Made by a program: the position numbers and the translations under genes. Shown here piece by piece: positions 1 through 64,000 of a stretch of DNA of 64,000 nt. Location: sequence record PZ151149.1. The stretch is one strand, 5' to 3'. The notes beneath the pieces were generated by a model. That model saw nothing but the letters and a program-made list of their open reading frames with translations. It searched no databases and was not told where the DNA came from. This stretch comes from a phage. How positions within the stretch are numbered: the first letter of the stretch is position 1; every line of letters starts with the position of its first letter.

Positions 1-731
1 TCCGCATTCAGGATAAAATCATAGCCAGTAATTTCGGTTCCTTCTTTCTGCTGACGACGACCAATAATGAAAACTTCATTGGCTGAATACATCGCGCCCG
101 TACCGCCGGACATAACGGTCTTACTAAACATTTCTTGCGTTTCGTAAGTGTGGTTAATAGCGATGCACGGGATATCATTCATAGTCAGATACGGCGTAAC
201 CATACGGAACAAGCCTTTAAGTGCTTTCGCTCGCGTCATATCCTGTGCGGATTTCTCATTAATCGCGTCTTCAACTTCTTTTTTACTTGCTAAGTTACCG
301 ATTGAGTCAATAAAGATGATCACTTTATCTTCACGGGTAATTTGCTCAAGCTGGTTCATGATTTCAAATTTAAGTTCTTCGATGTTCTTGATTGGAACAT
401 GCACTACGCGATCAGGATCTACACCCATAGATTCAAGATAAGCGGGTGTAATACCGAACTCAGAATCAAAGAACAAACAAGCCGCATCTGTATTCTGTTT
501 CATGTATGCACTAACACAAGTTAATCCCATGTTTGATTTAAAGTGCTTAGACGGACCAGCAAAGAAAATCAGACCAGATTGAAAGCCCTTTTTAAGATCA
601 CCTGAAAACGCAATATTCAGCATCGGGATCTTAGTGCGAGTATTTGTTTTTTCGTTAAAGAAGCTGGATTTAGACAGTACCGCAGTAGTTTTCAGGGTAG
701 AGTTCTTTTTCAGTTTTTCCAGTACAGACAT
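1..731 (-). CDS. uvsX: UvsX RecA-like recombinase, partial (C-terminus lies before window start)
   Basis: Translation matches T4 UvsX over N-terminal ~243 aa incl. Walker A GPSKHFKS; ATG at 731 with GAGG SD; reading frame runs off the window edge. Confidence 0.9.
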   Translation of the reverse strand, partial: MSVLEKLKKNSTLKTTAVLSKSSFFNEKTNTRTKIPMLNIAFSGDLKKGFQSGLIFFAGPSKHFKSNMGLTCVSAYMKQNTDAACLFFDSEFGITPAYLESMGVDPDRVVHVPIKNIEELKFEIMNQLEQITREDKVIIFIDSIGNLASKKEVEDAINEKSAQDMTRAKALKGLFRMVTPYLTMNDIPCIAINHTYETQEMFSKTVMSGGTGAMYSANEVFIIGRRQQKEGTEITGYDFILNA

Positions 732-742
732 TATTAATACCT

Positions 743-931
743 CTATTCAGTTAATCCGTAATACTTTAATTGCTTCATTGTTATTCGATCTTTGTAGTGC
801 TCTTGAATTAACTTTTTCATCGCACCAACATCGATCGTCACAAATACTTCGTTGCTGTGATTTCCGTGAACTTTCTTGAAATGCTCTATGCCTTCCTCAC
901 GTTCACGTTTAATCTTTTCAATGTCTCTCAT
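743..931 (-). CDS. hypothetical small protein between uvsX and gene 43
   Basis: ORF track 743..970; first in-frame ATG at 931; weak SD; no recognisable motif. Confidence 0.35.
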   Translation of the reverse strand: MRDIEKIKREREEGIEHFKKVHGNHSNEVFVTIDVGAMKKLIQEHYKDRITMKQLKYYGLTE

Positions 932-992
932 CGTATATTTCTCACAACGGCGGGTATCGTCACCCAACACCCGCCATTATACACACTTTATC

Positions 993-2469
993 TTAAATGT
1001 CAAACAGGTCTGTAAGAGATGCCACTTTTTCATATTGCAGCTTTGCAGCCGTGGTAATGTTCTCCAGTGGTTTGACGAAAGTCTTATTAAACAACAAAGG
1101 CCAGTCTAACCACTTTAACACCTCTGATTCAATTTCTGGTGGAATACGAGTACCAGACAACCAGCCAAAACAGATTTCTCCAAACGGATTTCGATCTTTC
1201 AGCGGTACGATCATAACTTTCTCGCCTTCGCGGATCGGATCTAGTCCATATTTGCGAGCATTGCGATTATAGCACAATACACTCTTAACCGCATACGGAC
1301 AACCCTTAATCGGATACCCGTTTGAATCGCTGTATTTCTGTAGGTTGTTTGCAGATGACACCGCAGCAACCTCAAGATAGTCAAGTTTTCTAAATTCTTG
1401 CTCAAAAATACCGTAGTATTCCTGCAATGACTCTTCACCTTCCTGCAACATACGACGAATACATTCTTTCAGTGATTTCTGACATGCTTTAGGGGTGGAG
1501 CTACGTTGCGTTTCCAAGCCCATGATTTTTAGCTTAGGTTCAGCAAAGCGCGTTCCTTCCATATCCCAAACATTAAGAGCATAACGCTTTTTACCAGTCC
1601 AGAATCCACCGATACCCGCAGATTTCAACGGAGGACCAGCAATTGCCTCGCGGTCCATAAACATCAAGTGCTCATAATTGTTCATGTACTCGCATAACTC
1701 GCGATATCCTTTGTCGATAATCGGTTCCATTCTATGTTTACCGAAATTATCAAGGAAGTCAACAAGTTTTTCGGTATCGTCGAAACGATCTTCCCCGCCA
1801 ACCTTATCAACAACATTGTTAACCAGCACATAAACGGAGTCAGTATCACAATAACGAACATATGCAAAATCGGTTGTTCCGCAAAGCTCGTTTAAGTATT
1901 CGTTAATCTTACGCTCAATCCACTGAATTGCAAGCTGACCGAACAAGGTGATCGCACTAGCGTTACGGAGATCATAAAAACGGAATTTAGGATTCCCCAA
2001 CGCACCATAAAGGGAGTTGATCAAAACTTTTCGAGAAAGCTGGTTTGTATTGCACAAGATCGACTCGTCTTTACATTCTTCCAGCAATTTCTCTAAGGCA
2101 TCTTTGCTTAATTCCGAAAGCATCGATTTAAACGCTTCATCGAAGTCATGACGCACTTCAACGCTATAGCTAATGGTTCCCCCATAAACATGATTTTCAT
2201 CGTGTAGAATCGCTTTACATAGTTCAGCATTGCGATCACATGCCAACATCATGTTTTTGTACTGCTTACGCTGATCGAATACCTTTTTAATCTCAATCGG
2301 TACGATACCATGAATATCTTTTCTATACATCCATCCGTTAGGCGAGCAAGAATACTCATCACTCGGACGTGGTGCAGTTTTATTGATATACTCGTGCATC
2401 GGTGCAGCATCAAAAGATCCAGCGATTGTTTCCGGCGAAATGTTAACCTGACGGATGATTGATGGATAC
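993..2469 (-). CDS. 43: DNA polymerase gp43, exon 2 (C-terminal part, family B polymerase)
   Basis: Translation has YGALGN and YCDTDS polymerase motifs and aligns to T4 gp43 from ~residue 410; reading frame stays open upstream of the annotated Met as YPSIIRQVNISPETIAG, matching T4 gp43 across the junction. Confidence 0.85.
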
Positions 2470-3583
2470 CATTATGTTCAGCGCGGTTCGCTACTCCCGC
2501 GCCCGTTCTCTTGCGAACTGCTACATGTCACCATGTAGATCAGACTATATCACATTCTCATAGAGAATCCTGCCATTTCGAATCGCTTGATTCTACTCTA
2601 CTCGGTTCGTTACCCTTTCGATAGTCGTTGAACAACTGCATCTTTAAGCTCATTTTGATCAAACGGTGTTCTCTTACAGTATCCGCTATAATTCTTAGCA
2701 AAAGGTTTCTTCTTACCAAAAATCTCTTTTCCTGAATTGTGTGCTTCAACAAGAAAATTCACCATTTCATCAAATGTGAAACTTGCAAATTTAGCATAAG
2801 TTTCATTACGTTTTGACATTATTTTACTCATAACTTCCGGTCGTTTAGACGCTGAATTTTCGCGTTTCTCGCCAGTATTAAATGATACCAACTCACCGGA
2901 AACATATCTAGGATCATCACAACTAACTCTAAACCGATTTCCTTCCTTATCCTTAACGATAACAGTATTCTTTAGCTTTTCTGCCATAGAATCAAGACCT
3001 TTTCGTATAGTGTCCTCATCAGCCCCGAAATATTTCTTTCCGCTCATATCGGTTCTGGCTTTTCCGGTCTTGTTTTCGGATATTTTCAGTCTAACTTCCT
3101 CTCGCTTGGCTGGGTTATTGTCTCCAGCGAATGCATCTTTGGTTAACGCCTTCACTTTATCGTCATAAGATCCTCTAGAGATGAAAGCATATGCTCTCTT
3201 GCATTCACCGTTATTGAATATTAAGCACAATAACCGATGCGCCTCGACGTGGTCTTCAAACTTAAGCCTAACAAGATTCCATTTATCTAACCGATATTCA
3301 GGGAACATTGACTTCGGGCATATATGATGCACCTCGGAATATTCTTCACCCTGATACGGATTAGACACCAGTTTAATGTAGTCGTTTAATGCTTCCTCGT
3401 TATGTATTTCGTACTTTCTTAAAATGTCTTTCATCTCGCGCCTCCAATGTATATCAATATCTATATACATTATAAGACACGTTAGCTCAAAATGCAACTG
3501 CTGCTGATTGTCTCCTTAGAGATTTCCCAGCAATTAAGCAGGTTATTCGATCACTGTCACCAGTGAAAGCCCCATATCAGTTT
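2470..3583 (-). ncRNA. Group I (IA2, T4 td/nrdB-like) self-splicing intron interrupting gene 43
   Basis: 5' exon ends ...CCCU with intron GGGG internal guide 10 nt downstream (P1); 3' part has AACGACUAUC ... GAUAUAGUCUG ... CAUGGUGACAUG ... CUGAACAUAAUG-G nearly identical to the T4 td intron core/3' end; exon joining restores SL-YPSIIRQ reading frame. Confidence 0.8.
2610..3434 (-). CDS. Intron-encoded HNH homing endonuclease
   Basis: ORF inside the intron; motif EVHHICPKSMFPEY...N...HVEAH typical of HNH; ATG at 3434 preceded by GGAGG. Confidence 0.75.
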   Translation of the reverse strand: MKDILRKYEIHNEEALNDYIKLVSNPYQGEEYSEVHHICPKSMFPEYRLDKWNLVRLKFEDHVEAHRLLCLIFNNGECKRAYAFISRGSYDDKVKALTKDAFAGDNNPAKREEVRLKISENKTGKARTDMSGKKYFGADEDTIRKGLDSMAEKLKNTVIVKDKEGNRFRVSCDDPRYVSGELVSFNTGEKRENSASKRPEVMSKIMSKRNETYAKFASFTFDEMVNFLVEAHNSGKEIFGKKKPFAKNYSGYCKRTPFDQNELKDAVVQRLSKG

Positions 3584-4785
3584 AGGGAAGTAAGGTCAAA
3601 GCTCATCATCCAACGGTAAGCATTCGGCACAGGTTCTTTTACAAATGCGCCTGGATACGTCTGCTTAGGCTGTATCTTATTTTCCGGTACTACTTTACCC
3701 TCTGCTTTCAGAGATCCGAAGATAATAGCATCCCATACTTTCATCGGATTATAAACATGGTTAAATTTAATCTTTGCATAGAAACATAGGCTATACACCA
3801 GATCAATAAAACCACGCTTTTTATCAATCGCCAGCACACGGTCAACGTCGCCGATGTTATAATCGATGTAAAGTTGATGGTTGTCATCACGCAATTTCTT
3901 TAATGGACCATCATAATCAACCTTACCGATTCCTGTCTCATATTCAGCAACATAATCTAATGCATATGTTGGTTGAGTCGTAAAGCTAAATTTCTTGTAC
4001 AGGTCAATATAATCAAGGCTTTCGATCCCCATGATCGTAAATGCTTCACGCTCATTGCCAAAATCATCCTGTGAGATTCGGGATTTAATCTTACCGCACG
4101 GGCTTAATCGGTTTGCCGTTCGACTTCCAAACTTATTACTGATACGCTTAATGATATACGGGATATCGAATGTTTCTGTGTTCCAGCCAGTGAAGCCAAC
4201 TGGTCGGTTTTCCTCAAAGAATCGGATGTATTCTAATAGCAATTCATCTTCTGTATCATAGACGTTATAAACAACGCGCTCTACAATATCAGGTCGAAGA
4301 ATAGATTTGTTTGCTTCCCAGATTTCACCGTTTTTTCCTTTCAAATCAAATACAAAGAAACGATCATGTACGGAATCATAATGCGTAATTGCATCGATAG
4401 GATATTTCGCCTCTTCTGGTTTAGGAAATTCCGGTGCGGTGACCTCAATATCAACCCACGCTACACGGATTTTATTTCGGTCATATCGAATCTCACCTTT
4501 ATATGCATCAGACAGATAGGAGATGATAAAATCATCCATACCTAGTGCCTCTTGCCCCATTTCCCCCATCCTTTTACGCCATTTGTTGGCCTCGTTCATA
4601 GATGGGAATTTTTTAGCAATGCAAGGCTTGCCATAGATATCTTTATAATTTGTAACCATACCAGGCGCGGCATGATGAAATAATGTTGGCGTATATTCAA
4701 CGTAACGCTCTTGTTCTTGTCCAGCATCATCAATATAACGCTCGTAGATCTTATCACCTACTCGCTCACATGACAGAAAATACAT
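3584..4785 (-). CDS. 43: DNA polymerase gp43, exon 1 (N-terminal exonuclease part)
   Basis: Translation ERYID...AITHYDS...FTGWN...MSFDLTSL aligns to T4 gp43 N-terminus; ATG at 4785 with AGGAG SD (longest ORF starts at GTG 4815); the in-frame stop at 3577 is inside the intron. Confidence 0.85.
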
Positions 4786-4817
4786 AATATAAACTCCTTC
4801 ACTTACGAAAGACACTC

Positions 4818-4846
4818 ATTATAGGGGAATCGACTTAGTTTGTCAA
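4818..4846 (-). promoter_or_regulatory. sigma70-type early promoter upstream of gene 43 (TTGACA-17-TATAAT) embedded in an inverted repeat
   Basis: Exact -35 and -10 hexamers on minus strand; flanked by ATAGGGG/CCCCTAT inverted repeat. Confidence 0.5.
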
Positions 4847-4867
4847 TACCCCTATCCCATCAGTATC

Positions 4868-5230
4868 TTATCGCCCGATCTGATATTTCTCGATCAGAGT
4901 CCACTCTTCTTTCTGTTTAAAAGACAGTACACGGAAATTATTAACTTCGGTAGTTTCAAAATCACTATCAATCAGGGTACACAGATTCCACTGCGCAAGA
5001 AGTTTTGCAATGTTATTACGGCGCAATTCATCTTCCCACGTCATCTTAACACTACGACCATCTAATTTCAACAACTCCTTGAAATGAACGATGTAATAAC
5101 GCCCCTTCTTCTGGAGAATATGACAAGACTGATACAGCGTCTTGTCTCGATTGTTGGCAATGCCGCAGCGGGTTAAAGTCTCCTTAATTTTAAGGAAGTT
5201 TTCAGGATTAATCAAATTAATTTCAATCAT
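4868..5230 (-). CDS. regA: RegA translational repressor
   Basis: 120 aa; strong identity to T4 RegA (MIEI..LKKPE.FLK.KETLTR.GIANN.DK.LYQSCHILQKKG.YYIVHFKE). Confidence 0.9.
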   Translation of the reverse strand: MIEINLINPENFLKIKETLTRCGIANNRDKTLYQSCHILQKKGRYYIVHFKELLKLDGRSVKMTWEDELRRNNIAKLLAQWNLCTLIDSDFETTEVNNFRVLSFKQKEEWTLIEKYQIGR

Positions 5231-5231
5231 T

Positions 5232-5810
5232 TTACCACCTTTCTATAATCTTTTTAAGTCGTTTCCTTTCTGTCTGATTCTTAGTAACACCCGCCAAAAG
5301 TTCATCGGTCGCATACGGTTTAATGTGCTTCAATAACTTGTCCATATATCCCTTTTCATTAGCCAAATCGAGATAAAATCGGGCGTCATCCATATTTACA
5401 CAATATGCTTTCGCCACTGCCATTAAAACCAATTTTTGGTCCAATTCTTCTGTTAGTTTAGCCCATTTACCGTATCGTTTCCCCTTAGAAATACTCTGTA
5501 AGAGATAATCAAAGTGCATTTGATCTGGGAGGCCATGACCGATTAAATTCATCACATACGCGCTATATAGACAATCTGCGTGCTGGGAAAGAGCGGTGTT
5601 AATCCATCTCTGGTTATATGCAGAATTGTTTCCCACATTAACGCGCTGTTTATCTAAGGTGATATGATCCATCAGAGCAAATAATGCATTGTCGGTTTTC
5701 TCGGTGAATGTGTCCGCTAATTCAGACACTTTTTCCCAATCACGAGAGCGCCATGCAATTTCATGCTCGTTTAATTGTGTATCATCTTCACCGAAAAATT
5801 GACCTAACAT
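5232..5810 (-). CDS. 62: Clamp loader small subunit gp62
   Basis: 192 aa; synteny regA-62-44 and sequence similarity to T4 gp62 (QLNEH..AW.S.DW, KGKRYGKWAKL). Confidence 0.85.
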   Translation of the reverse strand: MLGQFFGEDDTQLNEHEIAWRSRDWEKVSELADTFTEKTDNALFALMDHITLDKQRVNVGNNSAYNQRWINTALSQHADCLYSAYVMNLIGHGLPDQMHFDYLLQSISKGKRYGKWAKLTEELDQKLVLMAVAKAYCVNMDDARFYLDLANEKGYMDKLLKHIKPYATDELLAGVTKNQTERKRLKKIIERW

Positions 5811-6784
5811 TATACGAACTCCAATTCAACCATTAATTGCATTAACAAAAAGACAATGTGAATCTCTTTATCAGCCGCGTGTGCAAACATCTGATTATTT
5901 TCACCGATGATCTCAGTGAGACGAATAATCGACGCTGGCTTAACTTGAGTATATAACTCATTATAAAGTTTCTTGACAAATTGAGCGTATGTATTGGTAT
6001 ATCGTGGCGCAAGTTTACGCACATTAGCAAACTGTTTAGTTTTAAGTGCTTCCACCACATCGGTTACTTCGGTATTGCTACTTTCGATAACCATGCTCAA
6101 TACGCCAGCATCAATTTTACCGTGTTTTGCGTAACGGTCCAAAAGTTTCATTACGCGCCGGAAGTCTGGGAAATTTTGCTTAACCAGTTCCGCTAATACT
6201 CGCATCTCTTCTACTGGCACACCTTCTTTATCAAGAATTGCTTTACACCGGACGATCATTTCTTTCATCATGCGAAGCTGATCATCTTTAGTCGGAGATC
6301 CAAACGTGATGGGGTCAAATCTAGATCGCAACGCTGGGATAATACCTTCTAGATCATTTGCTGTAATGATGAACGTCACATTGTTTGAGTATGCCTCAGA
6401 GAAACTACGCAAGTGTCTTTGAGCATCAGCCAGCCCCGCTCGGTCATACTCATCGATAATAACAACTTTGCCTTTTTCTCTTTTTTCTTCATCGAGCGAT
6501 ACACTCTGCGCAAAGCGTGTAATCTCATCGCGGATAAAATCAATCTTACAATCTGCGCCGTTAACAAACAGATAATCAACACCCACATCTTCGCAAAGCG
6601 CCTTAGCAACGGTTGTTTTACCAGTACCCGGCGATGGGCTATGCAGGATCATAGAAGGGATTCGGCCTTGCTTAACAATCTGCGCGAAGATCTTTTTATC
6701 TGCTTCCGGCAGAATACATTCAGAAATTGATTTCGGACGGTATTTCTGTTCCCACTGAAACTCATTTTCATTAACACTCAGCAT
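5810..6784 (-). CDS. 44: Clamp loader ATPase gp44 (AAA+)
   Basis: Walker A SPSPGTGKTTVAKAL, high identity to T4 gp44; ATG at 6784 with GAGGTGA SD. Confidence 0.9.
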   Translation of the reverse strand: MLSVNENEFQWEQKYRPKSISECILPEADKKIFAQIVKQGRIPSMILHSPSPGTGKTTVAKALCEDVGVDYLFVNGADCKIDFIRDEITRFAQSVSLDEEKREKGKVVIIDEYDRAGLADAQRHLRSFSEAYSNNVTFIITANDLEGIIPALRSRFDPITFGSPTKDDQLRMMKEMIVRCKAILDKEGVPVEEMRVLAELVKQNFPDFRRVMKLLDRYAKHGKIDAGVLSMVIESSNTEVTDVVEALKTKQFANVRKLAPRYTNTYAQFVKKLYNELYTQVKPASIIRLTEIIGENNQMFAHAADKEIHIVFLLMQLMVELEFV

Positions 6785-6807
6785 ATAATCACCTCTCACA
6801 AATTACA

Positions 6808-6837
6808 TCATTAAAACGGGGAGTATTTACACTCCCC
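6808..6837 (-). terminator. Hairpin GGGGAGU-loop-ACUCCCC followed by U-rich tract between genes 45 and 44 (possible attenuator)
   Basis: 7-bp GC-rich stem then GUUUUAAUGA on minus strand. Confidence 0.35.
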
Positions 6838-6850
6838 CACAAACATTATA

Positions 6851-7537
6851 TTAGTCGGTGTAGCTGGAGTCAAGGTCACACGCGATCATATAAGATACGG
6901 TTTCACTTGCCAGCCATACAGCTTTACGGCGAGTGAAGCTCAATTTGTAATCGCCGAAGTCAGTAGCAACCAGTTTCATATTATCTTTACGAATAAAGAA
7001 ATGGAAGTCGGCGGTTCCGGCATATTCGCCCATGTCAAGACAAAACATCTCATTAGGATTATTTTTGTCAATCTCTTCCCAACCTTTGATCATCAGACGA
7101 CCATCAATCGGTAGAAACTCAAGGCGATCCACTTTAAGCTGATTGCTCATTTTCATAAGCTGTTTCAGATCGTCGTTGCTCAGTTCGTAATCTACATCGC
7201 TTGCAGGTGGAGTAACTCGGCCTTTCGGTGATACGATAGCAGCAGCACTAGCACCAGGGTAATTAATTTTCAGACGATCATTAGACACACGAATGTTACC
7301 AGTGCGGTCATCAACCGTAATATCTGCTTCATCGCCTACCAGATTCAGAATACCCAGGAAAGAGTTAAGATCATAGATCCCGATTTCGTGTTCCAGTTCT
7401 TGATTCAGAGTCGCTTCACCATATACAACGTTTGTCATGTTTTTGGTGATCAGGACGTTTCCTTTTTTCAGGATGATACCTGGGTTAATAGCGGAAAAGT
7501 TTTTAAGGATCGCAACAGTTTCTTTAGTTAGTTTCAT
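6851..7537 (-). CDS. 45: Sliding clamp gp45
   Basis: High identity to T4 gp45 (MKL.K.T.A.LKNF..INSGI.LK); ATG at 7537 with AAGGTGA SD (longest ORF starts at TTG 7543). Confidence 0.9.
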   Translation of the reverse strand: MKLTKETVAILKNFSAINPGIILKKGNVLITKNMTNVVYGEATLNQELEHEIGIYDLNSFLGILNLVGDEADITVDDRTGNIRVSNDRLKINYPGASAAAIVSPKGRVTPPASDVDYELSNDDLKQLMKMSNQLKVDRLEFLPIDGRLMIKGWEEIDKNNPNEMFCLDMGEYAGTADFHFFIRKDNMKLVATDFGDYKLSFTRRKAVWLASETVSYMIACDLDSSYTD

Positions 7538-7577
7538 ATTCAAATCACCTTATCATGTTAATCAATTAATCAATTAA

Positions 7578-7946
7578 TTATGGGTTTACTGCGTGTTCGT
7601 TACGAATCTTGAGCATTTTGTTTTGGAAGTTTTCCGCAGCTTGCTCATCAATAGCATGAGTATACTTAAATCCAATGTATGCTGTCAAGTATTGTTGCAG
7701 AGCATAGACAGTAACAGGATTCTTTGCGGTCTTCTTACCTTCGAGATATACCAGATCACCACGAACATCAAACGCAAGTTTACGACGAATCACATTATCA
7801 ACAAACTCATCAACAACAAAATGCCAAATGTTGCTATCGGTTCCAATATCAAAATTAACCACACAACCATGTTTGACATAATCAAACGGTATCGGGAATA
7901 GTTTATAGTCAAGTTCGATAAACATTAATTGTTCTTTTAAGCTCAT
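7578..7946 (-). CDS. rpbA: RNA polymerase-binding protein RpbA-like
   Basis: Position between 45 and 46 as in T4; ~122 aa starting MSLKEQLMFIELDY; identity by synteny and recalled similarity. Confidence 0.55.
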   Translation of the reverse strand: MSLKEQLMFIELDYKLFPIPFDYVKHGCVVNFDIGTDSNIWHFVVDEFVDNVIRRKLAFDVRGDLVYLEGKKTAKNPVTVYALQQYLTAYIGFKYTHAIDEQAAENFQNKMLKIRNEHAVNP

Positions 7947-7959
7947 ACGTTTCATTCTA

Positions 7960-8337
7960 TCACTTCCCATCAGCAATTGCGATCAGACGAGTTACTACTA
8001 CGCTAGCGGCTTCAATCAGCAGTTCATCAGTGTCAATCTGATAACCCTTTTCGAGAATATCTTTACCTCGAATAGTTTTAGCGCCTTTAGCAATTGAATC
8101 ATCGTAATATTTGCGCATTGCCGCGATCCATTCTTTTTGCACCATATCATCAATATGCGCGTACAGTTCAAAGCGTGCTTGCTGCGGGATAACCTTCATT
8201 TTAGCTTTCTCGCTTTCCGGCATTTGTAGTACCCACGCTTTACGGATCTTGTTCATTGCTCGGTCAAATTCGAGACTGGTTTTCTTGTTCTGAATGTCTG
8301 CTACAGTAATTTTAGCCAGGTTTGCGGAAGTAGTCAT
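7960..8337 (-). CDS. hypothetical protein
   Basis: ORF with ATG at 8337 preceded by GGAGA (longest ORF starts at TTG 8352). Confidence 0.45.
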   Translation of the reverse strand: MTTSANLAKITVADIQNKKTSLEFDRAMNKIRKAWVLQMPESEKAKMKVIPQQARFELYAHIDDMVQKEWIAAMRKYYDDSIAKGAKTIRGKDILEKGYQIDTDELLIEAASVVVTRLIAIADGK

Positions 8338-8367
8338 AATATTAATCTCCAAAATAAAATCAGTATA

Positions 8368-8598
8368 TCACGTTCTAAAGTTTGTTGCAACCCCAGCATC
8401 AGGGTAATCAAGTTTATCAAAGTTGGGGACCAGCATAAACTCATGATGACGACAAGACAACATTTTTGTTATGTCTTCATCGCTGTATATGCTGTTTTTC
8501 ATATCCCCCATACTAACTACATATTCTTCACCGGAATATAGATTGATTAAGGTATACAATTCTAACTCCGGCTGCGTTACTCTGTCAAATGTTAACAT
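8368..8598 (-). CDS. hypothetical protein
   Basis: 76-aa ORF, start overlaps end of gene 46 (translational coupling). Confidence 0.4.
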   Translation of the reverse strand: MLTFDRVTQPELELYTLINLYSGEEYVVSMGDMKNSIYSDEDITKMLSCRHHEFMLVPNFDKLDYPDAGVATNFRT

Positions 8599-10267
8599 TC
8601 ATTTCAGTGAATCGCCCACGTTTAACCATCTTGAGATGACGGCTAAAATCATCAGGGTTATGGTCACGATGGCTGATAATATACACGTTATCATCTAACT
8701 TGTCAATGATGGAATCAAGTGCTTTTACGCCTTGAACGTCCGTAGCCCCATCATAAATTTCGTCGAGTACCAACAAAGAAATATTAGTACCAGATACTTT
8801 ACCAGCAACATCACGCCATGTAAAGAGCATCGCAAGGTCAATACGTGCTTTTTCGCCTTGACTGAATGATGTATACGAAAACGATTCACGCCCCCGTGAT
8901 TTGATTGTTTCATTAAACTCTTCATCTAGCGTAAAGATATAATCCGCTTCCATGATATCAAGATAATATGCAATCCGATCATTGAAATATGGAATATATT
9001 TCTTGACGATAGACGCCTTAACACCGGAATCCTTCAACATTTCTGTTACAAATCCACGGTGATATTTTTCAAGAACTAGCTTTGATTTTTCGTTAGTGAT
9101 CTCTACCAGTTCGTGTTCCAGTTTAGCAAGTTCTTCGGAATTGTCAACCCTTTCTTTTTGTAATTCCTGAATTGCTTTCTGGATCTGTTTAGCACGACCT
9201 ACAGATGCCGTTAAATTCGCTCTCTGTGACTCTATAGCGCGTTTAATTTCCAAGACCTTAGTTTGTGCTGTCTGAAAAGAATTGGCCTTCTCTGCGTATT
9301 CTACGCGTTTCTCGTCAATCAGAGACAGTTTATGTTCTGCTTGTGCTTTTTGTTCGCGTACAGCCTGATCATTACCCTGAATGATCGGTTGTGTACACGT
9401 CGGACAAACCCCGCCTTTCTCGTGCATATGGATAACACGATCAAAGTTCTGGATCTGTGCCCCAATCTGTGCGATAGCCGTATTAATTTTAGCCAATGCC
9501 GCGCTGGGGTCTTCCGGCATAACAACAGCCAATAGCTCATCGGTCAAGCGCGTTTCTTCGGCTTTAAATGCTTTAGCCGATTCTACCTCTTTATCATACA
9601 TATTCTGTAAACGCTGGAGATTCTCGGCACTCGCCTTGCTAGCGTCTTCTATGTACTTTTTATGAGTGTTGATTTGTTGCTGAACGTGATTAGCTTTCAT
9701 TTCCTGCATTTGGATATTCTGGGTAATCTCGCGCACATATGCTTTATTCAGTTTATCCATTTCGCCTAGCGTAGCAATATCAAGCAAATCCTCGACCAGC
9801 TTACGGCGACCCGCTGCCGGAAGACTCATAAACGGAACATAACCAGCAGTGCCTAAAACAACGATCTGTTTGAAGCTGGCTAGATTCATGCCTATGATAC
9901 CTTCAAAATATTCCTGAAAGTCTTTGGTGCTTGCGCTCTCGTCGATCTTTTGACCGTCGCGATACACTTCGAATACTTCCGGCTTTTGTCCACGTTTAAT
10001 ATAAAATTCTTTCCCATCCAGTTCAAACCAGACTTCGACTAACAGTTTCTTTTTGTTGACGCTGTTAATCAATTGGCCTTTCTTGATACTACGAAACGGT
10101 TTACCGAACAACACAAAGCAAAGCGCCTCGATCATTGTTGATTTACCAGCACCGTTAACACCAGTGATTAGTGTCTTTTTGAATCCGTCTAGCTGAATCT
10201 CTACAGGTTCAGCACCTACGCTCATTATATTTTGATAGCGCAAGGTTTTAAAATTTAACTTTGCCAT
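8585..10267 (-). CDS. 46: Recombination endonuclease subunit gp46 (SbcC/Rad50-like)
   Basis: N-terminal Walker A GVNGAGKST, long coiled coil, C-terminal LLVLDE signature; high identity to T4 gp46; ATG at 10267. Confidence 0.9.
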   Translation of the reverse strand: MAKLNFKTLRYQNIMSVGAEPVEIQLDGFKKTLITGVNGAGKSTMIEALCFVLFGKPFRSIKKGQLINSVNKKKLLVEVWFELDGKEFYIKRGQKPEVFEVYRDGQKIDESASTKDFQEYFEGIIGMNLASFKQIVVLGTAGYVPFMSLPAAGRRKLVEDLLDIATLGEMDKLNKAYVREITQNIQMQEMKANHVQQQINTHKKYIEDASKASAENLQRLQNMYDKEVESAKAFKAEETRLTDELLAVVMPEDPSAALAKINTAIAQIGAQIQNFDRVIHMHEKGGVCPTCTQPIIQGNDQAVREQKAQAEHKLSLIDEKRVEYAEKANSFQTAQTKVLEIKRAIESQRANLTASVGRAKQIQKAIQELQKERVDNSEELAKLEHELVEITNEKSKLVLEKYHRGFVTEMLKDSGVKASIVKKYIPYFNDRIAYYLDIMEADYIFTLDEEFNETIKSRGRESFSYTSFSQGEKARIDLAMLFTWRDVAGKVSGTNISLLVLDEIYDGATDVQGVKALDSIIDKLDDNVYIISHRDHNPDDFSRHLKMVKRGRFTEMNVNI

Positions 10268-10511
10268 TAAGCCACTCCGCAATCACACATTCCATAATAT
10301 TAAATGCTAACACATCTTCATCAATGTTGTAAACACTTGCCGCCTTCACTTTAACTAATGTGTCTCTGCGATCTGGCAACATGATCACATAATCCAGTGT
10401 CGCCGGATCATATGTCATAAAGGGATCAACATAAATCCCTTTATTCAATGCCAGATATTCGCGAAGACCTTCTATAACCCTGTGTCTAAGGTAGGTCATC
10501 GATAGAATCAT
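10248..10511 (-). CDS. hypothetical protein (46.1 position)
   Basis: 87-aa ORF, ATGA overlap with upstream gene. Confidence 0.45.
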   Translation of the reverse strand: MILSMTYLRHRVIEGLREYLALNKGIYVDPFMTYDPATLDYVIMLPDRRDTLVKVKAASVYNIDEDVLAFNIMECVIAEWLNGKVKF

Positions 10512-11080
10512 TTTAGTTTATGTTCCTCTAAAAATTCTTCAATTTCACCTTGCAGGTCTTCCGCTTGTTGTTCCAGAATATCGCGAAATTCACCTACCGT
10601 CAAGCGGTGATCACATTTCACCAGTCGATGCGGGAGAATATACCCTTTATACATTGTCTCTGACGCTTCCAGGAATACCCCACTATGCATGACAGAGATC
10701 CAACCTGTTAACGTCAATGGAGTATTCGGAAAATAATACTTGCTGGATTGTTTCCACTGTACGAAAGCACCATATACAATCGGATTATATTCACCAACCA
10801 CACTCTTAATAATGGATTCTACTTTGTCTTTTACAAAGTCGCCAATGTCCATAGTTACCATCAAATCCTGTGGATGAATCACTTTAAGGTAACGACGATA
10901 ACCGTCATCATACCACATCTTAACCACTGGCTGACCCCACATTTTAGCAATACGCGCTTTCAGATAGCCATAGATCGGATTCTTGCAATGTGATTGTTTT
11001 AGTGTGTATGTGTGCACCAATTTAATAAAATGTTCCATTACCAACCAATCAGAATCAGCCGCGACCATAGTCGTATTCAT
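10508..11080 (-). CDS. hypothetical protein (46.2 position)
   Basis: ATG at 11080 with GAGGAA SD. Confidence 0.5.
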   Translation of the reverse strand: MNTTMVAADSDWLVMEHFIKLVHTYTLKQSHCKNPIYGYLKARIAKMWGQPVVKMWYDDGYRRYLKVIHPQDLMVTMDIGDFVKDKVESIIKSVVGEYNPIVYGAFVQWKQSSKYYFPNTPLTLTGWISVMHSGVFLEASETMYKGYILPHRLVKCDHRLTVGEFRDILEQQAEDLQGEIEEFLEEHKLK

Positions 11081-11372
11081 AATATGTTCCTCGTTCAATC
11101 TCATATTGTTTCAGGTCTTCTAAAAGTTCATCCACTGCTTGTTTCAGCACATGACGCAGCGTAAAGTAATAGCTTTCATCAAATTCTATTTCCGCGCGAG
11201 GAATAGAGCGAATCTTACACTTAACAGTAGTATCGGTGAGTCGCTTTTCGACCATCATCCGAACTTCTTCATGCTCTTTAGAATACCATACATCAACGGA
11301 GATCCCCTTACGTCGAGCAAACATAGGCAAAGCTGCATTAAATTCTACTACTTTTTGTGCAAGTGTTTTCAT
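11055..11372 (-). CDS. hypothetical protein
   Basis: ATG at 11372 with GGAG SD. Confidence 0.45.
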   Translation of the reverse strand: MKTLAQKVVEFNAALPMFARRKGISVDVWYSKEHEEVRMMVEKRLTDTTVKCKIRSIPRAEIEFDESYYFTLRHVLKQAVDELLEDLKQYEIERGTYYEYDYGRG

Positions 11373-11373
11373 T

Positions 11374-11619
11374 TTACATACTCCACGATTCACGAGCAAT
11401 AACATTCTGGGTAATATCAGCAACCTTACGGGATACGATGTTTGTTAGCCCCTCTTTGGTGATATTTTCACGATCAAATGGGATTTCGTCATGAGTCCAT
11501 AAACCATAGTTAGACCGAAATGATAGCATATACTGACCATCTCGCACAACCTCAAATACATGGATCTTAGTGAATTTCGACAAACCTTCGTTGATTTCTT
11601 TCAGTGCATTAGTAATCAT
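11374..11619 (-). CDS. hypothetical protein
   Basis: ATG at 11619 with GGAGG SD. Confidence 0.45.
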   Translation of the reverse strand: MITNALKEINEGLSKFTKIHVFEVVRDGQYMLSFRSNYGLWTHDEIPFDRENITKEGLTNIVSRKVADITQNVIARESWSM

Positions 11620-11640
11620 AACAACCTCCAATCAATTTTT

Positions 11641-11668
11641 AGAGAGTATAACGGGGATTTCTCCCCGC
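11641..11668 (-). terminator. Hairpin CGGGGAGAAAUCCCCG downstream of gene 47
   Basis: 6-bp GC stem with 4-nt loop; weak U tract. Confidence 0.35.
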
Positions 11669-11673
11669 GTCAA

Positions 11674-12699
11674 CTAACTTTTTGCGTTATTTACTTCGGC
11701 TAAAAGTTCATCAGAAATACGCTTGACCGCCGCAAGTTCTTCCGGTTCTAGGTTTTGTTCTTCCAGATATTCATAGACCATCTGAATAGTGCTTTTAACT
11801 TCAATAACACCTGTTTCCTGTGATGCGCTACTCTCCAGCTTATGGACCACTTTTAGCTTGTGTACAACGGCCTCTAACGCGCTTTCTAACTTAGTTAATC
11901 CATTATCAGCGACCGTTGCGATAAGACGCACACTAAGCCCTTTAAAGCGTTCTACATCGATTTTATCATCTGACGGGTAAGTGATACGCACATGATAAGT
12001 TTTGTCATTCTGAATAAACTCTTTTTTGTGTGTATCGGTATCGAATACCCAAAAACCACGCGGATCGTTTTCGTCACCCGCCGTTAGTGTGTATGGTGTA
12101 CCAATATATGTTACGTTACCGCCATCACTGATAGTATGAAAGTGACCCGAAAACACTTCACGGTATTTCTTTAGGAAGTCCGCGCTATAACCTTCGGATT
12201 TTAACCCTTTATAGAAATAGTAGCCAGACAATTCCCAATGGCCTACACAATATTCGCTGAATGAATTTTGAATAAACTCTAAAACCTCTGATTTATTATC
12301 ATCACAAAACCACGGGAACAGATCGAACGATACCCCATCAAAGGTAACTGTTTCCGGCTTATCAATGACCTTAATGCAATCATACTGGCTTAACACTTCA
12401 CGCGGCGCGTTAGGCTGGATCTTATTGCGCTTAAACATATCATGATTCCCGACCGTGATATAACAAGTAATGCCAGCCTCTTCCAGTAATGGGATGACCT
12501 TAGTACGGTTAAATTTCATGGTTTCATGGGTAATTGCTTTTCGGCAATCAAACCAATCCCCTGTTTGAATCCATGTCTTAATATTATGCTCTTTGGAGTA
12601 TTCAACCGCTTTCTTGATGGTATCAAGAATATACTCATGCACCCACGGATCATCGCCACCGATACCAGTATGCAGATCACCTAAAAGCAAAATTTTCAT
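11674..12699 (-). CDS. 47: Recombination endonuclease subunit gp47 (Mre11/SbcD-like phosphoesterase)
   Basis: N-terminal LLGDLH metallophosphatase motif; identity to T4 gp47; 341 aa. Confidence 0.9.
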   Translation of the reverse strand: MKILLLGDLHTGIGGDDPWVHEYILDTIKKAVEYSKEHNIKTWIQTGDWFDCRKAITHETMKFNRTKVIPLLEEAGITCYITVGNHDMFKRNKIQPNAPREVLSQYDCIKVIDKPETVTFDGVSFDLFPWFCDDNKSEVLEFIQNSFSEYCVGHWELSGYYFYKGLKSEGYSADFLKKYREVFSGHFHTISDGGNVTYIGTPYTLTAGDENDPRGFWVFDTDTHKKEFIQNDKTYHVRITYPSDDKIDVERFKGLSVRLIATVADNGLTKLESALEAVVHKLKVVHKLESSASQETGVIEVKSTIQMVYEYLEEQNLEPEELAAVKRISDELLAEVNNAKS

Positions 12700-12789
12700 A
12701 GTCTCTTCCTCTCTTCGTTTTCGATGCTCTCACTATATCACAGAAAAATAAAAAGGGAAACCCTTTTCAGAGTCTCCCTTATAAAGCCA

Positions 12790-13077
12790 TTACAGCATAC
12801 TTAATACCGTTTGCCGTGTACTAATCCACATAGCAGAAAGCAGTTCTGGCGTGTGTGGCTGTTTGTAGATATCACGTAATTTTCCGATAGCGTAGATATA
12901 CGCATCACGATTATCATCGATGATAGCTTGTTCAGCCCACCGCTTAAGGCGTGCAATCTCTCGCGAGTTCTTACGCAAGATCTTTTCCGCTTTCTTAGCG
13001 GCTTTAGCCTCTAGTTCTGCTTGAACTTTGTCTACTTCATTCACTGCAATCTGGTCATGCTGTTCATTGCAAGTCAT
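12790..13077 (-). CDS. hypothetical protein
   Basis: 95-aa ORF with ATG start. Confidence 0.45.
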   Translation of the reverse strand: MTCNEQHDQIAVNEVDKVQAELEAKAAKKAEKILRKNSREIARLKRWAEQAIIDDNRDAYIYAIGKLRDIYKQPHTPELLSAMWISTRQTVLSML

Positions 13078-13078
13078 A

Positions 13079-13312
13079 TTATTTTACCTCTGGGATATAA
13101 TCAATTATTAAAGAAAATTCATCTTCTGATACATTATAGCTATGTGAGATTGTACCCGTAAAGACCTCAAGATCCGGTGATTTGATATTGCAAGGATCGA
13201 TAATCACCGGAACGCCGCAATCTCTCAAAAATAATTTGGCGAAATACGGCACGAGGTCAGTTTCAAACTCTGCTTCTTCCAGCAAACGGGAAATGTTAAT
13301 TTTCAATCTCAT
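13079..13312 (-). CDS. hypothetical protein
   Basis: 77-aa ORF overlapping start of gene 55. Confidence 0.4.
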
Positions 13313-13829
13313 AAAATTGGTCCAGGCTAGGCAATTCCTCGGTCAATACATCTTCAACCTTTGGCGCTTTCGGTTTATTGACCGATTCCTCGTAGTTGTT
13401 GATTTTATCGTAAATGTCCTGTATGAATGCCTCATCCGCAATCTGGCACATATCAGCGTCGCGTTCGTCATATACATGATGCACAAAATATTTGTATTTT
13501 GCGGCTGTCGCTGTTCTCTCTTTTTTAATGCGCTGTACAAAAGCATTAAAGCACGCTTGCGTGATGTAAGCATGAGGATTTTTATACTTTGTCTCGTCAA
13601 AATTAATCAAACCCTTGACCGCCGCTTCGATTCCGTCGTCGATCATTTCTTCGCGCCATGTTTGACTATAACCAGAAAAGTTAAAACGACGTGATAGATT
13701 TTTAGAGATTTGCATAATTGCTAGGCCGATTTGATCGCTCATTGGAACTTGCCGACCTTCTGCTGCAATTTGTTGTTTCCAACGGCAAATTTCTTCGTAA
13801 AGCTCTTTATTGTTTACATAATCAGACAC
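13296..13829 (-). CDS. 55: Late transcription sigma factor gp55
   Basis: High identity to T4 gp55 ([59 protein letters not shown]); apparent GTG start with GAGGGTG SD. Confidence 0.9.
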
Positions 13830-13869
13830 TTCGCACCCTCGCTATTATTTAGGAAATAACCCTTTCGGG

Positions 13870-15339
13870 CTATTCCCCATTACCATTATACTTTCTTTGC
13901 TTAGTTATCCACACTCTAACCATCTCTACTGATTCACCGTCAGACGGATCAAGAGTTTTTCCTTTTTTCTTCATGCGATACTTAAATCCGTTAAATCTTG
14001 CATTCTCTTGCTCGTTAAAGTCGAACATCTTTTTAAATGATTTTCGCCCTTTACGCTCACCACATTCTAGCGGAATCATTCGGTCTGTTATTACATTGGC
14101 ATTAGGTAGAAACGTTTTTAGATAATCCACCAAAGCCCAATCAGGAACATATAGATTAACATTCTCCTTGCTATCGTTGTCTCTCAGGTTACAACGCAAA
14201 CATAATTGAAATGCTGGTTCCAGATAATCAGACACATGACGCGCTTTCAAAAACTCGTTTGTCGGGAGATCACAACTATTAGCAAGACCTTTTAAAATAT
14301 CAATCTCCCATCGTTGAGGGTTAAAGCTGAACATCACAGCAACATTTTTATGATGAATGTAAGAGTTAAGACCATAAGATCCGTAAGGTATCCGCTCACC
14401 AATACCATTTGTGCACGCTTCACGGTCCCGATTCACTGTATAAATGAAGTTATCACCACATTCATTTTTAACCATATCAACAAGACGTTCAAAGGTATTG
14501 TTTGTTTCTGACTGGTGACGCGACCATCGTTCGGAGTCCGTCATAAGGATGATGTTAACTCTATCTGTATTTTTATACTCTTTGAAATATAGTCTGGATT
14601 CTAGCGCACTCGGAACAAAATCGCAATTTGCATAGTATCGTAGATACTTCCCACTATATGTATCAAAGAGATTTGCACATGCTATCGTAACCTTTTTAAA
14701 GTCTCCCCATGTACCGTGTTTGTTATCGTTCAAGAAAACAATTTTCGACCCATTCTTCCGGTGTCCTTCGTTATGTTTTACCATAACGTTGATTTTCTTC
14801 TCTAATAACGCCTCATAAAGCCCTCTAAGAGAAGAATCGATCATATCAGTACCATCCTTTGCACTTTCTATCTTTTCTTTGATAGCGGCCTTCTCGGAGT
14901 CTTTTAGAACTAAGTTCTGTAGACATTCCGATTCGTCGGCGATTGGTTCGCAATGCTTCGTGATAAGTTCAAGATTAGACTTAAACGGATACTCATTAAA
15001 TTCAACCAGTTGAGGAACTTCATCAATGTAAAGCGCATAATCACCAAACATTTTTGAACGTTCCATATTAGATAACGCTGTATGTGTAATGAATATCACA
15101 TCAGCACCATCTTTAACTGATTGCATTATCGACGCTTGCACTGTCTTAAGGCTTCTTAGTCTTGTGCTATCAATCAAGACAGCACGACCGCCCATTCTTT
15201 TAAACTTATTGTAAGATTGTTCACTTAAAACACGAGATGGCGAAGCAATAACCGCTTTTTCTTTTGTCTCTAGGACGTGGGAAAGTATAGCATCAGTTTT
15301 CCCCGCCGCTGGCAATGCGATTAATGTTTCAATCTTCAT
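13870..15339 (-). CDS. Uncharacterised P-loop NTPase, helicase-like N-terminal domain
   Basis: 489 aa; Walker A ALPAAGKT, VIASPSRVL (motif Ia-like) and YIDEVPQ (Walker B-like); no match recalled to known T4 genes at this locus. Confidence 0.6.
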   Translation of the reverse strand: MKIETLIALPAAGKTDAILSHVLETKEKAVIASPSRVLSEQSYNKFKRMGGRAVLIDSTRLRSLKTVQASIMQSVKDGADVIFITHTALSNMERSKMFGDYALYIDEVPQLVEFNEYPFKSNLELITKHCEPIADESECLQNLVLKDSEKAAIKEKIESAKDGTDMIDSSLRGLYEALLEKKINVMVKHNEGHRKNGSKIVFLNDNKHGTWGDFKKVTIACANLFDTYSGKYLRYYANCDFVPSALESRLYFKEYKNTDRVNIILMTDSERWSRHQSETNNTFERLVDMVKNECGDNFIYTVNRDREACTNGIGERIPYGSYGLNSYIHHKNVAVMFSFNPQRWEIDILKGLANSCDLPTNEFLKARHVSDYLEPAFQLCLRCNLRDNDSKENVNLYVPDWALVDYLKTFLPNANVITDRMIPLECGERKGRKSFKKMFDFNEQENARFNGFKYRMKKKGKTLDPSDGESVEMVRVWITKQRKYNGNGE

Positions 15340-15626
15340 TAGAAACCCTTACGTCGTGCTTTCTGGCATTTCTTGATCATTTTATCAGAAATTTCGCGCT
15401 TAGGTGCAATCTCTTTCACACCGAAAGCACTAATGCCAAATTCAGAGAGAATATATTCAACCAACAATTCACGCACACGCGTTTTACCGATATTCACGCC
15501 GTTATTTTTCAGATATGTCTGGCCTTCGACTTGCATCAGATCTAAATCTGCGTCGGTAATATTGATTTCTTCCATGCGCCCAAATCGAGAATAAACCATG
15601 TGTGCGATTGCATTGTGTACTAACAT
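15339..15626 (-). CDS. hypothetical protein
   Basis: ATG at 15626 with GAGGAA SD. Confidence 0.45.
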   Translation of the reverse strand: MLVHNAIAHMVYSRFGRMEEINITDADLDLMQVEGQTYLKNNGVNIGKTRVRELLVEYILSEFGISAFGVKEIAPKREISDKMIKKCQKARRKGF

Positions 15627-15650
15627 AATATATTCCTCACTCAAGAATTA

Positions 15651-15806
15651 CTTAATGATACTTACTTTACCAGATCCATGACAATGAGCGCAACACCCAT
15701 CACCACGCAATCCTGTTCCGTTACAGTGTTTACACTTCTTCAACGGTAAAGTCATTATAGCAAATAAAGCAATAATGAACACCGAAACTAAATTCTCAAT
15801 AATCAT
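15651..15806 (-). CDS. possible small Cys-rich membrane-anchored protein (51 aa)
   Basis: Unlisted short ORF MIIENLVSVFIIALFAIMTLPLKKCKHCNGTGLRGDGCCAHCHGSGK; start overlaps upstream stop. Confidence 0.25.
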
Positions 15807-16065
15807 AAATCGCCCTCAGTTCTTTATAGCCTCCAATGTGCTCGTTGTCAATGAATATCTGGGGGTATACAAACCGGAGGCTCTTTGAGTTTAGCCTCCC
15901 CGCCAGTTCTTCAATCATATCACGGTCGGGAATAATGTCAACCCCGACCTGCTTGAATACTGGTTTAAGTGTATACGGAATACCCAGATCATCCAGTAGC
16001 TTCATTGCACCAATACAACCATAACAATGATAAGCCTCTTTCGGTATGCCGTATATCTCGATCAT
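15796..16065 (-). CDS. nrdH: Glutaredoxin-like protein (NrdH-like)
   Basis: 89 aa, CYGC redox motif near N-terminus, position between 55 and nrdG as in T4. Confidence 0.65.
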   Translation of the reverse strand: MIEIYGIPKEAYHCYGCIGAMKLLDDLGIPYTLKPVFKQVGVDIIPDRDMIEELAGRLNSKSLRFVYPQIFIDNEHIGGYKELRAIYDY

Positions 16066-16538
16066 TTCTCAGCCTTTAATCTTTCTAGTTCTTCTTCCAG
16101 TTCCTTGATCCGTTGGTCACGTTCAAAGTCACGCTGTAGCTTAGTGGCAAATACTCGCTTAAACTGATTGTAATCATCGATTTTAAACACTTCTTCTTCG
16201 CCATAGCGACGCACAGAAACTTCGTAGTTATTGAAGAATTGTTGCATCATTGCTTCGGATGATAGCTCTGCTGATACCACTTTAAAATATTGATCTTCTG
16301 TAGGCGAAAACCAATTACAAGCATAAAGATAAACCTTTTCATTGTCTGGACACTGGTAAGCCTTACCATCGATTTCAATCACAGAAACATATTCAGGTAT
16401 ACTAGATGAATCAATAGCTAAGACTTTAAACGCACGGTCCCCGATAAACTCGGAGATCACACGATTCGCATCACTGGTTGCAAATGCTTTACGCGCTTGT
16501 TCGTTTTTCCACTGATAGGTCATACCAACAACAAACAT
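16062..16538 (-). CDS. Member of expanded paralogous domain family (one repeat + coiled-coil tail)
   Basis: MFVVGMTYQWKNEQARKAF...VIEIDGKAY...YF motif shared with neighbouring ORFs; ATG at 16538. Confidence 0.6.
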   Translation of the reverse strand: MFVVGMTYQWKNEQARKAFATSDANRVISEFIGDRAFKVLAIDSSSIPEYVSVIEIDGKAYQCPDNEKVYLYACNWFSPTEDQYFKVVSAELSSEAMMQQFFNNYEVSVRRYGEEEVFKIDDYNQFKRVFATKLQRDFERDQRIKELEEELERLKAEK

Positions 16539-16539
16539 A

Positions 16540-17364
16540 TTACCAACCTCGCTCTTTACCAATCAAAAATTCAACTTCACGACGTTTAATGTCTTCTTGA
16601 AGGTCTTTAATCTTCTGGCGATCTTGCATGATTTCATCCATCTTGTCAAGTGCTGTAATGAAGTCATCGAAACGTTCAAAGGTTTTACCTTCATTTGCTT
16701 CGCCAAATTTAACCATTGTCAGGCCGTAACGACTACTAAACAGACGTTTCAACTGTCCAACGATTTTAGAATCAGTGGTTATAACTTCCAATTCTTCTAC
16801 TTCACGAAAGAATTTTCTATCAGAATCAATAAACCAGCTAGTTCCTTTATGGTCTCTATCTTCGGTTGCGCTCATTAGAGTATGGTCTTTACCATCAATT
16901 TCAATTACATCAATTTGCCCACATGGACTAACATTTTTAACAGTAAAAGGTCTATAATTTATTGCTCGTGCAATAACATAATTAAGGTTAGATACGTTTT
17001 CAGCATAATGACAGAAGTCGGTCATAGCCTTATCATCTTTCCAAGTATAAGTTTTACCAACTTCCCATTTCTGGGGAACTTCTTCAACTTCACGAAAGAA
17101 TTTTCTATCAAATGGACTAAACAAATATGTTGACTTCCAAATGTCTTTTCCTGTAGCAGTTTTCGCCGTATGATAAACACCGTCTAGCTCTATTGCATCA
17201 ATCCAACCGTTACCCTCGATCTCGATGATGGTAAATGGCTTGTCACCAATAGCTGCACTAATATCGCTGTTAAGTGGAGAAAGAACACCTTCTCCGTTAG
17301 TAATAAACTCAGTTTTAGCGTTTTCGTCTTTCCAAGTGTAAGTTTTACCAATTTCCCATTTCAT
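16540..17364 (-). CDS. Member of expanded paralogous domain family (two tandem repeats + coiled-coil tail)
   Basis: Two internal copies: MKWEIGKTYTWKDENAKTEF...IELDGVYHT...DRKFFREVEEV and QKWEVGKTYTWKDDKAMTDF...IEIDGKDHT...DRKFFREVEELE. Confidence 0.65.
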   Translation of the reverse strand: MKWEIGKTYTWKDENAKTEFITNGEGVLSPLNSDISAAIGDKPFTIIEIEGNGWIDAIELDGVYHTAKTATGKDIWKSTYLFSPFDRKFFREVEEVPQKWEVGKTYTWKDDKAMTDFCHYAENVSNLNYVIARAINYRPFTVKNVSPCGQIDVIEIDGKDHTLMSATEDRDHKGTSWFIDSDRKFFREVEELEVITTDSKIVGQLKRLFSSRYGLTMVKFGEANEGKTFERFDDFITALDKMDEIMQDRQKIKDLQEDIKRREVEFLIGKERGW

Positions 17365-17376
17365 AATATATTCCCC

Positions 17377-17862
17377 TTAACCGATTTTATCAAGTTCGTT
17401 TAACGCTTTCTCTGCTTCCTGTATAGCTTGCACCCTTTCCGGCATTTTGTCAAGAAAATCTTTCAACTCTTCAAAACTGGAGATATGACGCAAGGCGTTA
17501 GCACCGATAGCCGCATGTGATTTGCATTCAAAGCGGATTTTATAATTATCCATAGCCAATTTGAGAAGATCAATTAGATCATGTTCATGACCAGGCAATA
17601 AAACTTCTTTGAAGCACGCTCGGTCGGCATCGGAAAACCATATATTATCACCAACATCGATAGAACTAATATAATCCCCTTCGTGATTATAGATTGAACG
17701 TACATTACCCCAACGGTCTACCGTAGCGACAGTAAATGGTTTATCTAGATATGTAAACACACCATCAATATTAGGTTTTTGTTCGTAACGCCAACCATCA
17801 CGCAAAATACGCTTTTCGTCCTCACCAACCAACTTATATGTCTTCCCTTCTTCCCATTTCAT
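17377..17862 (-). CDS. Member of expanded paralogous domain family
   Basis: MKWEEGKTYKL...DADRACFKEV; start at ATG 17862. Confidence 0.6.
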   Translation of the reverse strand: MKWEEGKTYKLVGEDEKRILRDGWRYEQKPNIDGVFTYLDKPFTVATVDRWGNVRSIYNHEGDYISSIDVGDNIWFSDADRACFKEVLLPGHEHDLIDLLKLAMDNYKIRFECKSHAAIGANALRHISSFEELKDFLDKMPERVQAIQEAEKALNELDKIG

Positions 17863-17866
17863 AATA

Positions 17867-18394
17867 TCATCTCTCATTTTTGATACGTGATTCTAATTGG
17901 ATCATACGGTCGCGCGTTTGCTTATATTCGCGGATAGCACCGATTCGGCTAGGCATACCATCCAGTACGCTCTTAATACCTTCTAGGGTAGTGATTTTAG
18001 CAATGCTATTATGCAATCCTGTCTTATCGATCAACTGAATGTCGTAGGCTTCCATAAGCAGACCCAGACGTTCTAAAGTTAGGTCTTCTTCTTTTTCTTC
18101 CGATTCTGGAATCTTAGGTTCAATAGTAACTTCGGTAAAGAAACGACGCTCACCCGACCAAAACCACACGCCGGAACAGCCAATAGGGGATTCTTTTAAC
18201 GTCATAGAGTCGAAATTACTACCAATAATAGTAATTTCTCTAACATCACCATCATCATCAAGGTCTTCTACCCTAAACGGGCGACCAGCCAACAAGTCAA
18301 CAATACATCTGTTAATAGACGACGAAAATTTAGTCAGTTCGGCTTTCGACGCTTCGCATTCAATCTTGTAAGTTTTACCAACTTCCCATTCCAT
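17867..18394 (-). CDS. Member of expanded paralogous domain family
   Basis: MEWEVGKTYKIECEASKAEL...GERRFFTEV; ATG at 18394 with GAGGTGA SD. Confidence 0.6.
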   Translation of the reverse strand: MEWEVGKTYKIECEASKAELTKFSSSINRCIVDLLAGRPFRVEDLDDDGDVREITIIGSNFDSMTLKESPIGCSGVWFWSGERRFFTEVTIEPKIPESEEKEEDLTLERLGLLMEAYDIQLIDKTGLHNSIAKITTLEGIKSVLDGMPSRIGAIREYKQTRDRMIQLESRIKNER

Positions 18395-18404
18395 AATAAT
18401 CACC

Positions 18405-18908
18405 TCAAATAATTTTCACTGGAATACTATTAACAATCTTGTATTGTACTTGATTGTCAGACCCCCGCCACGGCTTCTTCGTTGGCATATCTTTAATATA
18501 ACGCCCATCGATGAACATGTCAACTGATTCTACAATTTTTCTTTGCTCATCATTCAATTGGTCAAGGGTATAACCAGACCATAGCCAAATATCTTTATTT
18601 GGCATCCATGATTTTACTTCATCGATGATCCGCTGTACACCCTTTAAATTGCGTTTATACAGTGGATCACCGCCTAAGAATGTTAGCCCCTGAATAAAAT
18701 CAGGTCTAAGCAGATCCAGAATCAATCCCATTGTGTCATCAGTGAATGGTTCCCCGTTCTTAGGATTGAGTAGACTGGAATTAAAGCAACCATCACATGC
18801 GTGTGAACATCCGGTAACGTAAAGGGAGACTCTCACTCCCTCACCGTTAACCATATCACAATCTTTAATATCGGCATAGCGTAGTTTGCCGTATGTATCA
18901 GAACTCAT
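18405..18908 (-). CDS. nrdG: Anaerobic ribonucleotide reductase activating protein NrdG (radical SAM)
   Basis: CxxxCxxC-type cluster VTGCSHACDGC, LTFLGGDPLY, DIWLWSGY, KKPWRGSDNQ; strong similarity to T4 NrdG. Confidence 0.85.
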   Translation of the reverse strand: MSSDTYGKLRYADIKDCDMVNGEGVRVSLYVTGCSHACDGCFNSSLLNPKNGEPFTDDTMGLILDLLRPDFIQGLTFLGGDPLYKRNLKGVQRIIDEVKSWMPNKDIWLWSGYTLDQLNDEQRKIVESVDMFIDGRYIKDMPTKKPWRGSDNQVQYKIVNSIPVKII

Positions 18909-19125
18909 ATTCAATTACCCCGAACTCGTTTACAATCTGCGCTTTATAGTAACCGCCGCGAGATGCTAATAGATAAGCTGGGCTTAGGTATTCGTATTCA
19001 CGGATTTCTACTTGTGCGTTTTCAGTTTCCCAAATCAGTAAAGTCCACATATTTGATTCTCCTGTAAAGTTGTATCTCGTCTTGATGAATATAGTATAGG
19101 GGATCTCGCGATCCCCGTCAAGCAT
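18898..19125 (-). CDS. hypothetical protein
   Basis: 75-aa ORF. Confidence 0.4.
   Translation of the reverse strand: MLDGDREIPYTIFIKTRYNFTGESNMWTLLIWETENAQVEIREYEYLSPAYLLASRGGYYKAQIVNEFGVIEYEF
19093..19121 (-). promoter_or_regulatory. Early-type promoter TTGACG-17-TATACT with hairpin-forming spacer
   Basis: Spacer GGGATCGCGAGATCCCC is self-complementary; lies just upstream of 18898..19125 ORF. Confidence 0.4.
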
Positions 19126-19653
19126 TTATTTTAAATTTTTTCGAATGTATTCAGACCATTCCTTCCCCGTCATTTCGGACCCATTCTGGAAACTGAAATA
19201 TTCATACGGCATCGAGTCAAGATAAAACAGGATCATACATCGCGCCATATAATACCAATCACGATTAAAGTAAACTACGTTATCACCAGTACCATCAACC
19301 CCTTTATCATAACCATCGCGGGTACGGGCTACCCATTGAATAGTATCATTTTTCTCACGGATAGTAACAGGTTCCCAATATCCAGCACATCCAGCATGAC
19401 CACACGAACAAGTAAGGAAGTATTGGCCTTTTGCTTTGTTGTCATCCCATTCACGATGGATTGGTTTGATCTCGTGAAACAGTGCCAAGCAATCATGATT
19501 ATGCAACACTGGCTTACCATCAATCAATGCATGGAATGTATACAAACGACCAGTAGACAAATAGCTATCCTCACGCTCACAGAGTTCAATAGCAATCTTT
19601 TTAGCTTGTTCTTTGTGCCGTTGTGCTTTACGCTTACGGTTTAATGATTTCAT
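19126..19653 (-). CDS. hypothetical protein (Cys-rich CSCGHAGCAGYW segment)
   Basis: ATG at 19653 with GAGGTGA SD. Confidence 0.5.
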   Translation of the reverse strand: MKSLNRKRKAQRHKEQAKKIAIELCEREDSYLSTGRLYTFHALIDGKPVLHNHDCLALFHEIKPIHREWDDNKAKGQYFLTCSCGHAGCAGYWEPVTIREKNDTIQWVARTRDGYDKGVDGTGDNVVYFNRDWYYMARCMILFYLDSMPYEYFSFQNGSEMTGKEWSEYIRKNLK

Positions 19654-19670
19654 ATTCACCTCACACATTA

Positions 19671-20216
19671 TCAAAGGTCGCGATATAGCACATTATGAAA
19701 ATGAGAACTTGCATTACCAATATTGTAGATAATAAATTCTTCATCCGGCGCTTGCGCTACAAATTGAGTATGAGCAACCGCTACAACCTTAAAAATACGA
19801 TCCGTAATCTTGTGTTTAATTTCTGCTCCTACTTCCATAGGAACATATTCATGTGTTTCTGTTTCAGTCGCAAAACAGCTATCTTCTTCATAAGCACGAA
19901 CAAATCGATCGCAATCAGTACGCTTAACAAATTCAAGAGTATATAATTCTCGTGAATTGTCGGTATAGACCAATACAGAATTATTCTGATAGCGAATCAC
20001 ATACAGGTTATTATCATCGTCAAGTACACAAAAGCTACGGATTTGTGTTCCTTCGCCTTTACTCCAGCAGATATTAACCACGGTTCCTCTAATAAAAAAA
20101 CTTTCCTTTAAATTAAAACTAGCCAATGTGCTAGCGTGCATTTTAACAACAACACCATCACCAATTTCCAGTTTACGAAGTTTAACTTCTTTGCTCAGTA
20201 CACAAAACATCATCAT
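19671..20216 (-). CDS. hypothetical protein
   Basis: 181-aa ORF starting MMMF. Confidence 0.5.
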   Translation of the reverse strand: MMMFCVLSKEVKLRKLEIGDGVVVKMHASTLASFNLKESFFIRGTVVNICWSKGEGTQIRSFCVLDDDNNLYVIRYQNNSVLVYTDNSRELYTLEFVKRTDCDRFVRAYEEDSCFATETETHEYVPMEVGAEIKHKITDRIFKVVAVAHTQFVAQAPDEEFIIYNIGNASSHFHNVLYRDL

Positions 20217-20244
20217 GTTGTCCTCTCGTTGTTTTCGATGTGAG

Positions 20245-20272
20245 CATTATACATTAGCTAATCAGGTTGTCA
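20245..20272 (-). promoter_or_regulatory. sigma70-type early promoter (TTGACA-16-TATAAT)
   Basis: Exact hexamers on minus strand upstream of 19671..20216. Confidence 0.45.
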
Positions 20273-20280
20273 ACACCCCA

Positions 20281-20311
20281 AAACGAAAAAGCCGACCCTT
20301 TCGGATCGGCT
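20281..20311 (-). terminator. Rho-independent terminator after nrdD
   Basis: Minus-strand hairpin AGCCGAUCC-GAAA-GGGUCGGCU followed by UUUUUCGUUUU. Confidence 0.6.
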
Positions 20312-20316
20312 AAAAA

Positions 20317-22179
20317 TTACATGTGCTTAACGCGGTTTACCATCTCGGAGTGTTTCCCGTGGTTAAATGGACGCAGATCAACAGATCCAAGATATCCACT
20401 AACGCGACGGATAACATTCATCTTTTCCAGATTGTCGTTGCCGCAATCAGGACAAACAAAACCAGACTCGGTCGCTCTCATTTCCTTATTAGATCCGCAT
20501 ACATGACATACATCAGAAGGAGTATTAACACCGAAGTAGTGCAATTTATCCATTGCATAGTCTACTACAGTTTCAAGACCTTTCAGGTTGTTTTTCATGT
20601 CTGGGAACTCAACATAAGAGATCATGCCACCGGACGCCAGCCAGTGATAATCTTTCTCAAAGTCAATTTTCTCAAATGGAGTGACTTTCCGGTCTACGTC
20701 AAGGTGGAATGAGTTGGTGTACCAGTCTTTATCGGTAGCACCCTTAACAATACCAAATTGCTCTCGGTCCAGTCGATTAAATCGATAGCAAAGGCTCTCG
20801 GCTGGCGTACCGTAAAGACTAAACCCAAGTCCGGTTTCTTCCTTCCATTTGTCAGTATAATGACGCAGGATTTTAAGAATATGTTTACCGTATCGCTGCG
20901 CATCTTCCGAATCAAACGGATGAACACCAAACAGGACGCTCAATACCTCATGTAAACCAATATACCCAAGAGAGATACTAGCGCGACCATCTTTCAACAC
21001 TTCCAAAATTTCATCGTTTTGATGAATACGGAAAAATGCACCTTCTGTATACAGCACCGGAGCAACATTGGCTTTAGCCCCTTTTAAAGCGTCTACGCGA
21101 CTCATGAGCGCATCAAAGCAAATAGGCATACGATTAGCTAGCTCTTGTTCGAATAGCTCAATTCTGCGCATTACAGACGCTTTACCAGCACGACGAGCGG
21201 CAATAAGGGCAATACGCGGAAGATTCAGAGTCACAACACCTAAGTTATTACGTCCGTCTAATACTTCCTCGCCTTTCTCATTATGCCACACACCCAGGAA
21301 GCTACGACAACCCATCGGGCTAACCGGAACACTAGATCCGGTGATACTACGGTTATTCTTCGCAGAGATATAATCAGGGTAAAGACGCTTACTAGAACAT
21401 TCCAATGCAAGTTGCTTAATGTCGTAGTTCGGATCTTCCGGTTTAAGGTTTAATCCTTCTTCTAAGAACATCACCAGCTTAGGAAACACCGGAGTGATAC
21501 CATCTTTACCTAAACCTTTAGTTCGAACTTTCAGGATCGCTTTCTGAATCAGTTTTTCTTCCCAGCTAGTCCCCATACCAAATGTTAAAGTCACAAAAGG
21601 TGTTTGACCGTTGGTGGAGAACAAAGTGTTGATTTCATATTCCAACGCTTGATACCCGTCTAGCGTTTCTTTTTCTGTCTTCTCTTGTGCATAGAGAGTA
21701 TCCGCTTTGATTCCGTAGGTTTCGGCATCAGCAAGGTGTTTATGATATGTTTTCTCAACGTATGGCGCTAAAACCTGATCGATGTTTGCAATTGTGGTCC
21801 CGCCATATTGATGACTTGCCACCTGTGCGATAATTTGAGCGGTTACAGCACAAGCAACGCCGATTGATTTCGGACTTTCGATTTGTGCGCTACCCAATTT
21901 AAAACCATTCTCTAACATGTCTTTGAGATTAACAAGACAGCAGTTAGTAAACGGCATAGCGGGTGCATAATCCATATCATGATAATGAATGTCACCGTCT
22001 ACATGCGCTTTATAGATGTGCTCAGGTAACACGGTTTTAGCAATCTGTTTAGACACAGCACCAGCAATCAGATCTCGACGTGTCGGGAATGTTCGCGCGT
22101 CTTTGTTCGCGTTCTCTTTGCTTACTTCGTTTTCTTTACCCGTTGCGATCTCTGTAATGTCTTTGATTAGTTTTTCCAT
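20317..22179 (-). CDS. nrdD: Anaerobic ribonucleoside-triphosphate reductase NrdD (glycyl radical enzyme), uninterrupted
   Basis: 620 aa; C-terminal glycyl radical motif RVSGYLG; strong similarity to T4 NrdD; no intron apparent. Confidence 0.9.
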   Translation of the reverse strand: MEKLIKDITEIATGKENEVSKENANKDARTFPTRRDLIAGAVSKQIAKTVLPEHIYKAHVDGDIHYHDMDYAPAMPFTNCCLVNLKDMLENGFKLGSAQIESPKSIGVACAVTAQIIAQVASHQYGGTTIANIDQVLAPYVEKTYHKHLADAETYGIKADTLYAQEKTEKETLDGYQALEYEINTLFSTNGQTPFVTLTFGMGTSWEEKLIQKAILKVRTKGLGKDGITPVFPKLVMFLEEGLNLKPEDPNYDIKQLALECSSKRLYPDYISAKNNRSITGSSVPVSPMGCRSFLGVWHNEKGEEVLDGRNNLGVVTLNLPRIALIAARRAGKASVMRRIELFEQELANRMPICFDALMSRVDALKGAKANVAPVLYTEGAFFRIHQNDEILEVLKDGRASISLGYIGLHEVLSVLFGVHPFDSEDAQRYGKHILKILRHYTDKWKEETGLGFSLYGTPAESLCYRFNRLDREQFGIVKGATDKDWYTNSFHLDVDRKVTPFEKIDFEKDYHWLASGGMISYVEFPDMKNNLKGLETVVDYAMDKLHYFGVNTPSDVCHVCGSNKEMRATESGFVCPDCGNDNLEKMNVIRRVSGYLGSVDLRPFNHGKHSEMVNRVKHM

Positions 22180-22190
22180 TGTATCACCTA

Positions 22191-22214
22191 TGAAAAAGCG
22201 GGATTTCTCCCGCT
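22191..22214 (-). terminator. Hairpin AGCGGGAGAAAUCCCGCU + UUUUU immediately upstream of nrdD RBS
   Basis: 7-bp stem, U tract; lies between 22224..22718 ORF and nrdD. Confidence 0.5.
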
Positions 22215-22223
22215 CGTTGATAG

Positions 22224-22718
22224 TTATTTTACCAGTTCTGCTAATTCTTTTTCCGCCGCTTCCAGTTCAGCTTTCAGTTGTTTGATCTCTTGTCGCTTCT
22301 TATTAGCGGCTTCCTGCTTACTATTTCGGATAATCTGATCTAGATACAACTCCCAATCCTGAATATTTTTGATAATGTAGCCGTCAACATTAATTGGTCG
22401 GAGATTCAGTACAGCTTCCAGTTTAGTTGCAAAAACTTTAATTGCTGGTGTGAAGTATTCATATTCGTTATCTTCAAACCAATAACCTAGACTTGCATTA
22501 TCAATACTAAGACGAAGTTCAAGATCAAGGTCTTTATCTTCGGTGTATAGGTCTTTTACACCCCCCATCGAACCAACAACAACTTTAAAACGAATTTTAT
22601 CAACACCACCAAACACATCAGTAAGGATACCAGCAATTGAGCTATTAGCGCAAGATTGGTCGCTGAATGCGTCAAGGTTTTCTTTAGTTACAGTATACCA
22701 AACATCTTGTTTCCACAT
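22224..22718 (-). CDS. hypothetical protein with C-terminal coiled coil (distant relative of the expanded family)
   Basis: 164 aa; N-terminal WKQDVWYTVTKENLDAF and C-terminal KQLKAELEAAEKELAEL. Confidence 0.5.
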   Translation of the reverse strand: MWKQDVWYTVTKENLDAFSDQSCANSSIAGILTDVFGGVDKIRFKVVVGSMGGVKDLYTEDKDLDLELRLSIDNASLGYWFEDNEYEYFTPAIKVFATKLEAVLNLRPINVDGYIIKNIQDWELYLDQIIRNSKQEAANKKRQEIKQLKAELEAAEKELAELVK

Positions 22719-22748
22719 AATATAATCCTCTCGTTGTTAAGTGGGAGT

Positions 22749-22776
22749 ATTATAGCATACTCCCTTCGCATGTCAA
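22749..22776 (-). promoter_or_regulatory. Early promoter with stem-loop (TTGACA-16-TATAAT)
   Basis: -10 embedded in GGGAGUAUGCUAUAAUACUCCC hairpin. Confidence 0.45.
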
Positions 22777-23951
22777 GCACTAACTTTTTTCTTTACTGCT
22801 TTCACCTTCTGGCGAATTGCTCGAATCTCTTCGATCTCTTTTTCAGTCTCTTTAACAATTTCTTTGCGATTCTGAATATCTGTATCGAGATTATCATCAA
22901 GTTTAGGCAGCATGTCAATCAAGAACTTTTTAAAGTCTTTCAGGTTTCGAATAACAGCACCTTCGCCCATTACCGCAACACCCACACCATCCGGCAGATC
23001 ACCAAACAGCTTAACCAGTTCAGACAGATGATCATGATCTTCTAGTGCTTCTTCCGGTTCAGATGGCAGTTCAACAAAGTTATAACGTTCATCATTGCTG
23101 ATCAAGTGATACCAGCAAAGCCCGAAAGATTTCGGTGTATATTCTACACCATCAATTTCAACCGCGTCAACACTTCCATAATCATCTACTTTAGTTACCT
23201 TAAATCCTTGTCCCAGCTTTTGAACAATTTCAACAACATGACTTGATACAGTTTCAGCGGTAAACCAATATGGCAAATTATGCTGATTTGGCTTGTAGCG
23301 TTCACCTACTTTAAATCTCTGACCATCCGCTTGCATAGAATGAAATTGTTGTTTCGTGATTTCCGCGAAGTATTCAAATTCGCCACCATCAAACACACAA
23401 GCCCATTGATCACAAAAACGATCTGCCTTAACAGTTTCACCTTTCGCGGTGATCATGGTAGCTGATCCGTGCAATTCTTCTTCAACTAAAAAGCCATATT
23501 CGACAAAATCAACAAGTTTCATAGCTTCTTTGTGATCTGGATCATGCTCTCCCCAGAATCGCTTAAATTCTTGCAAACCTTCTGGGGTAAACGAATAACA
23601 TTTACCTTTTTCAAAGTAAGTCGGCATTGCATCCTCTTTCTTGTTCATCGCTTCGTATGCCTCTTTTGAGATACGTTTAAAGTATTTGCGCTCATTGTGC
23701 ATAATCATAGTAGACCAATAATAAACGATATCCTCAGCGGAATAAACTACATCTCCAGCTTCAATAGTAATAACATGACCGTGGTCATCTTTTTCTAATA
23801 CTTTAAAGCCCTTTTCTACGATTTCAGCAACCCGAATATGACCACGGCGCGAAGCATCGGTCAGATTAATTGAATAGCGAGAAAAGTCTAGAAACTCATC
23901 TTTACCACCTTCACGGAATGCATAGTAATGACCTTCAAAGAATTTAGCCAT
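22773..23951 (-). CDS. Multi-repeat member of expanded paralogous domain family (about 3 repeats + charged tail)
   Basis: 392 aa; repeats contain GFKVL, V.AVEIDG.EYT, NERKYFKRI-type motifs shared with 24008..24861 ORFs. Confidence 0.6.
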   Translation of the reverse strand: MAKFFEGHYYAFREGGKDEFLDFSRYSINLTDASRRGHIRVAEIVEKGFKVLEKDDHGHVITIEAGDVVYSAEDIVYYWSTMIMHNERKYFKRISKEAYEAMNKKEDAMPTYFEKGKCYSFTPEGLQEFKRFWGEHDPDHKEAMKLVDFVEYGFLVEEELHGSATMITAKGETVKADRFCDQWACVFDGGEFEYFAEITKQQFHSMQADGQRFKVGERYKPNQHNLPYWFTAETVSSHVVEIVQKLGQGFKVTKVDDYGSVDAVEIDGVEYTPKSFGLCWYHLISNDERYNFVELPSEPEEALEDHDHLSELVKLFGDLPDGVGVAVMGEGAVIRNLKDFKKFLIDMLPKLDDNLDTDIQNRKEIVKETEKEIEEIRAIRQKVKAVKKKVSA

Positions 23952-23982
23952 AATATAATCCTCTCGTTGTTTAAATGGGAGT

Positions 23983-24011
23983 ATCTTACTACTCCCGTTT
24001 CATCATGTCAA
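23983..24011 (-). promoter_or_regulatory. Early promoter with stem-loop (TTGACA-17-TAAGAT)
   Basis: GGGAGUAGUAAGAUACUCCC hairpin spans the -10. Confidence 0.45.
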
Positions 24012-24574
24012 GCGTTAAATGACTTTTGGATCTCTTTCAGTTCAGCTACTTTATCGGCGCTGAATTTAGCGTAGGTATCATGTCGAATAATTTCACTTTC
24101 GAGAAAGGTTTCCAGCCGAGATCTATTTTCAATAAGGAACTCTTTCAGGTCTTCCGCGTTCTTGATAAAGATTTTATTGTCAGTAATGTCATCTTCAATC
24201 GCAAAGGAGATCGAGCGAACTTTACCAAACAAGTTAATCAGATCTTCCAGAGATTCTTCTTTCTTAATTGGTTTCATTTCTTCAAACTGCTTTTTAGTGA
24301 TTCGTTTAAAGTATTTGCGCTCGTTTGCAGCAATCAGAACAGATGCACCTTCATACTCATGAGTTTCTACCAGATACACACGCCCCATCGCATCAACAGT
24401 GAGAACTTTAAAGCCGTTACAAAGCACGTCATACAAGAACTTATTATGTTGCGGACATCGTTTGATAAATTCCTCTGCGGACTCAGCATTACGGAAAGTG
24501 TAATAACGACCTCGTTCAAAAACAGCATCAGTTGAAGACTTAGCCGGATACAATTTATACGTTTTCTGTACCAT
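24008..24574 (-). CDS. Member of expanded paralogous domain family
   Basis: MVQKTYKLY..., NGFKVLTVD, ANERKYFKRI; ATG at 24574 with AGAGGA SD. Confidence 0.55.
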   Translation of the reverse strand: MVQKTYKLYPAKSSTDAVFERGRYYTFRNAESAEEFIKRCPQHNKFLYDVLCNGFKVLTVDAMGRVYLVETHEYEGASVLIAANERKYFKRITKKQFEEMKPIKKEESLEDLINLFGKVRSISFAIEDDITDNKIFIKNAEDLKEFLIENRSRLETFLESEIIRHDTYAKFSADKVAELKEIQKSFNA

Positions 24575-24588
24575 AATATAATCCTCTA

Positions 24589-24861
24589 TCATTTCACTAA
24601 TTGAACAGCACGAAACAGAATGCGGTCACACGGAAGAAGCATAAATTCCCAACGCGAATCAAAGTCTTTAGCGGTATATGTTTTCCCATCAACCGAGATT
24701 TCACTTACATAACCAATAGGTGACACTTTAAGAACAGTAAACCCATTCTTGATGACTTCGTAGGTATCTTTCAAACCTTCGTAGTCATCCTCTAGGAAGT
24801 CTTTACGTGCTTGCTCAGATTTAAAAACATAGGCCACACCGGATTTAAACATCTTACGCAT
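24589..24861 (-). CDS. Member of expanded paralogous domain family (single domain)
   Basis: GVAYVFKSEQARKDF...NGFTVLKV...ISVDGKTYTA...ILFRAV. Confidence 0.55.
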   Translation of the reverse strand: MRKMFKSGVAYVFKSEQARKDFLEDDYEGLKDTYEVIKNGFTVLKVSPIGYVSEISVDGKTYTAKDFDSRWEFMLLPCDRILFRAVQLVK

Positions 24862-24892
24862 TGTTGATTCTCCTTCTTGATTAGATGGGAGT

Positions 24893-24921
24893 ATTTTACT
24901 ACTCCCATTTCATGCTGTCAA
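24893..24921 (-). promoter_or_regulatory. Early promoter with stem-loop (TTGACA-17-TAAAAT)
   Basis: GGGAGUAGUAAAAUACUCCC hairpin spans the -10; followed by conserved leader ending AGGAGAATCAA-ATG. Confidence 0.45.
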
Positions 24922-24924
24922 CTA

Positions 24925-25398
24925 CTATCTTAATCTTTGTATAAATTGTTTCTTATACTTCTTCGTGATCTCTTCTCTTGTATCCGCGTCACAATAATCG
25001 AAACCTTCTGCGTCCATAATAGCAACCATCTCCGCGCGTGTCAAGCGTGAAAATCGTTTTACTTTATCAACAGCATATTGAGGATGTAAATGATTGTTGG
25101 TGTAGTCTCCTTTGATGTAATTAACATAGTTTGTAGCCCAAACAACGAAGTCAGCACCTAAAGCACCAACACCAAACCGTTTAAAGTCTCCGGTCAACGA
25201 TCCTTCTAGGCGGTTGCAACACGAATGAAGCAATCCCCTTACGCGGCCTTGCCCTTTCCCATCTAGATCGTGATCATGGTCAAGATGGTTTTTGCTCATA
25301 TCCTCAAAAAGTGGCAATTGACAAAGGGGGCAAATGCCCCCTTGTTTTTCGAATAGTTCTTGTTTGTACTCTTTAGCACTCTTAGCAGTCAGTAACAT
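24925..25398 (-). CDS. 49: Endonuclease VII (Holliday junction resolvase) gp49
   Basis: 157 aa from ATG 25398; strong similarity to T4 EndoVII (MLLT.K...CPLCQ...NHLDHDH.L.G...G.VRGLL...CN). Confidence 0.85.
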   Translation of the reverse strand: MLLTAKSAKEYKQELFEKQGGICPLCQLPLFEDMSKNHLDHDHDLDGKGQGRVRGLLHSCCNRLEGSLTGDFKRFGVGALGADFVVWATNYVNYIKGDYTNNHLHPQYAVDKVKRFSRLTRAEMVAIMDAEGFDYCDADTREEITKKYKKQFIQRLR

Positions 25399-25422
25399 AA
25401 ATTCACCCTCCAAAGAAGGTAT

Positions 25423-25703
25423 TTAACCATTAATCTTGTTTTTGACTACAAAGGAACGGAACTCATCAAAACCACCAATATAATCACCATTATAGAAAAT
25501 CTGCGGCATGGTGGCAATAACTTCTACCCCTGCGCGATCCTGAATATCGGCAATGATAGAATCAATCTTTACAGGGCGACCGTTTTCGTCCACACCATCA
25601 TTAACCGGAATGTAGATGTAAGGGATCTTACGCGATTCACAAAGTCGCTTTGCATTCTGGCAATACTTACAGTTGTAACCTTCAAAACCAAAAATTTCTA
25701 CCA
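25423..25703 (-). CDS. nrdC: Thioredoxin/glutaredoxin NrdC
   Basis: CKYC redox motif, MPQ.F..G..IGGFDE; similarity to T4 NrdC. Confidence 0.75.
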
Positions 25704-25712
25704 TGTTATACC

Positions 25713-26525
25713 TCAATCTACGTTAGTTACATAAACTTCTTGCGTATCAGAAGACTTACCACCTGAACGATCTAGGCAATAGGTCTTATTCAACAGGACG
25801 CAGTTTAAATCATTCCGCTTGATAAAGTCAAGAAGATGATCATTTACCTTTCCCTTATGATGTGTGACATTACTGATACCAAACTGAAAACCACGCGCCA
25901 TAATAGATTCTACCCACTGATAGAATTTAATCTCTTCCTCGTCACTCCAGAACTTATTGTATTCCGCAGAAGTGATAAGGTACGGCGGGTCCAAATAAAC
26001 GAAATCACCTGGCAAGATCTCGATCTCGTCATAGCGACCAGACGTAAAACTGATTCGACCGTCTTTGTTTTCTTCCTTAAAATTCAGGACACGCTCTACC
26101 GCGTTTTCGTTAAAAGTCCGGCGACCAAAATTAGCATTAAATTCGCCCTTCCGGTTATGGCGGTTAATGTTGCTAAAACTATGCTGGATCAGAACAAACA
26201 GAGATAGCGGATCTGGATTCTCGTTATACTTCTTACGGAATGCCATGTAAGCATCTTTATCATCACGAGACAAACCATTCTCGGCAATAATCCGCTTGAT
26301 CGTAGAAACCGGATCAGGACACGCATCAATGGCCTTGTAAGCGTCAATTAAACGATGGTCATAGTCATTAGCCAGCACATCACCTTCAACATACAGAGAC
26401 ACGCTCAAGCCACCGCAAAAGGCATCAACAAAGCGGTTGTAGTGCTTAGGGAAATACTTACTAACACCGGGCAATAACTTTTCCTTATTGCCAGTATAGG
26501 GAATTAAACCTAATGCTTTCTTCAT
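25713..26525 (-). CDS. dam: DNA adenine methyltransferase Dam
   Basis: FxGxG-type SAM motif FCGGLSVSL and DPPY catalytic motif; collinear similarity to T4 Dam. Confidence 0.85.
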   Translation of the reverse strand: MKKALGLIPYTGNKEKLLPGVSKYFPKHYNRFVDAFCGGLSVSLYVEGDVLANDYDHRLIDAYKAIDACPDPVSTIKRIIAENGLSRDDKDAYMAFRKKYNENPDPLSLFVLIQHSFSNINRHNRKGEFNANFGRRTFNENAVERVLNFKEENKDGRISFTSGRYDEIEILPGDFVYLDPPYLITSAEYNKFWSDEEEIKFYQWVESIMARGFQFGISNVTHHKGKVNDHLLDFIKRNDLNCVLLNKTYCLDRSGGKSSDTQEVYVTNVD

Positions 26526-26956
26526 TATCCCTTCCTTAAATAAGTTCTTTCAGTTTCTACCAGTTCGAAAAATTCATCCCAATCACACGGAAAGTTGCAG
26601 TTTCCAAAATGGTCTTCGTTATAGAGTTCTTTACCGGATGGCAACTTAATATCTGTTACACTATACCAACCGCAGCAATCGCAATCACCCTCAGCAACAG
26701 AAACCTTCGTAGGAATTTGCATCATTGCCAGATAGGTTGGTACGTCAGACTGTTCAAAGATCATGTAACCTTCATGGTCAAACGAGACAAAATTGTCATC
26801 ACCCAAAAAAGGAATGTAATGGTCATAGTCAGTGACAGGTTGACCGTGCAATTCCCATTCTACAATTTTAACAATACCACTAAACTTTATACCCATCATA
26901 TCAACCATAAAATGGGTATCATCAATGTAAATCTTACTAGGAGTTGGATAAACCAT
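26525..26956 (-). CDS. hypothetical protein
   Basis: 143-aa ORF with ATG start. Confidence 0.5.
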   Translation of the reverse strand: MVYPTPSKIYIDDTHFMVDMMGIKFSGIVKIVEWELHGQPVTDYDHYIPFLGDDNFVSFDHEGYMIFEQSDVPTYLAMMQIPTKVSVAEGDCDCCGWYSVTDIKLPSGKELYNEDHFGNCNFPCDWDEFFELVETERTYLRKG

Positions 26957-26966
26957 TATATAATCC

Positions 26967-27260
26967 TCATATCTCAGAGAATAGAATCTCGGTTAGCTTC
27001 ACTGACTGCTCTCTGAATGTTAGCGTATACTCGAAAGGAAAGTCAACACCTAATTTCAGAAGAGAATAACCTACCGCCTCTTTATGCTTGTCGGTTAGGG
27101 CAATCCTAACCAATTCCCGTTGAATCTCTTTAGGCGGTGAATGGATAGTAACACGGGTATCGTGTAATGTCCAGTCACCATTTCGAATTAAGATTAACGG
27201 TTTATCGTCACTAAAGATCACCGACCCCTTTCCGGTCGGTGAGTGTTTTATACTAATCAT
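26967..27260 (-). CDS. hypothetical protein
   Basis: ORF with ATG at 27260. Confidence 0.45.
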   Translation of the reverse strand: MISIKHSPTGKGSVIFSDDKPLILIRNGDWTLHDTRVTIHSPPKEIQRELVRIALTDKHKEAVGYSLLKLGVDFPFEYTLTFREQSVKLTEILFSEI

Positions 27261-27474
27261 CAAATTCTAAGAAATATTCTGGAACGATATAACCGTTAAA
27301 GTCATTGCACTTATAAAAATGTGGTGCATTCAATGCTGGATGAGCATTAGTAAAGAGTTTACCCTCTAGAAACAGAATGTAATTAATAGGTCTAATACCG
27401 ACAGAATCAGGATCTAAACCTTTTTCTTTCAGTTCAGCCAGCGTTAAAACTCGTCCAGATCGTAACTTAGCCAT
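27253..27474 (-). CDS. hypothetical protein
   Basis: 73-aa ORF. Confidence 0.4.
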   Translation of the reverse strand: MAKLRSGRVLTLAELKEKGLDPDSVGIRPINYILFLEGKLFTNAHPALNAPHFYKCNDFNGYIVPEYFLEFDD

Positions 27475-27760
27475 GATTTACCCCCAATTCATCAAGATTA
27501 TGTCGCAGCATTTCAGAGTATTTCTCTACTTCCTTAATCTTAGTGTGGATCTCCACGATCTCATCTTCACTATCAGAAAGTTTAATGGCAATCGCGAGCG
27601 TGCTTTTACCAGCTTTCATAGTCTCTTTCAGTTCAACCAACAGATCCGCGTGTTTCAGTAGCAGATCTTCACGTCGAACATAAGCGACGGTCAAAGCCTC
27701 ATCAGCGATTTCTAAAGCGTTTTCAGCGACACCAACAACCATTTTACGAGTAGACAGCAT
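27467..27760 (-). CDS. hypothetical protein (helical/coiled-coil)
   Basis: 97-aa ORF. Confidence 0.45.
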   Translation of the reverse strand: MLSTRKMVVGVAENALEIADEALTVAYVRREDLLLKHADLLVELKETMKAGKSTLAIAIKLSDSEDEIVEIHTKIKEVEKYSEMLRHNLDELGVNHG

Positions 27761-27774
27761 AAATTCACCTCACA

Positions 27775-28083
27775 TTATTTCACGTTAACGCCGTCATCAA
27801 TCCAGCCGACGCTATTTGGTTTAACAGTTTTACCATAGGATGCATACTTAATCAAGCATGGTTTAACATCATTATCAAATCTTCCTAAGCGTACTCCCAA
27901 ATCAGGAATATCCATGTATGCGGCTTTATATCCCCATGTACAATATTCAGCATCAATCTCAACCGGACGGCCTTTAAAAGCATATACATCACTGTAACGG
28001 TCAACGATAACATAGCGATAGCCAGCCGGAAGATACACAGTTTCGCCGTAAACTTTAACTGGAGTAGCAGAAGAGATAAACAT
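27775..28083 (-). CDS. hypothetical protein
   Basis: 102-aa ORF. Confidence 0.45.
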   Translation of the reverse strand: MFISSATPVKVYGETVYLPAGYRYVIVDRYSDVYAFKGRPVEIDAEYCTWGYKAAYMDIPDLGVRLGRFDNDVKPCLIKYASYGKTVKPNSVGWIDDGVNVK

Positions 28084-28117
28084 AATATAATCCTCACATC
28101 GTTCATTTGATGCGGCT

Positions 28118-28146
28118 ATTATAGGATAACCGCATTTTCATGTCAA
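28118..28146 (-). promoter_or_regulatory. Early promoter TTGACA-17-TATAAT with hairpin
   Basis: Exact hexamers; UGCGG/CCGCA stem encloses -10. Confidence 0.4.
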
Positions 28147-28152
28147 CAGTTT

Positions 28153-28461
28153 TTAAAAATCTTCTTCCGGTTTATATCGACCGTCGTCTTCTTGTTTTGG
28201 GCTGAATCCGGTATGTTTGCGCGGTTTAGCTTCCGGCTTACCAGCAATTGATAGACCAAAACATTTCAATCCTTTATAGATCATGACAATTTCTACAATA
28301 ATCCACGTTATAGGCCAGACGATCGCAGCAATACAAAATGCTCCTGTATCGACCTCTTTAGTGTCCTTGTCGAATCTGGCATACAAGCAGAATACAAGAT
28401 ACGAGATCATTGCACCTACCGCCCAGATAGAAAGATTTCTGCCTAACGCGTTTAAATCCAT
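28153..28461 (-). CDS. hypothetical membrane protein
   Basis: Two hydrophobic segments. Confidence 0.5.
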   Translation of the reverse strand: MDLNALGRNLSIWAVGAMISYLVFCLYARFDKDTKEVDTGAFCIAAIVWPITWIIVEIVMIYKGLKCFGLSIAGKPEAKPRKHTGFSPKQEDDGRYKPEEDF

Positions 28462-28470
28462 AATACCTCC

Positions 28471-28749
28471 TTACATGTCTTGCAGTGCATAAAAGCATTT
28501 TTCTTCGTAGTCGTAGAAAATGTCAAAGTATGCTTTTTCTACATACTCGCCATTGATCCAAGCGGCAGTAACAATCAGGGTAGTCCAGTTAGATCCGCTC
28601 TCAACGGTAAAGGTTTTAATACCCAGCTTCACAGCAAGGTCACGCGCAAACTGGTCGCAACCACGGCAGGAAGTGATATTGGAAGTTTTGATTTTAAAGC
28701 CACCGCGAGTTTTAGAAATTTCTACTTTAGCGAAAGACAGGTTGCTCAT
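28471..28749 (-). CDS. hypothetical protein
   Basis: 92-aa ORF preceded by conserved leader/RBS. Confidence 0.45.
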   Translation of the reverse strand: MSNLSFAKVEISKTRGGFKIKTSNITSCRGCDQFARDLAVKLGIKTFTVESGSNWTTLIVTAAWINGEYVEKAYFDIFYDYEEKCFYALQDM

Positions 28750-28790
28750 TTTGATTCTCCTTAAGAAGTGTGTTTCGTTTTGATGTGTGT

Positions 28791-28819
28791 AGTATAGGGG
28801 ATACGTGATCCCCTGTCAA
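28791..28819 (-). promoter_or_regulatory. Early promoter TTGACA-17-TATACT with hairpin-forming spacer
   Basis: Spacer GGGGATCACGTATCCCC. Confidence 0.45.
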
Positions 28820-28827
28820 CAACTTTT

Positions 28828-29157
28828 TTATGATTTTAGTGAATTAACTACTACATCAAAATGAGGCACAGAGAACACCTTACGAAACACGTATTCATCA
28901 TGTTTAGGAATCGCCCCTAGCCGCTCTATTTCGCTCGCTAACACGATAAACTGTTTATCTGGCGCATCTGTCTTATATGCTTCAACAACGCACGGAAAAC
29001 TCGTTTTAGCGAGTTCGGGATAGTTTTCGGACTCCATCAGGACGATGAATACTCTGTTACATTGATTGTAGAATCCTGTTTTTGATTTCATCAAGTTTTC
29101 TTCTATGTACATTTCGTGCAATCTTCCTTTCATGATTTCGTTGGTTCTTGTCTTCAC
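28828..29157 (-). CDS. hypothetical protein (true start uncertain)
   Basis: Longest ORF; overlaps upstream ORF by 100 nt so start is probably internal. Confidence 0.35.
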   Translation of the reverse strand: MKTRTNEIMKGRLHEMYIEENLMKSKTGFYNQCNRVFIVLMESENYPELAKTSFPCVVEAYKTDAPDKQFIVLASEIERLGAIPKHDEYVFRKVFSVPHFDVVVNSLKS

Positions 29158-29395
29158 AGTTTACCCATTCAACAAGATCTTTACCTAACTCGAAAGCCCA
29201 TTCTCGGTCTTGCTTTACGTTTTGTAGGTATGGACTTTCCGACACTCGACGAAGTGATGTTGTTGTAACAAGAATGATCCCAGGAATGGTCGGGTGTTCC
29301 TTTCCGTATACAATCGGACGGGAATCACGCTCAACACCTTGTAAGAAGGTATATCCTGAATCATTCAGCAACAAATACATTTTCAGTTCGTTCAT
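29057..29395 (-). CDS. hypothetical protein
   Basis: 112-aa ORF. Confidence 0.4.
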   Translation of the reverse strand: MNELKMYLLLNDSGYTFLQGVERDSRPIVYGKEHPTIPGIILVTTTSLRRVSESPYLQNVKQDREWAFELGKDLVEWVNCEDKNQRNHERKIARNVHRRKLDEIKNRILQSM

Positions 29396-29652
29396 TACAG
29401 CTTCCTCAACCAGTTATTAAAACGAGCAAACAATGATGCTTTTCGTGCTTCTTCTGCTTTACGGGCAAACCTATCCAAGAAACACCATTCATAATCATCA
29501 TTATAAATTCCCTCAAAGGAAGCGCCAGCTTTGCGTAGTTCTCTTGTTGGTATCAAGAAACTATCATAGAAGGGAGTTCCTCTAACAATAATCGGAAGTT
29601 TAACACCTTTCATGAAAGAATATCCGCCATCACCAAAAATTTCAATCTTCAT
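29395..29652 (-). CDS. hypothetical protein, tandem paralog A
   Basis: MKIEIFGDGGYSFMKGVKLPIIV... nearly collinear with the next ORF. Confidence 0.5.
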   Translation of the reverse strand: MKIEIFGDGGYSFMKGVKLPIIVRGTPFYDSFLIPTRELRKAGASFEGIYNDDYEWCFLDRFARKAEEARKASLFARFNNWLRKL

Positions 29653-29670
29653 AATATAATCCTCAATTAA

Positions 29671-29874
29671 TTACACTTCCCAGGCTTCTTTGCTAAGAAA
29701 ACACCATTTATACTCAGGAGAATAACCTTTAATCGGTACGCCAGCTTTGCGTAATTCCTGCGTTTCAACAAGATAATCATGCCCATACGGTCGACCTTCC
29801 ACGATGATAGGAAGTTCAACGCCTTTCATGAAAGAATATCCGCCATTGTCAAAAATTTCAATTTTAATTTTCAT
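29671..29874 (-). CDS. hypothetical protein, tandem paralog B
   Basis: MKIKIEIFDNGGYSFMKGVELPIIV... Confidence 0.5.
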   Translation of the reverse strand: MKIKIEIFDNGGYSFMKGVELPIIVEGRPYGHDYLVETQELRKAGVPIKGYSPEYKWCFLSKEAWEV

Positions 29875-30119
29875 TTTACATTATCTCCATAGATCTTTCC
29901 ATCAATATCAATTTCACCAGCGCGAACATCCAGTATAAGATGCGGTAGGTGTATGCAGTTTTCCCAGCCTACGCGCTTCATTTCTTCTACGGTAACGTAA
30001 GCCCATCCGTTCGCTGTAATAAAGTCTACTTCAACCTTAAGAGGAAAGCAAGACTTTTCTATGTCTTCGAATCCAACAATATGTTTTGTTGTTGAATATG
30101 GGATGTATCCGACGATCAT
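29871..30119 (-). CDS. hypothetical protein
   Basis: ATG with AAGGAG SD. Confidence 0.45.
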   Translation of the reverse strand: MIVGYIPYSTTKHIVGFEDIEKSCFPLKVEVDFITANGWAYVTVEEMKRVGWENCIHLPHLILDVRAGEIDIDGKIYGDNVK

Positions 30120-30334
30120 TTTGTGATCTCCTTATACTCAACACACCATAAGCGGGTAGCCCATGATAAACGCTCGTAACGCTGGCAGAAATCGGACCAT
30201 AGATATTGTGTGCCGTCCTGCATAGTTGAAATATGCGTTTTCTCTCCCACTTTCACGAAAGAAGTATTAGATTTTGTGATCTCGACCGGAGTATATCCGA
30301 AAGCTGGCGGTATTACTGATTCGTTGGTCTTCAT
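30116..30334 (-). CDS. hypothetical protein
   Basis: ATG at 30334 with GAGGAA SD. Confidence 0.45.
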   Translation of the reverse strand: MKTNESVIPPAFGYTPVEITKSNTSFVKVGEKTHISTMQDGTQYLWSDFCQRYERLSWATRLWCVEYKEITK

Positions 30335-30344
30335 TCTATATTCC

Positions 30345-30542
30345 TCACTCTTCTGTTTCATTTCTTTTATATGGTACTATAACAGGATTAATACAGCAAG
30401 CACCAATTACGTTATGAGCACCACAATTTAAACATTTATAATCATGGAACTTATTAAGGAATCGACCAAACTCATAACCGACTAACGCCGCATGTACTTG
30501 AGTCTCGATCTCATCCATATCAGCTAATGTTTTAACCTTCAT
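30345..30542 (-). CDS. hypothetical protein (Cys-rich)
   Basis: ATG at 30542 with GAGGA SD. Confidence 0.4.
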   Translation of the reverse strand: MKVKTLADMDEIETQVHAALVGYEFGRFLNKFHDYKCLNCGAHNVIGACCINPVIVPYKRNETEE

Positions 30543-30552
30543 AATATAATCC

Positions 30553-30843
30553 TCAAATGGTAGTTTTGCGAAGATGGTCATTACATGCTTTTAATGCATC
30601 AGTCGAGGTGTCATAGCGAGTATTATCATAGCACCAGTAACCATCTGTCAACTGATAAATTAATCCATCCTTTTTAGCTTCGATGAAAGACAATTCTTTG
30701 AAAGTTTCTACTTTCTTTGCTGATACTCCACGATCGCGGCGTTTATACAGTTTAGCTAAAATGCGTTCGGCTTGTTCCTCTTTATCGCCAGACAGATCCC
30801 AGATAATACTGCGGATATGTTTGATTAATTGTTCAGTGGTCAT
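30553..30843 (-). CDS. hypothetical protein
   Basis: ATG at 30843 preceded by conserved leader AGGAGAATCAACA. Confidence 0.5.
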   Translation of the reverse strand: MTTEQLIKHIRSIIWDLSGDKEEQAERILAKLYKRRDRGVSAKKVETFKELSFIEAKKDGLIYQLTDGYWCYDNTRYDTSTDALKACNDHLRKTTI

Positions 30844-30929
30844 TGTTGATTCTCCTAGAAAGTGTCGTGCTTCGATGTGTGTATTGTGCAATAACACCGG
30901 ATCGCTGTCAACACTTTCTAAGAAAAATT

Positions 30930-31214
30930 TTAAATTAATCGAATATAGCCCAGAATTTCAGCACTTTTAGCCAGGTCTAAAACTTCCCATTCAAGGTCGC
31001 CGTAGTCATAATTTGCAACCATCAACTGATCATTTTTCATGCAGCAATCATGAGAGAAAATTTGCCCCGCATAAACTACGATAGTGATAAACTTTCCTGA
31101 TTCTGGCGGTGTGGAAGACAAAGCGACCATATGACCATTCAGCTTAGTCACCAGTGATGGAACAATAAAATTCGGGCTTACCTGAATGCTGTTAAATCCG
31201 TTTGTGTCTTTCAT
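30930..31214 (-). CDS. hypothetical protein
   Basis: 94-aa ORF. Confidence 0.45.
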   Translation of the reverse strand: MKDTNGFNSIQVSPNFIVPSLVTKLNGHMVALSSTPPESGKFITIVVYAGQIFSHDCCMKNDQLMVANYDYGDLEWEVLDLAKSAEILGYIRLI

Positions 31215-31561
31215 GCCAGACCTCGCAAAACACTAATAGCATAATCATGCTGGTTATTCATAATATCAATTGCGTTGTGATAGCGAGCTAAACCATCAAG
31301 GATAAATTCTTGTTTATCCTGTTTCAGTTTGGTATCACGCGCAGCCATAAGAGCATCAAGAACAGGTCCAAAGTGATTATCTAATTCATCTTCGGTTGCA
31401 ATGTTTCCTATTGCCTCGTCGATCCGTGATTCTAATGCTTGCTTTTCGTTGATCACTTGCTGGGTATATTCCAACACATCAAGAATATCGCGGGTAACGT
31501 CGCCATGATAAGGTATTCCCGCGTGAATATGATCAATTAATCGCTGAATATCAATGTTCAA
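31211..31561 (-). CDS. hypothetical protein
   Basis: 116-aa ORF; apparent TTG start after GAGGAGGG. Confidence 0.4.
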   Translation of the reverse strand: MNIDIQRLIDHIHAGIPYHGDVTRDILDVLEYTQQVINEKQALESRIDEAIGNIATEDELDNHFGPVLDALMAARDTKLKQDKQEFILDGLARYHNAIDIMNNQHDYAISVLRGLA

Positions 31562-31880
31562 TTGTAACCCTCCTCTGAAAGTACATCCCAGATCGTTGCG
31601 TCAAGGTGCATTAAATTCCACATAATAGAGTCATAACTACCGAAGCCAGAAGTAAAAATTACATCACACTGACGATAGGTCTTATGAAAATCGGTAGCTG
31701 TCTCTGCATCAATCGGCATATCGTCACCTGAAAGCACCAGACAGAATCATAACCCTGTTAGCCGTTGGCGCTTGCTTAGTCTTTTCAGCATATTTTTCGA
31801 TGATCCGTTTTGCCTTTTCTTCTTTGATACGTCCAGACCAAATCCGGTTTCGGTATTGATTCATAATAATTTCAATCACA

Positions 31881-32090
31881 TCATTTTGCATTCTTCACGG
31901 TCTCCATAATTGTTTTGTAAGCCAGTTTAAGATGATCACCGAAAAACTTTGCGGTGTTACCCTTCGGATCGCGGAGCATGGTTTCTACGATCTCATCGGC
32001 AGTAACAATTTCTCCTTTCTTTGCTGCATGTTCTACCATATACTTCAAAGTTTCTTCGGAAGCAAGTGCTGCCGCTACTGGATTAATCAT
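31881..32090 (-). CDS. hypothetical protein
   Basis: 69-aa ORF preceded by conserved leader and promoter. Confidence 0.45.
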   Translation of the reverse strand: MINPVAAALASEETLKYMVEHAAKKGEIVTADEIVETMLRDPKGNTAKFFGDHLKLAYKTIMETVKNAK

Positions 32091-32120
32091 TTTTGATTCT
32101 CCTTTGTTGTCGATGTGTGC

Positions 32121-32149
32121 ATTATGCTATACACTATTCCGGTTGTCAA
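32121..32149 (-). promoter_or_regulatory. Early promoter TTGACA-17-CATAAT
   Basis: On minus strand upstream of 31881..32090. Confidence 0.45.
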
Positions 32150-32157
32150 CACCTAAA

Positions 32158-32186
32158 AACAAAAAAGCCACCCTTTCGGATGGCTT
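32158..32186 (-). terminator. Rho-independent terminator
   Basis: Minus-strand hairpin AGCCAUCC-GAAA-GGGUGGCU + UUUUUUG. Confidence 0.6.
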
Positions 32187-32418
32187 TTGATTATATTTTA
32201 TTCACGTCCATTTGTATAGTAGTGTTTGAATCGACCTTTGCTAAACTAGTTAAACATAGTAACCAATTCACCATCCCTTTCCAATGATAACCCTTCCTCG
32301 TCTTAGACGGGTCTTCCGATTCGGCAGTAATTGAACACGCGAAAGTATGAGGAAGCCAAATAGTTGTGTTAATGCTAGTATTCTTTTACTTATGGTATGC
32401 ATCCCACGGTGACTAACA

Positions 32419-32817
32419 TTAAGCCAGTCGAGTGAGTTTATAAATTGTTTTAAAGCATAGAGCTTTGATATCGTCTAAAATGCTCTGTAACGAGCTATCA
32501 ACATCATTATAAATCTCACTAGCCATTTGCGTTAACTCTTGCAAATAGGCAATTTCGCTAATCTCCTTGCGGACGACCAACTTTGGCTGATAACGACCAG
32601 TGATCCCAATATTGGTTTCAGTGAAATTATCAACCAATTCTTGCATTTCAAGATAGAACTCTTCTAGAGCCTTATGTTTTGCATAAGATCCAGGACCAGT
32701 TACCCCAAAATGCGCAGAATGCATATAAGTAACACTCATCAGACATTCACCGATAAAGCGGTCAACTTTATTAGCCTTTCCCTCTTCGGAAGTCTTTAGA
32801 AAATCACTGAATTTCAT
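32419..32817 (-). CDS. Dps/ferritin-like protein
   Basis: HSAHFGVTGPGSYAKHKALEEFY matches the Dps ferroxidase-site signature (H[WF].V.GP.F...H...EE.Y); ATG at 32817 with GGAGAATC SD. Confidence 0.55.
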   Translation of the reverse strand: MKFSDFLKTSEEGKANKVDRFIGECLMSVTYMHSAHFGVTGPGSYAKHKALEEFYLEMQELVDNFTETNIGITGRYQPKLVVRKEISEIAYLQELTQMASEIYNDVDSSLQSILDDIKALCFKTIYKLTRLA

Positions 32818-33106
32818 GTTCTCGATTCTCCATATTATGCAACAGAACAAATTGTTGTGCGGCATATCCCCCCATAATAAAACACTGCCTAGAATCCATA
32901 CATTTACTACGAGCATACATCTTCATAATATGGGCATGAAATTTCTGGCTGGTTTCAATGGAAGGAGATATTTTGTTTACATATACTATCATTGCGCCGT
33001 CGAAATAATCAGTAAAGTCACCAGTTGGATCATATTGATCAGCACTGACACTTCCGACCGCAGTCAAGCATATTGCCGCTGTTAGAGTTTTACGAATAAA
33101 TGACAT
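32804..33106 (-). CDS. hypothetical secreted protein (N-terminal signal peptide)
   Basis: MSFIRKTLTAAICLTAVGSVSA-DQ... typical Sec signal. Confidence 0.5.
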   Translation of the reverse strand: MSFIRKTLTAAICLTAVGSVSADQYDPTGDFTDYFDGAMIVYVNKISPSIETSQKFHAHIMKMYARSKCMDSRQCFIMGGYAAQQFVLLHNMENREHEIQ

Positions 33107-33174
33107 AAGTCATTCCCCCAGATTGAAAATATTCAGTTATATTTATAATCCGGGGCTTTATTTATGATTAACTC

Positions 33175-33771
33175 TTATTTGGTAGTACCATCAATAAAAT
33201 GTTTACGACACACAGAAACATATTTATCCTCTGCACCAACTTCTATTTGAGCACCATCGCGAATAACATTACCATCTTTATCTACGCGAAGGACCATAGT
33301 CGCTTTCTTGCCACAATGACAAATACCCTTCATTTCGACCAGTTTATCAGCAAATGCCATTAATGCCGCAGATCCTTCAAATAGATTGCCCTGAAAGTCA
33401 GTGCGAAGGCCATAGCACAGTACAGGGATATTAGCATCATCAACAAGCGCACACAAGCCTAAAACATGCTCTTTAGTCATAAATTGGGCTTCATCTACAA
33501 ATACAGCATCAGGACGCCAGCGATCCGTTCTACGCTTACCTAACGATTCACGATAAACCAAGTCGAAAAGATCATCCGATTTAGTGAAGGTGATCGCTGG
33601 AGCACTTAGGCCAATTCGGGAAACGACTTCACTTTCTGAATCTCGATTATCAATCGCTGGCTTAAGAATTAATACTCGCATATCACGTTCTGTATAGTTA
33701 TAAGCACTTTGTAACAGAGAAGTTGATTTGCCAGCGTTCATAGATGCATAGTAGAAATATAATTGCGCCAT
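33175..33771 (-). CDS. tk: Thymidine kinase
   Basis: Walker A AMNAGKST, VDEAQF, CYGLRTDF, VCR.H; strong similarity to T4 Tk. Confidence 0.9.
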   Translation of the reverse strand: MAQLYFYYASMNAGKSTSLLQSAYNYTERDMRVLILKPAIDNRDSESEVVSRIGLSAPAITFTKSDDLFDLVYRESLGKRRTDRWRPDAVFVDEAQFMTKEHVLGLCALVDDANIPVLCYGLRTDFQGNLFEGSAALMAFADKLVEMKGICHCGKKATMVLRVDKDGNVIRDGAQIEVGAEDKYVSVCRKHFIDGTTK

Positions 33772-34064
33772 TAATTAATCTCCAAAAATCCAACAAGACC
33801 TAAACCGATATAAGTCCAGATACCAATAAAAAAGATGTTAATGCTCATGGCAAGGATAAACCCTTTCAGCGTTTTGGGATACCCGACCCAATATTCCCGA
33901 CCATCTTCTAACCGGATCAGTTTATTGCCTTGCGAGTCCATATCAACTACAACATGTTTATTTCGAGATTGCAATAGATATTGTTTTACAATCTCTACAC
34001 CCGCCATAATAACAATAACGAAAATAAAAGTCCACACAACAAGATTAATGATAGTCTCAAGCAT
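33771..34064 (-). CDS. hypothetical membrane protein
   Basis: Two predicted TM segments. Confidence 0.5.
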   Translation of the reverse strand: MLETIINLVVWTFIFVIVIMAGVEIVKQYLLQSRNKHVVVDMDSQGNKLIRLEDGREYWVGYPKTLKGFILAMSINIFFIGIWTYIGLGLVGFLEIN

Positions 34065-34275
34065 TTTCTATCACCTCCACCCAATCAGGTGTTTCCTGAA
34101 AGACTCCTTCACCTTCATGATGGTCGCAACCTTTATTGCTACAATACATCCACCAATCCCACATTCCCCACGGTAAACGCTGCATATCGTCGTTACAGCA
34201 AGTGAAGATAATAGGCCAACCACATCTAACACATCGGCAGTTTTCTTTCATGTGAGCGGTATTAGGCTTCTTCAT
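34057..34275 (-). CDS. hypothetical Cys-rich protein
   Basis: CRCVRCGW...CC...C...GCDHH; ATGA overlap with upstream stop. Confidence 0.4.
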   Translation of the reverse strand: MKKPNTAHMKENCRCVRCGWPIIFTCCNDDMQRLPWGMWDWWMYCSNKGCDHHEGEGVFQETPDWVEVIENA

Positions 34276-34466
34276 AGATGACTCCAATATAATCGACATT
34301 TACATTTAGGGCAATGCGGTTCTTTAATATAATACCCGTCTGTCTTTGGAACACTAACAGGAGCGGTTTTTATATTGTATTCAGTGAAACAACGAAAACA
34401 AGTTACGTTTTCTACAGACTGACGTTTCACCCAATCACCGGAATATAGATCATTTTTATTTGTCAT
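34272..34466 (-). CDS. hypothetical zinc-ribbon-like protein
   Basis: CFRC ... CPKCKC pairs; ATG at 34466. Confidence 0.4.
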   Translation of the reverse strand: MTNKNDLYSGDWVKRQSVENVTCFRCFTEYNIKTAPVSVPKTDGYYIKEPHCPKCKCRLYWSHL

Positions 34467-34911
34467 ATTCAACCACCACAATATTGATATCTGGAGTAGC
34501 AATATTAATGATCTCTTCTACACATTCCCACTCAAGGCCACCGATACCGCAACCGATTTTAGGAATATAGAAAGGCTGTATAGCACCTTCAAAAACATCA
34601 TTGATAGTCTCAAATCCTTTCAGGATAGCACCATATTCAGCATTTGGACCCGGTCGGAATTGGGTATAGAGATTAACCCCGCACCAGTTATAACCATTAA
34701 CTTGATGCGTCCAGACACTAAACCCACCCAGCTTTTCTACCTTACCGCGAGAAGTTTGCTTGTCAATCTCTAACGCTTGTGGGAACTCTTTCGCGATCTT
34801 CGCAGCAATACCAGCGCCCATAGTATGAAAACAATTACAACCATGAATTAAATGACCGTTTCCTTGTTTAAACAGGGCGATGAGATCGCCCTTTACAGTA
34901 TCAATAATCAT
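34456..34911 (-). CDS. Macro-domain protein (ADP-ribose binding/processing)
   Basis: HGCNC, MGAGIAAKIA, GCGIGGL motifs characteristic of macro domains; ATG at 34911 with GGAGG SD. Confidence 0.6.
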   Translation of the reverse strand: MIIDTVKGDLIALFKQGNGHLIHGCNCFHTMGAGIAAKIAKEFPQALEIDKQTSRGKVEKLGGFSVWTHQVNGYNWCGVNLYTQFRPGPNAEYGAILKGFETINDVFEGAIQPFYIPKIGCGIGGLEWECVEEIINIATPDINIVVVEYDK

Positions 34912-34926
34912 AATATAAACCTCCAA

Positions 34927-35286
34927 TTAGTCACGGGAAGACAACCCAGCCATAAAACGGCTTAAAAGCGTGTCACGATAAGCAAAGCATAATTGCTTAT
35001 CAGGGGCAGTATCACACAGGTTGCGTTTTGTTTTAGCGAAACTGGCAATACTAAGATCCCATGCTCGATTTTTTCGTTTTTCATCTCGGCCTTGTTTATA
35101 GGCTTCGTCGAGTTCAAGTGCGATAAAATCGCTACACATGTTATCATCATCACAGAAGGTTTTAATGATCTTTTTGTTGATCTCAAATCCTTTGTATTCG
35201 AACTTTGGATAAGGTCGCTCATTACTAGCAAGCGCACCAGCAGAGAACATCATAGCAATCATAGCAATTATTGTCAACTTTTTCAT
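34927..35286 (-). CDS. hypothetical secreted protein
   Basis: N-terminal signal peptide MKKLTIIAMIAMMFSAGALA. Confidence 0.5.
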   Translation of the reverse strand: MKKLTIIAMIAMMFSAGALASNERPYPKFEYKGFEINKKIIKTFCDDDNMCSDFIALELDEAYKQGRDEKRKNRAWDLSIASFAKTKRNLCDTAPDKQLCFAYRDTLLSRFMAGLSSRD

Positions 35287-35293
35287 ACATTCC

Positions 35294-35884
35294 TCAATAG
35301 CGTTTAGTTTTAAGAATGCCTTTACTCTTTAGATGGTTAGCTTTTTTTAGTACGTCATCAGCATAACCTAAACCGGCTTTATAGTTCCACCCTGCATTGT
35401 AAGAAGCTAGCGCGAGTCGGATATTACCGTTTCGAACATCCAGCCAGTATGCTAACTCATCCATCGCGTAGAATGCAGAAACCTCGCGATTCATGATAAA
35501 GTTGATAGTCTGGCGATCACTCATTTTAACACCGCGCTTTGCATTTTTCGCTTTCACCGTTTTAAGGTAATTTTGAAATAATCCATAAGCATGATGATTT
35601 TTCTTTGGTGATAAGTTTGCACCCGCGCTTGATTCTTGCCATGCGATACCCGCCAAGATGTGACCTAAACCCTTTCCGTTATAGCGAATATTCGGATGGT
35701 CCTTTTTCAACTTACCGCTTTTCTCGAATTGCTCGCCGTATTGATAGGCGAAATGTAAATTATCTAGTTGGTGTGCTGTAAAGTTGTCTATCGGCGCTTT
35801 TTTGATCGGTGCGCTAGTCGATGCGTGTGTAGCACCAACGGCTAGTGACAGACTCAATACTATCGCTTTTAGAACTTTTAACAT
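35294..35884 (-). CDS. Secreted lytic transglycosylase (SLT-domain) protein
   Basis: Signal peptide then GIAWQESS ... YGLFQ ... SYNAG motifs of family-1 lytic transglycosylases. Confidence 0.6.
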   Translation of the reverse strand: MLKVLKAIVLSLSLAVGATHASTSAPIKKAPIDNFTAHQLDNLHFAYQYGEQFEKSGKLKKDHPNIRYNGKGLGHILAGIAWQESSAGANLSPKKNHHAYGLFQNYLKTVKAKNAKRGVKMSDRQTINFIMNREVSAFYAMDELAYWLDVRNGNIRLALASYNAGWNYKAGLGYADDVLKKANHLKSKGILKTKRY

Positions 35885-35969
35885 TAATTTCTCCTGTTTG
35901 GCTTAACTTTCTGATTCCATAATATAGCCCTATCACCAGAAAGTCAAGCATTAATTTAACAAATTTCCA

Positions 35970-36392
35970 TTATTGGTCTACCCTCAAAACAACAGCCGAC
36001 ATTTTACCCGCAAGTCGTTTTGGATTCTCTATAATCATTCGGCAGCATAGACCGTGATACGGTTTACCCTCTTCGATTAGATCTACTGTCATTCCGATCC
36101 ACATGTTACCGTCAGTAATTTCTAATCGATTAGGTCGGTCTTCCATTTTCAGGAAGTCGAAGATCTCCGGCAAACGAGTTTCTACCTTATTGAATAGTTC
36201 CATTGTCTTATGTTCATCGATATGACGATCGGTTAATCTGTCGATCATATGTGGACTAAAGCGAATGAAAATATACTCGCCGTAACCATCATTCAAGCAC
36301 TTTTCTTTGATCTGCGCATTGGTTTTGCGCATTTCGGTTTCGAAGAATCTGCGCAGCTTACTACGGCGAACATGTACGTTAATTGTTTCCAT
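35970..36392 (-). CDS. hypothetical protein
   Basis: ATG at 36392 with AAGGAG SD. Confidence 0.45.
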   Translation of the reverse strand: METINVHVRRSKLRRFFETEMRKTNAQIKEKCLNDGYGEYIFIRFSPHMIDRLTDRHIDEHKTMELFNKVETRLPEIFDFLKMEDRPNRLEITDGNMWIGMTVDLIEEGKPYHGLCCRMIIENPKRLAGKMSAVVLRVDQ

Positions 36393-36393
36393 T

Positions 36394-36732
36394 TTATTCT
36401 CCTTTCTTGAACAAATTGCGAAGCCAGTATACAAACGGGATTTCTTTAAACTTGAATTTCTCTATAGTTAATTCTTTAGTAGCAAGATGAATACCATAAG
36501 AATCATGTGTCACGATATGCCATTTTCTATAGTCCAAATGTGAACAACCATTTGAATCTAGGTTAATAATAGTTTCTCGCTCACTAGGATTGTTTTTCCA
36601 CGATTTTGTAATCGGATCGCACATAATTCGACCTAGCGTACCATGAATAATCTCGCATTTGTAAACCTTTCCGGCAGTGATATAAGCGCAACCGTCATAG
36701 TCGGTATAAACAAACACTTCTTTAACACTCAT
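36394..36732 (-). CDS. hypothetical protein, tandem paralog 1 of 3
   Basis: GCSHLDYRKWHIV motif shared with next two ORFs; ATG at 36732. Confidence 0.45.
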   Translation of the reverse strand: MSVKEVFVYTDYDGCAYITAGKVYKCEIIHGTLGRIMCDPITKSWKNNPSERETIINLDSNGCSHLDYRKWHIVTHDSYGIHLATKELTIEKFKFKEIPFVYWLRNLFKKGE

Positions 36733-36763
36733 TTTAATACTCCTTTGTAGTTTCGATGGGGGT

Positions 36764-36792
36764 ATATTACTACCCCCGTTTTGACGTGTCAA
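36764..36792 (-). promoter_or_regulatory. Early promoter with stem-loop (TTGACA-17-TAATAT)
   Basis: GGGGGUAGUAAUAUACCCCC hairpin spans -10. Confidence 0.45.
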
Positions 36793-37038
36793 CTACTTTT
36801 TCAAGAATTTTTTGAGTACATTCCAAAGACCTTTATTCTCGGCTTGTTTTGGTTCTTCGATCAGTGTCCATGTTCGACCGTCTAAGTGTGCACAATTTTT
36901 AAGGCAAATAAAAATCTGGTGTCCCTTATCATCACGGATATAACCACTATTCGCAAATCTTTCATGTGGTGTATATTCATACAGTGTATTCGGTGTAATA
37001 TACTTGCGGTTACTATAAGGTGTCGTTACATATTTCAT
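36793..37038 (-). CDS. hypothetical protein, tandem paralog 2 of 3
   Basis: YEYTPHERF..GYIRDDKGHQIFICL..CAHLDGRTWTL. Confidence 0.45.
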   Translation of the reverse strand: MKYVTTPYSNRKYITPNTLYEYTPHERFANSGYIRDDKGHQIFICLKNCAHLDGRTWTLIEEPKQAENKGLWNVLKKFLKK

Positions 37039-37229
37039 GGTACTAACTCCCAACGATCACCGCGAAGATGAGAACATCCACCATCAAGAAGGATCGTAAT
37101 ACGAAACCCCGCATCATCTTCAATATACCCGATAGTCGGTGGATGTTCGTCGTCTCGTGTCGGGGTAAAATCATACATCTTTCCCGGTGTGATATCATTG
37201 CCTTTATTGCTATTGGTATAAACTTGCAT
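37035..37229 (-). CDS. hypothetical protein, tandem paralog 3 of 3
   Basis: YDFTPTRDD..GYIEDDAGFRITILL..CSHLRGDRWEL. Confidence 0.45.
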   Translation of the reverse strand: MQVYTNSNKGNDITPGKMYDFTPTRDDEHPPTIGYIEDDAGFRITILLDGGCSHLRGDRWELVP

Positions 37230-37250
37230 TTTCTTAATCTCCTACATTAA

Positions 37251-37949
37251 CTAACCACGGGTATAGTGTTCCAGAACAACGGTCAGATGAATATATTCTA
37301 ATAAATCTTTCCAAAAGTCAACATCTGGTTCTTCCGGCATACCGTTTTTCTTTGCCTCTTCACGCGCGAGTTTAACACGCTCGTAGAGATCTTTCAATTC
37401 TTCCCGCACATTATCAAAGGTTCTTTCTCCTAACTTACACGCTAAAATAGAAGAACGTCGCGCGAGAGGGAATTGTAGATCACCAGTCTGATAGATTTCA
37501 AGTAGCTGATAACCAACACGCAGAGCATGAGAAAGGTCTTTCCAGTTACTGAAATACTTTTCAGATTTGGCTACCTGCTTTTTGAGATAACCGGAGCACC
37601 CCCACATACCAACATGATAGAATTTATCGCGATGTGTTCGGATGTATTCCCATTCTCTGGAGGATTCAATCAACATGTTACTAGGCGCGTGCACCATGTC
37701 AATAGCGCCGATATCACCTTTACATGCCAGATTGATAAACCGTTTTAGACTGAACATATTAACGTCAATATCGTCTTTGGTGTTCTTGATACCTTGACCG
37801 CTAGTGCTTTGGTCATAGTGTTCTTTCATCGATCCTAAGATAATTTCTTTCGCAGTCGGAACAAAGATACCACGATAATCTTTATCGGAATTTTCAGTAT
37901 CAAGGCCGTATAAGTGAGATCCGAAGACCATTTTAACCATTGTATGCAT
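37251..37949 (-). CDS. Predicted nucleotidyltransferase (pol-beta superfamily)
   Basis: N-terminal FGSHLYGLDTENSDKDYRGIF matches the GS-x9-13-D-x-D nucleotidyltransferase signature. Confidence 0.55.
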   Translation of the reverse strand: MHTMVKMVFGSHLYGLDTENSDKDYRGIFVPTAKEIILGSMKEHYDQSTSGQGIKNTKDDIDVNMFSLKRFINLACKGDIGAIDMVHAPSNMLIESSREWEYIRTHRDKFYHVGMWGCSGYLKKQVAKSEKYFSNWKDLSHALRVGYQLLEIYQTGDLQFPLARRSSILACKLGERTFDNVREELKDLYERVKLAREEAKKNGMPEEPDVDFWKDLLEYIHLTVVLEHYTRG

Positions 37950-37962
37950 AATTAAACCCTCA

Positions 37963-38493
37963 TTAGTATTTTACGTTACGTCGAACGCCTTTTCGAATCT
38001 GACAAATAGCAGACGGTGAAACATTATATTTTCTTGCAAGTTCTACACCCTTCATATGGGGAGAAGATAAAATCTCTTCCACTTGGTCGTCGGTAAGTTT
38101 TGCGTTTCCGTGGTTCTCTCCCCAATTGTTGTTTAATCCTTCTTCCTTCGCATGAACAAGATTTCGGGTATCTGTCGTCCATTCAAGATTATAAAGGTCA
38201 TAGTTTTGTTTGTTTCCATCCTTATGATTAACTACACGGTAGTTATTTGGATTCGGAATAAACGCAACCGCCATAGCTTTATGCATGTTCACGGTTTTTC
38301 TAAATCCATCCGGCTTATAACATACTGTAAATTTAGAATAACCAGTTTTACCATAAACACTAATATAATTTCCGGTCTCTGTATTTCTAACCCTACCATG
38401 AGAGCTAATCTCAAATTGAGTGTAGGGCAACAGCGCATCAATCACTTTCCATTCTTCGACAGGATGGTCATCACAATATCTTTTAATCATCAT
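37963..38493 (-). CDS. Free-standing HNH homing endonuclease
   Basis: EISSHGRVRN (NUMOD4-like) and NHKDGNKQNYDLYNLEW (HNH) motifs. Confidence 0.7.
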   Translation of the reverse strand: MMIKRYCDDHPVEEWKVIDALLPYTQFEISSHGRVRNTETGNYISVYGKTGYSKFTVCYKPDGFRKTVNMHKAMAVAFIPNPNNYRVVNHKDGNKQNYDLYNLEWTTDTRNLVHAKEEGLNNNWGENHGNAKLTDDQVEEILSSPHMKGVELARKYNVSPSAICQIRKGVRRNVKY

Positions 38494-38502
38494 ATCACCT
38501 CA

Positions 38503-38534
38503 TAAAAATAAAGCCAACCCTTTCGGATTGGCTT
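38503..38534 (-). terminator. Rho-independent terminator
   Basis: Minus-strand hairpin AAGCCAAUCC-GAAA-GGGUUGGCUU + UUAUUUUUAU. Confidence 0.55.
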
Positions 38535-38540
38535 AAAAAA

Positions 38541-38957
38541 TTACATTGCTTCCGTAAAGGTGCGCGAAATAACGTCACGTTGTTGGTCTGGAGTCAGACT
38601 ATTGAATCTTACGGCATATCCGCTAACGCGAATGGTTAGTTGCGGATACTTATCAGGATTAGCAACCGCATCAAGAAGAAGATCGCGACTCATCACATTG
38701 ATATTCGCGTGCTGACCACCTTCGACAACCGGAGCGCCATTATCTACAACAACCGGACGGAAGCTAGTTGTGTGCAGTGCCAGCGAATCGACGTCTTCGG
38801 CGGTGATCACATGTTCTTCTGCGAAAGTTTTACTAACAATTACTTTAGCGCCGATCAGTGCTTTCGGTTCGGATACCAGAATCATAGGCGCGAAGTGTCC
38901 ACCGATAATAGTACCTTTATGCTCACCTTTCATGATTTGAATTGCTTTAAATTCCAT
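38541..38957 (-). CDS. Autonomous glycyl-radical cofactor (GrcA/YfiD-like)
   Basis: C-terminal [29 protein letters not shown] is the glycyl-radical signature. Confidence 0.75.
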
Positions 38958-39092
38958 AATTCACCTCTTATAGATCAGGACGTTCGTCATTAACTTTTCC
39001 AACCAAAACCCCATAGAGCCTATCAGGTTGGACTTTACGATTCTTTTTAATTGTAGCACGAAATCGACGAGCTACGCTATCTTTATTTTTCA

Positions 39093-39578
39093 TCAGTTGA
39101 TACCTAAGCCAATGAAAATAGGTTGGTCTTCTACATTACCCATCCCAACACTAAGTCGATTTACTTCTAAAAACTGCAATACGCTGTCAGTAAATCCTCG
39201 CATGGTAGTATCTAGGATAAAGATTGTTTTGTCAAGACTACGACCTCGCCAAGTGATCGGATTCAGGAAAGTTCGGATCGAAGTGCAATCTACATTTGAA
39301 ATGTTGATATTTTCACCGCGACCGCGTTCTCGGATCGTTTTGGCATGTTCCCGCGTTGTTGAAACGATAAAAACACTATATCCTTTTCGCGTATAATGGT
39401 CATATAACTTGATTGTAGCGTCTGTATGCCCTGTTTGACGGCCTAAATTGATTGAGACGATGGAATCTAGGTCATCAGCAAAATTACGTCGCTTACGGCG
39501 TTCTATGATGCCATCTACGGCAGATACACACGCAGCATAAATCAAATCTTTACTTTCTAATTTTACATCAATATTCAT
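39093..39578 (-). CDS. hypothetical protein
   Basis: 161-aa ORF. Confidence 0.45.
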   Translation of the reverse strand: MNIDVKLESKDLIYAACVSAVDGIIERRKRRNFADDLDSIVSINLGRQTGHTDATIKLYDHYTRKGYSVFIVSTTREHAKTIRERGRGENINISNVDCTSIRTFLNPITWRGRSLDKTIFILDTTMRGFTDSVLQFLEVNRLSVGMGNVEDQPIFIGLGIN

Positions 39579-39640
39579 GGTAAAGTCTCCAGTGAACGGG
39601 GAGAGATCCTTAGATTGTCTCCCCGTTGATGGTTAATATT

Positions 39641-40030
39641 TTATTTTGGATCTGGGTATTTGCTGTGTGGCAATTGTAGATGAGGACCATCTTTGAAACT
39701 AGACCAATCCCCACCCCATTCAACAGGAACACCCAATTCTCGACCAGCTTGTTTAAATGCATCAGCGATCATGCGGTAATATTTCATGTTCCATGTATCC
39801 TTATCTTTAGGATACGCTACAACGTCAACCGCGAAACCGTGAAGATGACGAGATTTCATAGTCTTAGATTTACCTTCCGCAACATATTTCTTTTGCGTTT
39901 CTAGACTACGCACACCTTCCGTAATACCAAAATCGACCGGAGTCAGTTCTAATGCACGATGAACGACTTTTACCAGGTCTGGATGTACACCAACAAGCCG
40001 ATCTTTGCTTCTTTGAGATAATTTAAACAT
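39641..40030 (-). CDS. Peptidase M15-like cell-wall hydrolase (candidate endolysin)
   Basis: SRHLHGFAVDV ... WGGDW ... DGPHLQL zinc-peptidase motifs. Confidence 0.6.
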   Translation of the reverse strand: MFKLSQRSKDRLVGVHPDLVKVVHRALELTPVDFGITEGVRSLETQKKYVAEGKSKTMKSRHLHGFAVDVVAYPKDKDTWNMKYYRMIADAFKQAGRELGVPVEWGGDWSSFKDGPHLQLPHSKYPDPK

Positions 40031-40058
40031 TATTCACCCCCTTTGTGAGTGATAATAT

Positions 40059-40250
40059 TTAGATTCCTGTGATCCTGCATAGAGTTCTTGTATTAGCACC
40101 AATCAGGATCGCATTAACGGCAACCATTCCCCAATCAACCCACGGATTATTATAAATGCTAAATCCGTTTGCTAGGCCAAATACAAGCATTCCGGTACAC
40201 ATACTCAGAGCAATAATCAACATCACGGTAAAACCAAATGCAAATCTCAT
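40059..40250 (-). CDS. small hydrophobic membrane protein
   Basis: 63 aa, two TM-like segments. Confidence 0.4.
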   Translation of the reverse strand: MRFAFGFTVMLIIALSMCTGMLVFGLANGFSIYNNPWVDWGMVAVNAILIGANTRTLCRITGI

Positions 40251-40251
40251 A

Positions 40252-40467
40252 TTATTTTCCTTTTCTCTGTTTACGTTTATAAAAGTAATACATTACCTCA
40301 TCGCGTCCGGTGATCCAACATGCTAGGGCGGTAAACAGGTTTACAATTCCCAACACACCTACGGATGCGGCGCTGTCAACAGACATAGGAACAGTAAAGG
40401 CCATAACTAACATAGCAACGCCACAAATGACATTAAGCACCATTATAATAAGACCGAAGAAAACCAT
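40252..40467 (-). CDS. small hydrophobic membrane protein
   Basis: ATG at 40467. Confidence 0.4.
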   Translation of the reverse strand: MVFFGLIIMVLNVICGVAMLVMAFTVPMSVDSAASVGVLGIVNLFTALACWITGRDEVMYYFYKRKQRKGK

Positions 40468-40469
40468 TG

Positions 40470-40649
40470 TCAATCCTCCGACACAAGAAAACCAACAATC
40501 ACGCCAGTGATAAGACATGATGCACCGCTAATAAGACAACCCGCGCCAAGTGATTCCCACCATATAAGGGAAGCGACGATAACACAGAGTCCCCAGACTA
40601 CAGCAATCACAACATAGGCAATGGTCGCCCAAAACATATATTTGTTCAT
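40470..40649 (-). CDS. small hydrophobic membrane protein
   Basis: ATG at 40649. Confidence 0.4.
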   Translation of the reverse strand: MNKYMFWATIAYVVIAVVWGLCVIVASLIWWESLGAGCLISGASCLITGVIVGFLVSED

Positions 40650-40834
40650 AATAAATCCCATTCACCAAACAAATAAGAAAAAAGCCATATCAACAGAAAC
40701 GAGGCGATTGATCCAGCAAGCAAAATGATATTAGAGAATCCGCCGTCTATCCAGCCAATCAAACAGAATACGCCAGTATAGAAGCACAACCCCAGCACAA
40801 AGCATACTATAATCAACCATAGATAAAACGCCAT
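40646..40834 (-). CDS. small hydrophobic membrane protein
   Basis: 62 aa, GGAGGG SD. Confidence 0.4.
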   Translation of the reverse strand: MAFYLWLIIVCFVLGLCFYTGVFCLIGWIDGGFSNIILLAGSIASFLLIWLFSYLFGEWDLL

Positions 40835-40895
40835 AGAAAGCCCTCCAGTTAGCTAATTTAGTGCGGGTAGTACATTCCCCTACCCGCTTTGTTAA

Positions 40896-41054
40896 TCAAC
40901 GTAGAGCTTGTTCTAAAGCGATTCCAAACCATCCGCAAACAACACCCATACAGACAGCGACAAGAAGACTCATTCTCTCTTTAGGGATCATTGCAATCAT
41001 AACAACAACCATACAGAAAGCCATTACCATTGCAGTTAACATTTGTTCAATCAT
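40896..41054 (-). CDS. possible small membrane protein (52 aa, below ORF-track cutoff)
   Basis: MIEQMLTAMVMAFCMVVVMIAMIPKERMSLLVAVCMGVVCGWFGIALEQALR read from minus strand. Confidence 0.3.
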   Translation of the reverse strand: MIEQMLTAMVMAFCMVVVMIAMIPKERMSLLVAVCMGVVCGWFGIALEQALR

Positions 41055-41056
41055 TA

Positions 41057-41377
41057 TCACACCTTCAAAGTCATAGACGCATAGACATTAATACCAGGCC
41101 AGTTAGGATCGCAATTATACTCAACATCCCATAGATAAAGCGGTTTAGATGTATCAGCCAGGTTTTTAAAATCTTCTACCCACATTTCAAGGCTATATGA
41201 AGGATAAACTAGGCTATCATACCCTCCGTAACGTTGGCCTACTGGTCGGTCAGTAAAGACTACCTCAAGATCCGGTAATTCTTTTTCTAGGATAACCGCC
41301 AGCGCATAAATCAGGCGGTCTTCCTTGTTACGCTGCCGTAGGACCGTTGTCAGTTGGTTCGTCTGGTTCACTAGCAA
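41057..41377 (-). CDS. hypothetical protein (start uncertain, overlaps upstream ORF)
   Basis: Longest ORF starts at TTG; GTG two codons in with GGAGG SD is plausible. Confidence 0.4.
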   Translation of the reverse strand: MLVNQTNQLTTVLRQRNKEDRLIYALAVILEKELPDLEVVFTDRPVGQRYGGYDSLVYPSYSLEMWVEDFKNLADTSKPLYLWDVEYNCDPNWPGINVYASMTLKV

Positions 41378-41648
41378 CTACCTCCACATTTTCACAGAAT
41401 GAAATTTTCACAGACACAATTTTACCATAAGTGAAGAATGAATATACATTATCGAGATATTCAACGTCACCTACAATCACATCAAACTGCGGATCAGCAA
41501 CTGCCGCAACATATTCTACCAGTTCATCAAGAGAATGCAACTTAATTTCATCAATTCGGCTGTATTTGGTTGCATCTTTGATCTTAAAACCACGTTCTTT
41601 CAGTTTATCGATCAGAATTTCGCGCGGAGTTTCAAACAGTTTACTCAT
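41328..41648 (-). CDS. hypothetical protein
   Basis: 106-aa ORF with ATG start. Confidence 0.45.
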   Translation of the reverse strand: MSKLFETPREILIDKLKERGFKIKDATKYSRIDEIKLHSLDELVEYVAAVADPQFDVIVGDVEYLDNVYSFFTYGKIVSVKISFCENVEVVASEPDEPTDNGPTAA

Positions 41649-41666
41649 AATATAATCCTCACACAG

Positions 41667-41867
41667 TTAATCAGTATAGTCAATAATCTTGCACATTACA
41701 ATTGAAAGAACAAAGACCGCAACCCACATATAGATCCCAGCAATCAATGCTACTTCAATATCACAATATCCAAGAAGTACAACAGGAATAAAAACAAACA
41801 TACAGACCAGCGCAATGAAACTAGCATATACGCTCGAAAATATGATGGCACTATTATTAATTTTCAT
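41667..41867 (-). CDS. small hydrophobic membrane protein
   Basis: 66 aa. Confidence 0.4.
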   Translation of the reverse strand: MKINNSAIIFSSVYASFIALVCMFVFIPVVLLGYCDIEVALIAGIYMWVAVFVLSIVMCKIIDYTD

Positions 41868-41868
41868 A

Positions 41869-42051
41869 TTAACAATCCTCGCGGTTTAAGTCAACTATAA
41901 TTGCATACAGCATAATGAAAACACTAGCAGATCCTAGAATCAATGCACCGTCACATTTTGAAACGCGCTCATCAAAATGTAACATTATCCATCCGAGGAT
42001 GTTAAAGGCGCAGACCGCGCCTATGTTCGCTAACCAATTAATCTTTTTCAT
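41869..42051 (-). CDS. small hydrophobic membrane protein
   Basis: 60 aa. Confidence 0.4.
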   Translation of the reverse strand: MKKINWLANIGAVCAFNILGWIMLHFDERVSKCDGALILGSASVFIMLYAIIVDLNREDC

Positions 42052-42059
42052 AATATACC

Positions 42060-42386
42060 TTAGAAAGAAACAGTTTTCAAGAAATCCAGATTTTCAGTAC
42101 CGAAAACAGAAAAGTAGTGTTTTCCTTTTTCGGTTTTAGAGAAAGCGATTGTCTTCTCTACATGGTGACGGAAGCCAGACAGACGATCACCCAGGTCAAG
42201 GCGGCAAGCGTAAGTAGTGCCGTTTTCGAAAGTAACCTCGATTTGAGTTTTGTCATATTCGCTTTCATAGGCTTTTGCTGCCGCGTCCTGTGCTTTACGC
42301 TCGAAGTCTTCGAAGTGGAATACTTCGTTTGCGTTAGCGAATACAGAAGATTCAGAGAAGATAACTTTAACAGATACTGGTTTCAT
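42060..42386 (-). CDS. hypothetical protein
   Basis: 108 aa; preceded by promoter and conserved leader. Confidence 0.5.
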   Translation of the reverse strand: MKPVSVKVIFSESSVFANANEVFHFEDFERKAQDAAAKAYESEYDKTQIEVTFENGTTYACRLDLGDRLSGFRHHVEKTIAFSKTEKGKHYFSVFGTENLDFLKTVSF

Positions 42387-42428
42387 TTTGATACTCCTTA
42401 GTAGTTCGTGTTTCGTTTCGATGGGTGT

Positions 42429-42457
42429 ATTATGATATACACCCTATCGTGTGTCAA
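42429..42457 (-). promoter_or_regulatory. Early promoter TTGACA-17-CATAAT
   Basis: Minus-strand hexamers upstream of 42060..42386. Confidence 0.45.
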
Positions 42458-42465
42458 CAACTTTT

Positions 42466-42654
42466 TTAGTCTTTTTTCATAATTTCTAGGGCAGTTTCTA
42501 CCGCACCTTTCCAACCTTCCCACATAATGGACATAGTGATGAAGGTAAAGCACCCGCAGGAATCAGCCTTTTTAGAAATAAACCATTCTACAAACTCTTC
42601 GCTCATACCATGCTCTTTAGCGGATTCGCGTAATTGTTCAATTTTGTCTTCCAT
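42466..42654 (-). CDS. hypothetical small protein
   Basis: 62 aa. Confidence 0.4.
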   Translation of the reverse strand: MEDKIEQLRESAKEHGMSEEFVEWFISKKADSCGCFTFITMSIMWEGWKGAVETALEIMKKD

Positions 42655-42663
42655 AGTATCACC

Positions 42664-42852
42664 TCAACACTTAACGTTATTCAATCGATTTTGAAAGTAC
42701 ATATAACAAGCATAGTTCTGTTTTGGTTGTACCGTATCAGATAGACACGCTTTTACAGCCTCGCGGTCCGATGGATCTACACCCTCAGCTTTAAGTAATG
42801 CTAAAATCTGGTTATAGCGTACTCTTAGTTGTACTAATGGTTTCTCCCCCAT
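42664..42852 (-). CDS. hypothetical small protein
   Basis: 62 aa. Confidence 0.4.
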   Translation of the reverse strand: MGEKPLVQLRVRYNQILALLKAEGVDPSDREAVKACLSDTVQPKQNYACYMYFQNRLNNVKC

Positions 42853-42863
42853 AATATACCCTC

Positions 42864-43091
42864 TTACAGTTGATCAGCAATGTATGCGGTGCATTTGCGG
42901 AGTTTAGCCATAGCACCACCTTTCATGTCGCTTGCGCCTACAATGTTCATGATCTCTAAGCGATCAGCCGGATTCAGTCTAGTAGCCCAGATCTGGTTAG
43001 CCAGTTCCATTTTACCCATCTGCGGTTCCATCTCAAACAGTTCACGCTCAAAGTCGATAATTTCTTTTGCTGCGTCTTTAAAGTTAATCAT
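42864..43091 (-). CDS. hypothetical small protein
   Basis: 75 aa. Confidence 0.45.
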   Translation of the reverse strand: MINFKDAAKEIIDFERELFEMEPQMGKMELANQIWATRLNPADRLEIMNIVGASDMKGGAMAKLRKCTAYIADQL

Positions 43092-43120
43092 TTTGATTCT
43101 CCCGTTTCGTTGATGGTTGT

Positions 43121-43149
43121 ATTGTAGGGGAGTTATCCTCCCCTGTCAA
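43121..43149 (-). promoter_or_regulatory. Early promoter TTGACA-17-TACAAT with hairpin-forming spacer
   Basis: Spacer GGGGAGGATAACTCCCC. Confidence 0.45.
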
Positions 43150-43157
43150 CACTTTTA

Positions 43158-43343
43158 TCAGAAATATGCAATATAGTTTGCCAGTCCTACAGAGTCATCA
43201 TTCGGCATTGCTTTTACTGCCAGTTCAAACCCTGCTTCAACTTTCTGTTTAGCGGATTCTTCGTTATAACCCCAAATTACCAGAATAGCTACTACGTTTT
43301 CTTTGCTTACTGCTTTCAGTGCTTTAGTGATGCGACGTGCCAT
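43158..43343 (-). CDS. hypothetical small protein
   Basis: 61 aa. Confidence 0.4.
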   Translation of the reverse strand: MARRITKALKAVSKENVVAILVIWGYNEESAKQKVEAGFELAVKAMPNDDSVGLANYIAYF

Positions 43344-43389
43344 AATTTGATTCTCCGTTTAAGAAAGTGTGTTTCGTTTCGATGGGTGT

Positions 43390-43418
43390 ATTATGCTATA
43401 GGCGGGGTCTGGTGTCAA
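43390..43418 (-). promoter_or_regulatory. Early promoter TTGACA-17-CATAAT
   Basis: Minus strand; followed by conserved leader. Confidence 0.45.
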
Positions 43419-43444
43419 CAACTTTTTTCAAAAAAATTTAGGCA

Positions 43445-43471
43445 ATAAAAAAGCCACTCCGAAGAGTGGCT
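43445..43471 (-). terminator. Rho-independent terminator
   Basis: Minus-strand hairpin AGCCACUC-UUCG-GAGUGGCU + UUUUUUAUU. Confidence 0.55.
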
Positions 43472-43621
43472 TATAGGGGAAGGTAGCGAATCTTCCTTGT
43501 CTCCAACCTGCTAGCGGCCTAGCAAGTGAATGCTTTAGCGTACCGGATCACCCCATACGCTGCAATAAATGCGGCTAGGTGACGTCCAAATCATTCTAAC
43601 CGCGCTGTCTTTAGTTCACTA

Positions 43622-43840
43622 TTATTTATATCGCTTTCTCTCGCGACGTTTTTGATCTTCTTCCTTGATAGAGTTAAATGCATCAAAAAGACACATGACA
43701 CTGATCAGGAACATAACCGTATTTTCTACGATATCCCACGGCTTCGCATCAGTACAGATCCCCCAAACGGTAAGAAATGCAAATAGTGCAGAAGAGATCA
43801 CAAGCATGATACTTGCTAAGATATAAAAAGTCATCTTCAT
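43622..43840 (-). CDS. small membrane protein
   Basis: 72 aa, two hydrophobic segments, basic C-terminus. Confidence 0.45.
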   Translation of the reverse strand: MKMTFYILASIMLVISSALFAFLTVWGICTDAKPWDIVENTVMFLISVMCLFDAFNSIKEEDQKRRERKRYK

Positions 43841-44019
43841 GGTTTTACCTCAATTCTTCGATATTCATCACACATCCACGCAGTAAGCAAGAATCCCAAC
43901 ACATAAGCAACAAAATACGTTAATGCTTCTTCTGGTTCCGTGCTATGTGTCATCAGTAAACCAGCGAGAACAGTCTTAATAATTACATTTAAAATAATTA
44001 GCCACGCAAATAGTTTCAT
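43837..44019 (-). CDS. small membrane protein
   Basis: 60 aa. Confidence 0.4.
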   Translation of the reverse strand: MKLFAWLIILNVIIKTVLAGLLMTHSTEPEEALTYFVAYVLGFLLTAWMCDEYRRIEVKP

Positions 44020-44240
44020 CGTTTGCCCAATTTCGGCCGAGTCTTTTCAAACTTATACATTCCGTAACAATCTCGAATCATCCACGTAACAAGAGCACCA
44101 GTCAACACCGACAACACACAGAAGAAGTAAAACGGTCCGGTTGCATTATCAACATGAGCAAGCCATGTAAAGAAAACACATGCTAAGAATGTAAAGAACA
44201 TCATAAAGCACAAGAAAGCGAAATATTTTATACTACTCAT
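44016..44240 (-). CDS. small membrane protein
   Basis: ATG at 44240 with GGTGG SD. Confidence 0.4.
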   Translation of the reverse strand: MSSIKYFAFLCFMMFFTFLACVFFTWLAHVDNATGPFYFFCVLSVLTGALVTWMIRDCYGMYKFEKTRPKLGKR

Positions 44241-44343
44241 AGAGCCACCATACAACAGATCATAAGAAAACCCAACGCAATAAGAATTGCATCAAATTTA
44301 GTGAACTCAGGTCCACCTATCAACATCATTCGTTCCTGTTCAG

Positions 44344-44541
44344 TCATAGATCACAGATCCATCTAACAACACCACATACAGCGATCAGGAGTGTAGGACC
44401 ACTTGAGAAGAAAACCAATGTACAAAAATCATCTAGTGTAATACCGGAATAACTACCGACTGCAATCACACCGATGATCAGACACAGAAAGAAAACAAAT
44501 GCAATCAGAAACAAAGTATTACTAAACAGTTTAGTGATCAT
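44344..44541 (-). CDS. small membrane protein
   Basis: ATG at 44541. Confidence 0.35.
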   Translation of the reverse strand: MITKLFSNTLFLIAFVFFLCLIIGVIAVGSYSGITLDDFCTLVFFSSGPTLLIAVCGVVRWICDL

Positions 44542-44734
44542 TAGACACCCCACGACGGTCAATTTCAAAAACTTTCTTATCACCAACGAAGCATGTCACA
44601 ACTGCCTCGTTGACTTCCGCAAATTGTTGTGTTACCCACTTAAGGTCAGATCGAAACAATGTTTTGTTAATAACAAATGTTTTACCGATCTTATCCTTAC
44701 CCATAAATTTTGCGTTAACCATATCCAATTCCAT
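44531..44734 (-). CDS. hypothetical small protein
   Basis: 67 aa. Confidence 0.4.
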   Translation of the reverse strand: MELDMVNAKFMGKDKIGKTFVINKTLFRSDLKWVTQQFAEVNEAVVTCFVGDKKVFEIDRRGVSNDH

Positions 44735-44743
44735 ATTATAGCC

Positions 44744-44902
44744 TTATTTGCTAATCGCTAAACCTAATCCGAAGAGAGCACCCGACGCTACAGTATACCC
44801 GAAAGTTTCAAATGCAGTAAAGATATCTAAGCCACCAGCTAACAGAGTTGCAGTAAACAGAGTACCAGCTACGAACATAAAAGTTTTACCGATAAATTTC
44901 AT
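44744..44902 (-). CDS. possible small membrane protein (52 aa, below ORF-track cutoff)
   Basis: MKFIGKTFMFVAGTLFTATLLAGGLDIFTAFETFGYTVASGALFGLGLAISK; preceded by AGGAGAATCAAG leader and promoter. Confidence 0.35.
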   Translation of the reverse strand: MKFIGKTFMFVAGTLFTATLLAGGLDIFTAFETFGYTVASGALFGLGLAISK

Positions 44903-44933
44903 CTTGATTCTCCTTTCGTTTGTTTGTGGGGGT

Positions 44934-44962
44934 ATCTTACTACCCCCGTTTCATGTTGTCAA
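44934..44962 (-). promoter_or_regulatory. Early promoter with stem-loop (TTGACA-17-TAAGAT)
   Basis: GGGGGUAGUAAGAUACCCCC hairpin spans -10. Confidence 0.45.
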
Positions 44963-44968
44963 CTGTTT

Positions 44969-45346
44969 TTAAGAAAATTTTACTTCGTCTACAATGTCTT
45001 TCATGACATTGATTTCCATTCCGGTCAGAACACGTTGGAACATGTGCTGCACATACGCTTTCAGGTATTCATTTGATGGCTTACTATCGAAAGTCTTTTT
45101 AGTGTAGTAGTCATCACCGAAAGCTACTGTAATTACATTTTCGTCGTCGTTCCAAGCGATATAAGCAAATTTGCCGTTATCCCAGAAGCGAGCACTAATT
45201 GCTACTTTTGTTGAATCGAATCCTACTTCGCTGTGAGATTCAAGAACTACTTGCGTACCAGTTTCTTTATGAATGTAGTAGCGGGATACTAAGTCAAAGT
45301 TACGGGTGTAGTGACATTCGAATTTATCTTTAAACATCATCATCAT
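44969..45346 (-). CDS. hypothetical protein
   Basis: Starts MMMMFKDKFE at ATG 45346 with AGGAG SD. Confidence 0.5.
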   Translation of the reverse strand: MMMMFKDKFECHYTRNFDLVSRYYIHKETGTQVVLESHSEVGFDSTKVAISARFWDNGKFAYIAWNDDENVITVAFGDDYYTKKTFDSKPSNEYLKAYVQHMFQRVLTGMEINVMKDIVDEVKFS

Positions 45347-45383
45347 TTTGATTCTCCTAAGTGTGTTTCGTTTCGATATGTGC

Positions 45384-45412
45384 ATTATGCTATAGTCGTT
45401 TATGGTTGTCAA
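45384..45412 (-). promoter_or_regulatory. Early promoter TTGACA-17-CATAAT
   Basis: Minus strand upstream of 44969..45346. Confidence 0.45.
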
Positions 45413-45417
45413 CAACT

Positions 45418-45448
45418 AAAAACAAAAAACCCCGAAAAATTTTCGGGG
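45418..45448 (-). terminator. Rho-independent terminator after 57B
   Basis: Minus-strand hairpin CCCCGAAAAUUUUUCGGGG + UUUUUUGUUUUU. Confidence 0.6.
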
Positions 45449-45455
45449 TATAAAA

Positions 45456-45920
45456 TTACAGTTTGGTCGTCCACTCCAGGTCTAGATCTTCGACATACTC
45501 ATGAGATCGGACAATCTCTAAATCGAACTCTAGGTCAGTGCCAAATTTACGCGCACCAACATCATAAGAAAGCGTGATATGCGGTACATATTCAGGATAA
45601 TCCCACGTCGCACCTAAAGCAGTGCCGATATCGTGTCTGAATTGCATGTAGTCGCTTTCAAATGCCAACACAAGTGCATTAGTACCGGATTGAGTTTCAA
45701 ACACTTTCAAATGGCATAGAGAGCCTAAGAACTTCTCCCCTTCTTCTGGGATAAACGGAACATAAACACGAGAATATAAGATAGTGCTATGCAGTTTATC
45801 ACGAGTAACGGCATTAGGCAGATCGTAGAACTCCTGCAATTTTTCAATGCGGTCTAGTGTATCCTCAGTGAATTTAACCGCCGCATATGTACCTTTAACG
45901 GATTCTCGAAACGGGGTCAT
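45456..45920 (-). CDS. 57B: 2H-phosphoesterase family protein, gene 57B position (Acb1-like anti-CBASS nuclease candidate)
   Basis: Two H-x-T/S motifs (HSTILYS and HITLSY) ~80 aa apart; 154 aa; lies next to 57A and gene 1 as T4 57B does. Confidence 0.55.
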   Translation of the reverse strand: MTPFRESVKGTYAAVKFTEDTLDRIEKLQEFYDLPNAVTRDKLHSTILYSRVYVPFIPEEGEKFLGSLCHLKVFETQSGTNALVLAFESDYMQFRHDIGTALGATWDYPEYVPHITLSYDVGARKFGTDLEFDLEIVRSHEYVEDLDLEWTTKL

Positions 45921-45922
45921 AA

Positions 45923-46183
45923 TCAAGCCTCCGTGATCAGTTCTACTTCCTCTTTAGCGTCTTCTGCTGCTTCGTCTTTAGGGAGAAGTTCTTTTACTTC
46001 TTCGACAATAGCATCAAGGGAAACAGTGCCATTTTCATCTGGCTGAATACCCAGAATGCGTACCAGTTCCATCAAGACACGCTCACGATCTTTCAGTTGG
46101 CCTTCTAAGAATGCGGCTTTTTCTTGAGTGTCGAACAGACGTACTTTCAGGACATTAATCATTTGTTCATGCTGATTGGACAT
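45923..46183 (-). CDS. 57A: Tail-fibre assembly chaperone gp57A
   Basis: Small acidic coiled-coil protein upstream of gene 1; similarity to T4 gp57A. Confidence 0.7.
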   Translation of the reverse strand: MSNQHEQMINVLKVRLFDTQEKAAFLEGQLKDRERVLMELVRILGIQPDENGTVSLDAIVEEVKELLPKDEAAEDAKEEVELITEA

Positions 46184-46215
46184 ATTCACATCTCCTACTT
46201 GTTGATAACTTTTTA

Positions 46216-46872
46216 TTAAATGTTCGCGAGAATCGCGCTTTCAAATTCTTCTAATGTACCATTATTTATGATAATGGTTTCACCGTCAATAGGCAAAATT
46301 CCTTTTTCGGTGGAGTGAGTCGATACAATACCGGTATCACGCTGAATATGCAACACCTTAGCACGCATAGCACGCATGAGAGCAATTTCAATAGGCTGAC
46401 GCACATCAACTACTACAAAATACCCTTCTTCACTTTTGCGCTTCATAAACTCATTCACGAAGAGATTACACCAATAAAGCGGATTAATCAAGTTAACCAT
46501 TATCTCAGTACCGAGAGTGGTTAACATAAGACGAATAGACCAGACGTTATTATGTTTTTCGCCGATCTCATTAACGACCTTGTAAATCTCAGCCAGACTA
46601 TCACAAGTAAAGGAACTACCGCCATACTTCGAATCTAGCATAAGCAGACACTGAATAAACCACTTATGCGCGGTATAGGTATCAATACCTAGATCGGCTT
46701 CTCTGTCACGCCCCAACCCGTCAAAGTCAAGATAAGTCAGACCTAAGTCTGGTTGGCATTCGCATAAGATTTCTTTGATCGGTGCTGCCAGTTGATAACT
46801 GTGTCCATCAATGATTAACGCGGCAGTGTCTTTTCCTACGCGCTTTTTACCACAAAGTGCAATCAATTTCAT
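46216..46872 (-). CDS. 1: Deoxynucleoside monophosphate kinase gp1
   Basis: Walker A GKKRVGKDT and collinear similarity to T4 gp1. Confidence 0.85.
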   Translation of the reverse strand: MKLIALCGKKRVGKDTAALIIDGHSYQLAAPIKEILCECQPDLGLTYLDFDGLGRDREADLGIDTYTAHKWFIQCLLMLDSKYGGSSFTCDSLAEIYKVVNEIGEKHNNVWSIRLMLTTLGTEIMVNLINPLYWCNLFVNEFMKRKSEEGYFVVVDVRQPIEIALMRAMRAKVLHIQRDTGIVSTHSTEKGILPIDGETIIINNGTLEEFESAILANI

Positions 46873-46887
46873 AATATAAGCCTCTTG

Positions 46888-47478
46888 TTACTTTCTAAAT
46901 GCAGGGTGCATAGCTTTAATACCTTCCACTCGCTGACGATCCGCCGCCTGAATTGCTGGGCGAGGAACGATCAGTTGACCATCACGTTCAATGCTCATTG
47001 TTTTAAATGGAAGAATTGCAGTACACACCAGAGATTCATGCATGTCATCGGTGTATGTTAACTCAAGTTCCCCCAATTGTGAACACCAACAACCATAAAA
47101 GTTAAAGGTGCATACAATGTTACGGCGTTCATTGTCCAGCATGTGAACTTGAACGGCTTCCGGCATTGAATCCTTCCACGCGGTGGAGTTACCGTTATTG
47201 TAGTCTACTATAGAAAGCATCCATGTGTAAAGGTTTAGATAGCTTTCCAAATGCTCATCGACAATAAACCGGACTACCAACGGGTCAAACTCTACATGAC
47301 TGGAAGGATAATCAGCGACCGCCAAACCATATTGACCAGCAACTTGTTTAGTCGGTGGAATGGTTATAGCCGGAAGTGTAACACCTTGACAGTTTAAAGT
47401 AAAGCCTTTTGTTAGTTGACCATCTGGAATGGCAATCTGCCAGTTGCTAGGGTTAGCATAGTTAAAGAGATTGGACAT
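46888..47478 (-). CDS. 3: Tail completion / sheath stabiliser protein gp3
   Basis: Synteny (adjacent to gene 1) and recalled similarity to T4 gp3. Confidence 0.6.
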   Translation of the reverse strand: MSNLFNYANPSNWQIAIPDGQLTKGFTLNCQGVTLPAITIPPTKQVAGQYGLAVADYPSSHVEFDPLVVRFIVDEHLESYLNLYTWMLSIVDYNNGNSTAWKDSMPEAVQVHMLDNERRNIVCTFNFYGCWCSQLGELELTYTDDMHESLVCTAILPFKTMSIERDGQLIVPRPAIQAADRQRVEGIKAMHPAFRK

Positions 47479-47508
47479 TACGATTCCTTAAATGAAAATA
47501 TTTATCAA

Positions 47509-48042
47509 CTAAAAATTTAAACTAGCATAATCTCCAAAATGTTCCTTTGCTGCTTCGTCATAAGCCTTTGCAGCATCAACTTCGTCAAGAAAGACGCCCA
47601 AATGGACCTTTCTACGATTGATTGATATCTGAGCACACCATTTGTTATTCTGTGTTCTAATCACTCCTTTATACTTACTCTTACAACCATCAAGTTTTCC
47701 GCGATTGAATGCATTTTCCTGAGAAGTGGATTCTCTCAAGTTATCCGGTGCATTATTTTCTCGGTTTCTATCTATATGGTCGATCATTTTAACTTGCGTA
47801 CCATGTTCAAGATACCAAACAACCCTATGAACTTTAATGACCAAAGAATAGCCATCACTGCGCCAAAACTTAAAACATAGATAACCTCGACTATTTTTAT
47901 AAACTTTAACCGGGTCTCCTGCCTTATACCATCGACCATTCTTTCCACTATCTTTCAAATGGTACAATATACCATTAACGTGTTTATACTTATCTCTAAT
48001 TTCTTTTTGTGTAAAATCATCCCACATCTTAAACCCAGACAT
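47509..48042 (-). CDS. Free-standing HNH-AP2 homing endonuclease
   Basis: HNH motif IDHIDRNRENNAPDNL and AP2-type DNA-binding domain YKGVIR...WCAQI...VHLGVF...AAKAYDEAA; ATG with AGGAG SD. Confidence 0.7.
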   Translation of the reverse strand: MSGFKMWDDFTQKEIRDKYKHVNGILYHLKDSGKNGRWYKAGDPVKVYKNSRGYLCFKFWRSDGYSLVIKVHRVVWYLEHGTQVKMIDHIDRNRENNAPDNLRESTSQENAFNRGKLDGCKSKYKGVIRTQNNKWCAQISINRRKVHLGVFLDEVDAAKAYDEAAKEHFGDYASLNF

Positions 48043-48262
48043 ACATTTTCTCCTGATAATATTATTAATAACAACATCAATCTAACATATCTAGTATATA
48101 ATGTCAATTGTCGCTTTGCGACGTGCCGTAGGCACTGACTACTTTTTAACCGAAACAAATTTTCTATATTCTAAAGATCTTTCTTCGTTTTGGTTATGTT
48201 TTAACCAATAACTATATTTTTATACAGTAATAAATAAAACTGGTACTATACGAGGACTTCTT

Positions 48263-48517
48263 ATGACAGAAGACATTTTGTTAAAACTCTATGATCGTTT
48301 GGATAACGAATTAGCAACATTGCGGGGTGAAGTTCTCTATTTGTCTAAATGCAATACAGATCTGATTAAGCAGATTGCCGAAAGGGATGACCAAATAAAA
48401 TCCCTTTCAGGCGCATTACGTGATCGCGACAAGGCATTAGAGATTTTACAGCGTGTAACCAATAAAGAAGAGTTGAAAGACTTTCTACATGGTTATGCTC
48501 ACGCCATCGATCTATAA
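48263..48517 (+). CDS. hypothetical coiled-coil protein (isolated plus-strand gene)
   Basis: 84-aa ORF, GAGGA SD 6 nt upstream, followed directly by a hairpin terminator. Confidence 0.45.
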   Translation: MTEDILLKLYDRLDNELATLRGEVLYLSKCNTDLIKQIAERDDQIKSLSGALRDRDKALEILQRVTNKEELKDFLHGYAHAIDL

Positions 48518-48520
48518 TAA

Positions 48521-48548
48521 AAAGCCCGTCAATGACGGGCTTAATTTT
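48521..48548. terminator. Bidirectional hairpin terminator
   Basis: GCCCGUC-AAUG-ACGGGC flanked by U tracts on both strands; sits between convergent genes. Confidence 0.55.
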
Positions 48549-49575
48549 AATATGTATCAGCTAATTTAATTATGTTATCAAGTTCCGTGATTGGTAAAGT
48601 TTCTGTGTATCCATCTTTCAACATGGATTTATCAACAACGCCACAATGATAAGTTCTCTTTATTTCCTTTTCAAGTTCCCACGGAATCCAGCCATCAACA
48701 CTTTGTTTGACGTAAACAAGTTTGTGAACAAACTTAGATTTCTGCATATGTTGTTTCATTCTGGTTTCCGGTAATTCATTGGTTACACCAAACTTTATAA
48801 ATTTATCATCTAACGTCTGGATATAAAAATATCCCATCTCAGATGGACGATAGCCAGAAGAACTACATTTCGGACACCCTTTAGCATTTCTGTTGAACGT
48901 ACAATATCTTACAGAAAATTCGGCGTCATGTTTTGTACATTTAAGTTTTATCCATGAATTTGCAGTACCTATCCATTCACCATCGACACCTATATATTCA
49001 TACCCTAACTTTTTACATTTATCTTCTATTCTAGATAGTGCATCTTCCACGGGAACGACATATTCCGTCTTAAATTGTTCAGCCGCACATTTCTTACAAC
49101 CACATGTACCATGATTTTTAAAATCAAAGAACTTTGTATTCTTCCAAATATGGTCATGTTTCTTGCATCTAAGAATCATCTTAGTAATTTGTGATTTCCA
49201 GCCACCAACAAATCCCAAAAATTCATAATCAAGATCTTTACATTTTTCTTCAATGAATTTGGTTGCTTCATCTTCTGTCATAACTCCCCTACATTGAGGG
49301 CAACCAACAATAACCTTTTTAGCATAGAAACTATTACTGGAAACATCATAGACAGTTCCATGCTTATTGCATTGGATAACAGATCTAGTCAATTTTCCTT
49401 TCCATTCTCCAGTAAATCCTAAGAATGTATGGTCGACAAGTTTACATCTTTCAATAACTTTATCTGCAAACTCTCTAGGAGATTTTGTTACCTTGTTTAC
49501 TCTGTATTCTATTTCTTCCGGTTGACGAAGATCATAAACGTGGGGATTTCTCCCCACGGAATTAATATTAAGCAT
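48547..49575 (-). CDS. Zinc-finger-repeat protein with C-terminal T5orf172/GIY-YIG-like domain (putative homing endonuclease or DNA-binding protein)
   Basis: Three ~45-aa repeats each with C..H ... C.KH ... GCP.C; C-terminal GYFYIQTLDDKFIKFGVTNELPETR resembles T5orf172; start ATG 49575 overlaps stop of gene 2. Confidence 0.55.
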   Translation of the reverse strand: MLNINSVGRNPHVYDLRQPEEIEYRVNKVTKSPREFADKVIERCKLVDHTFLGFTGEWKGKLTRSVIQCNKHGTVYDVSSNSFYAKKVIVGCPQCRGVMTEDEATKFIEEKCKDLDYEFLGFVGGWKSQITKMILRCKKHDHIWKNTKFFDFKNHGTCGCKKCAAEQFKTEYVVPVEDALSRIEDKCKKLGYEYIGVDGEWIGTANSWIKLKCTKHDAEFSVRYCTFNRNAKGCPKCSSSGYRPSEMGYFYIQTLDDKFIKFGVTNELPETRMKQHMQKSKFVHKLVYVKQSVDGWIPWELEKEIKRTYHCGVVDKSMLKDGYTETLPITELDNIIKLADTY

Positions 49576-50389
49576 CTTTCCACACCTTCCTTGCATCATA
49601 GTTTTTACCTTTAGAAACAAATTTATATGTGTTAAGGTAGATAATATTGCTCCAGTCTTTCGGGCTAATCTCAACAAGTTTTGTTTTAATGTGTCCCGGT
49701 AGATATGCTTTGATCATGTGGTCACTACCACGCATACCTTTTACATCACTCCATTTAATCTTCAAGCGTGTTTTATTGCTCAAGGTAGGAGTAGATGCAT
49801 ATTGCTTTAAAAGTGCTTCCAGAAACTGCTGACGGGCTTTAGGCGTTACATAGTGTAAGTTAAGACCCAGCATTACAGTATTACCCGCCTTTGTCTTAGA
49901 ATCACCCAGACAAATGATCAGCGGGAAAACATCCCAATATGGCAAAGTATCTTTATACTTCGCATCATACATAAAGGTATAGATTCGCCCTACTTGCGGT
50001 TTTACAATCTGGTGTCCCTTTATTCCAGCTTTTATTGTTTTAGTAAACCACTCCTGTGATTTTTCTTTAGGACGACTCTTTGATACAGCACGCATAGACG
50101 CACGAAAATCATTAATCATCATCATTGCGCGTTGCTGCTTATTGAGACCCTTTGCACCTTTCCCTTTTAGTTTTTCAACTTCTATTGCTGTTTTAATTTC
50201 GCTGGCATAACGAGACATACTTTTAGTGAAAGTCGCATAGGCTATTCCCTTAGAATCTGCAAATGCTTTAGCTGTCATTCCTTTGGCTTTTGCTTTCGCA
50301 AATTCTACACCCAATTCGACCCACTGTTTAGACTTTCGCTTTTGGGGAGACGGCTTTTCGTCTTCTGTGATTATTTCAAATACGCTCAT
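49568..50389 (-). CDS. 2: DNA end-protector protein gp2 (by synteny and length)
   Basis: 273 aa from ATG 50389 with GAGGA SD; position between gene 3 and gene 4; call rests mainly on gene order. Confidence 0.5.
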   Translation of the reverse strand: MSVFEIITEDEKPSPQKRKSKQWVELGVEFAKAKAKGMTAKAFADSKGIAYATFTKSMSRYASEIKTAIEVEKLKGKGAKGLNKQQRAMMMINDFRASMRAVSKSRPKEKSQEWFTKTIKAGIKGHQIVKPQVGRIYTFMYDAKYKDTLPYWDVFPLIICLGDSKTKAGNTVMLGLNLHYVTPKARQQFLEALLKQYASTPTLSNKTRLKIKWSDVKGMRGSDHMIKAYLPGHIKTKLVEISPKDWSNIIYLNTYKFVSKGKNYDARKVWKDA

Positions 50390-50423
50390 AATATTGTCCT
50401 CTATGTTTATGTTTGTTACACAC

Positions 50424-50452
50424 TTGACAATCCTCTTTGCTATTGCTAAAAT
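50424..50452 (+). promoter_or_regulatory. sigma70-type promoter TTGACA-17-TAAAAT for plus-strand HNH gene
   Basis: Exact -35; plus strand; 60 nt upstream of ATG 50516. Confidence 0.45.
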
Positions 50453-50515
50453 GCAGACGAAAATAAACAGCGATACTTGTTGATAAATATCATTATAACA
50501 CAGGAGGAACATTAG

Positions 50516-51538
50516 ATGCAAGATATTAAGAACAAAATTTTGATGCAGTTTCCGAATGCAGATATCAAGTATTTAGAAAAGTATCTAGAAATTTGTGCAA
50601 ACCCAGATAAGGATGGGGAATTAGAGAGGCATCATATTCTACCAAAATCAATTTGGAAGGAATATGAAGACCTTAAAATTCATGATTTTAATGCTGTTCA
50701 CTTGAACACCGTTCGTCATATGATGGCACACTACTATTTCAGTAAAGCAACAAATTCCATTTGGAAGTCTGTTGTTATGATGTTTAATACCAGAATTGAT
50801 ATTATGAAGGAATTGCCAGAAGATATTGTGTTGAAACTTGCTGGTATATCAGAAGAGGCAAAGCGAAAACATGTATACACGGAAGAATCTAGACTGAAAA
50901 TGTCGGAATCACAAAAACGTTTCATGGCTTCTCTTGATGAAGAAGAATTAAAACGTCGCCATAAGAAAAGAACTGATTCCGTTAAAGAACATTTTAGAAA
51001 CTTGAGCGATGAAGAACGAGAAAGAAAGTATAAAGAACGTGGCAAGAAAATATCAAAGGCGTTAAGTAATAGATCAGAGGAAAAACTTAAATTACGAAGA
51101 GAAAGGCTTCTACAAACTATAAACTCAAAGTCAGACGAAGAAAAACAAAGAATCGCCAAACTACTTTCAGATTCACAAAAACCGAAAGAAACATGGGGAA
51201 AATTTGATGAGTTATATGCATTATGGATTGATCTGAATATGCCGGGTCAATATGTATTCAAGCGCGAGGCCATTAAACGTGGATACCCAGATAGGTCATA
51301 TGATTACATCGTTAAAGAAATGAAAAATAAGTACATAAAGGAGAATGGAAACGACATAATAAAATTAAATCCCAGAAAAAATTCTGGTGTCTGGGTATAT
51401 TATGACGAAATATATAAGCTGTGGAAAGAAAATGGTATGCCTAGCGATAGAAAAACAAGAAAAATAGCGGTCGAGAATGGTTATCCCGACCAATGCTATC
51501 AAACTATAGTAAAAGACTTTAAGAACTCACTTATTTAA
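50516..51538 (+). CDS. Free-standing HNH endonuclease with C-terminal repeat domain
   Basis: N-terminal ERHHILPKSIW...N..HLNTVRHMMAH HNH motif; two C-terminal repeats (YDEIYKLWKENGMP...ENGYPD and FDELYALWIDLNMP...KRGYPD). Confidence 0.65.
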   Translation: MQDIKNKILMQFPNADIKYLEKYLEICANPDKDGELERHHILPKSIWKEYEDLKIHDFNAVHLNTVRHMMAHYYFSKATNSIWKSVVMMFNTRIDIMKELPEDIVLKLAGISEEAKRKHVYTEESRLKMSESQKRFMASLDEEELKRRHKKRTDSVKEHFRNLSDEERERKYKERGKKISKALSNRSEEKLKLRRERLLQTINSKSDEEKQRIAKLLSDSQKPKETWGKFDELYALWIDLNMPGQYVFKREAIKRGYPDRSYDYIVKEMKNKYIKENGNDIIKLNPRKNSGVWVYYDEIYKLWKENGMPSDRKTRKIAVENGYPDQCYQTIVKDFKNSLI

Positions 51539-52000
51539 ACCTTTAAAACCGAACACCTTTTTTAATGTGTGTTCGGTTATGATTTTAAATTCCATATTAT
51601 GTTTTTTACACAATGCTACTGCCGCTGCCCACTTTTCGGTATTTTTCGTCCACGTCCAAGCCTCCATCATATAACGCTGCTTTGTTTTAGTCGTTAATCG
51701 CTTTGGCTTTTCTGGTGGTCTAGTCTCTTTGGCTGGCTTAATTTCCCATAAATGCTCTTTTCCATCATCAAACTTAACATAAACATCAACAAAATATCTG
51801 TGACGCTTACCGTCTGTTGATGAATTGTAAGGAATTACAACGGTCTCAGATCCCCATTTAACCACATGAGGATTACGGTCACACCATTTAAAAACATGCA
51901 ATTCCCAGCTTGAACGGTATGTGATTTTCCGTATATCCCCTTTATACTTTTCCTTATTCTCAGGAACATACTTGCCCTTATAAGTGTTAGATCCTCCCAT
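51527..52000 (-). CDS. 4: Head completion protein gp4 (by synteny)
   Basis: 157 aa; divergent from gene 53 as in T4; YRSSWE...KWG...YFVDVYVKFDDGKEHLWEIKP. Confidence 0.5.
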   Translation of the reverse strand: MGGSNTYKGKYVPENKEKYKGDIRKITYRSSWELHVFKWCDRNPHVVKWGSETVVIPYNSSTDGKRHRYFVDVYVKFDDGKEHLWEIKPAKETRPPEKPKRLTTKTKQRYMMEAWTWTKNTEKWAAAVALCKKHNMEFKIITEHTLKKVFGFKGLNK

Positions 52001-52015
52001 TTTAGCACCCTTTAT

Positions 52016-52023
52016 TATAAATA
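52016..52023 (+). promoter_or_regulatory. T4-type late promoter box TATAAATA upstream of gene 53
   Basis: Exact TATAAATA about 33 nt upstream of the gene 53 ATG. Confidence 0.5.
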
Positions 52024-52055
52024 CATAATACTATTTATCAATTGAGGGTGCTAAA

Positions 52056-52610
52056 ATGCTCTTTTCTTTCTTCCCTGCCATTGAATACAACGGCAAGATG
52101 ATTACTGACATTGTGCGCAATTACCGCGCATATTTCAATGCAATAATTTCTGATTATAACATACAAACATATTACATTCAAGGTAGTCCACGACCGGAAC
52201 AGGTTGCATATGAAGTATACGGAAACCAGCAACTTTATTGGATCTTGCTGATGCTTAATGACGTATACGATCCGTTTCATGACTGGATCACCGATCAAGA
52301 GACAGCATACGAATCAGCCGAACAACGATATGCAAACGTAGGAGGAAATCAAGTATTATACCACGTTGATATTGACGGAAACAAGTATTGGAATCTTACC
52401 GAATATCCGAAAGGATCAAGCAATTGGTATGATAAAGGGGATATTCATCATCGTCATTTGCAGTTTCATGGTGCACTGTCGGCGGTAGACACACTGGAAG
52501 ATGCGATCCTCCGCAACGAGGAACGACGCAAGATCAAGATCATAGATCCTACACAAATTAAACAATTTATTAACGCATTCATTCGAGAAATGGAAAAGGC
52601 TGATGTGTAA
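52056..52610 (+). CDS. 53: Baseplate wedge protein gp53
   Basis: Similarity to T4 gp53 (MLF.FF..IEY, YYI.GSPRPE, YG N.QLYW.LLM.ND.YDP, KIKII). Confidence 0.85.
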   Translation: MLFSFFPAIEYNGKMITDIVRNYRAYFNAIISDYNIQTYYIQGSPRPEQVAYEVYGNQQLYWILLMLNDVYDPFHDWITDQETAYESAEQRYANVGGNQVLYHVDIDGNKYWNLTEYPKGSSNWYDKGDIHHRHLQFHGALSAVDTLEDAILRNEERRKIKIIDPTQIKQFINAFIREMEKADV

Positions 52611-52621
52611 GGTGATTAATT

Positions 52622-54421
52622 ATGCTAATGTTTAATAACTCCGTTAAATGGTTTACCGGAATTGTAGAAAACAGGGAAGATCCATTAATGCTGGGGCGCG
52701 TTCAGGTTAGGATTCATGGTATACATCCTTCGCTATCCGCACACGGTGACATTCAAGGTCTCCCAACCGAAGATCTATTATGGATTACGCCAGTACAAGA
52801 CATTACAAGCGCGGCGATCTCCGGTATAGGTCAAAGTCCTACTGGTATTGTTGAAGGTTCAATGGTATTTGGATTGGCTTTAGATGAACGTTATTTAAAC
52901 TGCGTTATTCTGGGTACTATTGCCGGACAATATACAGAGAAACCACTCACTACAGAAGGTTTTTGTGACCCTTCGGGTGCATATCCTCGTTATATTGGTA
53001 ATGATGTTAATATTCTTGCCCGTGGCGGTATTAACCCAGAAACCGGACAAACAACAAAACCTGATAGTGTCTATATTCGAGATGAAAACACTGGAGTTGC
53101 AGTAAATCCAGACGACGAGCCATTAGATCAAATTCCGGTTGATGATAATCCTGATTTTACAATAGAAAAAATGCTTCGTGGCGATGAGGGATATCGTGAG
53201 AAATGGTATCTTGATTCAGAAGGATATCCGACAATAGGCATCGGGCATTTGATCATTTATAAGAAAACCAGTGATCTGGGTATTATCAATAATGAACTTT
53301 CTAAGCTGGTAGGGCGTGAAGTTACAAACGGAAGACTTACCGCCGAAGAAGTTAGTAAAGTATTTGCCGACGATATAGAAAAGACCCGTCGTGATATGCG
53401 CAAACATCCACGAATTGCACCTGTCTATAATAAATGTAATGCTTCTCGTCGTATGGCATTAGAAAATATGGCGTTTCAAATGGGCGTTGGTGGATTGGGT
53501 AAATTTAAGAATAGCCTTGCTGCAATGCTAGCAGAAGAATGGAAACAAGCCTATGATGGATTACGTCAATCGGTATGGGCTAACCAAACTCCAGGACGCG
53601 CCAACCGTGTTTCTAAAATTATTCTTACTGGTAACTTAGAATCATATGGCGTAATTGCTCCTAAGAAAGAGGAATCAATTTCTGATGATCCGAGAGCACG
53701 TTTGAGAAAAACCCGTATTGCTGCATATAAGACGCAGAGAGCAGAAGAAGACCCAGAAGCACCGTTTACCCCACAAGATACACGAATCATGTTTAAAGAG
53801 CCTAAGAGTTCGTATTCTGCAAGGTATCCATATAACCATGTGTACGAGTCAGAGAGCGGTCATATTATCGAGATTGATGATACTCCTTCTCATGAGCGAT
53901 ATCATCGTAAACATCCTTCTGGTACATTTGAAGAAACCAGACCGGACGGAACGAGGGTAGAAAAGATTGAAGGTGATGATTATCTGATCGTTAAACAAGG
54001 CCGGAAAGTAAACGTTAAGGGTAATTTGCAAGTTGTTGTTGAAGGTGACGCGCAAGTTTATTATATGGGTAATGTGATGCAAACCGTTGATGGTAACGTC
54101 ACGGAATTTATTCGTGGTAATGTTAATCAGACCGTTGAGGGTACAGCTAATATGCATGTTGTAGGTGATGTTACCGCTCAGCTTGACGCTAATTTAACGG
54201 CTAATGTCAAGGGTAATGCTGAATTAATGATCGAGGGTAACACTACCGAAACAATTAAAGGTAACTATGATTTAACCGTTGAGGGTAATTTTAATATGAC
54301 CGTCAATGGCACTAAATCAGATCAGGTTAATGGTGACTGGTCCCGTAATTGTGGTGCAAGCGTTAAAGATATTGCATCGGGTACAGTTAAAATTGATGGT
54401 AGCCGTATTGATCTTGGGTGA
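52622..54421 (+). CDS. 5: Baseplate hub / tail lysozyme gp5
   Basis: N-terminal OB domain similar to T4 gp5, central T4-lysozyme-like domain (GYPTIGIGHLI), C-terminal VxGxxxxx beta-helix repeats. Confidence 0.9.
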   Translation: MLMFNNSVKWFTGIVENREDPLMLGRVQVRIHGIHPSLSAHGDIQGLPTEDLLWITPVQDITSAAISGIGQSPTGIVEGSMVFGLALDERYLNCVILGTIAGQYTEKPLTTEGFCDPSGAYPRYIGNDVNILARGGINPETGQTTKPDSVYIRDENTGVAVNPDDEPLDQIPVDDNPDFTIEKMLRGDEGYREKWYLDSEGYPTIGIGHLIIYKKTSDLGIINNELSKLVGREVTNGRLTAEEVSKVFADDIEKTRRDMRKHPRIAPVYNKCNASRRMALENMAFQMGVGGLGKFKNSLAAMLAEEWKQAYDGLRQSVWANQTPGRANRVSKIILTGNLESYGVIAPKKEESISDDPRARLRKTRIAAYKTQRAEEDPEAPFTPQDTRIMFKEPKSSYSARYPYNHVYESESGHIIEIDDTPSHERYHRKHPSGTFEETRPDGTRVEKIEGDDYLIVKQGRKVNVKGNLQVVVEGDAQVYYMGNVMQTVDGNVTEFIRGNVNQTVEGTANMHVVGDVTAQLDANLTANVKGNAELMIEGNTTETIKGNYDLTVEGNFNMTVNGTKSDQVNGDWSRNCGASVKDIASGTVKIDGSRIDLG

Positions 54422-54429
54422 GGTAATTG

Positions 54430-54996
54430 ATGGTTGAAATTCTTCCTATGAGTTCAAAATTGGAGGATATCAGCGAGCGAGAAATCTTTGAGGTGGTGTT
54501 CTCTTATAAAGCAACGCCACCGGATGCAAATACCACATACACGATTAAAGAGTTTAAGATCAGCGAGTATCGCCCTAATAAGGGCGTTACCGTTGAAGAA
54601 ACTAAAATATCTGGTGAGTATCGGGATAGTTTTTCGCTTGGCGCGGATTCTCTTAAATATATAACGAAAGATAGAATTAAAAAATCTGCCGGAAGTTTTG
54701 ACGATTTACCAGATCCAACTACAGCAGATCTATATTATTTTAACGCTCCTACACGTCTACAGGAGGTTTATACTTATAAAGTAACCCTAACCTATATCCA
54801 ATCTGTTTCAGAGTCTTCTGGCGGTTCTGGTGAAGGAAATAGTGGTGGTTCCAATAGCCGAGAGGGTGCTGGTGAAACTAATACTCCTCCGGTAGTAACC
54901 GAGCACACAATAGAGAAAGTTTATACTCAAACCGTTTTTGGAAATTGGGATGTGTGGGCGCAACAACTAAGAGATTATGTACATAGGGGTGTTTAA
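54430..54996 (+). CDS. hypothetical protein (5.1 position)
   Basis: ORF between gene 5 and PAAR gene; ATG at 54430. Confidence 0.5.
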
Positions 54997-55289
54997 TGGC
55001 TGGATTATCCTACGATAAAGCTAAAACTACAGGGCATGGTAATTACGGTCCTACGGTAATTAATGCAACTCAATCTAAGGTATTTGTTGAGGGTATCCCT
55101 GTATTAGTCGAAGGAGACCCAATTACACCACACACAAAAACAACAAAGCCTTATGATACACACGGGGGAACTACGGTCGCCAGTACCCCGAAAGTATTTG
55201 TTACCGGAAAGAAAGCAATTCAAATGGCAGATCGTATTAGCTGTGGCGATACCGTCGCTATGGCATCACCGAAGGTATTCATAAAATGA
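54996..55289 (+). CDS. 5.4: PAAR-repeat spike tip protein (gp5.4-like)
   Basis: 97 aa; position and size match T4 gp5.4; small repeat-fold protein downstream of gene 5. Confidence 0.7.
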
Positions 55290-57190
55290 CAAAGCAAAAG
55301 ATTACACAAATTCCTGATATTTTTAATGCTGCTACATTCGATGAAATTAAAAGCGCATTAACAGACTGGATGAGAAACCAGGAAGAATTTAAAGATTTTG
55401 ATTTTAATGGTGCTGGTATTAACGTATTGATGGACTTGCTCGCATATAACACTCTGTATATTCAGCAATTCGCTAACGCCGCGCTATATGAATCTTTTAT
55501 CAGAACGGCAATTAAGCGTAGTTCAGTTGTTCAAGCCGCGCAAGATTTAGGATATTTGCCAGCGAGTAAAACTAGTGCATCAACTACTATTATGTTGCAC
55601 GTATCACATCCACGAAATCCGGCAAGTATTCGAATCCCACGAGGAACTAAATTTATTGCAAGTGTGGATCGCCAGACGTCTTACCCGTTTGTGACTACAG
55701 AAGACGTCGTGAGTGTTTTAGGTTCAAATGGTTTATATACGCCTATGCTTAAAGTCGCACAAGGTCGTATTGTTCGTACAGAAATGTTATTTGATCCGAA
55801 GAAACAAATTCTGATCCGCGATCCTGATATTGACCGCGCTCAGGTTAAGTTGTGGGTAGACGGTGCTGAATGGAAAGACTGGACACGAGAAAGTATTGTT
55901 AATGCAACTGGTGCAAGCAATATTTTCTATATGCGTGAAACCGTAGACGGTCATACAGAAATCTTCTTTGGTGAAGGTGAATCAACTTTATCTGCTGCTG
56001 GCGGTGCACTGGAAGCAAATTATATTGGTGGACTTAAGCCGTCAACTGGTGCTAATATTGTTATCGAATATATCAGCACTAAAGGCGCGGAAGCAAACGG
56101 TTCAGTTAATTTCACATACGCGGATACCCTTGCATCTATCTCTATTGTTACAATTATTGAGAATCCGACAAATGACCGTGATTATGTCGGTGCAGATGGT
56201 GGCGGTGATCCTGAATCAATCGAACGTATCCGTGAACTTGCTCCGGTAATGCGTGAATCTCAGCGTCGTTGTGTTACTGCTTCCGACTATGAGGCTTTTG
56301 TGTCTAGCCGTTTTGGTAGTATTGTTCAGGCGGTACAATGTTTCACCGACCGAGAAAAACCGGGTTATGCTTTTGTTGCTGTTAAGCCGAAATCTGGCTT
56401 GCGCTTGACAACTGTTCAAAAAGAAGATATGCGTGATTATCTGGCAAAATATAACCTTGCCCCTATCACACCGAGCATCATTGACCCCAGCTATCTGTAT
56501 ATTAAACAGAATATTAAAGTTTCCTATTCGATCAATGACTTATCAGAATCAGAGCAGTGGTTGCGCGGTGCGGTTATTGATCAGATTGACGCATATTATA
56601 CCGACGAAGTGGAAATTTTTAACCAGACCTTTAGTAAGTCTAAAATGCTTGCGCGTATTGACAAAGCTGATGTATCGGTGATAGGTTCTAGTGCAGAGAT
56701 CGAGATGGTGCGAGAGATCGACAACTTCTATAAAGCGCCTATGGCTGGAATCAAGTTTTTAAACCAGTATAAGAGCGGAATCAAGTCTAGTTCATTCAAC
56801 TTCGAAAAGGACGACAAGCAATATCCGATCCATTATGTAAGTACAGAAATGAACAAAGAATCCGGTTTAGCTAAATTGCTGGTTGGACCTTTCCCTGTTG
56901 GTTCTGTAATCGCTTTACCGCACTATTCCGGCACTGATTTTGATAAAGAGGTTATCGACGGTGCGGACCTATACTTTGAGGTTGGAGAGGTTCAGCATTA
57001 TGAAGACCTTATTTCATGGGATCTGGGTAAACTGAATATCAATAGCGATCGCTTTACTGGTTCATATATTGAGTTGACAGCTAAACCGATTGCTGATAAC
57101 ATCTTTACTAAAGACGGTTCTTTGATCGTGTTTGAAAACGATCTCCGTCCTCAGTACACAACTATTAGTCTGGAGGCAATTGCTCAATGA
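55286..57190 (+). CDS. 6: Baseplate wedge protein gp6
   Basis: 634 aa; N-terminal similarity to T4 gp6 ([36 protein letters not shown]). Confidence 0.9.
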
Positions 57191-60100
57191 TTAAAGCGCC
57201 TAGTGTAACTAGCTTGACAATAGAAAAATTGTCTGCTAATCAGGCGTATATCACATGGGATGACGTAGGTGAAAACTTCTTTTATTTTGTGGAGTTAGCC
57301 GAAACCAGAACACGAGACGGGGAGATCATCCCCGTCGATGAGTTAAGCTGGGTAAACCTGGGATATACTGCCGAACAAAACTGGTTTGAGGATAAAAACC
57401 TTTTTCCAGAATATTATTACAAGTTTCGTGTAGCAGTAGCCGCAGAAGGATTTGAACAAAGTAAATGGGTTGAGACAGAAGAGTTTCAGACATTTAAAAC
57501 AAACGCATATAATTTTTCTATGATGCGAGAGTTCAACCTTGCAAACGAGTTTATAAAGGAAAAATTTACATACGATAATCGAGAGTATGTCAAGTTTAAT
57601 ACCGACCTTATTCAAGCATCATTGATGAAGGAAGATTTTGTCTTTAGTCCTGAATATGCAAACATGACAAATATCTCAAACTACATTGTAGTTGATGAGA
57701 ACTTTCATGAAATACAGGACCACATAGAAAAAGTTTGTACCGATATAAACCGCACCATGTTAGCGGAAATGAACGGTGTTTTGTACCTTTTCGAAAGGTT
57801 TCAGCCGATCGTGAAAGTATCAAACGATAAAGGTCAATCATGGAAAGCATACAAGGCTTTTAATGACCGTGTAGGCAATCCGGTTTCCAGTACATGCGTT
57901 TATCAGTCTAAGACTACTACTTACGTTTTAGGTTATGACCGAATCTTTTACGGACGACAAGCGAGCGATACCCGATGGAGTGCGGACGATGTTCGATTTA
58001 GTGATGATACGATCACTTTTGCAAAGGTTGGTGACGAAAACGACTTAGGGTTTGATGTTGAGGTCTTTGGTGTATTTTCCAGATTAACAGGTGATACCAC
58101 AAAATACGCCGAAGCTATGGCGTGTAGTGACGATTATTTGTGGGTTGGTGCTAAAGATGTTATTCGCCGGATTCGTCTTAAGAATACTCCTGTTGATACC
58201 GTACAGGGTTCGCCTACGTTTGGAGAAAAAATATTCGATCCTGATGTTATCCGAGTAACAGGAAATGATAAAGCTGTCATTCAGAAAATGGATGTGATCG
58301 ACGGTAAATTGCTTGTATTTGTTACTGGTGAAGTTAAACAGCGTTATCAAGATCCAACTAAACCAGAAAACGTTGTTCCGTCAGATGATGCGGGTGTATA
58401 CTTAATCGAGAGTGATGGTCTGTCTTTTCAGAGAGTATTTGGCAACACTCCGCAGGAAAGGGAATATATTCAGCATGGGTTCAGTAATATGTCAACCAAT
58501 GGTGATGAGGTGTTCATAAGCCATTATAATCATCACTTCGAAAGCATTTTACCTGATCCAGAAACTGCCGCGAAATATGAATTAAGCGAAGCTGTAAAAT
58601 ATTCTCAGGAGCCAACTTATCTAACTGATAAGAAAATACATCAAACTACTTTCAGGGCAAGTTATGATGATTTGCGTATCTGGGAGTTAGGACCGCAAGC
58701 GTATTATAATGAGGCCGATTATACATGGATGCGTCGAAACGGTGTCCGTGTGTGGATCACAAATGATAATCGCCCGTTGGTTGTTTATCCAGAGGTTATC
58801 TATACTCAAGAAGTTGATACGTCTGGCATTCTTGACCAAAATAGGGTTAACCGAGAAGTTTATGATAAAGGGACCGTGACCTGTTATCTGAACAATGTTA
58901 AATTTGAAGGATTCAAACAATATGCATCCGGCGTAATGTTCCATAAAAACACGGGAGAGATCATAGGATTCTATCAATTTAATTACCGTGTTCGTGATCA
59001 AGTTGGTGTATATTGGAAGCCAACAAATGTAGCATTTGTTGCAGAACTGCAAAATCAGGTTCGGGAGGTTCCCTGGGTTCCGGTTCACTACGATCAAGAG
59101 CAAGTTCCAGATTTACGGCCTTTATTGAATAAAATGACGCCGGACAGCTTTTTGCTTGAAAATGAAAATTTCAGAAAATTCTCTGAATATTATCTGCAAT
59201 TCTTAAGTGATGGTTCAGGAACATATTATAATAAACTAAAAAATCTGATTAAAAACAAATACCCACGCGAGCAAGATGCATATGAGTATCTTTGGTCAGA
59301 GATGAACAAACGAAACATCTATGCAGATAAAAACAAGCGAGATGCGGTAGTAAGATTCTTTGAATCCCGCAAATCAGATTTTTATTCCACTAAGGGCGTG
59401 GAGGCTTCTTATAAGTTCTTGTTTAAGTTACTTTATAATGAAGATGTGGAAATTGAGGTTGAATCACAAGCCGGACTAGAGTATGATATTGTTGTTAGTT
59501 CAACGAACATTGACGAGGATATCGTAGGTCGCACTATTTATACTCCAACCGGACGGGCTAACGTGACGTATCTTGAAAGGGAATATGAAGGTGGTCGCCT
59601 ACGCTGGCGAGTAACCATTCATAACCTGATCGGGCGGTTTGAAGAAGGTCAAGTGATCAAATCAGAGAAAACAGCGTTTGAGGGGATGATCCTTGTTGGT
59701 GTACGTGGTAAAGAGTTGTTGAGTAGTTCAATCGACTATATCAACCGCTCACGAAGCCAATACACCATGAAGATTAAAAGTGCATTGCCAGTTTCTCGCT
59801 ATGCAAATGATGTAATGCGATTCGTTCATCCTGTCGGCTTTGGGTTTATCGGTGTTACCCTGCTTACGATGTTCATTAACAGCGGGTTAAGCATGAAACA
59901 CACAGAGACGATAATTCAATCTCTAAAAAATTATAAGTTTGACAGCGGATTGCCTAGCGTGTATCCTGATCGGGTGGCAGACCTTGACGTTGACGGAAAC
60001 ATTAAGAAAGACCCGCTTACCGGAAAAGCATTATATTTGACTTCACCTTTAATTGGTGAAGAATTTCCGGTTCCCCCTGAATATGATCAGGAGAACAGCG

Positions 60101-60273
60101 AATTGTTCCACGGACTTAAAGCAAGCGAACGAAGATTTGCAATGAGTCCACTGTTTGACCAGTCGGCGGTAACATTCTCTATGTTCCGTGAACTTGTAGA
60201 TAAACGGTTGAAGGATAATATAGGGAATCCACGCGATCCGAAGAATCCGACACAGAGGAAAATTAATGGCTAA
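57187..60273 (+). CDS. 7: Baseplate wedge protein gp7
   Basis: 1028 aa; size and position match T4 gp7. Confidence 0.8.
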   Translation: MIKAPSVTSLTIEKLSANQAYITWDDVGENFFYFVELAETRTRDGEIIPVDELSWVNLGYTAEQNWFEDKNLFPEYYYKFRVAVAAEGFEQSKWVETEEFQTFKTNAYNFSMMREFNLANEFIKEKFTYDNREYVKFNTDLIQASLMKEDFVFSPEYANMTNISNYIVVDENFHEIQDHIEKVCTDINRTMLAEMNGVLYLFERFQPIVKVSNDKGQSWKAYKAFNDRVGNPVSSTCVYQSKTTTYVLGYDRIFYGRQASDTRWSADDVRFSDDTITFAKVGDENDLGFDVEVFGVFSRLTGDTTKYAEAMACSDDYLWVGAKDVIRRIRLKNTPVDTVQGSPTFGEKIFDPDVIRVTGNDKAVIQKMDVIDGKLLVFVTGEVKQRYQDPTKPENVVPSDDAGVYLIESDGLSFQRVFGNTPQEREYIQHGFSNMSTNGDEVFISHYNHHFESILPDPETAAKYELSEAVKYSQEPTYLTDKKIHQTTFRASYDDLRIWELGPQAYYNEADYTWMRRNGVRVWITNDNRPLVVYPEVIYTQEVDTSGILDQNRVNREVYDKGTVTCYLNNVKFEGFKQYASGVMFHKNTGEIIGFYQFNYRVRDQVGVYWKPTNVAFVAELQNQVREVPWVPVHYDQEQVPDLRPLLNKMTPDSFLLENENFRKFSEYYLQFLSDGSGTYYNKLKNLIKNKYPREQDAYEYLWSEMNKRNIYADKNKRDAVVRFFESRKSDFYSTKGVEASYKFLFKLLYNEDVEIEVESQAGLEYDIVVSSTNIDEDIVGRTIYTPTGRANVTYLEREYEGGRLRWRVTIHNLIGRFEEGQVIKSEKTAFEGMILVGVRGKELLSSSIDYINRSRSQYTMKIKSALPVSRYANDVMRFVHPVGFGFIGVTLLTMFINSGLSMKHTETIIQSLKNYKFDSGLPSVYPDRVADLDVDGNIKKDPLTGKALYLTSPLIGEEFPVPPEYDQENSELFHGLKASERRFAMSPLFDQSAVTFSMFRELVDKRLKDNIGNPRDPKNPTQRKING

Positions 60274-61261
60274 TGAAAATAGTGTGATCTATCGCTCAAT
60301 CATTACTAGTAAATTCAGAACGGAAAAACTTCTGAATTTCTATAATTCTGTAGGCGATGGAGCAAATCAAATTACAATTTATGGAACGTTTGGACGTTCG
60401 GAGCCGTGGTCAGAAAACGAAAAAGAGGTGGGCTTTGCCCCACCTTATCCGACCGATTCAACGGCTGGCGTTGTTGATATGTGGACCCATATGATGGGTG
60501 CGGTTAAGATTAACAAATCACTTCTTGATGCGGTCATCCCCCGTAAAGATTGGGGTGATACCGGACAGGATAACCCGCGCACGTTCTTTATCAATGACAT
60601 TGTTGTTGTAAACTCAGCACCATATAACCGTACAGATGTTGGTAGCGGCTGGATGGTGTATCGCGTAACCGATGTTCCTGATCGCGGTTACTGCTCGATT
60701 TCAAGCATTGATGCTAAAGTAGAGTGTTTGAAGTTGGGCGGAAAGTGGACCCCAACTCATGAATCAATTGCGCCACCTGTAGGAAAGGGCGATTCTATTG
60801 ATATGGGTGATGGGTATCGTTGGGAATATCTGTACACAATTCCACCTGATGCGGCGATCAACCGTTGCACCAATGAACATATTGTTGTACCGTTCCCCGA
60901 TGAACTGCGACAAGATCCGGCGCGTTGGGGCTATGACAATGTGATCACCTGGTATAATGACTATAATCTGCTTTATCGGCTGAAAGTAGTAACTTTGCGT
61001 TTTCAGGCTTATATGGACTCTGCGCAATTCCCAACTACCGCGTTAGTGGGTAATACTGGTTTCCGTCAGTTAAGCATTATCCTTAACCCATTGGAAAAGA
61101 AAGCACGCCCTAGCGATCCAGACGTTAAAGCGGTTAACGATAAGTACCGACCGCAAGACTTAGAGCCACACTCAGGAGAAATGATCTACATGGAAAACCG
61201 ACAACCTATCGTTCGTTCACTGGATCAAACAGAACTTGTTTCTGTATTATTTGAGTTCTAA
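60266..61261 (+). CDS. 8: Baseplate wedge protein gp8
   Basis: High identity to T4 gp8 (SVIYR.I.TSKFRTEK.LNFYNS, GDGY.WEYL, GEMIYMENR). Confidence 0.9.
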   Translation: MANENSVIYRSIITSKFRTEKLLNFYNSVGDGANQITIYGTFGRSEPWSENEKEVGFAPPYPTDSTAGVVDMWTHMMGAVKINKSLLDAVIPRKDWGDTGQDNPRTFFINDIVVVNSAPYNRTDVGSGWMVYRVTDVPDRGYCSISSIDAKVECLKLGGKWTPTHESIAPPVGKGDSIDMGDGYRWEYLYTIPPDAAINRCTNEHIVVPFPDELRQDPARWGYDNVITWYNDYNLLYRLKVVTLRFQAYMDSAQFPTTALVGNTGFRQLSIILNPLEKKARPSDPDVKAVNDKYRPQDLEPHSGEMIYMENRQPIVRSLDQTELVSVLFEF

Positions 61262-61274
61262 GTATATGATTTTA

Positions 61275-61307
61275 AAGCCAATTCGTGAGAATTGGCTTTT
61301 TCTATTT
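61275..61307 (+). terminator. Rho-independent terminator after gene 8
   Basis: Hairpin AAGCCAAUUC-GUGA-GAAUUGGCUU followed by UUUUCUAUUUUG. Confidence 0.6.
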
Positions 61308-61313
61308 TGGGTG

Positions 61314-61341
61314 TTGACAATCTTGTCTGGTGAGGTATAAT
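61314..61341 (+). promoter_or_regulatory. Consensus sigma70 promoter (TTGACA-16-TATAAT) inside the late baseplate cluster
   Basis: Exact -35 and -10 on plus strand about 30 nt upstream of ATG 61371. Confidence 0.55.
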
Positions 61342-61370
61342 GCTCACATCTAAACAACGGAGGATAAATT

Positions 61371-61628
61371 ATGGCACGTCGTAAATTTACAGATAATTGT
61401 GAAGCAATTCAGGTATCCCCTTGCGGTTGGGATGTGATTGCGAACGGTGAAAAGATCGGAGAGATCATCGATCATACTCATTCATCATTAGCTGATTACA
61501 CCGATGAACTGTGGGAAGGTATCAACTTCATGAATGACACTAAGCGATTCAAGACTATTGACGAAGCTATCTATTTTGTATACAATCCAACTTTCGGTAT
61601 GTGGAGTGATAGAAAATGGCACGCGTAA
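61371..61628 (+). CDS. hypothetical protein (cassette gene 1)
   Basis: 85 aa; GGAGGA SD; starts MAR like the next two genes. Confidence 0.5.
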   Translation: MARRKFTDNCEAIQVSPCGWDVIANGEKIGEIIDHTHSSLADYTDELWEGINFMNDTKRFKTIDEAIYFVYNPTFGMWSDRKWHA

Positions 61629-61948
61629 ATATTAAATTGCATTACACAATGAATAAAGCTAAGTTCCCAATGCAAAAGCATTACTATGGTCTACGTGCAC
61701 AAGATCCTAAACTCTATGGTACTCATTGGTTTTGTAAACATGATAACCAATGGCACACATACGAAGAAATGCACGAGATGATGAAACAGGGTATTGAATT
61801 TAGTTATTCTAATTATGACCATCGTATAACTTGCATTCGAAAATTGAAACGATGGATTCGTAAGAATCCGCAATTTAAAAACTATGTGTTCTTTATGTCT
61901 CATACTTATCTGGGGCATAGCGTTACCGTAACAGCAAAGGTTAAATAA
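61616..61948 (+). CDS. hypothetical protein (cassette gene 2)
   Basis: 110 aa; overlapping start/stop. Confidence 0.5.
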   Translation: MARVNIKLHYTMNKAKFPMQKHYYGLRAQDPKLYGTHWFCKHDNQWHTYEEMHEMMKQGIEFSYSNYDHRITCIRKLKRWIRKNPQFKNYVFFMSHTYLGHSVTVTAKVK

Positions 61949-62787
61949 TGGCACGACTTTCTAAACAAGAACAAAAATTACACGACCGAGCAATGGAGTT
62001 GATTAATTCAGATCGTCCATTGACATTTGAAGAAAAAGAATTTTGCTATAATAACTATCATGGCGATGGGCTAGGTGGTTCCGGTGCATTCTTTACCCCA
62101 GAATGGCTTGCCTGGGATTTTACCATTGACGCACACTGCACAGGAAAAGTATTGGACCTTTGTGCTGGGATCGGTCGTTTATCTTTTTGTATGTTGCATC
62201 GTTGTAAGCCAGAAAAGATCGTATGCGTCGAACTCAATCCAGAATTTGCGCGGATTGGCAAGCGACTATTACCGGAGGCAGAATGGATCACCAGCGATGT
62301 ATTCGAATTTGAGTCAAACGAGAAATTCGATGTTGTAATTAGCAATCCACCTTTCGGGAAAATCAATACTACCAACACAAAGGATGTATTTGAATATACT
62401 GGCGGTGAGTTTGAATTTAAGGTTATGACGTTAGGCCAGAAGTTTGCCGATGTAGGTTACTTTATTGTTCCTTCTAGTTCCGCTGGTTTTGCCTATTCCG
62501 GCAGACCTTATTATGATGAATCAGTGAAGTCTAATAAATATCTAAAATGGAGCAAACAAACTGGTTTGGTGACTTATGCCGGATGTGGGATCGATACATC
62601 AGTCTATCGCGATGAATGGCATAATACCAACGTTTTAACAGAAGTGGTTGAGGTTCGGTATTACGAGAAAGAAGCCGTAGAAGCGCCTAAATCGCGTCCT
62701 AACGAACAAATAGAAGAAAGTAAGGAGATTACCTTACCGAAACAGGAAAGCGAGTCTGGGACGCTCTCAGATTTGTTTGACATTTAA
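61948..62787 (+). CDS. Putative N6-adenine (amino) DNA methyltransferase, gamma-class motif order
   Basis: FFTPEW then SAM-binding VLDLCAGIGRL then catalytic VISNPPFGK (motif order X-I-IV as in TaqI-like MTases). Confidence 0.6.
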   Translation: MARLSKQEQKLHDRAMELINSDRPLTFEEKEFCYNNYHGDGLGGSGAFFTPEWLAWDFTIDAHCTGKVLDLCAGIGRLSFCMLHRCKPEKIVCVELNPEFARIGKRLLPEAEWITSDVFEFESNEKFDVVISNPPFGKINTTNTKDVFEYTGGEFEFKVMTLGQKFADVGYFIVPSSSAGFAYSGRPYYDESVKSNKYLKWSKQTGLVTYAGCGIDTSVYRDEWHNTNVLTEVVEVRYYEKEAVEAPKSRPNEQIEESKEITLPKQESESGTLSDLFDI

Positions 62788-62792
62788 TTATA

Positions 62793-62818
62793 AGCCGTCC
62801 TTGTGGGCGGCTTTTTTG
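62793..62818 (+). terminator. Rho-independent terminator after methyltransferase cassette
   Basis: Hairpin GCCGUCC-UUGU-GGGCGGC + UUUUUUG. Confidence 0.55.
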
Positions 62819-62827
62819 TATGTATTT

Positions 62828-62835
62828 TATAAATA
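62828..62835 (+). promoter_or_regulatory. T4-type late promoter box TATAAATA upstream of gene 9
   Basis: Exact TATAAATA about 28 nt upstream of the gene 9 ATG. Confidence 0.5.
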
Positions 62836-62862
62836 ATACATCATAACATGAGGAATTAAACA

Positions 62863-63717
62863 ATGGCACAAGTTCCAAAGAAAAGAATAGACACAGGTAC
62901 GGTCGGCAATCCATCGACTGGCGATATCTTATATGATGGCGGTAATAAAATTAACGATAACTTTGATTCAATATATGACGCATTTGCTGATCAACGGTTT
63001 AAAGACGTAGACCACGGCGTAGGAAGAATGGTTATTCATGCAACCGGATACTATCAGAAGCATCCACGTCAAAGCTACTCGGGTTCCGCTGTTGAGATTG
63101 GGAGTCTACACGATATCGATACAACTCAAGGCGCACTTATTGCTATTCTACCTAAAGCAAAGGTCGGAGAGGGTGTTGTATTCATAAATAGTAACGGTAG
63201 CCTTTCAACGACGACACCGCTCAATATTCGAACTCAAGCAGGTGATTCTATTAGCGGTTATTCCGGTGATGCTACAATAACACAACCATTTTCAAAAGTC
63301 ACTGTTTGGTGTACTGCCGTTGAAGGTAGTCGCGTAACATGGCGATTGGGTATCGAAAGTATGTTTACCGATACAACAACGCCAGTAGATAAAACTGTTA
63401 ACGTAACTGGAGTAGCAACAAACGTTGCTATTGCCGCAAAAACAGAATATGTTTCCATCAAATTATTAACTACCGCTAGCAATACATCCGGTTCAAAAAT
63501 GCGTTCAAGTGAAACGCTACTGATGATTGATTCTAAAGCCGGAAAAGTTTATGCGACGGAATATGCAGTTTTGCAGAAGACAGAAGATGAACTATACACG
63601 GTTCGTTATTTCATCGGTTCCGGCGATAAAGTATATGCAGAGTATAAGGCTACTGGCGAAAATATTCGTTTAGCAGTTAAAGCCGTAGACACTATTAAAA
63701 TCGGGGTTGCTACATGA
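62863..63717 (+). CDS. 9: Baseplate wedge / long tail fibre attachment protein gp9
   Basis: Similarity to T4 gp9 (IDTG..GN.STGDIL.DGGNKIN..F, HATGYYQKH, FINSNGS, KIGVA). Confidence 0.85.
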   Translation: MAQVPKKRIDTGTVGNPSTGDILYDGGNKINDNFDSIYDAFADQRFKDVDHGVGRMVIHATGYYQKHPRQSYSGSAVEIGSLHDIDTTQGALIAILPKAKVGEGVVFINSNGSLSTTTPLNIRTQAGDSISGYSGDATITQPFSKVTVWCTAVEGSRVTWRLGIESMFTDTTTPVDKTVNVTGVATNVAIAAKTEYVSIKLLTTASNTSGSKMRSSETLLMIDSKAGKVYATEYAVLQKTEDELYTVRYFIGSGDKVYAEYKATGENIRLAVKAVDTIKIGVAT

Positions 63718-64000
63718 AACAATTAATTAATATCGGTAACGTTGTTGATGACGGTACAGGTGATTATCTAAGAAAAGGCGGTCAAAAGATTAATGACAAC
63801 TTTTCTGAACTTTATACTAAGCTGGGGGATGGTGATATCCCTCACGCATCCGGTGCATGGAAAACGCACACAGATCCATTATTAAAGCCTAATTTTGGTG
63901 ATGCGTGGGCGATTAATACAACGAACAACGCTGTTTCTGTTGAATTGCCTAAAGGAAGCGCGAGTGATTACAATAAAACAATTAAACTTCGTGATGTTTG
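63714..64000 (+). CDS. 10: Baseplate wedge protein gp10, partial (continues beyond window end)
   Basis: MKQLINIGNVVDDGTGDYLRKGGQKINDNF nearly identical to T4 gp10 N-terminus; ATGA overlap with gene 9 stop. Confidence 0.85.
   Translation, partial: MKQLINIGNVVDDGTGDYLRKGGQKINDNFSELYTKLGDGDIPHASGAWKTHTDPLLKPNFGDAWAINTTNNAVSVELPKGSASDYNKTIKLRDV

Follow-up and report, generated by a model that had tools for sequence, protein, structure and literature searches.

Self-splicing and homing have both been demonstrated for the T4 td intron (IA2). Group I introns with H-N-H nicking endonucleases also occupy phage polymerase genes, as seen with I-HmuI in SPO1, I-BasI in Bastille, and I-PfoP3I in Pf-WMP3, although there the polymerases are PolA-type and the phages are unrelated to the PolB-carrying phage described here. 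An IA2-type intron with an H-N-H-type endonuclease in a conserved phage polymerase motif is thus a known lifestyle (PMC3428280). Gene 43 of the Aeromonas phages 44RR and 25 is split into 43A and 43B, with a seg-like endonuclease and an ORF-less intron in 43B (PMC2993671, PMC2988022). In the Krischvirus JSE, a “putative” gene 43 intron was noted (Petrov et al., 2010, Virol J 7:292; PMC2993671), and JSE was proposed to carry a former endonuclease gene in truncated, derived form (PMC2993671). The polymerase introns of the Ackermannviridae have likewise only been called “putative” (PMC3296691). In the searchable literature we found no fold, covariation or splice-site analysis of the JSE intron, and no paper on ECD7 or the Krischvirus intron beyond the 2010 remark on JSE.

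The DNA analysed here is a stretch of 64,000 nucleotides from phage record PZ151149.1 (hereafter the window). In this RB49-like coliphage, it is well supported at the sequence level that gene 43, encoding the DNA polymerase, is interrupted by a T4 td-type group I intron with an intact homing-endonuclease gene. We consider it very probable that the insert at 2470..3583 on the minus strand, in PolB motif A, is a mobile, self-splicing intron of the td (IA2) type (Table 1). In an alignment with RB49, which has no intron, the insert falls exactly between ...CCCT (3584) and GTATCC (2469), thus confirming the length of 1114 nt and both boundaries given in an earlier note on this DNA. The empty site in RB49 gene 43 reads TTTGACTTAACAAGTCT/GTATCCATCAATC (here and below, the slash marks the junction). 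When the insert is excised, the joined ...TCCCT/GTATCC... yields an 892-aa protein that is collinear with RB49 gp43, with 887 identical residues across the 892, no gap at the junction, and the junction peptide SFDLTSLYPSIIR. The insertion point lies within DLTSL/YPS of motif A, the most conserved active-site motif of gp43. As the earlier note had seen, the N-terminal ORF stops at TGA 3577..3579 and the C-terminal ORF starts at ATG 2397..2399. The frame before this second ATG is indeed open back to the junction, where it reads (W)YPSIIRQVNISPETIAGSFDAAPM and continues gp43 according to RB49. The 23 codons from the junction to ATG 2399 specify the same residues as in RB49 gp43, and in the intron-carrying phages four of the five changes in these 69 nt fall at third codon positions. 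No Shine-Dalgarno sequence precedes ATG 2399. The start of exon 1 was chosen by alignment with the RB49 gp43 N-terminus, MYFLSCERVG; the GTG start in the mechanical ORF list is 10 codons upstream of ATG 4785. A perfect sigma-70-type promoter upstream of gene 43 (4818..4846) is the likely source of an intron-containing early pre-mRNA, and at the corresponding position the RB49 record has a hypothetical early promoter. No other td-like intron was found when the whole 64-kb window was searched.

Table 1. Features of the gene 43 intron locus (positions in the window).
Feature	Position	Strand	Support
Sigma-70-type promoter, perfect, TTGACA-17-TATAAT, upstream of gene 43	4818..4846	-	
Gene 43 exon 1, ATG 4785 to second base of Leu codon in DLTSL	3584..4785	-	RB49 alignment
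Group I intron, IA2 type, 1114 nt	2470..3583	-	exact insertion vs RB49; covariation
Intron ends: 5' = AAACUGAUAUGGGG, 3' = CUGAACAUAAUG; terminal G at 2470	2470..3583	-	
Ribozyme 5' half	3492..3578	-	helices also recovered by RNAalifold
Guide sequence GAUAU-GGGG	3570..3578	-	
P2, GUGA loop	3561..3566 with 3551..3556	-	
P3 5' strand	3537..3542	-	
P4	3527..3532 with 3502..3507	-	
P5	3519..3522 with 3511..3514	-	
P6 5' strand	3492..3501	-	
Predicted 18-bp hairpin burying GGAGG (3441..3445)	3437..3481	-	-20.8 kcal/mol, z=-3.4
Homing-endonuclease ORF, 274 aa, in P6 loop, NUMOD3-like repeats	2610..3434	-	PHROG 12434, E=1e-130
Endonuclease-gene segment deleted in JSE, 650 nt, not a multiple of 3, flanked by direct repeat AAGAAT	2697..3346	-	
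Ribozyme 3' half	2480..2641	-	pair counts, RNAalifold
P6 3' strand	2632..2641	-	
P7 5' strand	2621..2626	-	
P7.1	2604..2615	-	
P7.2	2589..2593 with 2580..2584	-	
P3 3' strand	2569..2574	-	
P8	2563..2568 with 2554..2559	-	
P7 3' strand	2543..2548	-	
P9, GUGA loop	2532..2538 with 2521..2527	-	
P9.1	2515..2518 with 2505..2508	-	
P9.2	2497..2503 with 2480..2486	-	
Gene 43 exon 2, begins G/TAT CCA TCA (YPSII...), stop codon included	993..2469	-	

The fold was examined in a small set of 11 related phage introns from which the ORF had been excised, several of them closely related and one the experimentally proven T4 td intron. Paired cells make up 88.4% against 36-45% when the partners are slid, a comparison that leans towards the unslid register, because the structure was built on the window sequence. 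Changes on both sides affect 45 of 72 pairs, compared to 17-22 in the slid controls, and none of 500 shuffles matched any of the five pairing and covariation measures. Since pairing and covariation far exceed the shuffled and slid controls, the fold is not due to chance. Across the 11 introns, P3 is fully paired (100%) with five of its six pairs compensatory; in the main helix, compensatory change is also seen in all six pairs of P2 and in four of five in both P7.2 and P8. P7 is invariant across the set, its six pairs all being identical to those of T4 td. RNAalifold independently recovers P2-P6, P7.2, P8, P9, and P9.1, with compensatory change in 35 of 49 pairs. The P3-P9 core with its P3/P7 pseudoknot is thus present and supported by covariation, and the IA2 hallmark helices P7.1/P7.2 (between P7 and P3') and P9.1/P9.2 are present as well. 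The P7.2 strands GAAUC/GAUUC align with td GGGUC/GACUC, and compensatory changes are seen there.

The splice sites follow the group I rules. The P1 pairing proposed earlier is borne out, as CCCU of the exon (3584..3587) and GGGG of the intron (3570..3573) can form base pairs, leaving the 3' U of exon 1 paired with a G (U·G), and the intron 3' end is a G. The whole guide, 5'-GAUAUGGGG-3', pairs with the ligated exons CCCU/GUAUC over nine contiguous positions, so that intron GAUAU (3574..3578) may form a P10 with the first five nucleotides of exon 2, GUAUC (2465..2469). In the Pectobacterium phage POP12, an exon-2 U to C change is compensated by an A to G change in the guide, and at one metagenome locus (L018) the exon AUAUC is the full complement of GAUAU. 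With all these sequence-level features in place, the identification of the insert as a group I (IA2, td-like) intron is supported.

The Rfam scores have to be read beside positive controls run in the same permissive mode, since these are needed to interpret sub-threshold scores. The covariance-model search of 2470..3583 proposed in the earlier note did match Intron_gpI (33.9 bits, E=1.5e-6), but below the gathering score of 50, and at gathering thresholds Rfam finds nothing on the whole window, JSE, or RB49. With the same tool, the T4 td intron scores 40.3 bits, also sub-threshold, and there is no match to the T4 nrdB intron. The Rfam accession of the model is RF00028. The polymerase intron of phage PC3, which lies at the same codon without a full ORF, reaches 58.6 bits and passes the gathering score. 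The low score at the present locus is attributable to the 0.8-kb ORF in P6, as for td.

The likeness to td claimed for the 3' core holds: AACGACTATC, GATATAGTCTG, CATGGTGACATG, and CTGAACATAATG occur verbatim in td, but td is not the closest relative. The 3' half is 65% identical to T4 td and the 5' half 49%, whereas the polymerase-gene introns of POP12 and the Ackermannviridae reach about 74% in the 3' half. The present intron and td share P1-P9.2 with P7.1/P7.2, an ORF looped out of P6, and a ribosome-binding site in a hairpin, and they are identical in P7, J8/7, the loop of P9, and the last 12 nt at the 3' end. However, the td host gene encodes thymidylate synthase and its endonuclease, I-TevI, is of the GIY-YIG type, whereas here the host gene encodes DNA polymerase and the endonuclease is of the H-N-H type. 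In addition, the td ORF stops at the P6' edge while the present one reads on through P7 into P7.1. The introns of the Ackermannviridae (Dickeya phage LIMEstone1, “I-LimII”; Kuttervirus; PC3) and of POP12 interrupt the Leu codon of D-L-x-S-L/Y-P at the same nucleotide as here, and they share with the present one the exon TCCCU/intron GGGG P1. Their carriers differ from the present phage in family and host. Ribozyme identity to the present intron is 72-75% for LIMEstone1 and PC3 and 66-74% for POP12, and endonuclease identity is 35% for LIMEstone1 and 57% for POP12. LIMEstone1 differs by its larger P7.1 and P8 and by a second insertion further down the gene, and the PC3 copy is 389 nt long, without the full endonuclease ORF.

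The intron ORF runs from ATG 3434 to TAA 2610, as the earlier note had it, but the “HNH” label given there is unsupported by any Pfam model. Neither the endonuclease nor any of 29 homologues matched the Pfam HNH families at E<=1, and NUMOD3 was matched weakly in 7 of the 30 sequences (best 2e-4). The name “HNH endonuclease” of PHROG 12434 is an annotation only. The H-N-H label therefore rests on the conserved motif E34-x-H36-H37...N53...H62...H66, set on a strand-strand-helix unit and shared with T4 MobE, and on similarity to that protein. Against the PDB, neither the single sequence nor a 30-sequence profile gave sequence matches above chance level, and sequence searches detected no similarity to I-HmuI. 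The family is found only at the gene 43 insertion site DLTSL/YPS. In the present ORF, the last 11 codons (10 sense plus stop), which include AVVQRLSKG, double as P6'-J6/7-P7-P7.1 of the ribozyme. Throughout the polymerase-intron family, the last endonuclease codons, VVQRLSK, are the J6/7-P7 catalytic-core sequence. Because these last codons cross P6'-P7-P7.1, translation and ribozyme folding would be mutually exclusive on one RNA.

The GGAGG proposed as the endonuclease's own ribosome-binding site is present, but it is predicted to be sequestered in the hairpin listed in Table 1. Equivalent hairpins exist in LIMEstone1 and in POP12, where the 5' arm contains TATAAATA. POP12, L017, and L018 have this late-promoter motif upstream of their endonuclease genes; here it is degenerate (TATAATGT, also in the 5' arm). 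A scan for sigma-70 promoters inside the intron gave nothing above shuffle expectation. We also considered an I-TevI-like operator and aligned the RB49 homing site locally with the sequence that precedes the endonuclease gene; the 13/17 matches found just upstream of the hairpin are equalled by 7% of shuffles and are not significant. The arrangement of a ribosome-binding site in a hairpin is documented for I-TevI/II/III and Aeh1 mobE (PMC2988022).

Within Krischvirus the locus exists in three states: with an intact endonuclease gene in 12 records; with a 650-nt deletion in JSE; and without the intron in RB49 and many others. The element is 98-99.8% identical in twelve independently isolated phages. 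The JSE intron, at the same site, is 99.8% identical to the present one over the shared 464 nt; it lacks 650 nt of the endonuclease ORF, which is complete here at 274 aa, and has one mismatch in P9.2, yet the deletion leaves every ribozyme helix. Comparison of four intron-carrying with five intron-less phages shows fixed differences only at exon-1 positions -9, -6, -5, -4, and -3. All five are silent, they include a switch of Ser codon family (AGT to TCC), and they create the CCCU strand of P1. A long co-conversion tract was rejected, as polymorphisms outside -11 to -3 are common to intron-carrying and intron-less phages.

Could the polymerase instead be made in two pieces? A free-standing endonuclease gene would then have cut gene 43 into two cistrons, as in gene 43A/43B of 44RR/25 or nrdA of Aeh1, and the products, one ending in ...DLTSLN and the other beginning with MHEYINK..., would assemble without RNA splicing. 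Split forms of gene 43 do exist in other T4 relatives (PMC2993671, PMC2988022), and both mechanical ORF calling and every GenBank record yield a pair of “DNA polymerase” CDS. The earlier note had foreseen exactly this split from naive ORF calling, and the records of the sister phages bear it out. However, the two ORFs leave out YPSIIRQVNISPETIAGSFDAAP, the latter half of motif A, although its 23 codons stay in frame and coding-conserved; ATG 2399 is without a Shine-Dalgarno sequence; the non-coding sequence on either side of the endonuclease ORF forms a group I core that shows covariation and homology to td; and JSE, which lost the endonuclease gene, kept the ribozyme. A two-cistron PolB would need a second cistron with its own translation start and two products that jointly cover all polymerase motifs, which does not hold here. 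As in 44RR/25, mobile DNA interrupts a T4-type PolB gene, but there the protein consists of two pieces, with a free-standing endonuclease, whereas here a single intron carries its own endonuclease and coding is continuous after splicing. We therefore judge a split polymerase to be very improbable.

Only marginally more credible, and still very unlikely, is a descendant of a group I intron that has decayed and splices inefficiently, with the polymerase made at a low level or aided by a host or phage factor. The sub-threshold Rfam score and the degenerate promoter motif of the endonuclease would fit, and some phage introns, such as td, do need protein or ribosome assistance in vivo. Against this, every core helix is intact, the P7 and J8/7 region is identical to td, the low score is accounted for by the ORF in P6, and twelve independent phages keep the element nearly unchanged in a gene that is essential in T4-type phages. 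Inteins are common in PolB genes and a conserved motif is hit here, which brings to mind an intein or some other insert excised from the protein after translation. This reading is refuted by in-frame stops: two codons inside the insert, the exon-1 frame meets the TGA, and stops just upstream of the junction close the exon-2 frame. Moreover, the endonuclease ORF comes with a start and a ribosome-binding site of its own. The self-splicing intron of the td type is thus the reading we retain.

Splicing catalysis, the activity and target of the endonuclease, and the timing of its expression are parts of a model that we infer as follows. Gene 43 would be transcribed early as a single pre-mRNA, with the intron RNA folding into the P1-P9.2 ribozyme. 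Guanosine would attack after exon U3584, paired to G3573 in P1, and the freed exon 1 would then attack after the terminal G2470, with P10 holding exon 2. The product, ...UCCCU/GUAUCC..., would be translated into normal 892-aa gp43. By analogy with I-TevI/II/III, the hairpin would lock the endonuclease's ribosome-binding site on the early transcript, and translation would take place only from a shorter, later transcript. During mixed infection, the endonuclease would make a cut or a nick near DLTSL/YPS in the gene 43 allele that has no intron, and repair from the intron-carrying genome would copy in the intron along with a short piece of exon 1. The presence/absence polymorphism, the insertion site that stays fixed from one phage family to another, and the short exon-1 signature are indirect evidence for such homing.

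A bolder proposal, which we hold to be rather unlikely, is that the endonuclease frame and the ribozyme core are deliberately interlocked. The hairpin and the possible homing-site-mimic operator might then form a self-timed switch between splicing and translation, making the element a late weapon against co-infecting intron-less Krischviruses and not merely a neutral parasite. The intron endonuclease of PhiPA3 is reportedly such a weapon against a co-infecting phage.

The element is an ordinary kind of mobile intron, and the current understanding of group I introns is unchanged. For annotation, the consequence is an error in at least 14 public phage records, which list two “DNA polymerase” fragments and a hypothetical protein and not one spliced gene 43 whose intron encodes an endonuclease. 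The short silent exon signature and the dual-coded ribozyme/ORF segment provide clean material for the study of co-conversion and target immunity, and of how translation and splicing conflict. The presence of this intron family at the identical PolB motif A nucleotide in both Straboviridae and Ackermannviridae indicates transfer between phage families. Finally, Krischvirus shows all stages of the homing cycle within one genus: the empty site in RB49, the intact element in the present phage, ECD7, and kvi, and the decaying one in JSE.

The window derives from a T4-type coliphage resembling RB49 (genus Krischvirus), and 12 GenBank phages, including G2494, kvi, JEP8, ECD7, and MIZ4/5, are 97-99.5% identical to region 2300..3800. 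Gene 43 is a minus-strand gene located downstream of the usual gp45-gp44-gp62-regA cluster. As the earlier note had claimed, the polymerase frame stops at about 3577 and restarts at 2399, both being found in the ORF list and in the sequence. RB49 gene 43 is one uninterrupted frame of 892 codons, and alignment with it confirms the proposed 1114-nt interruption, since exactly 2470..3583 is extra, between ...CCCT and GTATCC. Once the flanks are joined, the frame is free of stops, and its product aligns gaplessly with the 892-aa RB49 gp43, the two sharing 887 residues. The junction falls at DLTSL/YPSIIRQVN, in PolB motif A, and the frame said to be open upstream of the second ATG is indeed open back to this point and closed immediately beyond. 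Because CTG and CTA both encode leucine, coding alone allows a one-base shift of the junction. Only CCCU/...G/GUAUCC has both the exon-terminal U and the intron-terminal G of group I introns, and it also agrees with the td 3' end, CUGAACAUAAUG.

Features of the gene 43 region, with positions in the window
Feature	Position	Strand	Detail	Basis
N-terminal polymerase ORF	3577..3579 (end)	-	ends ...MMSFDLTSLN-TGA	ORF list and sequence
274-aa ORF	ATG 3434 to TAA 2610	-	GGAGG at 3441..3445 before start	ORF list and sequence
C-terminal polymerase ORF	from ATG 2399	-		ORF list and sequence
Sigma-70 promoter	4818..4846		perfect; precedes gene 43	
Predicted 18-bp hairpin	3437..3481		GGAGG fully paired; -20.8 kcal/mol, z=-3.4	

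Helices were assigned by homology with td, drawn on the window sequence, and then tested on 11 ORF-excised introns (the window, JSE, POP12, LIMEstone1, KE30, PC3, T4 td, two from Acinetobacter phage YMC13/03/R2096, and two from the phiKZ-like kmuB). In this covariation set, which is small and partly redundant, the td-based structure has standard pairs in 88.4% of cells, versus 36-45% after the 3' partners are shifted by 1-3 columns, and both-side changes in 45 of the 72 pairs, versus 17-22 in the shifted controls; none of 500 shuffles attains any of the five measures. P3 pairs throughout (100%), five of its six pairs being compensatory (CCUGCU/GGCAGG in the window, CUAUC/GAUAG in td), compensatory exchanges are seen in P2, P7.2, P8, and P9, and P7 is the same as in td and without variation across the 11 introns. 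RNAalifold, blind to the td-based assignment, recovers P2, P3, P4, P5, the outer part of P6, P7.2, P8, P9, and P9.1, with compensatory changes in 35 of 49 predicted pairs. The suggested P1 pairing of exon CCCU with intron GGGG proves to be part of a longer complementarity to the ligated exons, in which the guide 5'-GAUAUGGGG-3' (3570..3578) matches CCCU/GUAUC over nine contiguous positions, with wobbles at the two junction positions. The POP12 guide GUAU pairs with exon GUAC, and at metagenome locus L018 GAUAU pairs with exon AUAUC; P10 thus shows covariation with a synonymous exon position. Similarity of the 3' core to td holds, with 65% identity to T4 td in the 3' half and 49% in the 5' half, but td is not the nearest relative: the closest are the POP12 and LIMEstone1 polymerase introns, at 74% in the 3' half.

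At curated thresholds, Rfam reports no match in the whole 64-kb window, whether tRNA or any other RNA family. The proposed covariance search with Intron_gpI gives a hit in permissive mode (2521..2781, 33.9 bits, E=1.5e-6, with a separate P4-P5 fragment at 3502..3532) but not at the curated threshold of 50 bits. Of the controls run through Rfam in the same way, the T4 td intron, which is known to self-splice (PMC2988022), attains just 40.3 bits, and the T4 nrdB intron gives no report; the 389-nt PC3 (Ackermannviridae) intron, at the same polymerase codon and without a full ORF, reaches 58.6 bits and passes the threshold. Given these controls, the low score is an expected effect of the 0.8-kb ORF in P6. 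A motif scan found no second td-like intron in the 64-kb window. Elsewhere, in YMC13/03/R2096 (L009, 1342..1949), two Rfam-positive group I introns (78.8 and 96.6 bits) stand in tandem upstream of the terminase gene, in a gap without annotation, and the Pseudomonas phage kmuB (L010, 1441..2280) has another pair (88.9 and 78.2 bits) following an RNA polymerase subunit ORF; all four are without annotation in their records.

Naive ORF calling was expected to yield a split polymerase, and GenBank records do annotate one. A true split enzyme made from two cistrons is contradicted, however: it would lose 23 motif-A codons, though these are conserved as coding sequence, there is no ribosome-binding site at ATG 2399, and the endonuclease gene is flanked by non-coding sequence that makes up a covarying ribozyme. 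The stops in frame exclude an intein, while a decayed intron that does not splice is unlikely, as the helices are intact and the twelve isolates viable. For JSE, a putative gene 43 group I intron was noted by Petrov et al. (2010; PMC2993671), who proposed that a former endonuclease gene survives there in truncated form. Putative introns were reported in the LIMEstone1 polymerase (Adriaenssens et al., 2012; PMC3296691), and our literature search found no paper that describes the Krischvirus element in its intact form, or how it folds or splices. The metagenomic T4-like phage L017 (ENA ERZ27260095 contig k141_49174, 4900..8200) carries this intron at an identical site; its polymerase gene continues for a short exon piece before ~3 kb more of inserted ORFs, including a NUMOD3 endonuclease-like gene on the opposite strand, re-interrupt it, and DNA_pol_B resumes beyond them.

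The ORF of the intron matches PHROG 12434 ('HNH endonuclease', E=1e-130). Pfam searches matched no family in this ORF and no domain in 43 homologues from a 5.8-billion-protein set, and scanning 30 family members one by one gave NUMOD3 alone, with weak matches. Residues Y19, E34, H36, H37, P40, H62, H66, and L69 are invariant in a 30-sequence alignment, N53 nearly so, and over its first 60 residues the ORF shares 36% identity with T4 MobE across the H-N-H motif (E=1e-7). In the AlphaFold model (pLDDT 88.8, pTM 0.45), one strand carries H36/H37, residues 54-58 form another, and the helix after them bears H62/H66, a beta-beta-alpha-metal layout. On the invariant motif, the MobE similarity, and the modelled topology, the ORF is a putative H-N-H-type, MobE-like endonuclease; the ORF and GGAGG described earlier stand, but no Pfam model supports the HNH label. 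Homologues with examined context (POP12, LIMEstone1, KE30, and two metagenome contigs) all interrupt a T4-type or ViI-type PolB gene at the same DLxSL/YP site, with the exonuclease half on one side and the polymerase half on the other. LIMEstone1 I-LimII, entered as 'GIY-YIG' in Table 1 of its paper (PMC3296691), is named HNH endonuclease in RefSeq and is 35% identical to the H-H-N-H-H family of the window ORF; because it aligns with this family, the published assignment looks wrong.

The endonuclease ORF starts in the P6 loop and reads on into the ribozyme core, where its C-terminal codons A-V-V-Q-R-L-S-K-G-stop (GCA GUU GUU CAA CGA CUA UCG AAA GGG UAA) double as P6', J6/7, the P7 5' strand, and the start of P7.1. 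Outside the catalytic motif, VVQRLSK is the most conserved stretch among ~37 homologues. Since ORF-less introns (YMC13, kmuB) keep the same nucleotides, the constraint acts on the RNA and the protein tail follows. A ribosome completing the ORF must unwind P6 and P7.

The RB49 record has a hypothetical early promoter annotated at the place equivalent to that of the promoter preceding gene 43. RBS hairpins equivalent to that of the window, differing in sequence, occur in POP12 and LIMEstone1, and the perfect T4 late-promoter motif TATAAATA lies upstream of the endonuclease start in POP12 (within the 5' arm of the hairpin), L017, and L018. This is the arrangement of I-TevI/II/III and Aeh1 mobE, in which early transcripts conceal the RBS and late transcripts free it (PMC2988022). 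In the window the motif reads TATAATGT (3463..3472), so the late-promoter step is uncertain in this phage, whose endonuclease promoter may be weakened or different. Directly 5' of the hairpin, TTTGAGCTAACGTGTCT (3476..3492, minus strand) agrees with the RB49 homing site, TTTGACTTAACAAGTCT, in 13 of 17 positions, ending at the position equivalent to the insertion point, and GAGCTAACG is kept in POP12 as well; this brings to mind the I-TevI operator, but a match as good arises in 7% of shuffles.

The element is intact in 12 Krischvirus records, JSE carries this intron with 650 nt of the ORF missing, and RB49 and many others have no intron, a polymorphism that serves as population evidence for mobility. 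The JSE deletion (window 2697..3346), not a multiple of three, takes out the catalytic motif and retains all ribozyme helices; the AAGAAT 6-nt direct repeat at its ends suggests that it was microhomology-mediated. Over 700 nt of exon per side, four intron-carrying and five intron-less phages have fixed differences only at exon 1 positions -9, -6, -5, -4, and -3 (CTTACTTCCCT vs TTAACAAGTCT). Every one is silent, they include a Ser AGT to TCC switch unreachable by single synonymous steps, and they create the CCCU strand of P1; TCCCU at the end of exon 1 is common to POP12, LIMEstone1, L017, and L018. These sequences are most simply read as a very short donor tract that was co-converted and retained because P1 depends on it; polymorphisms elsewhere are shared between the groups, so any longer tract would have been erased by recombination. 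Silent substitutions are densely clustered between +4 and +43 after the insertion site (exon 2, window ~2427..2466) in the intron-less Makalu_002, kaaroe, and 011D4; this cluster is absent from RB49, Whisky, and all intron-carrying phages, and these could be endonuclease-resistant target variants.

Judged by its sequence, the element is the intact form of a previously noticed group I intron, of a well-known kind. The parts worth experiments are the dual-coded core segment, the family-wide RBS hairpin, and the five-nucleotide exon signature.

Follow-up and report, generated by a model that had tools for sequence, protein, structure and literature searches.

Why do so many minus-strand genes in the early region of this phage follow the same short regulatory element, and what would such an element do for the genes it separates? 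The window, a 64,000-nucleotide stretch of phage DNA (PZ151149.1), had been predicted to carry more than 15 copies of a "PeSL-like" module of promoter, stem-loop and conserved leader between positions 4818 and 45448. RB49, phi1 and JSE are 95–98% identical to the window in sequence comparison, and on this measure the phage is an RB49-like T4-type coliphage of the genus Krischvirus. PeSLs (promoter-early stem-loops) were defined in this genus, with 51 copies in RB49 and 52 in phi1 (Arbiol et al., 2010; PMC2839356), and the concept has been extended to T4/PST and KVP40/nt-1 (Comeau et al., 2014; PMC4122927). With a probability of about 0.9, the repeated modules of the window are PeSLs, the punctuation cassettes of RB49-type phages.

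Number and Family Identity of the Modules

The composite pattern TTGAC(A/G/T)-N16–18-(T/C)ANNNT-N15–52-(GGAG or GAGG)-N4–10-ATG has 21 minus-strand matches, versus 0.19 ± 0.43 expected from 200 dinucleotide shuffles. The leader motif AGGAGAATCAA is matched 13 times with at most one mismatch (1.75 expected) and a 20-nt hairpin four times with at most three mismatches (0 expected), and module fragments make up 13 of the 20 families listed by de novo repeat finding, the five largest among them. The modules are therefore genuine and far exceed a chance origin. About 20 lie inside 4818–45448 (19 that match the composite pattern and one extended −10 variant at 12699), which bears out the predicted copy number; the predicted range was too narrow, as the family continues in three modules outside it (929–1003 and 48040–48135 on the minus strand, and 61274–61373 on the plus strand). 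Each of the eight coordinates originally named is the 3′ end of the −10 hexamer of a genuine site.

The modules are not absent from the intergenic regions of close relatives: every one has a same-position counterpart in RB49, phi1, JSE, ELT3, Whisky and OZ035808 (six of six relatives). A sequence model (R1) trained solely on the window's modules matched 11 sites in the 118–132 kb hyperplastic region of RB49, including PeSL211/210 (E = 2.9e-14), PeSL206/205 and PeSL194/193, with E values of 1e-11 to 1e-14 for these three published PeSLs. The hairpin at 28796–28814 is identical to the PeSL211/210 stem-loop, and module 28819 is nearly identical to PeSL211/210, which lies about 80 kb apart from it, across about 90 nt that include spacer, loop and leader. 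Given genus, positions and model matches, "PeSL-like" can be sharpened to PeSLs in the strict sense.

The published description of the RB49 and phi1 elements fits the window's modules in its definition and in its five positional subclasses, which agree with the four hairpin placements described below (Arbiol et al., 2010; PMC2839356). Both sets share genus and genome positions, are nearly identical in sequence, consist of an A/T-rich stop-codon region, a sigma-70 promoter, a variably placed stem-loop and a Shine-Dalgarno sequence with ATG, are linked to small genes of unknown function, and bound cassette polymorphisms of the same type. There is no categorical difference; the window phage differs in its allele set, having lost an ORF080+g38 cassette and carrying an additional HNH-AP2 cassette, which includes a promoter of its own (48107). 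The finding is right yet ordinary, because PeSL cassettes were already published and are here seen in a new close relative.

Anatomy of the Modules

The architecture is less uniform than predicted. A stable hairpin lies inside the core promoter in 11 modules; in four it occupies the spacer, and in the other seven it spans the −10. Five modules (45412, 43418, 32149, 20273, and 12760) have a canonical terminator directly 5′ of the −35 instead and lack an in-promoter hairpin. In two more the hairpin follows the −10, and by folding module 30911 has no hairpin and module 4846 no significant one. Module hairpins have folding energies of −10 to −16 kcal/mol and z values of −2.7 to −5.0. The features below are on the minus strand unless stated otherwise.

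Both predicted hairpin classes exist, but each is larger than proposed. The spacer class, predicted at 28791, 43121 and 19093, shows TTGAC(A/G)-GGGGA..TCCCC-TAnnnT at all three sites, that is, in 28747..28831 (AGGGGATCACGTATCCCCT at 28796–28814; model E = 1.4e-14), in 43089..43161 (−35 at 43149), where AGGGGAGGATAACTCCCCT occupies the 17-nt spacer (43126–43144; −13.6 kcal/mol, z −4.2), and in 19048..19133 (GGGGATCGCGAGATCCCC at 19099–19116; −35 TTGACG). Module 11673, at 11617..11685, had been missed (GCGGGGAGAAATCCCCGT at 11651–11668; z −3.1, E = 0.02). Hairpins across the −10 were confirmed at all five predicted positions (22749, 23983, 24893, 36764, and 44934), which fall in 22716..22788 (16-nt spacer; hairpin 22743–22764, z −4.7), 23949..24023 (hairpin 23977–23996; both with the leader GAGAGGATTATATT), 24859..24933 (hairpin 24885–24908), 36730..36804 (hairpin 36758–36777; −35 at 36792; leader AGGAGTATTAAA) and 44900..44974 (GGGGGTAGTAAGATACCCCC at 44928–44947, −14.0 kcal/mol, z −3.2; −35 at 44962; AGGAGAATCAAG leader). 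To these are added 42384..42469 (GGGTGTATATCATAATACACCC at 42423–42444; −35 at 42457; −15.9 kcal/mol, z −5.0) and module 28146 at 28081..28158 (hairpin 28110–28135 with a U·G pair, z −4.25; leader GTGAGGATTATATT).

Among the modules with upstream terminators, 45344..45449 (terminator 45429–45449; model E = 1.8e-14) consists of a −35 TTGACA at 45407–45412, a −10 CATAAT ending at 45384, a leader with CATATCGAAACGAAACACACTTAGGAGAATCAAA and an ATG at 45344–45346; folding revealed no in-promoter hairpin there. The others are 43341..43472 (terminator 43451–43472; −35 at 43418; leader end CGGAGAATCAAATT), 32088..32188 (terminator 32163–32188; −35 at 32149), 20214..20311 (terminator 20290–20311; TTGACA-16-TATAAT) and the extended −10 module 5′ of gene 47 (12697..12780), in which a terminator at 12753–12780 is followed by TGATATAGT, without a −35, and by the leader CATCGAAAAC. 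In RB49, the HNH gene ORF040 is inserted exactly at the ATG of the counterpart of the last module.

The hairpin is downstream of the −10 at 6818–6837, with a U tail, in the module 5′ of gene 44 (6782..6873; TTGACT-17-TATAAT) and at 949–975 in 929..1003 (TTGACA-16-TATAAT). A divergent PeSL at 35882..35959 (TTGACT-17-TATTAT; z −2.8, E = 1.3e-5) has a long-range stem (35906–35944) that encloses spacer and −10. The module 5′ of gene 43 (4783..4858; E = 2.4e-5) combines TTGACA-17-TATAAT with the leader GGAGTTTATATT, and 30841..30923 is a chimeric PeSL without a hairpin at the junction of the ORF080+g38 cassette deletion. Outside the predicted range, 48040..48135 has two short hairpins (48110–48135) followed by TTGACA-17-TAGATT, a promoter that would drive the window-specific HNH-AP2 endonuclease gene (47509–48042), and 61274..61373 on the plus strand has a terminator (61274–61299), TTGACA-16-TATAAT, a leader and an ATG. 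The latter, absent from the training set, is matched by the model at E = 1.5e-8 and is a close paralogue of module 20273.

Role of the Hairpins

No module combines an in-promoter hairpin with an upstream terminator, which suggests that the two do the same job. The PeSL211/210 stem-loop, identical to that of module 28819, reduced lacZ expression to the same extent as rrnB T1 when cloned outside a promoter, and it is the one hairpin that the available account reports as tested for termination (Arbiol et al., 2010; PMC2839356). The terminator scan did not detect the spacer and −10 hairpins, which have no U-tract of the kind typical of canonical intrinsic terminators.

The repeats overlap the core promoter (spacer, −10 and discriminator) in 11 modules without a U-tract, and the TTGACA-GGGGA-N7-TCCCC-TA design is also found in unrelated phage contigs, as might be expected if they acted as double-stranded DNA, either as operators bound by a dimeric protein of phage or host origin that closes early promoters or as cruciform or supercoil-sensitive elements that tune the promoter. 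This reading is highly improbable. Stem sequences vary between copies with complementarity kept (GGGGAG, GGGGAUC, GGGAGUA, GGGUGUAU, GCGGUUAU; G-C, A-U and U-A at one stem position), variation that a sequence-specific operator would not tolerate. Among orthologs, core-stem substitutions are U-A to U·G changes or the reverse (two positions in 28146, one in 24921), which preserve pairing on the sense RNA only and leave A·C mismatches in the other cruciform arm; the sole exception is a G-to-T change in phi1 at the −35/stem boundary of 19121, where a basal pair is lost. Variation is about 2.7 times more frequent in loops than in stems. Moreover, the hairpin has no fixed place with respect to the promoter, five modules have ordinary upstream terminators in its stead, and the cloned PeSL211/210 hairpin blocked downstream lacZ away from a promoter.

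Sense-strand G·U tolerance is compatible with any RNA-level role, and the stems are followed by UAUACUAC or AUCGAAAC rather than by a U run. The hairpins could instead be processing sites or RNA 3′-end stabilizers, which mark and shield the end that cleavage leaves on the upstream message, with polymerase transcribing past them; the lacZ assay does not separate termination from cleavage or destabilization (Arbiol et al., 2010; PMC2839356). We consider this unlikely: the assayed hairpin equaled rrnB T1 in the size of its effect, the hairpins are positionally interchangeable with bona fide terminators, and no conserved cleavage motif lies beside the stems. Termination or attenuation remains the preferred role.

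Leaders and RegB

The single conserved leader of the original prediction holds for ten modules, in which AGGAGAATCAA is found with at most one mismatch (45346, 44902, 43343, 43091, 42386, 32090, 30843, 28749, 24861, and 19050). In four others (28083, 23951, 22718, and 4785) a different conserved leader, GAGGATTATATT-ATG, takes its place, and the remainder have other Shine-Dalgarno contexts. The GGAGAAUCAA leader precedes 10 of about 21 PeSL-led genes versus 1 of about 85 other genes.

RegB/S1 sites of T4-type early mRNAs consist, like the window's leaders, of a Shine-Dalgarno GGAG followed by an A-rich 7-mer in single-stranded RNA, with the consensus GGAGRAYARAA (Durand et al., 2006; PMC1702504). 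The AGGAGAAUCAA leader fits this consensus at 10 of 11 positions (GGAGAAUCAAA), the exception being position 8, a C in place of the strongly preferred A (PMC1702504). The window encodes the endoribonuclease itself (regB, 35970..36403, minus strand; PF10715, 2.3e-48), whose own translation start region (GGAGAATAAAA) contains a site, GGAGAAUAAAA, that matches at 11 of 11; the start has GGAG here, but GGAU in RB49 and phi1. From these matches we infer that the GGAGAAUCAA(A) ribosome-binding site doubles as a putative RegB/S1 cleavage site, and RegB is proposed as its trans-acting partner. Neither this reading of the leader nor the sense-strand G·U pattern is discussed in the available portions of PMC2839356 and PMC4122927.

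Gene Gain and Loss at the Modules

The proposed role as homology patches, also a published one, is seen directly once. At 30843, a clean PeSL-to-PeSL cassette loss has removed the gp38 adhesin gene, with the window junction inside the shared AGGAGAATCAA leader. The locus has three alleles, all with boundaries inside PeSLs: empty (window and phiS), ORF080 only (G2494), and ORF080+g38 (RB49, phi1, JSE, ELT3, and Whisky). Of the roughly 14 indel events that separate the window from seven relatives, a single one has breakpoints that coincide with module boundaries in this way, and at least six are homing-endonuclease insertions. PeSL shuffling therefore has a minor role in the window, and homing endonucleases are the main source of indels.

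The same counts speak for the view that the modules are alike only through separate selection for a strong promoter and a strong ribosome-binding site and are not specially involved in recombination, with gene turnover by homing endonucleases and illegitimate events. Several insertions are endonuclease genes (2469–3595, 37962–38488, 47509–48105, and 48549–49556 in the window; ORF040 in RB49; the JSE and ELT3 inserts), and an ORF swap at 41663–41864 ends at plain gene junctions. Independent selection is nevertheless an unlikely explanation, as the similarity of 28819 to PeSL211/210 runs through positions without known function, the boundaries at 30843 are all within PeSLs, and sequenced mini-circle junctions fall inside PeSLs (Arbiol et al., 2010; PMC2839356).

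A Model for PeSL Function

Promoter activity, terminator activity and mini-circles are attributed to the modules by analogy with RB49-type PeSLs. The predicted role in early transcription is the published one, based on lacZ fusions (about 13,000 Miller units for PeSL206/205; Arbiol et al., 2010; PMC2839356) and on mapped RB49 early 5′ ends (work cited in PMC1524935). T4 early promoters have GTTTAC at the −35, whereas RB49-type promoters have TTGACA; promoter-embedded hairpins are not discussed in the available part of Nolan et al. (2006). Like lambdoid "morons" and integron gene cassettes, PeSL cassettes are small accessory genes that carry their own expression signals, and circular excised intermediates have been proposed for both integron and PeSL cassettes. 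Unlike integron cassettes, they have no integrase or attC site and would be exchanged via homology between regulatory cassettes; compared with morons and integron cassettes, their G+C content resembles that of the rest of the genome (PMC1524935).

A PeSL places three or four signals within about 75–105 bp between two minus-strand genes. An A/T-rich stretch with the stop codon of the upstream gene is accompanied by a near-consensus sigma-70 promoter (TTGACA, 16–17 bp spacer, TAnnnT), which unmodified host RNA polymerase may read immediately on infection. One G+C-clamped hairpin, placed in the spacer, across the −10 or 3′ of it, would form in read-through RNA from the upstream gene and terminate or attenuate that transcript; in some modules a classic terminator immediately 5′ of the −35 takes its place. 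The leader is short, unstructured and rich in A and C, begins near CAUCGAAAC and ends in a strong ribosome-binding site, which in half of the modules may also be a RegB/S1 target that allows early messages to be shut off. Because PeSLs are alike over tens of bases, they also serve as homology patches, and recombination between two of them would delete or insert the intervening gene or genes and leave one chimeric module.

Identification of the Modules as Promoter-Early Stem-Loops

The recurrent early modules of the window are promoter-early stem-loops (PeSLs; cassettes of an early promoter, a hairpin and a leader ending at the ATG) of RB49-type phages, an element that is already known, so that novelty lies in its details only. 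The "PeSL-like" label of the original prediction is upheld by identical positions in RB49 and phi1, homology to published PeSLs and matching anatomy. PeSLs were defined in RB49 and phi1, where Arbiol et al. describe about 51–52 per genome in five positional subclasses, mostly in hyperplastic regions and in front of small genes whose function is unknown (Arbiol et al., 2010; PMC2839356). Every module of the window is found at the same position in all six relatives compared (RB49, phi1, JSE, ELT3, Whisky, and OZ035808).

The phage belongs to the same group. Pieces of the window of 4 and 24 kb matched 59 phage records, all of them RB49-like coliphages of the genus Krischvirus; nucleotide identity is 95–98% to RB49, phi1, JSE, G2494, ELT3, and Whisky, and none of the 59 is an identical record. 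Relatives for comparison were drawn from GenBank, IMG/VR holding one or two Krischvirus contigs only. Genes lie on the minus strand from ~1 to 50.4 kb and on the plus strand beyond that, the minus-strand block comprising replication, nucleotide-metabolism and hyperplastic early genes, from gene 43 to gene 2.

A sequence-only model trained on 18 modules of the window recovers one untrained copy there (plus strand, 61304–61373, E = 1.5e-8) and 11 matches in the other hyperplastic region of RB49, including PeSL211/210, PeSL206/205, and PeSL194/193 (E 1e-11 to 1e-14). Module 28819 (modules are named here by the −35 hexamer or the start codon) is near-identical to RB49 PeSL211/210 across about 90 nt, and its hairpin GGGGATCACGTATCCCC (28796–28814) is identical to that of the RB49 cassette. 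As reported for RB49, promoter activity was demonstrated with lacZ fusions of PeSL206/205, which reached about 13,000 Miller units, and of PeSL193/192; in the published termination assays described there, the PeSL211/210 hairpin is the sole stem-loop tested, and it cut lacZ expression as strongly as rrnB T1 (PMC2839356). RB49 PeSL206/205 is likewise of the type with a hairpin in the promoter spacer. RB49 early 5′ ends were mapped by Desplats in 2002, as cited in PMC1524935.

Number and Anatomy of the Modules

The promoter coordinates of the original prediction are the exact −10 ends of strong sigma-70-type sites. A loose sigma-70 scan gave 75, 89, and 81 sites against about 55–61 expected and was too noisy to be used alone, so a composite pattern (TTGAC[AGT], 16–18 nt, [TC]ANNNT, 15–52 nt, GGAG or GAGG, 4–10 nt, ATG) and the sequence model were used instead. 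The composite pattern occurs at 21 minus-strand sites, compared with 0.19 ± 0.43 in 200 dinucleotide shuffles; AGGAGAATCAA with at most one mismatch has 13 matches in the window vs 1.75 expected, and a 20-nt hairpin has four vs 0 expected. This enrichment of motif, hairpin and composite pattern rules out a chance or low-complexity origin. Consistently, 13 of the 20 families listed by unsupervised repeat finding, the five largest among them, are pieces of modules. In 20–22 modules, −35 and −10 hexamers with a 16–18 bp spacer score at least 10 of 12 and face the downstream gene. One composite-pattern site, at 27046, is intragenic and has no hairpin, and was taken as a chance match or a weak internal promoter.

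Some of the predicted inventory required amendment: modules do lie within the proposed range of 4818–45448, but three fall outside it; the listed hairpins are real, but three modules with in-promoter hairpins had been missed; and the AGGAGAATCAA leader is real and enriched, but is confined to 10 modules rather than general. Among the 19 in-range composite-pattern modules, 16 lie between 19 and 46 kb, amid hypothetical genes of 50–200 aa.

An A/T-rich stretch, in which the upstream gene has its stop codon, opens each module (over the 20 nt 5′ of the −35, A+T averages 0.70 vs 0.60 for the whole window) and is followed by TTGACA, a 16–17 nt spacer, TAnnnT or CATAAT, a C-rich discriminator and the leader, the 5′ end of which is probably the A of CAUCGAAAC. 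The module closes with the Shine-Dalgarno (SD) sequence and ATG of the downstream gene; 25–60 nt lie between the −10 and this ATG.

The hairpin is variously placed. On the minus strand, a GGGGA..UCCCC hairpin fills the spacer in four modules (−35 at 43149, 28819, 19121, and 11673), a hairpin spans the −10 with its 3′ arm forming the discriminator in seven (44962, 42457, 36792, 28146, 24921, 24011, and 22776), and a hairpin lies downstream of the −10 in two (6873 and 1003). Other modules have a promoter without a hairpin and a canonical terminator whose end is 5–30 nt upstream of the −35 (45412, 43418, 32149, 20273, and 12760 on the minus strand; 61314 on the plus strand), and the minus-strand module 35947 has a long-range stem. 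Folding of each module revealed no hairpin in 30911 and no significant hairpin in 4846; a hairpin overlapping the −35 only occurs in none of the window modules. The in-promoter hairpins have energies of −10 to −16 kcal/mol (z −2.7 to −5.0), and promoter folding in the upstream-terminator modules has z of about 0. Because in-promoter hairpins and upstream terminators are mutually exclusive, the two are argued to do the same job. Terminator-only intergenic hairpins with no recognizable promoter also occur among the PeSLs (40863–40887, 38511–38534, and 22198–22213).

Hairpins as RNA or DNA Elements

A hairpin that overlaps a promoter could be read as a DNA operator or cruciform as well as an RNA structure, and the pattern of stem changes bears on this choice. 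Since MAFFT placed the 7-bp and 8-bp stems of the −10-spanning hairpins out of register, stem pairs were read from the fold of each individual copy. Among paralogous stems the sequence varies while complementarity is kept, one position being G-C, A-U, or U-A. Across orthologs the hairpin is kept in every relative, and changes affect 17% of loop columns vs 6% of stem columns. Only four core-stem changes were found, three of which are switches between U-A and U.G (two positions in 28146, one in 24921); the fourth, in phi1, removes a basal pair of 19121 where its stem meets the −35. Of the two strands, only the transcribed sense strand allows U.G pairing; at the same positions the opposite strand would carry A.C mismatches. 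The U.G switches, together with six G.U pairs and zero A.C interruptions among the paralogous stems, favor hairpins that work in sense RNA rather than as an operator or cruciform in DNA, although the events are few. Rfam and tRNA searches of the whole window returned no match, ruling out a known structured RNA family for the modules.

The terminator scan of the window found no U-tract after the in-promoter hairpins. These U-tract-less hairpins may be terminators, or may be processing or 3′-end-protecting elements; the published drop in lacZ expression is compatible with both.

Leaders and RegB

The leaders suggest a further signal, a target of RegB, the phage early-mRNA endoribonuclease that acts with S1 and is encoded in the window (35970–36403, minus strand). 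In six leaders, GGAGAAUCAAA agrees with the RegB/S1 target consensus GGAGRAYARAA (T4; Durand et al., 2006; PMC1702504) at 10 of 11 positions, position 8 being C rather than A. The GGAGAAUCAA leader precedes 10 of ~21 PeSL-led genes vs 1 of ~85 other genes, that one being regB, whose start region GGAGAAUAAAA matches the T4 RegB consensus at 11 of 11 positions. We infer from these matches that GGAGAAUCAA leaders would make the first genes of PeSLs RegB-sensitive. At the regB start (36392–36403) the window has GGAGAATAAAA, the T4 RegB consensus, where RB49 and phi1 have GGATAATAAAA; the GGAU start of the latter two agrees with the literature.

Thirteen minus-strand genes share another conserved start region, (G)GAGGATTATATT-ATG; four of them are led by modules and nine are internal genes that lack a promoter (start codons at 46872, 34911, 30542, 30334, 29652, 28083, 26956, 24574, 23951, 22718, 17364, 15626, and 4785). 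This start region also bounds an ORF replacement at 41663–41864.

Spacer-Hairpin Promoters Outside Krischvirus

IMG/VR was scanned with the exact pattern TTGACA-GGGGA-N7-TCCCC-TAnnnT. As expected, two Krischvirus contigs carry multiple copies. One copy per fetched locus was found in four loci from RaK2/Munch-like jumbo phage contigs and in seven from metagenomic phage contigs, all from phages unrelated to Krischvirus; each of these copies has a stop codon just 5′ and an SD-ATG 25–40 nt 3′. These matches suggest that the spacer-hairpin promoter design is more widespread than the available part of the PeSL literature describes.

Taken as one scheme, the PeSL would be a three-signal sense-RNA unit, in which a U-tract-less promoter hairpin ends the upstream message, the GGAGAAUCAA leader serves as a RegB/S1 self-destruct site, and the spacer-terminator design recurs in RaK2/Munch-like and uncultured phages. 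This scheme is tentative; we give it roughly three chances in ten.

Cassette Exchange and Other Indels

The modules were also proposed to act as homology patches for gene shuffling, and alignment of the window with seven relatives revealed about 14 indel or replacement events. One is a textbook PeSL-bounded event. RB49, phi1, JSE, ELT3, Whisky, and others have the order PeSL-A, ORF080, g38 (adhesin), terminator, PeSL-B, ORF078 (31279–32398 in comparison locus L001), and the G2494-type allele has PeSL-A, ORF080, PeSL-C, ORF078. In the window (30820–30923), ORF080 and g38 are missing at this locus, and a single chimeric PeSL (30911/30843) stands immediately 5′ of ORF078, its join falling in the shared AGGAGAATCAA stretch. 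Phage phiS (PP449093) has the same empty allele, with 100% identity to the window.

Module boundaries coincide with gene presence/absence breakpoints in one clean three-allele case, but roughly 11 of the 14 events (a small sample) lie outside PeSLs, mostly at homing-endonuclease and other endonuclease genes. A 1.1-kb insertion (2469–3595) divides gene 43 (DNA polymerase) into two reading frames (3577–4785 and 993–2399) and carries an HNH-type homing endonuclease gene (ORF 2610–3470, minus strand, 286 aa, PHROG 12434, E = 2e-131), whose product has no Pfam match; gene 43 is intact in RB49, phi1, ELT3, and Whisky, and split in JSE by a partly similar insert. An HNH/NUMOD4 homing endonuclease gene (37963–38493) between nrdC.11 and vs.6 is common to JSE and Whisky and missing in RB49, phi1, and ELT3; the terminator-only hairpin at 38511–38534 is directly upstream of it. 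An HNH-AP2 endonuclease gene (47509–48042), with its own promoter (TTGACA-17-TAGATT at 48107), occupies a 596-bp insertion found in 0 of 7 relatives, at a TTG microhomology site just 5′ of gene 3 (region 47509–48135). A 342-aa endonuclease-family/CapR-domain gene (48547–49575) is missing in RB49 and present in ELT3, phi1 having an "endonuclease" gene at the same site; a bidirectional terminator-like hairpin (48522–48542) adjoins it. Further endonuclease-gene indels are RB49 ORF040, which abuts module 12699, and inserts in JSE and ELT3. Ordinary gene junctions flank the ORF swap at 41663–41864 and the tandem paralog at 29652–29789. With one PeSL event among about 14, the homology-patch role appears real but minor in the window.

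Two sets of tandem paralogous small genes were also observed. The tandem paralogs 29395–29652 and 29671–29874 (region 29395–29874) have 5′ ends that are about 85% identical, and repeats D6 and D8 mark an N-terminal segment common to ORFs 16540–17364, 17377–17862, and 17867–18394 (region 16540–18394).

Implications

No new kind of element is described here; an experimentally backed regulatory and recombination cassette proved recoverable by a reader of sequence only. The isolate adds a further natural case of PeSL-bounded cassette exchange, involving the host-range gene for the gp38 adhesin, and this exchange bears on host-range change in therapy-type RB49-like phages. The leader with a RegB site and the wider occurrence of spacer-hairpin promoters are modest leads. 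If the three-signal scheme were true, early genes would fall into a RegB-sensitive class (the first genes of PeSLs) and a RegB-resistant class (those with GAGGAUUAUAUU leaders), and the spacer-terminator, instead of being peculiar to Krischvirus, would represent a general way of saving space that may be convergent.

Follow-up and report, generated by a model that had tools for sequence, protein, structure and literature searches.

For replication and recombination, T4 serves as the reference system, and the roles of its three helicases are well defined. Within helicase superfamily 2 (SF2), XPD/Rad3/DinG constitute the major family whose members carry an inserted domain, the Arch, between motifs II and III. 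Kazlauskas et al. 2018 (J Mol Biol 430:737; PMC5862659) reported fusions of AEP primases with a remote SF2-like domain. In the same study, pVOG1685/pVOG9714-like putative helicases of "some T4-like phages" were listed as uncharacterised proteins with no more than remote SF2 similarity that occur in mobile elements as fusions with AEP primases, this group was predicted to make up a novel family of helicases in viruses and plasmids, and the members of pVOG9714, one of its two related groups, were found to be most similar to UL9 (PMC5862659).

The window analysed here, i.e., the whole stretch of 64,000 nucleotides of sequence record PZ151149.1, derives from a Krischvirus genome (RB49/JSE/Phi1 type). 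On its minus strand it carries a gene for an SF2 helicase-like ATPase of 489 aa (13870..15339), which starts with ATG and was delineated by the ORF listing, PHROG 2467, an alignment of homologues, and a structural model. The encoded protein is an uncharacterised, divergent member of a familiar enzyme class, the SF2 helicase-like ATPases. With a probability of roughly 0.55, we consider it to be an active SF2 DNA helicase or ssDNA translocase of XPD/DinG-like architecture that serves as an accessory replication or recombination factor. Established here are the ORF and its conservation, the integrity of the catalytic motifs, a predicted fold, the gene neighbourhood, and the domain fusions seen in relatives; the preference for DNA over RNA, the unwinding activity, its polarity, and the biological role are inferred.

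Identity, conservation, and genomic context

The orthologue in JSE (EpJSE_00045, annotated as "hypothetical protein") shares 99.6% identity with the 489-aa protein, and PHROG 2467, a family without known function, spans the protein from end to end (E 1.2e-174). By tblastn, homologues were detected in 244 phage records, 238 of which reached a coverage of at least 80%. Carriers include Krischvirus, Pseudotevenvirus (RB16), Tulanevirus and other Aeromonas phages, Bragavirus (Proteus), as well as phages of Serratia, Morganella, Erwinia, Cronobacter, Enterobacter, Citrobacter, and Klebsiella. Among 41 homologues with 32-74% identity, no variation was seen at residues G13, K14, T15, D106, E107, Q378, R382, and R386, and the same catalytic residues are invariant in 41 distant relatives with 18-27% identity. 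Due to this invariance in close and distant relatives alike, the protein is regarded as an enzyme that is kept active and not as a decaying P-loop protein. The ORF is a genuine gene and no chance frame; its base composition resembles that of the remainder of the window.

In databases, homologues are named either "hypothetical protein" or, automatically, "DEAD/DEAH box helicase family", in agreement with the preliminary description, which had called the protein uncharacterised. A search of the protein against NCBIfam gave no matches, and no biochemical or genetic characterisation of the gene or of any family member was found in the literature. Probably, what has been flagged by Kazlauskas et al. 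(PMC5862659) is the same group as the family of the 489-aa protein. Given the automatic helicase names and this earlier flag, the gene does not represent a new kind of system.

The gene belongs to the early region for replication and recombination (gp41 to gp47, gp55, nrd). Downstream of it are the genes of the late sigma factor gp55 (13296-13829), a-gt.4, a-gt.5, and gp47, and upstream a gp55.2 homologue, a 52-aa CxxC ORF, nrdH, four paralogous ORFs, and nrdG. In T4 the same slot is occupied by the unrelated 87-aa gene 55.1. Thus the slot between sigma factor 55 and the nrd genes is variable among T4-like phages, as had been proposed before. A derivation of the 489-aa gene from T4 55.1 by expansion was rejected, since no similarity was detected.

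The gp55.2 homologue situated directly upstream (15339..15644, minus strand; Pfam DUF7570) shares 42% identity with T4 gp55.2 (E 5e-20), and the start annotated in JSE corresponds to the ATG at 15626. The TAA at its end shares a nucleotide with the start codon of the 489-aa gene (TAATG), and overlaps of 1 nt or 4 nt with the upstream gene are annotated in JSE, RB16, PM2, and phiAS4. Considering 29 T4-like IMG/VR loci, a 55.2-family gene is located upstream of the helicase-like gene in 25 and directly abuts it in 18, gp55 is found downstream in 22, and nrdH upstream in 26. In RB16-type phages, 55.2 and the helicase-like gene are still paired, with gp55 located elsewhere. In case of the Tulanevirus type, a 191-aa gene separates the two and assumes a 4-nt start/stop overlap with the helicase-like gene; it was seen in phiAS4 (L002 4429-5004) and in the IMG/VR loci L024-L026 and L042, and its designation "DprA-like" is a PHROG label only (phrog_768; no Pfam match). 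Host topoisomerase I is inhibited by T4 gp55.2 (PMC4396842). A joint role of gp55.2 and the 489-aa protein in DNA topology or R-loops is conceivable. T4 retains 55.2 without the helicase-like gene.

Just upstream of the 55.2/helicase pair, a sigma-70-like promoter match was found (TTGTCA-18-TATCAT, 10 of 12; 15655..15684, minus strand), which, as a match to the consensus only, is consistent with early expression of the pair. Within nrdH, a near-consensus sigma-70 match with an upstream TG (TTGACA-16-TATGAT, 11 of 12; 15914-15941, minus strand) is directed at the CxxC ORF, 55.2, and the helicase-like gene. The CxxC ORF itself (52 aa; 15648-15806, minus strand), situated between nrdH and the 55.2 homologue, has a hydrophobic N-terminus and a zinc-ribbon-like CxxC...CxxC pattern and matches phrog_3931 (E 4e-10). 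On the other side of the helicase-like gene, the 40-nt spacer at 13831-13869 (minus strand) contains a CCC-GAAA-GGG hairpin right after the helicase stop and before the GTG start of gp55, followed by TAAATA, which resembles part of the T4 late-promoter box.

Several further observations were made in the region and in JSE. Between nrdH and nrdG, four tandem paralogous ORFs of 166, 274, 166, and 178 aa (16062-18403, minus strand) share an N-terminal module of ~90 aa (W-x-x-GKTY-x-W...), which is duplicated within the 274-aa ORF. Five of the six pairs are related by BLASTP (E 1e-5 to 8e-15), the first 166-aa ORF being linked to the second one and to the 178-aa ORF solely through the 274-aa ORF; a Pfam search of the four ORFs revealed no significant family. 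In JSE, nrdD (anaerobic ribonucleotide reductase) is annotated in two pieces with a homing endonuclease gene in between (L001 413-3035), and the homologous region of the window lies beyond 19 kb. Gene 43 (DNA polymerase) of JSE is likewise annotated as two CDSs (L008 17062-20204). At 48001-52000 of the window, the G+C content dips to 0.35-0.36 and the GC skew changes sign at ~50-52 kb, which probably reflects the switch from leftward early to rightward late genes.

A co-occurrence with particular DNA-modification genes, suggested for inspection in the preliminary description, did not emerge as a simple link, since the gene occurs in RB49-type phages and in Bragavirus PM2 alike. RB49 is described as a T4-like phage without cytosine hypermodification. 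The genus Bragavirus, to which PM2 belongs, is predicted to make modified cytosine in the form of 5-hydroxycytosine derivatives (PMC13326640). The gene as a marker of unmodified-cytosine phages was ruled out, because PM2 carries it.

Motifs, fold, and likeness to XPD/DinG helicases

The motifs ALPAAGKT (residues 8-15), VIASPSRVL (31-39), and YIDEVPQ (104-110), from which the gene was originally recognised, are all present in the translation of the 489-aa ORF. In the model, residues 1-109 form RecA-like domain 1 with motifs I and Ia, the VIFITH strand, and DEVP. Walker A/motif I (ALPAAGKT) is encoded at 15295..15318 (this and all following motifs on the minus strand), and G13, K14, and T15 are invariant. 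It is followed by a motif Ia-like element, VIASPSRVLSEQ (residues 31-42; 15214..15249), which lies within the Pfam DEAD alignment and includes the invariant residues S33, L38, and S42, by a motif Ib-like, TPGR-like strand VIFITHTAL (residues 81-89; 15073..15099) with a TH pair kept family-wide, and by Walker B/motif II, ALYIDEVP (residues 102-109; 15013..15036), in the DExP form with D106, E107, and P109 invariant.

According to the secondary structure of the model, an alpha/beta domain is inserted between motifs II and III (residues ~110-215; 14695..15012); within it, the T4-like homologues all retain C130, D165, D205, W211, and F214. The strand VTIACAN (residues 217-223; 14671..14691), whose A222 is conserved to at least 90% family-wide, is a putative motif III, assigned from its position and conservation. 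The second RecA-like domain (residues ~256-420; 14080..14574), delimited by alignment and model, contains the motif V-like YGSYGLNSY (319-327; GLN 323-325), FSFNP, motif VI FQLCLRCNLR (377-386) with R382 and R386, and VPD (398-400). The basic tail at the C-terminus (residues 420-489; 13873..14082) comprises 18 K/R versus 10 D/E, an invariant W477, and, in the model, two long helices (443-458 and 468-486), and is confined to the T4-like subgroup. The tail as a divergent HTH domain like the tails of relatives was rejected, because hhalign aligned the end of the helicase core only. An IclR match of the T4-like profile in PDB sequences was not significant (E 0.81).

Across 136 relatives, GxGKT, TH, DExP, HGLNxY, AxNxxP, YQxxxRxSxR, and VPD are conserved. 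Of the SF2 hallmarks, the 489-aa protein shows AAGKT (11-15) and IDEV (105-108) in domain 1 and a second RecA-like domain with the Q..R...R arginine fingers of motif VI. The assumption of a P-loop, helicase-like protein was borne out by the match of Pfam DEAD to residues 11-130 (E 3.4e-6; 27.3 bits, cut-off 26) and by an AlphaFold2 model built from the alignment, which predicts a two-RecA SF2 fold with confidence (mean pLDDT 88.4, pTM 0.77). The Pfam match ends at residue 130 (profile position 145 of 167), around the start of the insert. Due to this break at the insert, the preliminary description and most pipelines were blind beyond residue 110. The remaining ~370 residues, which had been considered unrecognisable, were resolved into the insert, the motif III strand, the second RecA-like domain, and the basic tail.

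A structure search, which had been recommended for the full protein, was informative. XPD, CasDinG, DinG, and Rad3 occupied the top 13 places of the Foldseek search against the PDB (E 2e-10 to 3e-7), with modest TM-scores of 0.42-0.52. XPD/DinG ranked first in both structure searches and yielded the longest structural alignments (321-370 residues), and the ~105-residue insert of the 489-aa protein is located at the position of the XPD/DinG Arch, i.e., between motifs II and III. These results bear on an alternative in which the protein is a dsDNA translocase or remodeller of the UvsW, RecG, Mfd, or Snf2 type that shifts branch points or strips RNA polymerase or nucleoid proteins from the DNA. 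We regard this as unlikely, though it is the alternative that survives best, as every double-strand translocase is outranked by XPD/DinG-type single-strand helicases in both searches, the latter aligning over about 80-130 additional residues, and a wedge or branch-recognition domain of the RecG/UvsW type was not detected. A search of PDB sequences with the wide family profile retrieved generic SF2 domain 1 only (DEAD-box proteins such as Mss116, reverse gyrase, PriA, Mfd, RecG).

Judged from the model, the likeness to XPD/DinG is one of fold level only. Single-sequence (phmmer) and close-alignment profile searches against PDB sequences revealed no meaningful similarity of the 489-aa protein, and hhalign of its family against E. 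coli DinG gave a null result (probability 0.6%). Pfam DEAD_2 and Helicase_C_2 do not match the protein and are absent from the 25 most frequent of the 56 Pfam families matched by 41 relatives. The motif II box of XPD/Rad3/DinG is DEAH, whereas that of the 489-aa protein is DEVP (DExP family-wide). Four cysteines between motifs Ia and II, as expected for an Fe-S cluster, are not present, residues 43-101 being free of cysteine. The ten cysteines of the protein are at positions 130, 139, 221, 239, 294, 309, 356, 380, 383, and 426, and only C130 and C380 are invariant. Since only ~45 residues lie between motifs Ia and II, an Fe-S domain, even a vestigial one, is absent. Furthermore, proteins of the XPD/Rad3/DinG family, including CasDinG (Csf4) and S. 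aureus DinG, which lack the Fe-S cluster, have 550-900 aa compared to 489 aa. As the likeness concerns the fold only, the protein is described as working in the manner of an XPD/DinG-type motor, without being assigned to that family.

Relatives with primase-like and HTH modules

An exhaustive profile search of the family, covering 1.84 billion representative proteins, returned 1,324 clusters with E <= 1e-3, of which 759 remain at E <= 1e-10. Two length classes of about 470-560 aa and about 750-850 aa are apparent. In 70 of the 147 closest representatives a shared C-terminal domain is present, invariably after the helicase core, and 63 of the 64 C-terminal domains of the long forms fall into a single BLAST cluster. 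Its motifs in the long forms (e.g., P0065) are LDxD/E-G, RYRxxIP, GxDxSK, and FYLPC. The domain matches PHROGs with primase annotations, namely phrog_9765 (best E 1.2e-12; matched by 10 of the 15 members), phrog_2135, phrog_17236, and, labelled "replicative helicase-primase", phrog_3228. Pfam and PDB sequence searches of the domain gave nothing significant, with PriCT_1 and RepB_primase_C below threshold (E 0.16-0.23); all its homologues are labelled "hypothetical", and it has no Pfam model. As the label "primase" derives from PHROG annotations, the domain is referred to as primase-like.

A split form occurs in a bacterial integrated element, where a 503-aa family member overlaps a 359-aa primase-like gene (L012 5527-8080) in the neighbourhood of Ku, HU, methyltransferase, and integrase genes. 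The jumbo phage Atu_ph07 carries the fused form of helicase and primase-like domain (L006 4995-7283), and the family copy of a Sinorhizobium megaplasmid is situated within a prophage-like island. The neighbours of the family genes of Atu_ph07 and PH357 are almost all hypothetical, and one long-form protein used as query had no match in IMG/VR. The primase-like domain was also observed as a stand-alone gene in alphaproteobacterial chromosomes, next to transposases and integrases (L010). Regarding the short relatives without a primase-like domain, 38 of 69 extend past the profile match by 45 residues or more; a number of these tails are HTH-like, and Pfam HTH families were found in ~5 of the 41 relatives scanned. 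In uncultured phages and integrated elements, the helicase-then-primase fusion probably marks a replication module, for most of whose length no Pfam model exists.

The fusions to primase-like and DNA-binding modules argue that the core acts on DNA in replication. Since the T4-like proteins are devoid of both modules, this argument is an indirect one for the 489-aa protein. The fusions also speak for another alternative, in which the protein would be a replication-initiator or origin helicase, comparable to UL9 or to the helicase-primases of mobile elements, and would attach to a particular phage site through its basic tail and open it for loading of the primosome. The T4-like tail is indeed basic, with 18 K/R per 70 residues, but cannot be aligned with the HTH tails that relatives join to the same core. 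Similarly, Pfam Herpes_ori_bp (UL9) matches one of 41 relatives (E 1.4e-3) and pVOG9714 members are UL9-like (PMC5862659), whereas the 489-aa protein lacks this match. Together with the retention of the full T4 set of gp41/61, UvsW, UvsX/Y, and 46/47, which favours the T4 modes of initiation, this renders an initiator function distinctly improbable. To the same low degree we consider that the family constitutes a distinct SF2 motor lineage, the unwinding module of helicase-primase and helicase-HTH initiators of phages and integrated elements, whose stand-alone form, produced along with gp55.2, would act as a dedicated initiation or restart helicase. If true, non-T-even T4-like phages would gain a protein-driven route of DNA opening which is missing from T4.

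Proposed function and comparison with known helicases

For the preferred reading, an accessory XPD/DinG-like DNA helicase or translocase, the following mechanism is proposed. ATP would be bound between the two RecA-like domains, with K14/T15 of Walker A and D106/E107 of Walker B contributed by domain 1 and the gamma-phosphate sensed by the motif VI residues Q378, R382, and R386 of domain 2. The nucleic acid would pass over the top of both domains via motifs Ia, Ib, and V. The ~105-residue insert would occupy the place at which the Arch of XPD/DinG helps to enclose and split the strands, and on the basis of this position an accessory DNA helicase or single-strand translocase, possibly of 5'->3' polarity, is suggested. 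Expressed early together with the gp55.2 homologue, it may act on replication and recombination intermediates, such as forks, R-loops, D-loops, and protein roadblocks, on top of the activities of gp41, Dda, and UvsW. As T4 manages without the gene, it is probably non-essential.

That the protein serves as a DEAD-box-type RNA helicase or chaperone for transcripts of phage or host is very unlikely. It is true that DEAD is the sole Pfam family that exceeds its cut-off, that among PDB sequences the family profile matches DEAD-box proteins best (Mss116, E 4.6e-6), and that the database names agree, but the DEAD match is limited to domain 1 and DEAD-box proteins carry no such large insert behind motif II. 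Instead of DEAD, SAT, and HRIGRxGR, which are characteristic of DEAD-box RNA helicases, the 489-aa protein displays DEVP, CAN, and QLCLRCNLR; SAT and HRIGR motifs are not visible in the alignment of homologues either, and Helicase_C is nearly absent from the family (2 of 41 relatives in the Pfam scan, E 0.023). Furthermore, the modules fused to the relatives are primase-like and DNA-binding ones. Least credible of all is a function in counter-defence or in competition between phages, for which the helicase-like motor would be employed, e.g., to displace or decoy a host defence complex, since the accessory nature of the gene, its absence from T4, its variable slot beside small host-targeting genes (T4 55.2), and the occurrence of CasDinG and the defence helicase Hna in the Foldseek list are opposed by a PADLOC search without matches, by a synteny that is stable across distant T4-like phages of several genera, unlike that of fast-turnover anti-defence genes, and by fusions of relatives that indicate replication.

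A full-length homology to a described T4 core helicase, which would have contradicted the preliminary description, was not detected: BLASTP and HMM comparisons with gp41, Dda, and UvsW of JSE gave nothing better than E 3.3, and searches of PDB sequences were equally negative. JSE encodes Dda, gp41, and UvsW alongside the 489-aa gene, and a replacement of Dda or UvsW was ruled out for this reason. Due to the retention of all three T4 helicases, the 489-aa gene represents a fourth helicase-like gene. Krischvirus, Pseudotevenvirus, Tulanevirus, Bragavirus, and T4-like phages of Serratia, Morganella, Cronobacter, and further hosts thus share a conserved, unstudied helicase-like motor. Its substrate would tell whether the carriers handle forks, R-loops, or DNA topology in a way different from T4, possibly together with gp55.2. 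Since RB49 is described as being free of cytosine hypermodification, RB49-type phages should be easy to edit and the question directly testable.

Comparing the family with described systems, the pVOG1685/pVOG9714-like helicases agree with it, as matched by description, in the remote SF2 core, the occurrence in T4-like phages, and the fusion to primases or primase-like domains. The two differ in domain order, because the primase is N-terminal in the fusions of Kazlauskas et al. (Prim+zf-CHC2+helicase; PMC5862659) and the primase-like domain is always C-terminal in the relatives described here, where the usual order of primase followed by helicase is reversed. In herpesvirus UL9, an SF2 core is followed by a DNA-binding C-terminal region, and family members are similarly arranged; the 489-aa protein differs from UL9 in its tail of ~70 residues, for which a DNA-binding fold could not be demonstrated, besides the missing Herpes_ori_bp match. 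Like UvsW (SF2), Dda (SF1B), and gp41 (SF4) of T4, the predicted ATPase would belong to the early replication and recombination ATPases of phages, and with UvsW (~500 aa) it shares both the superfamily and a similar size.
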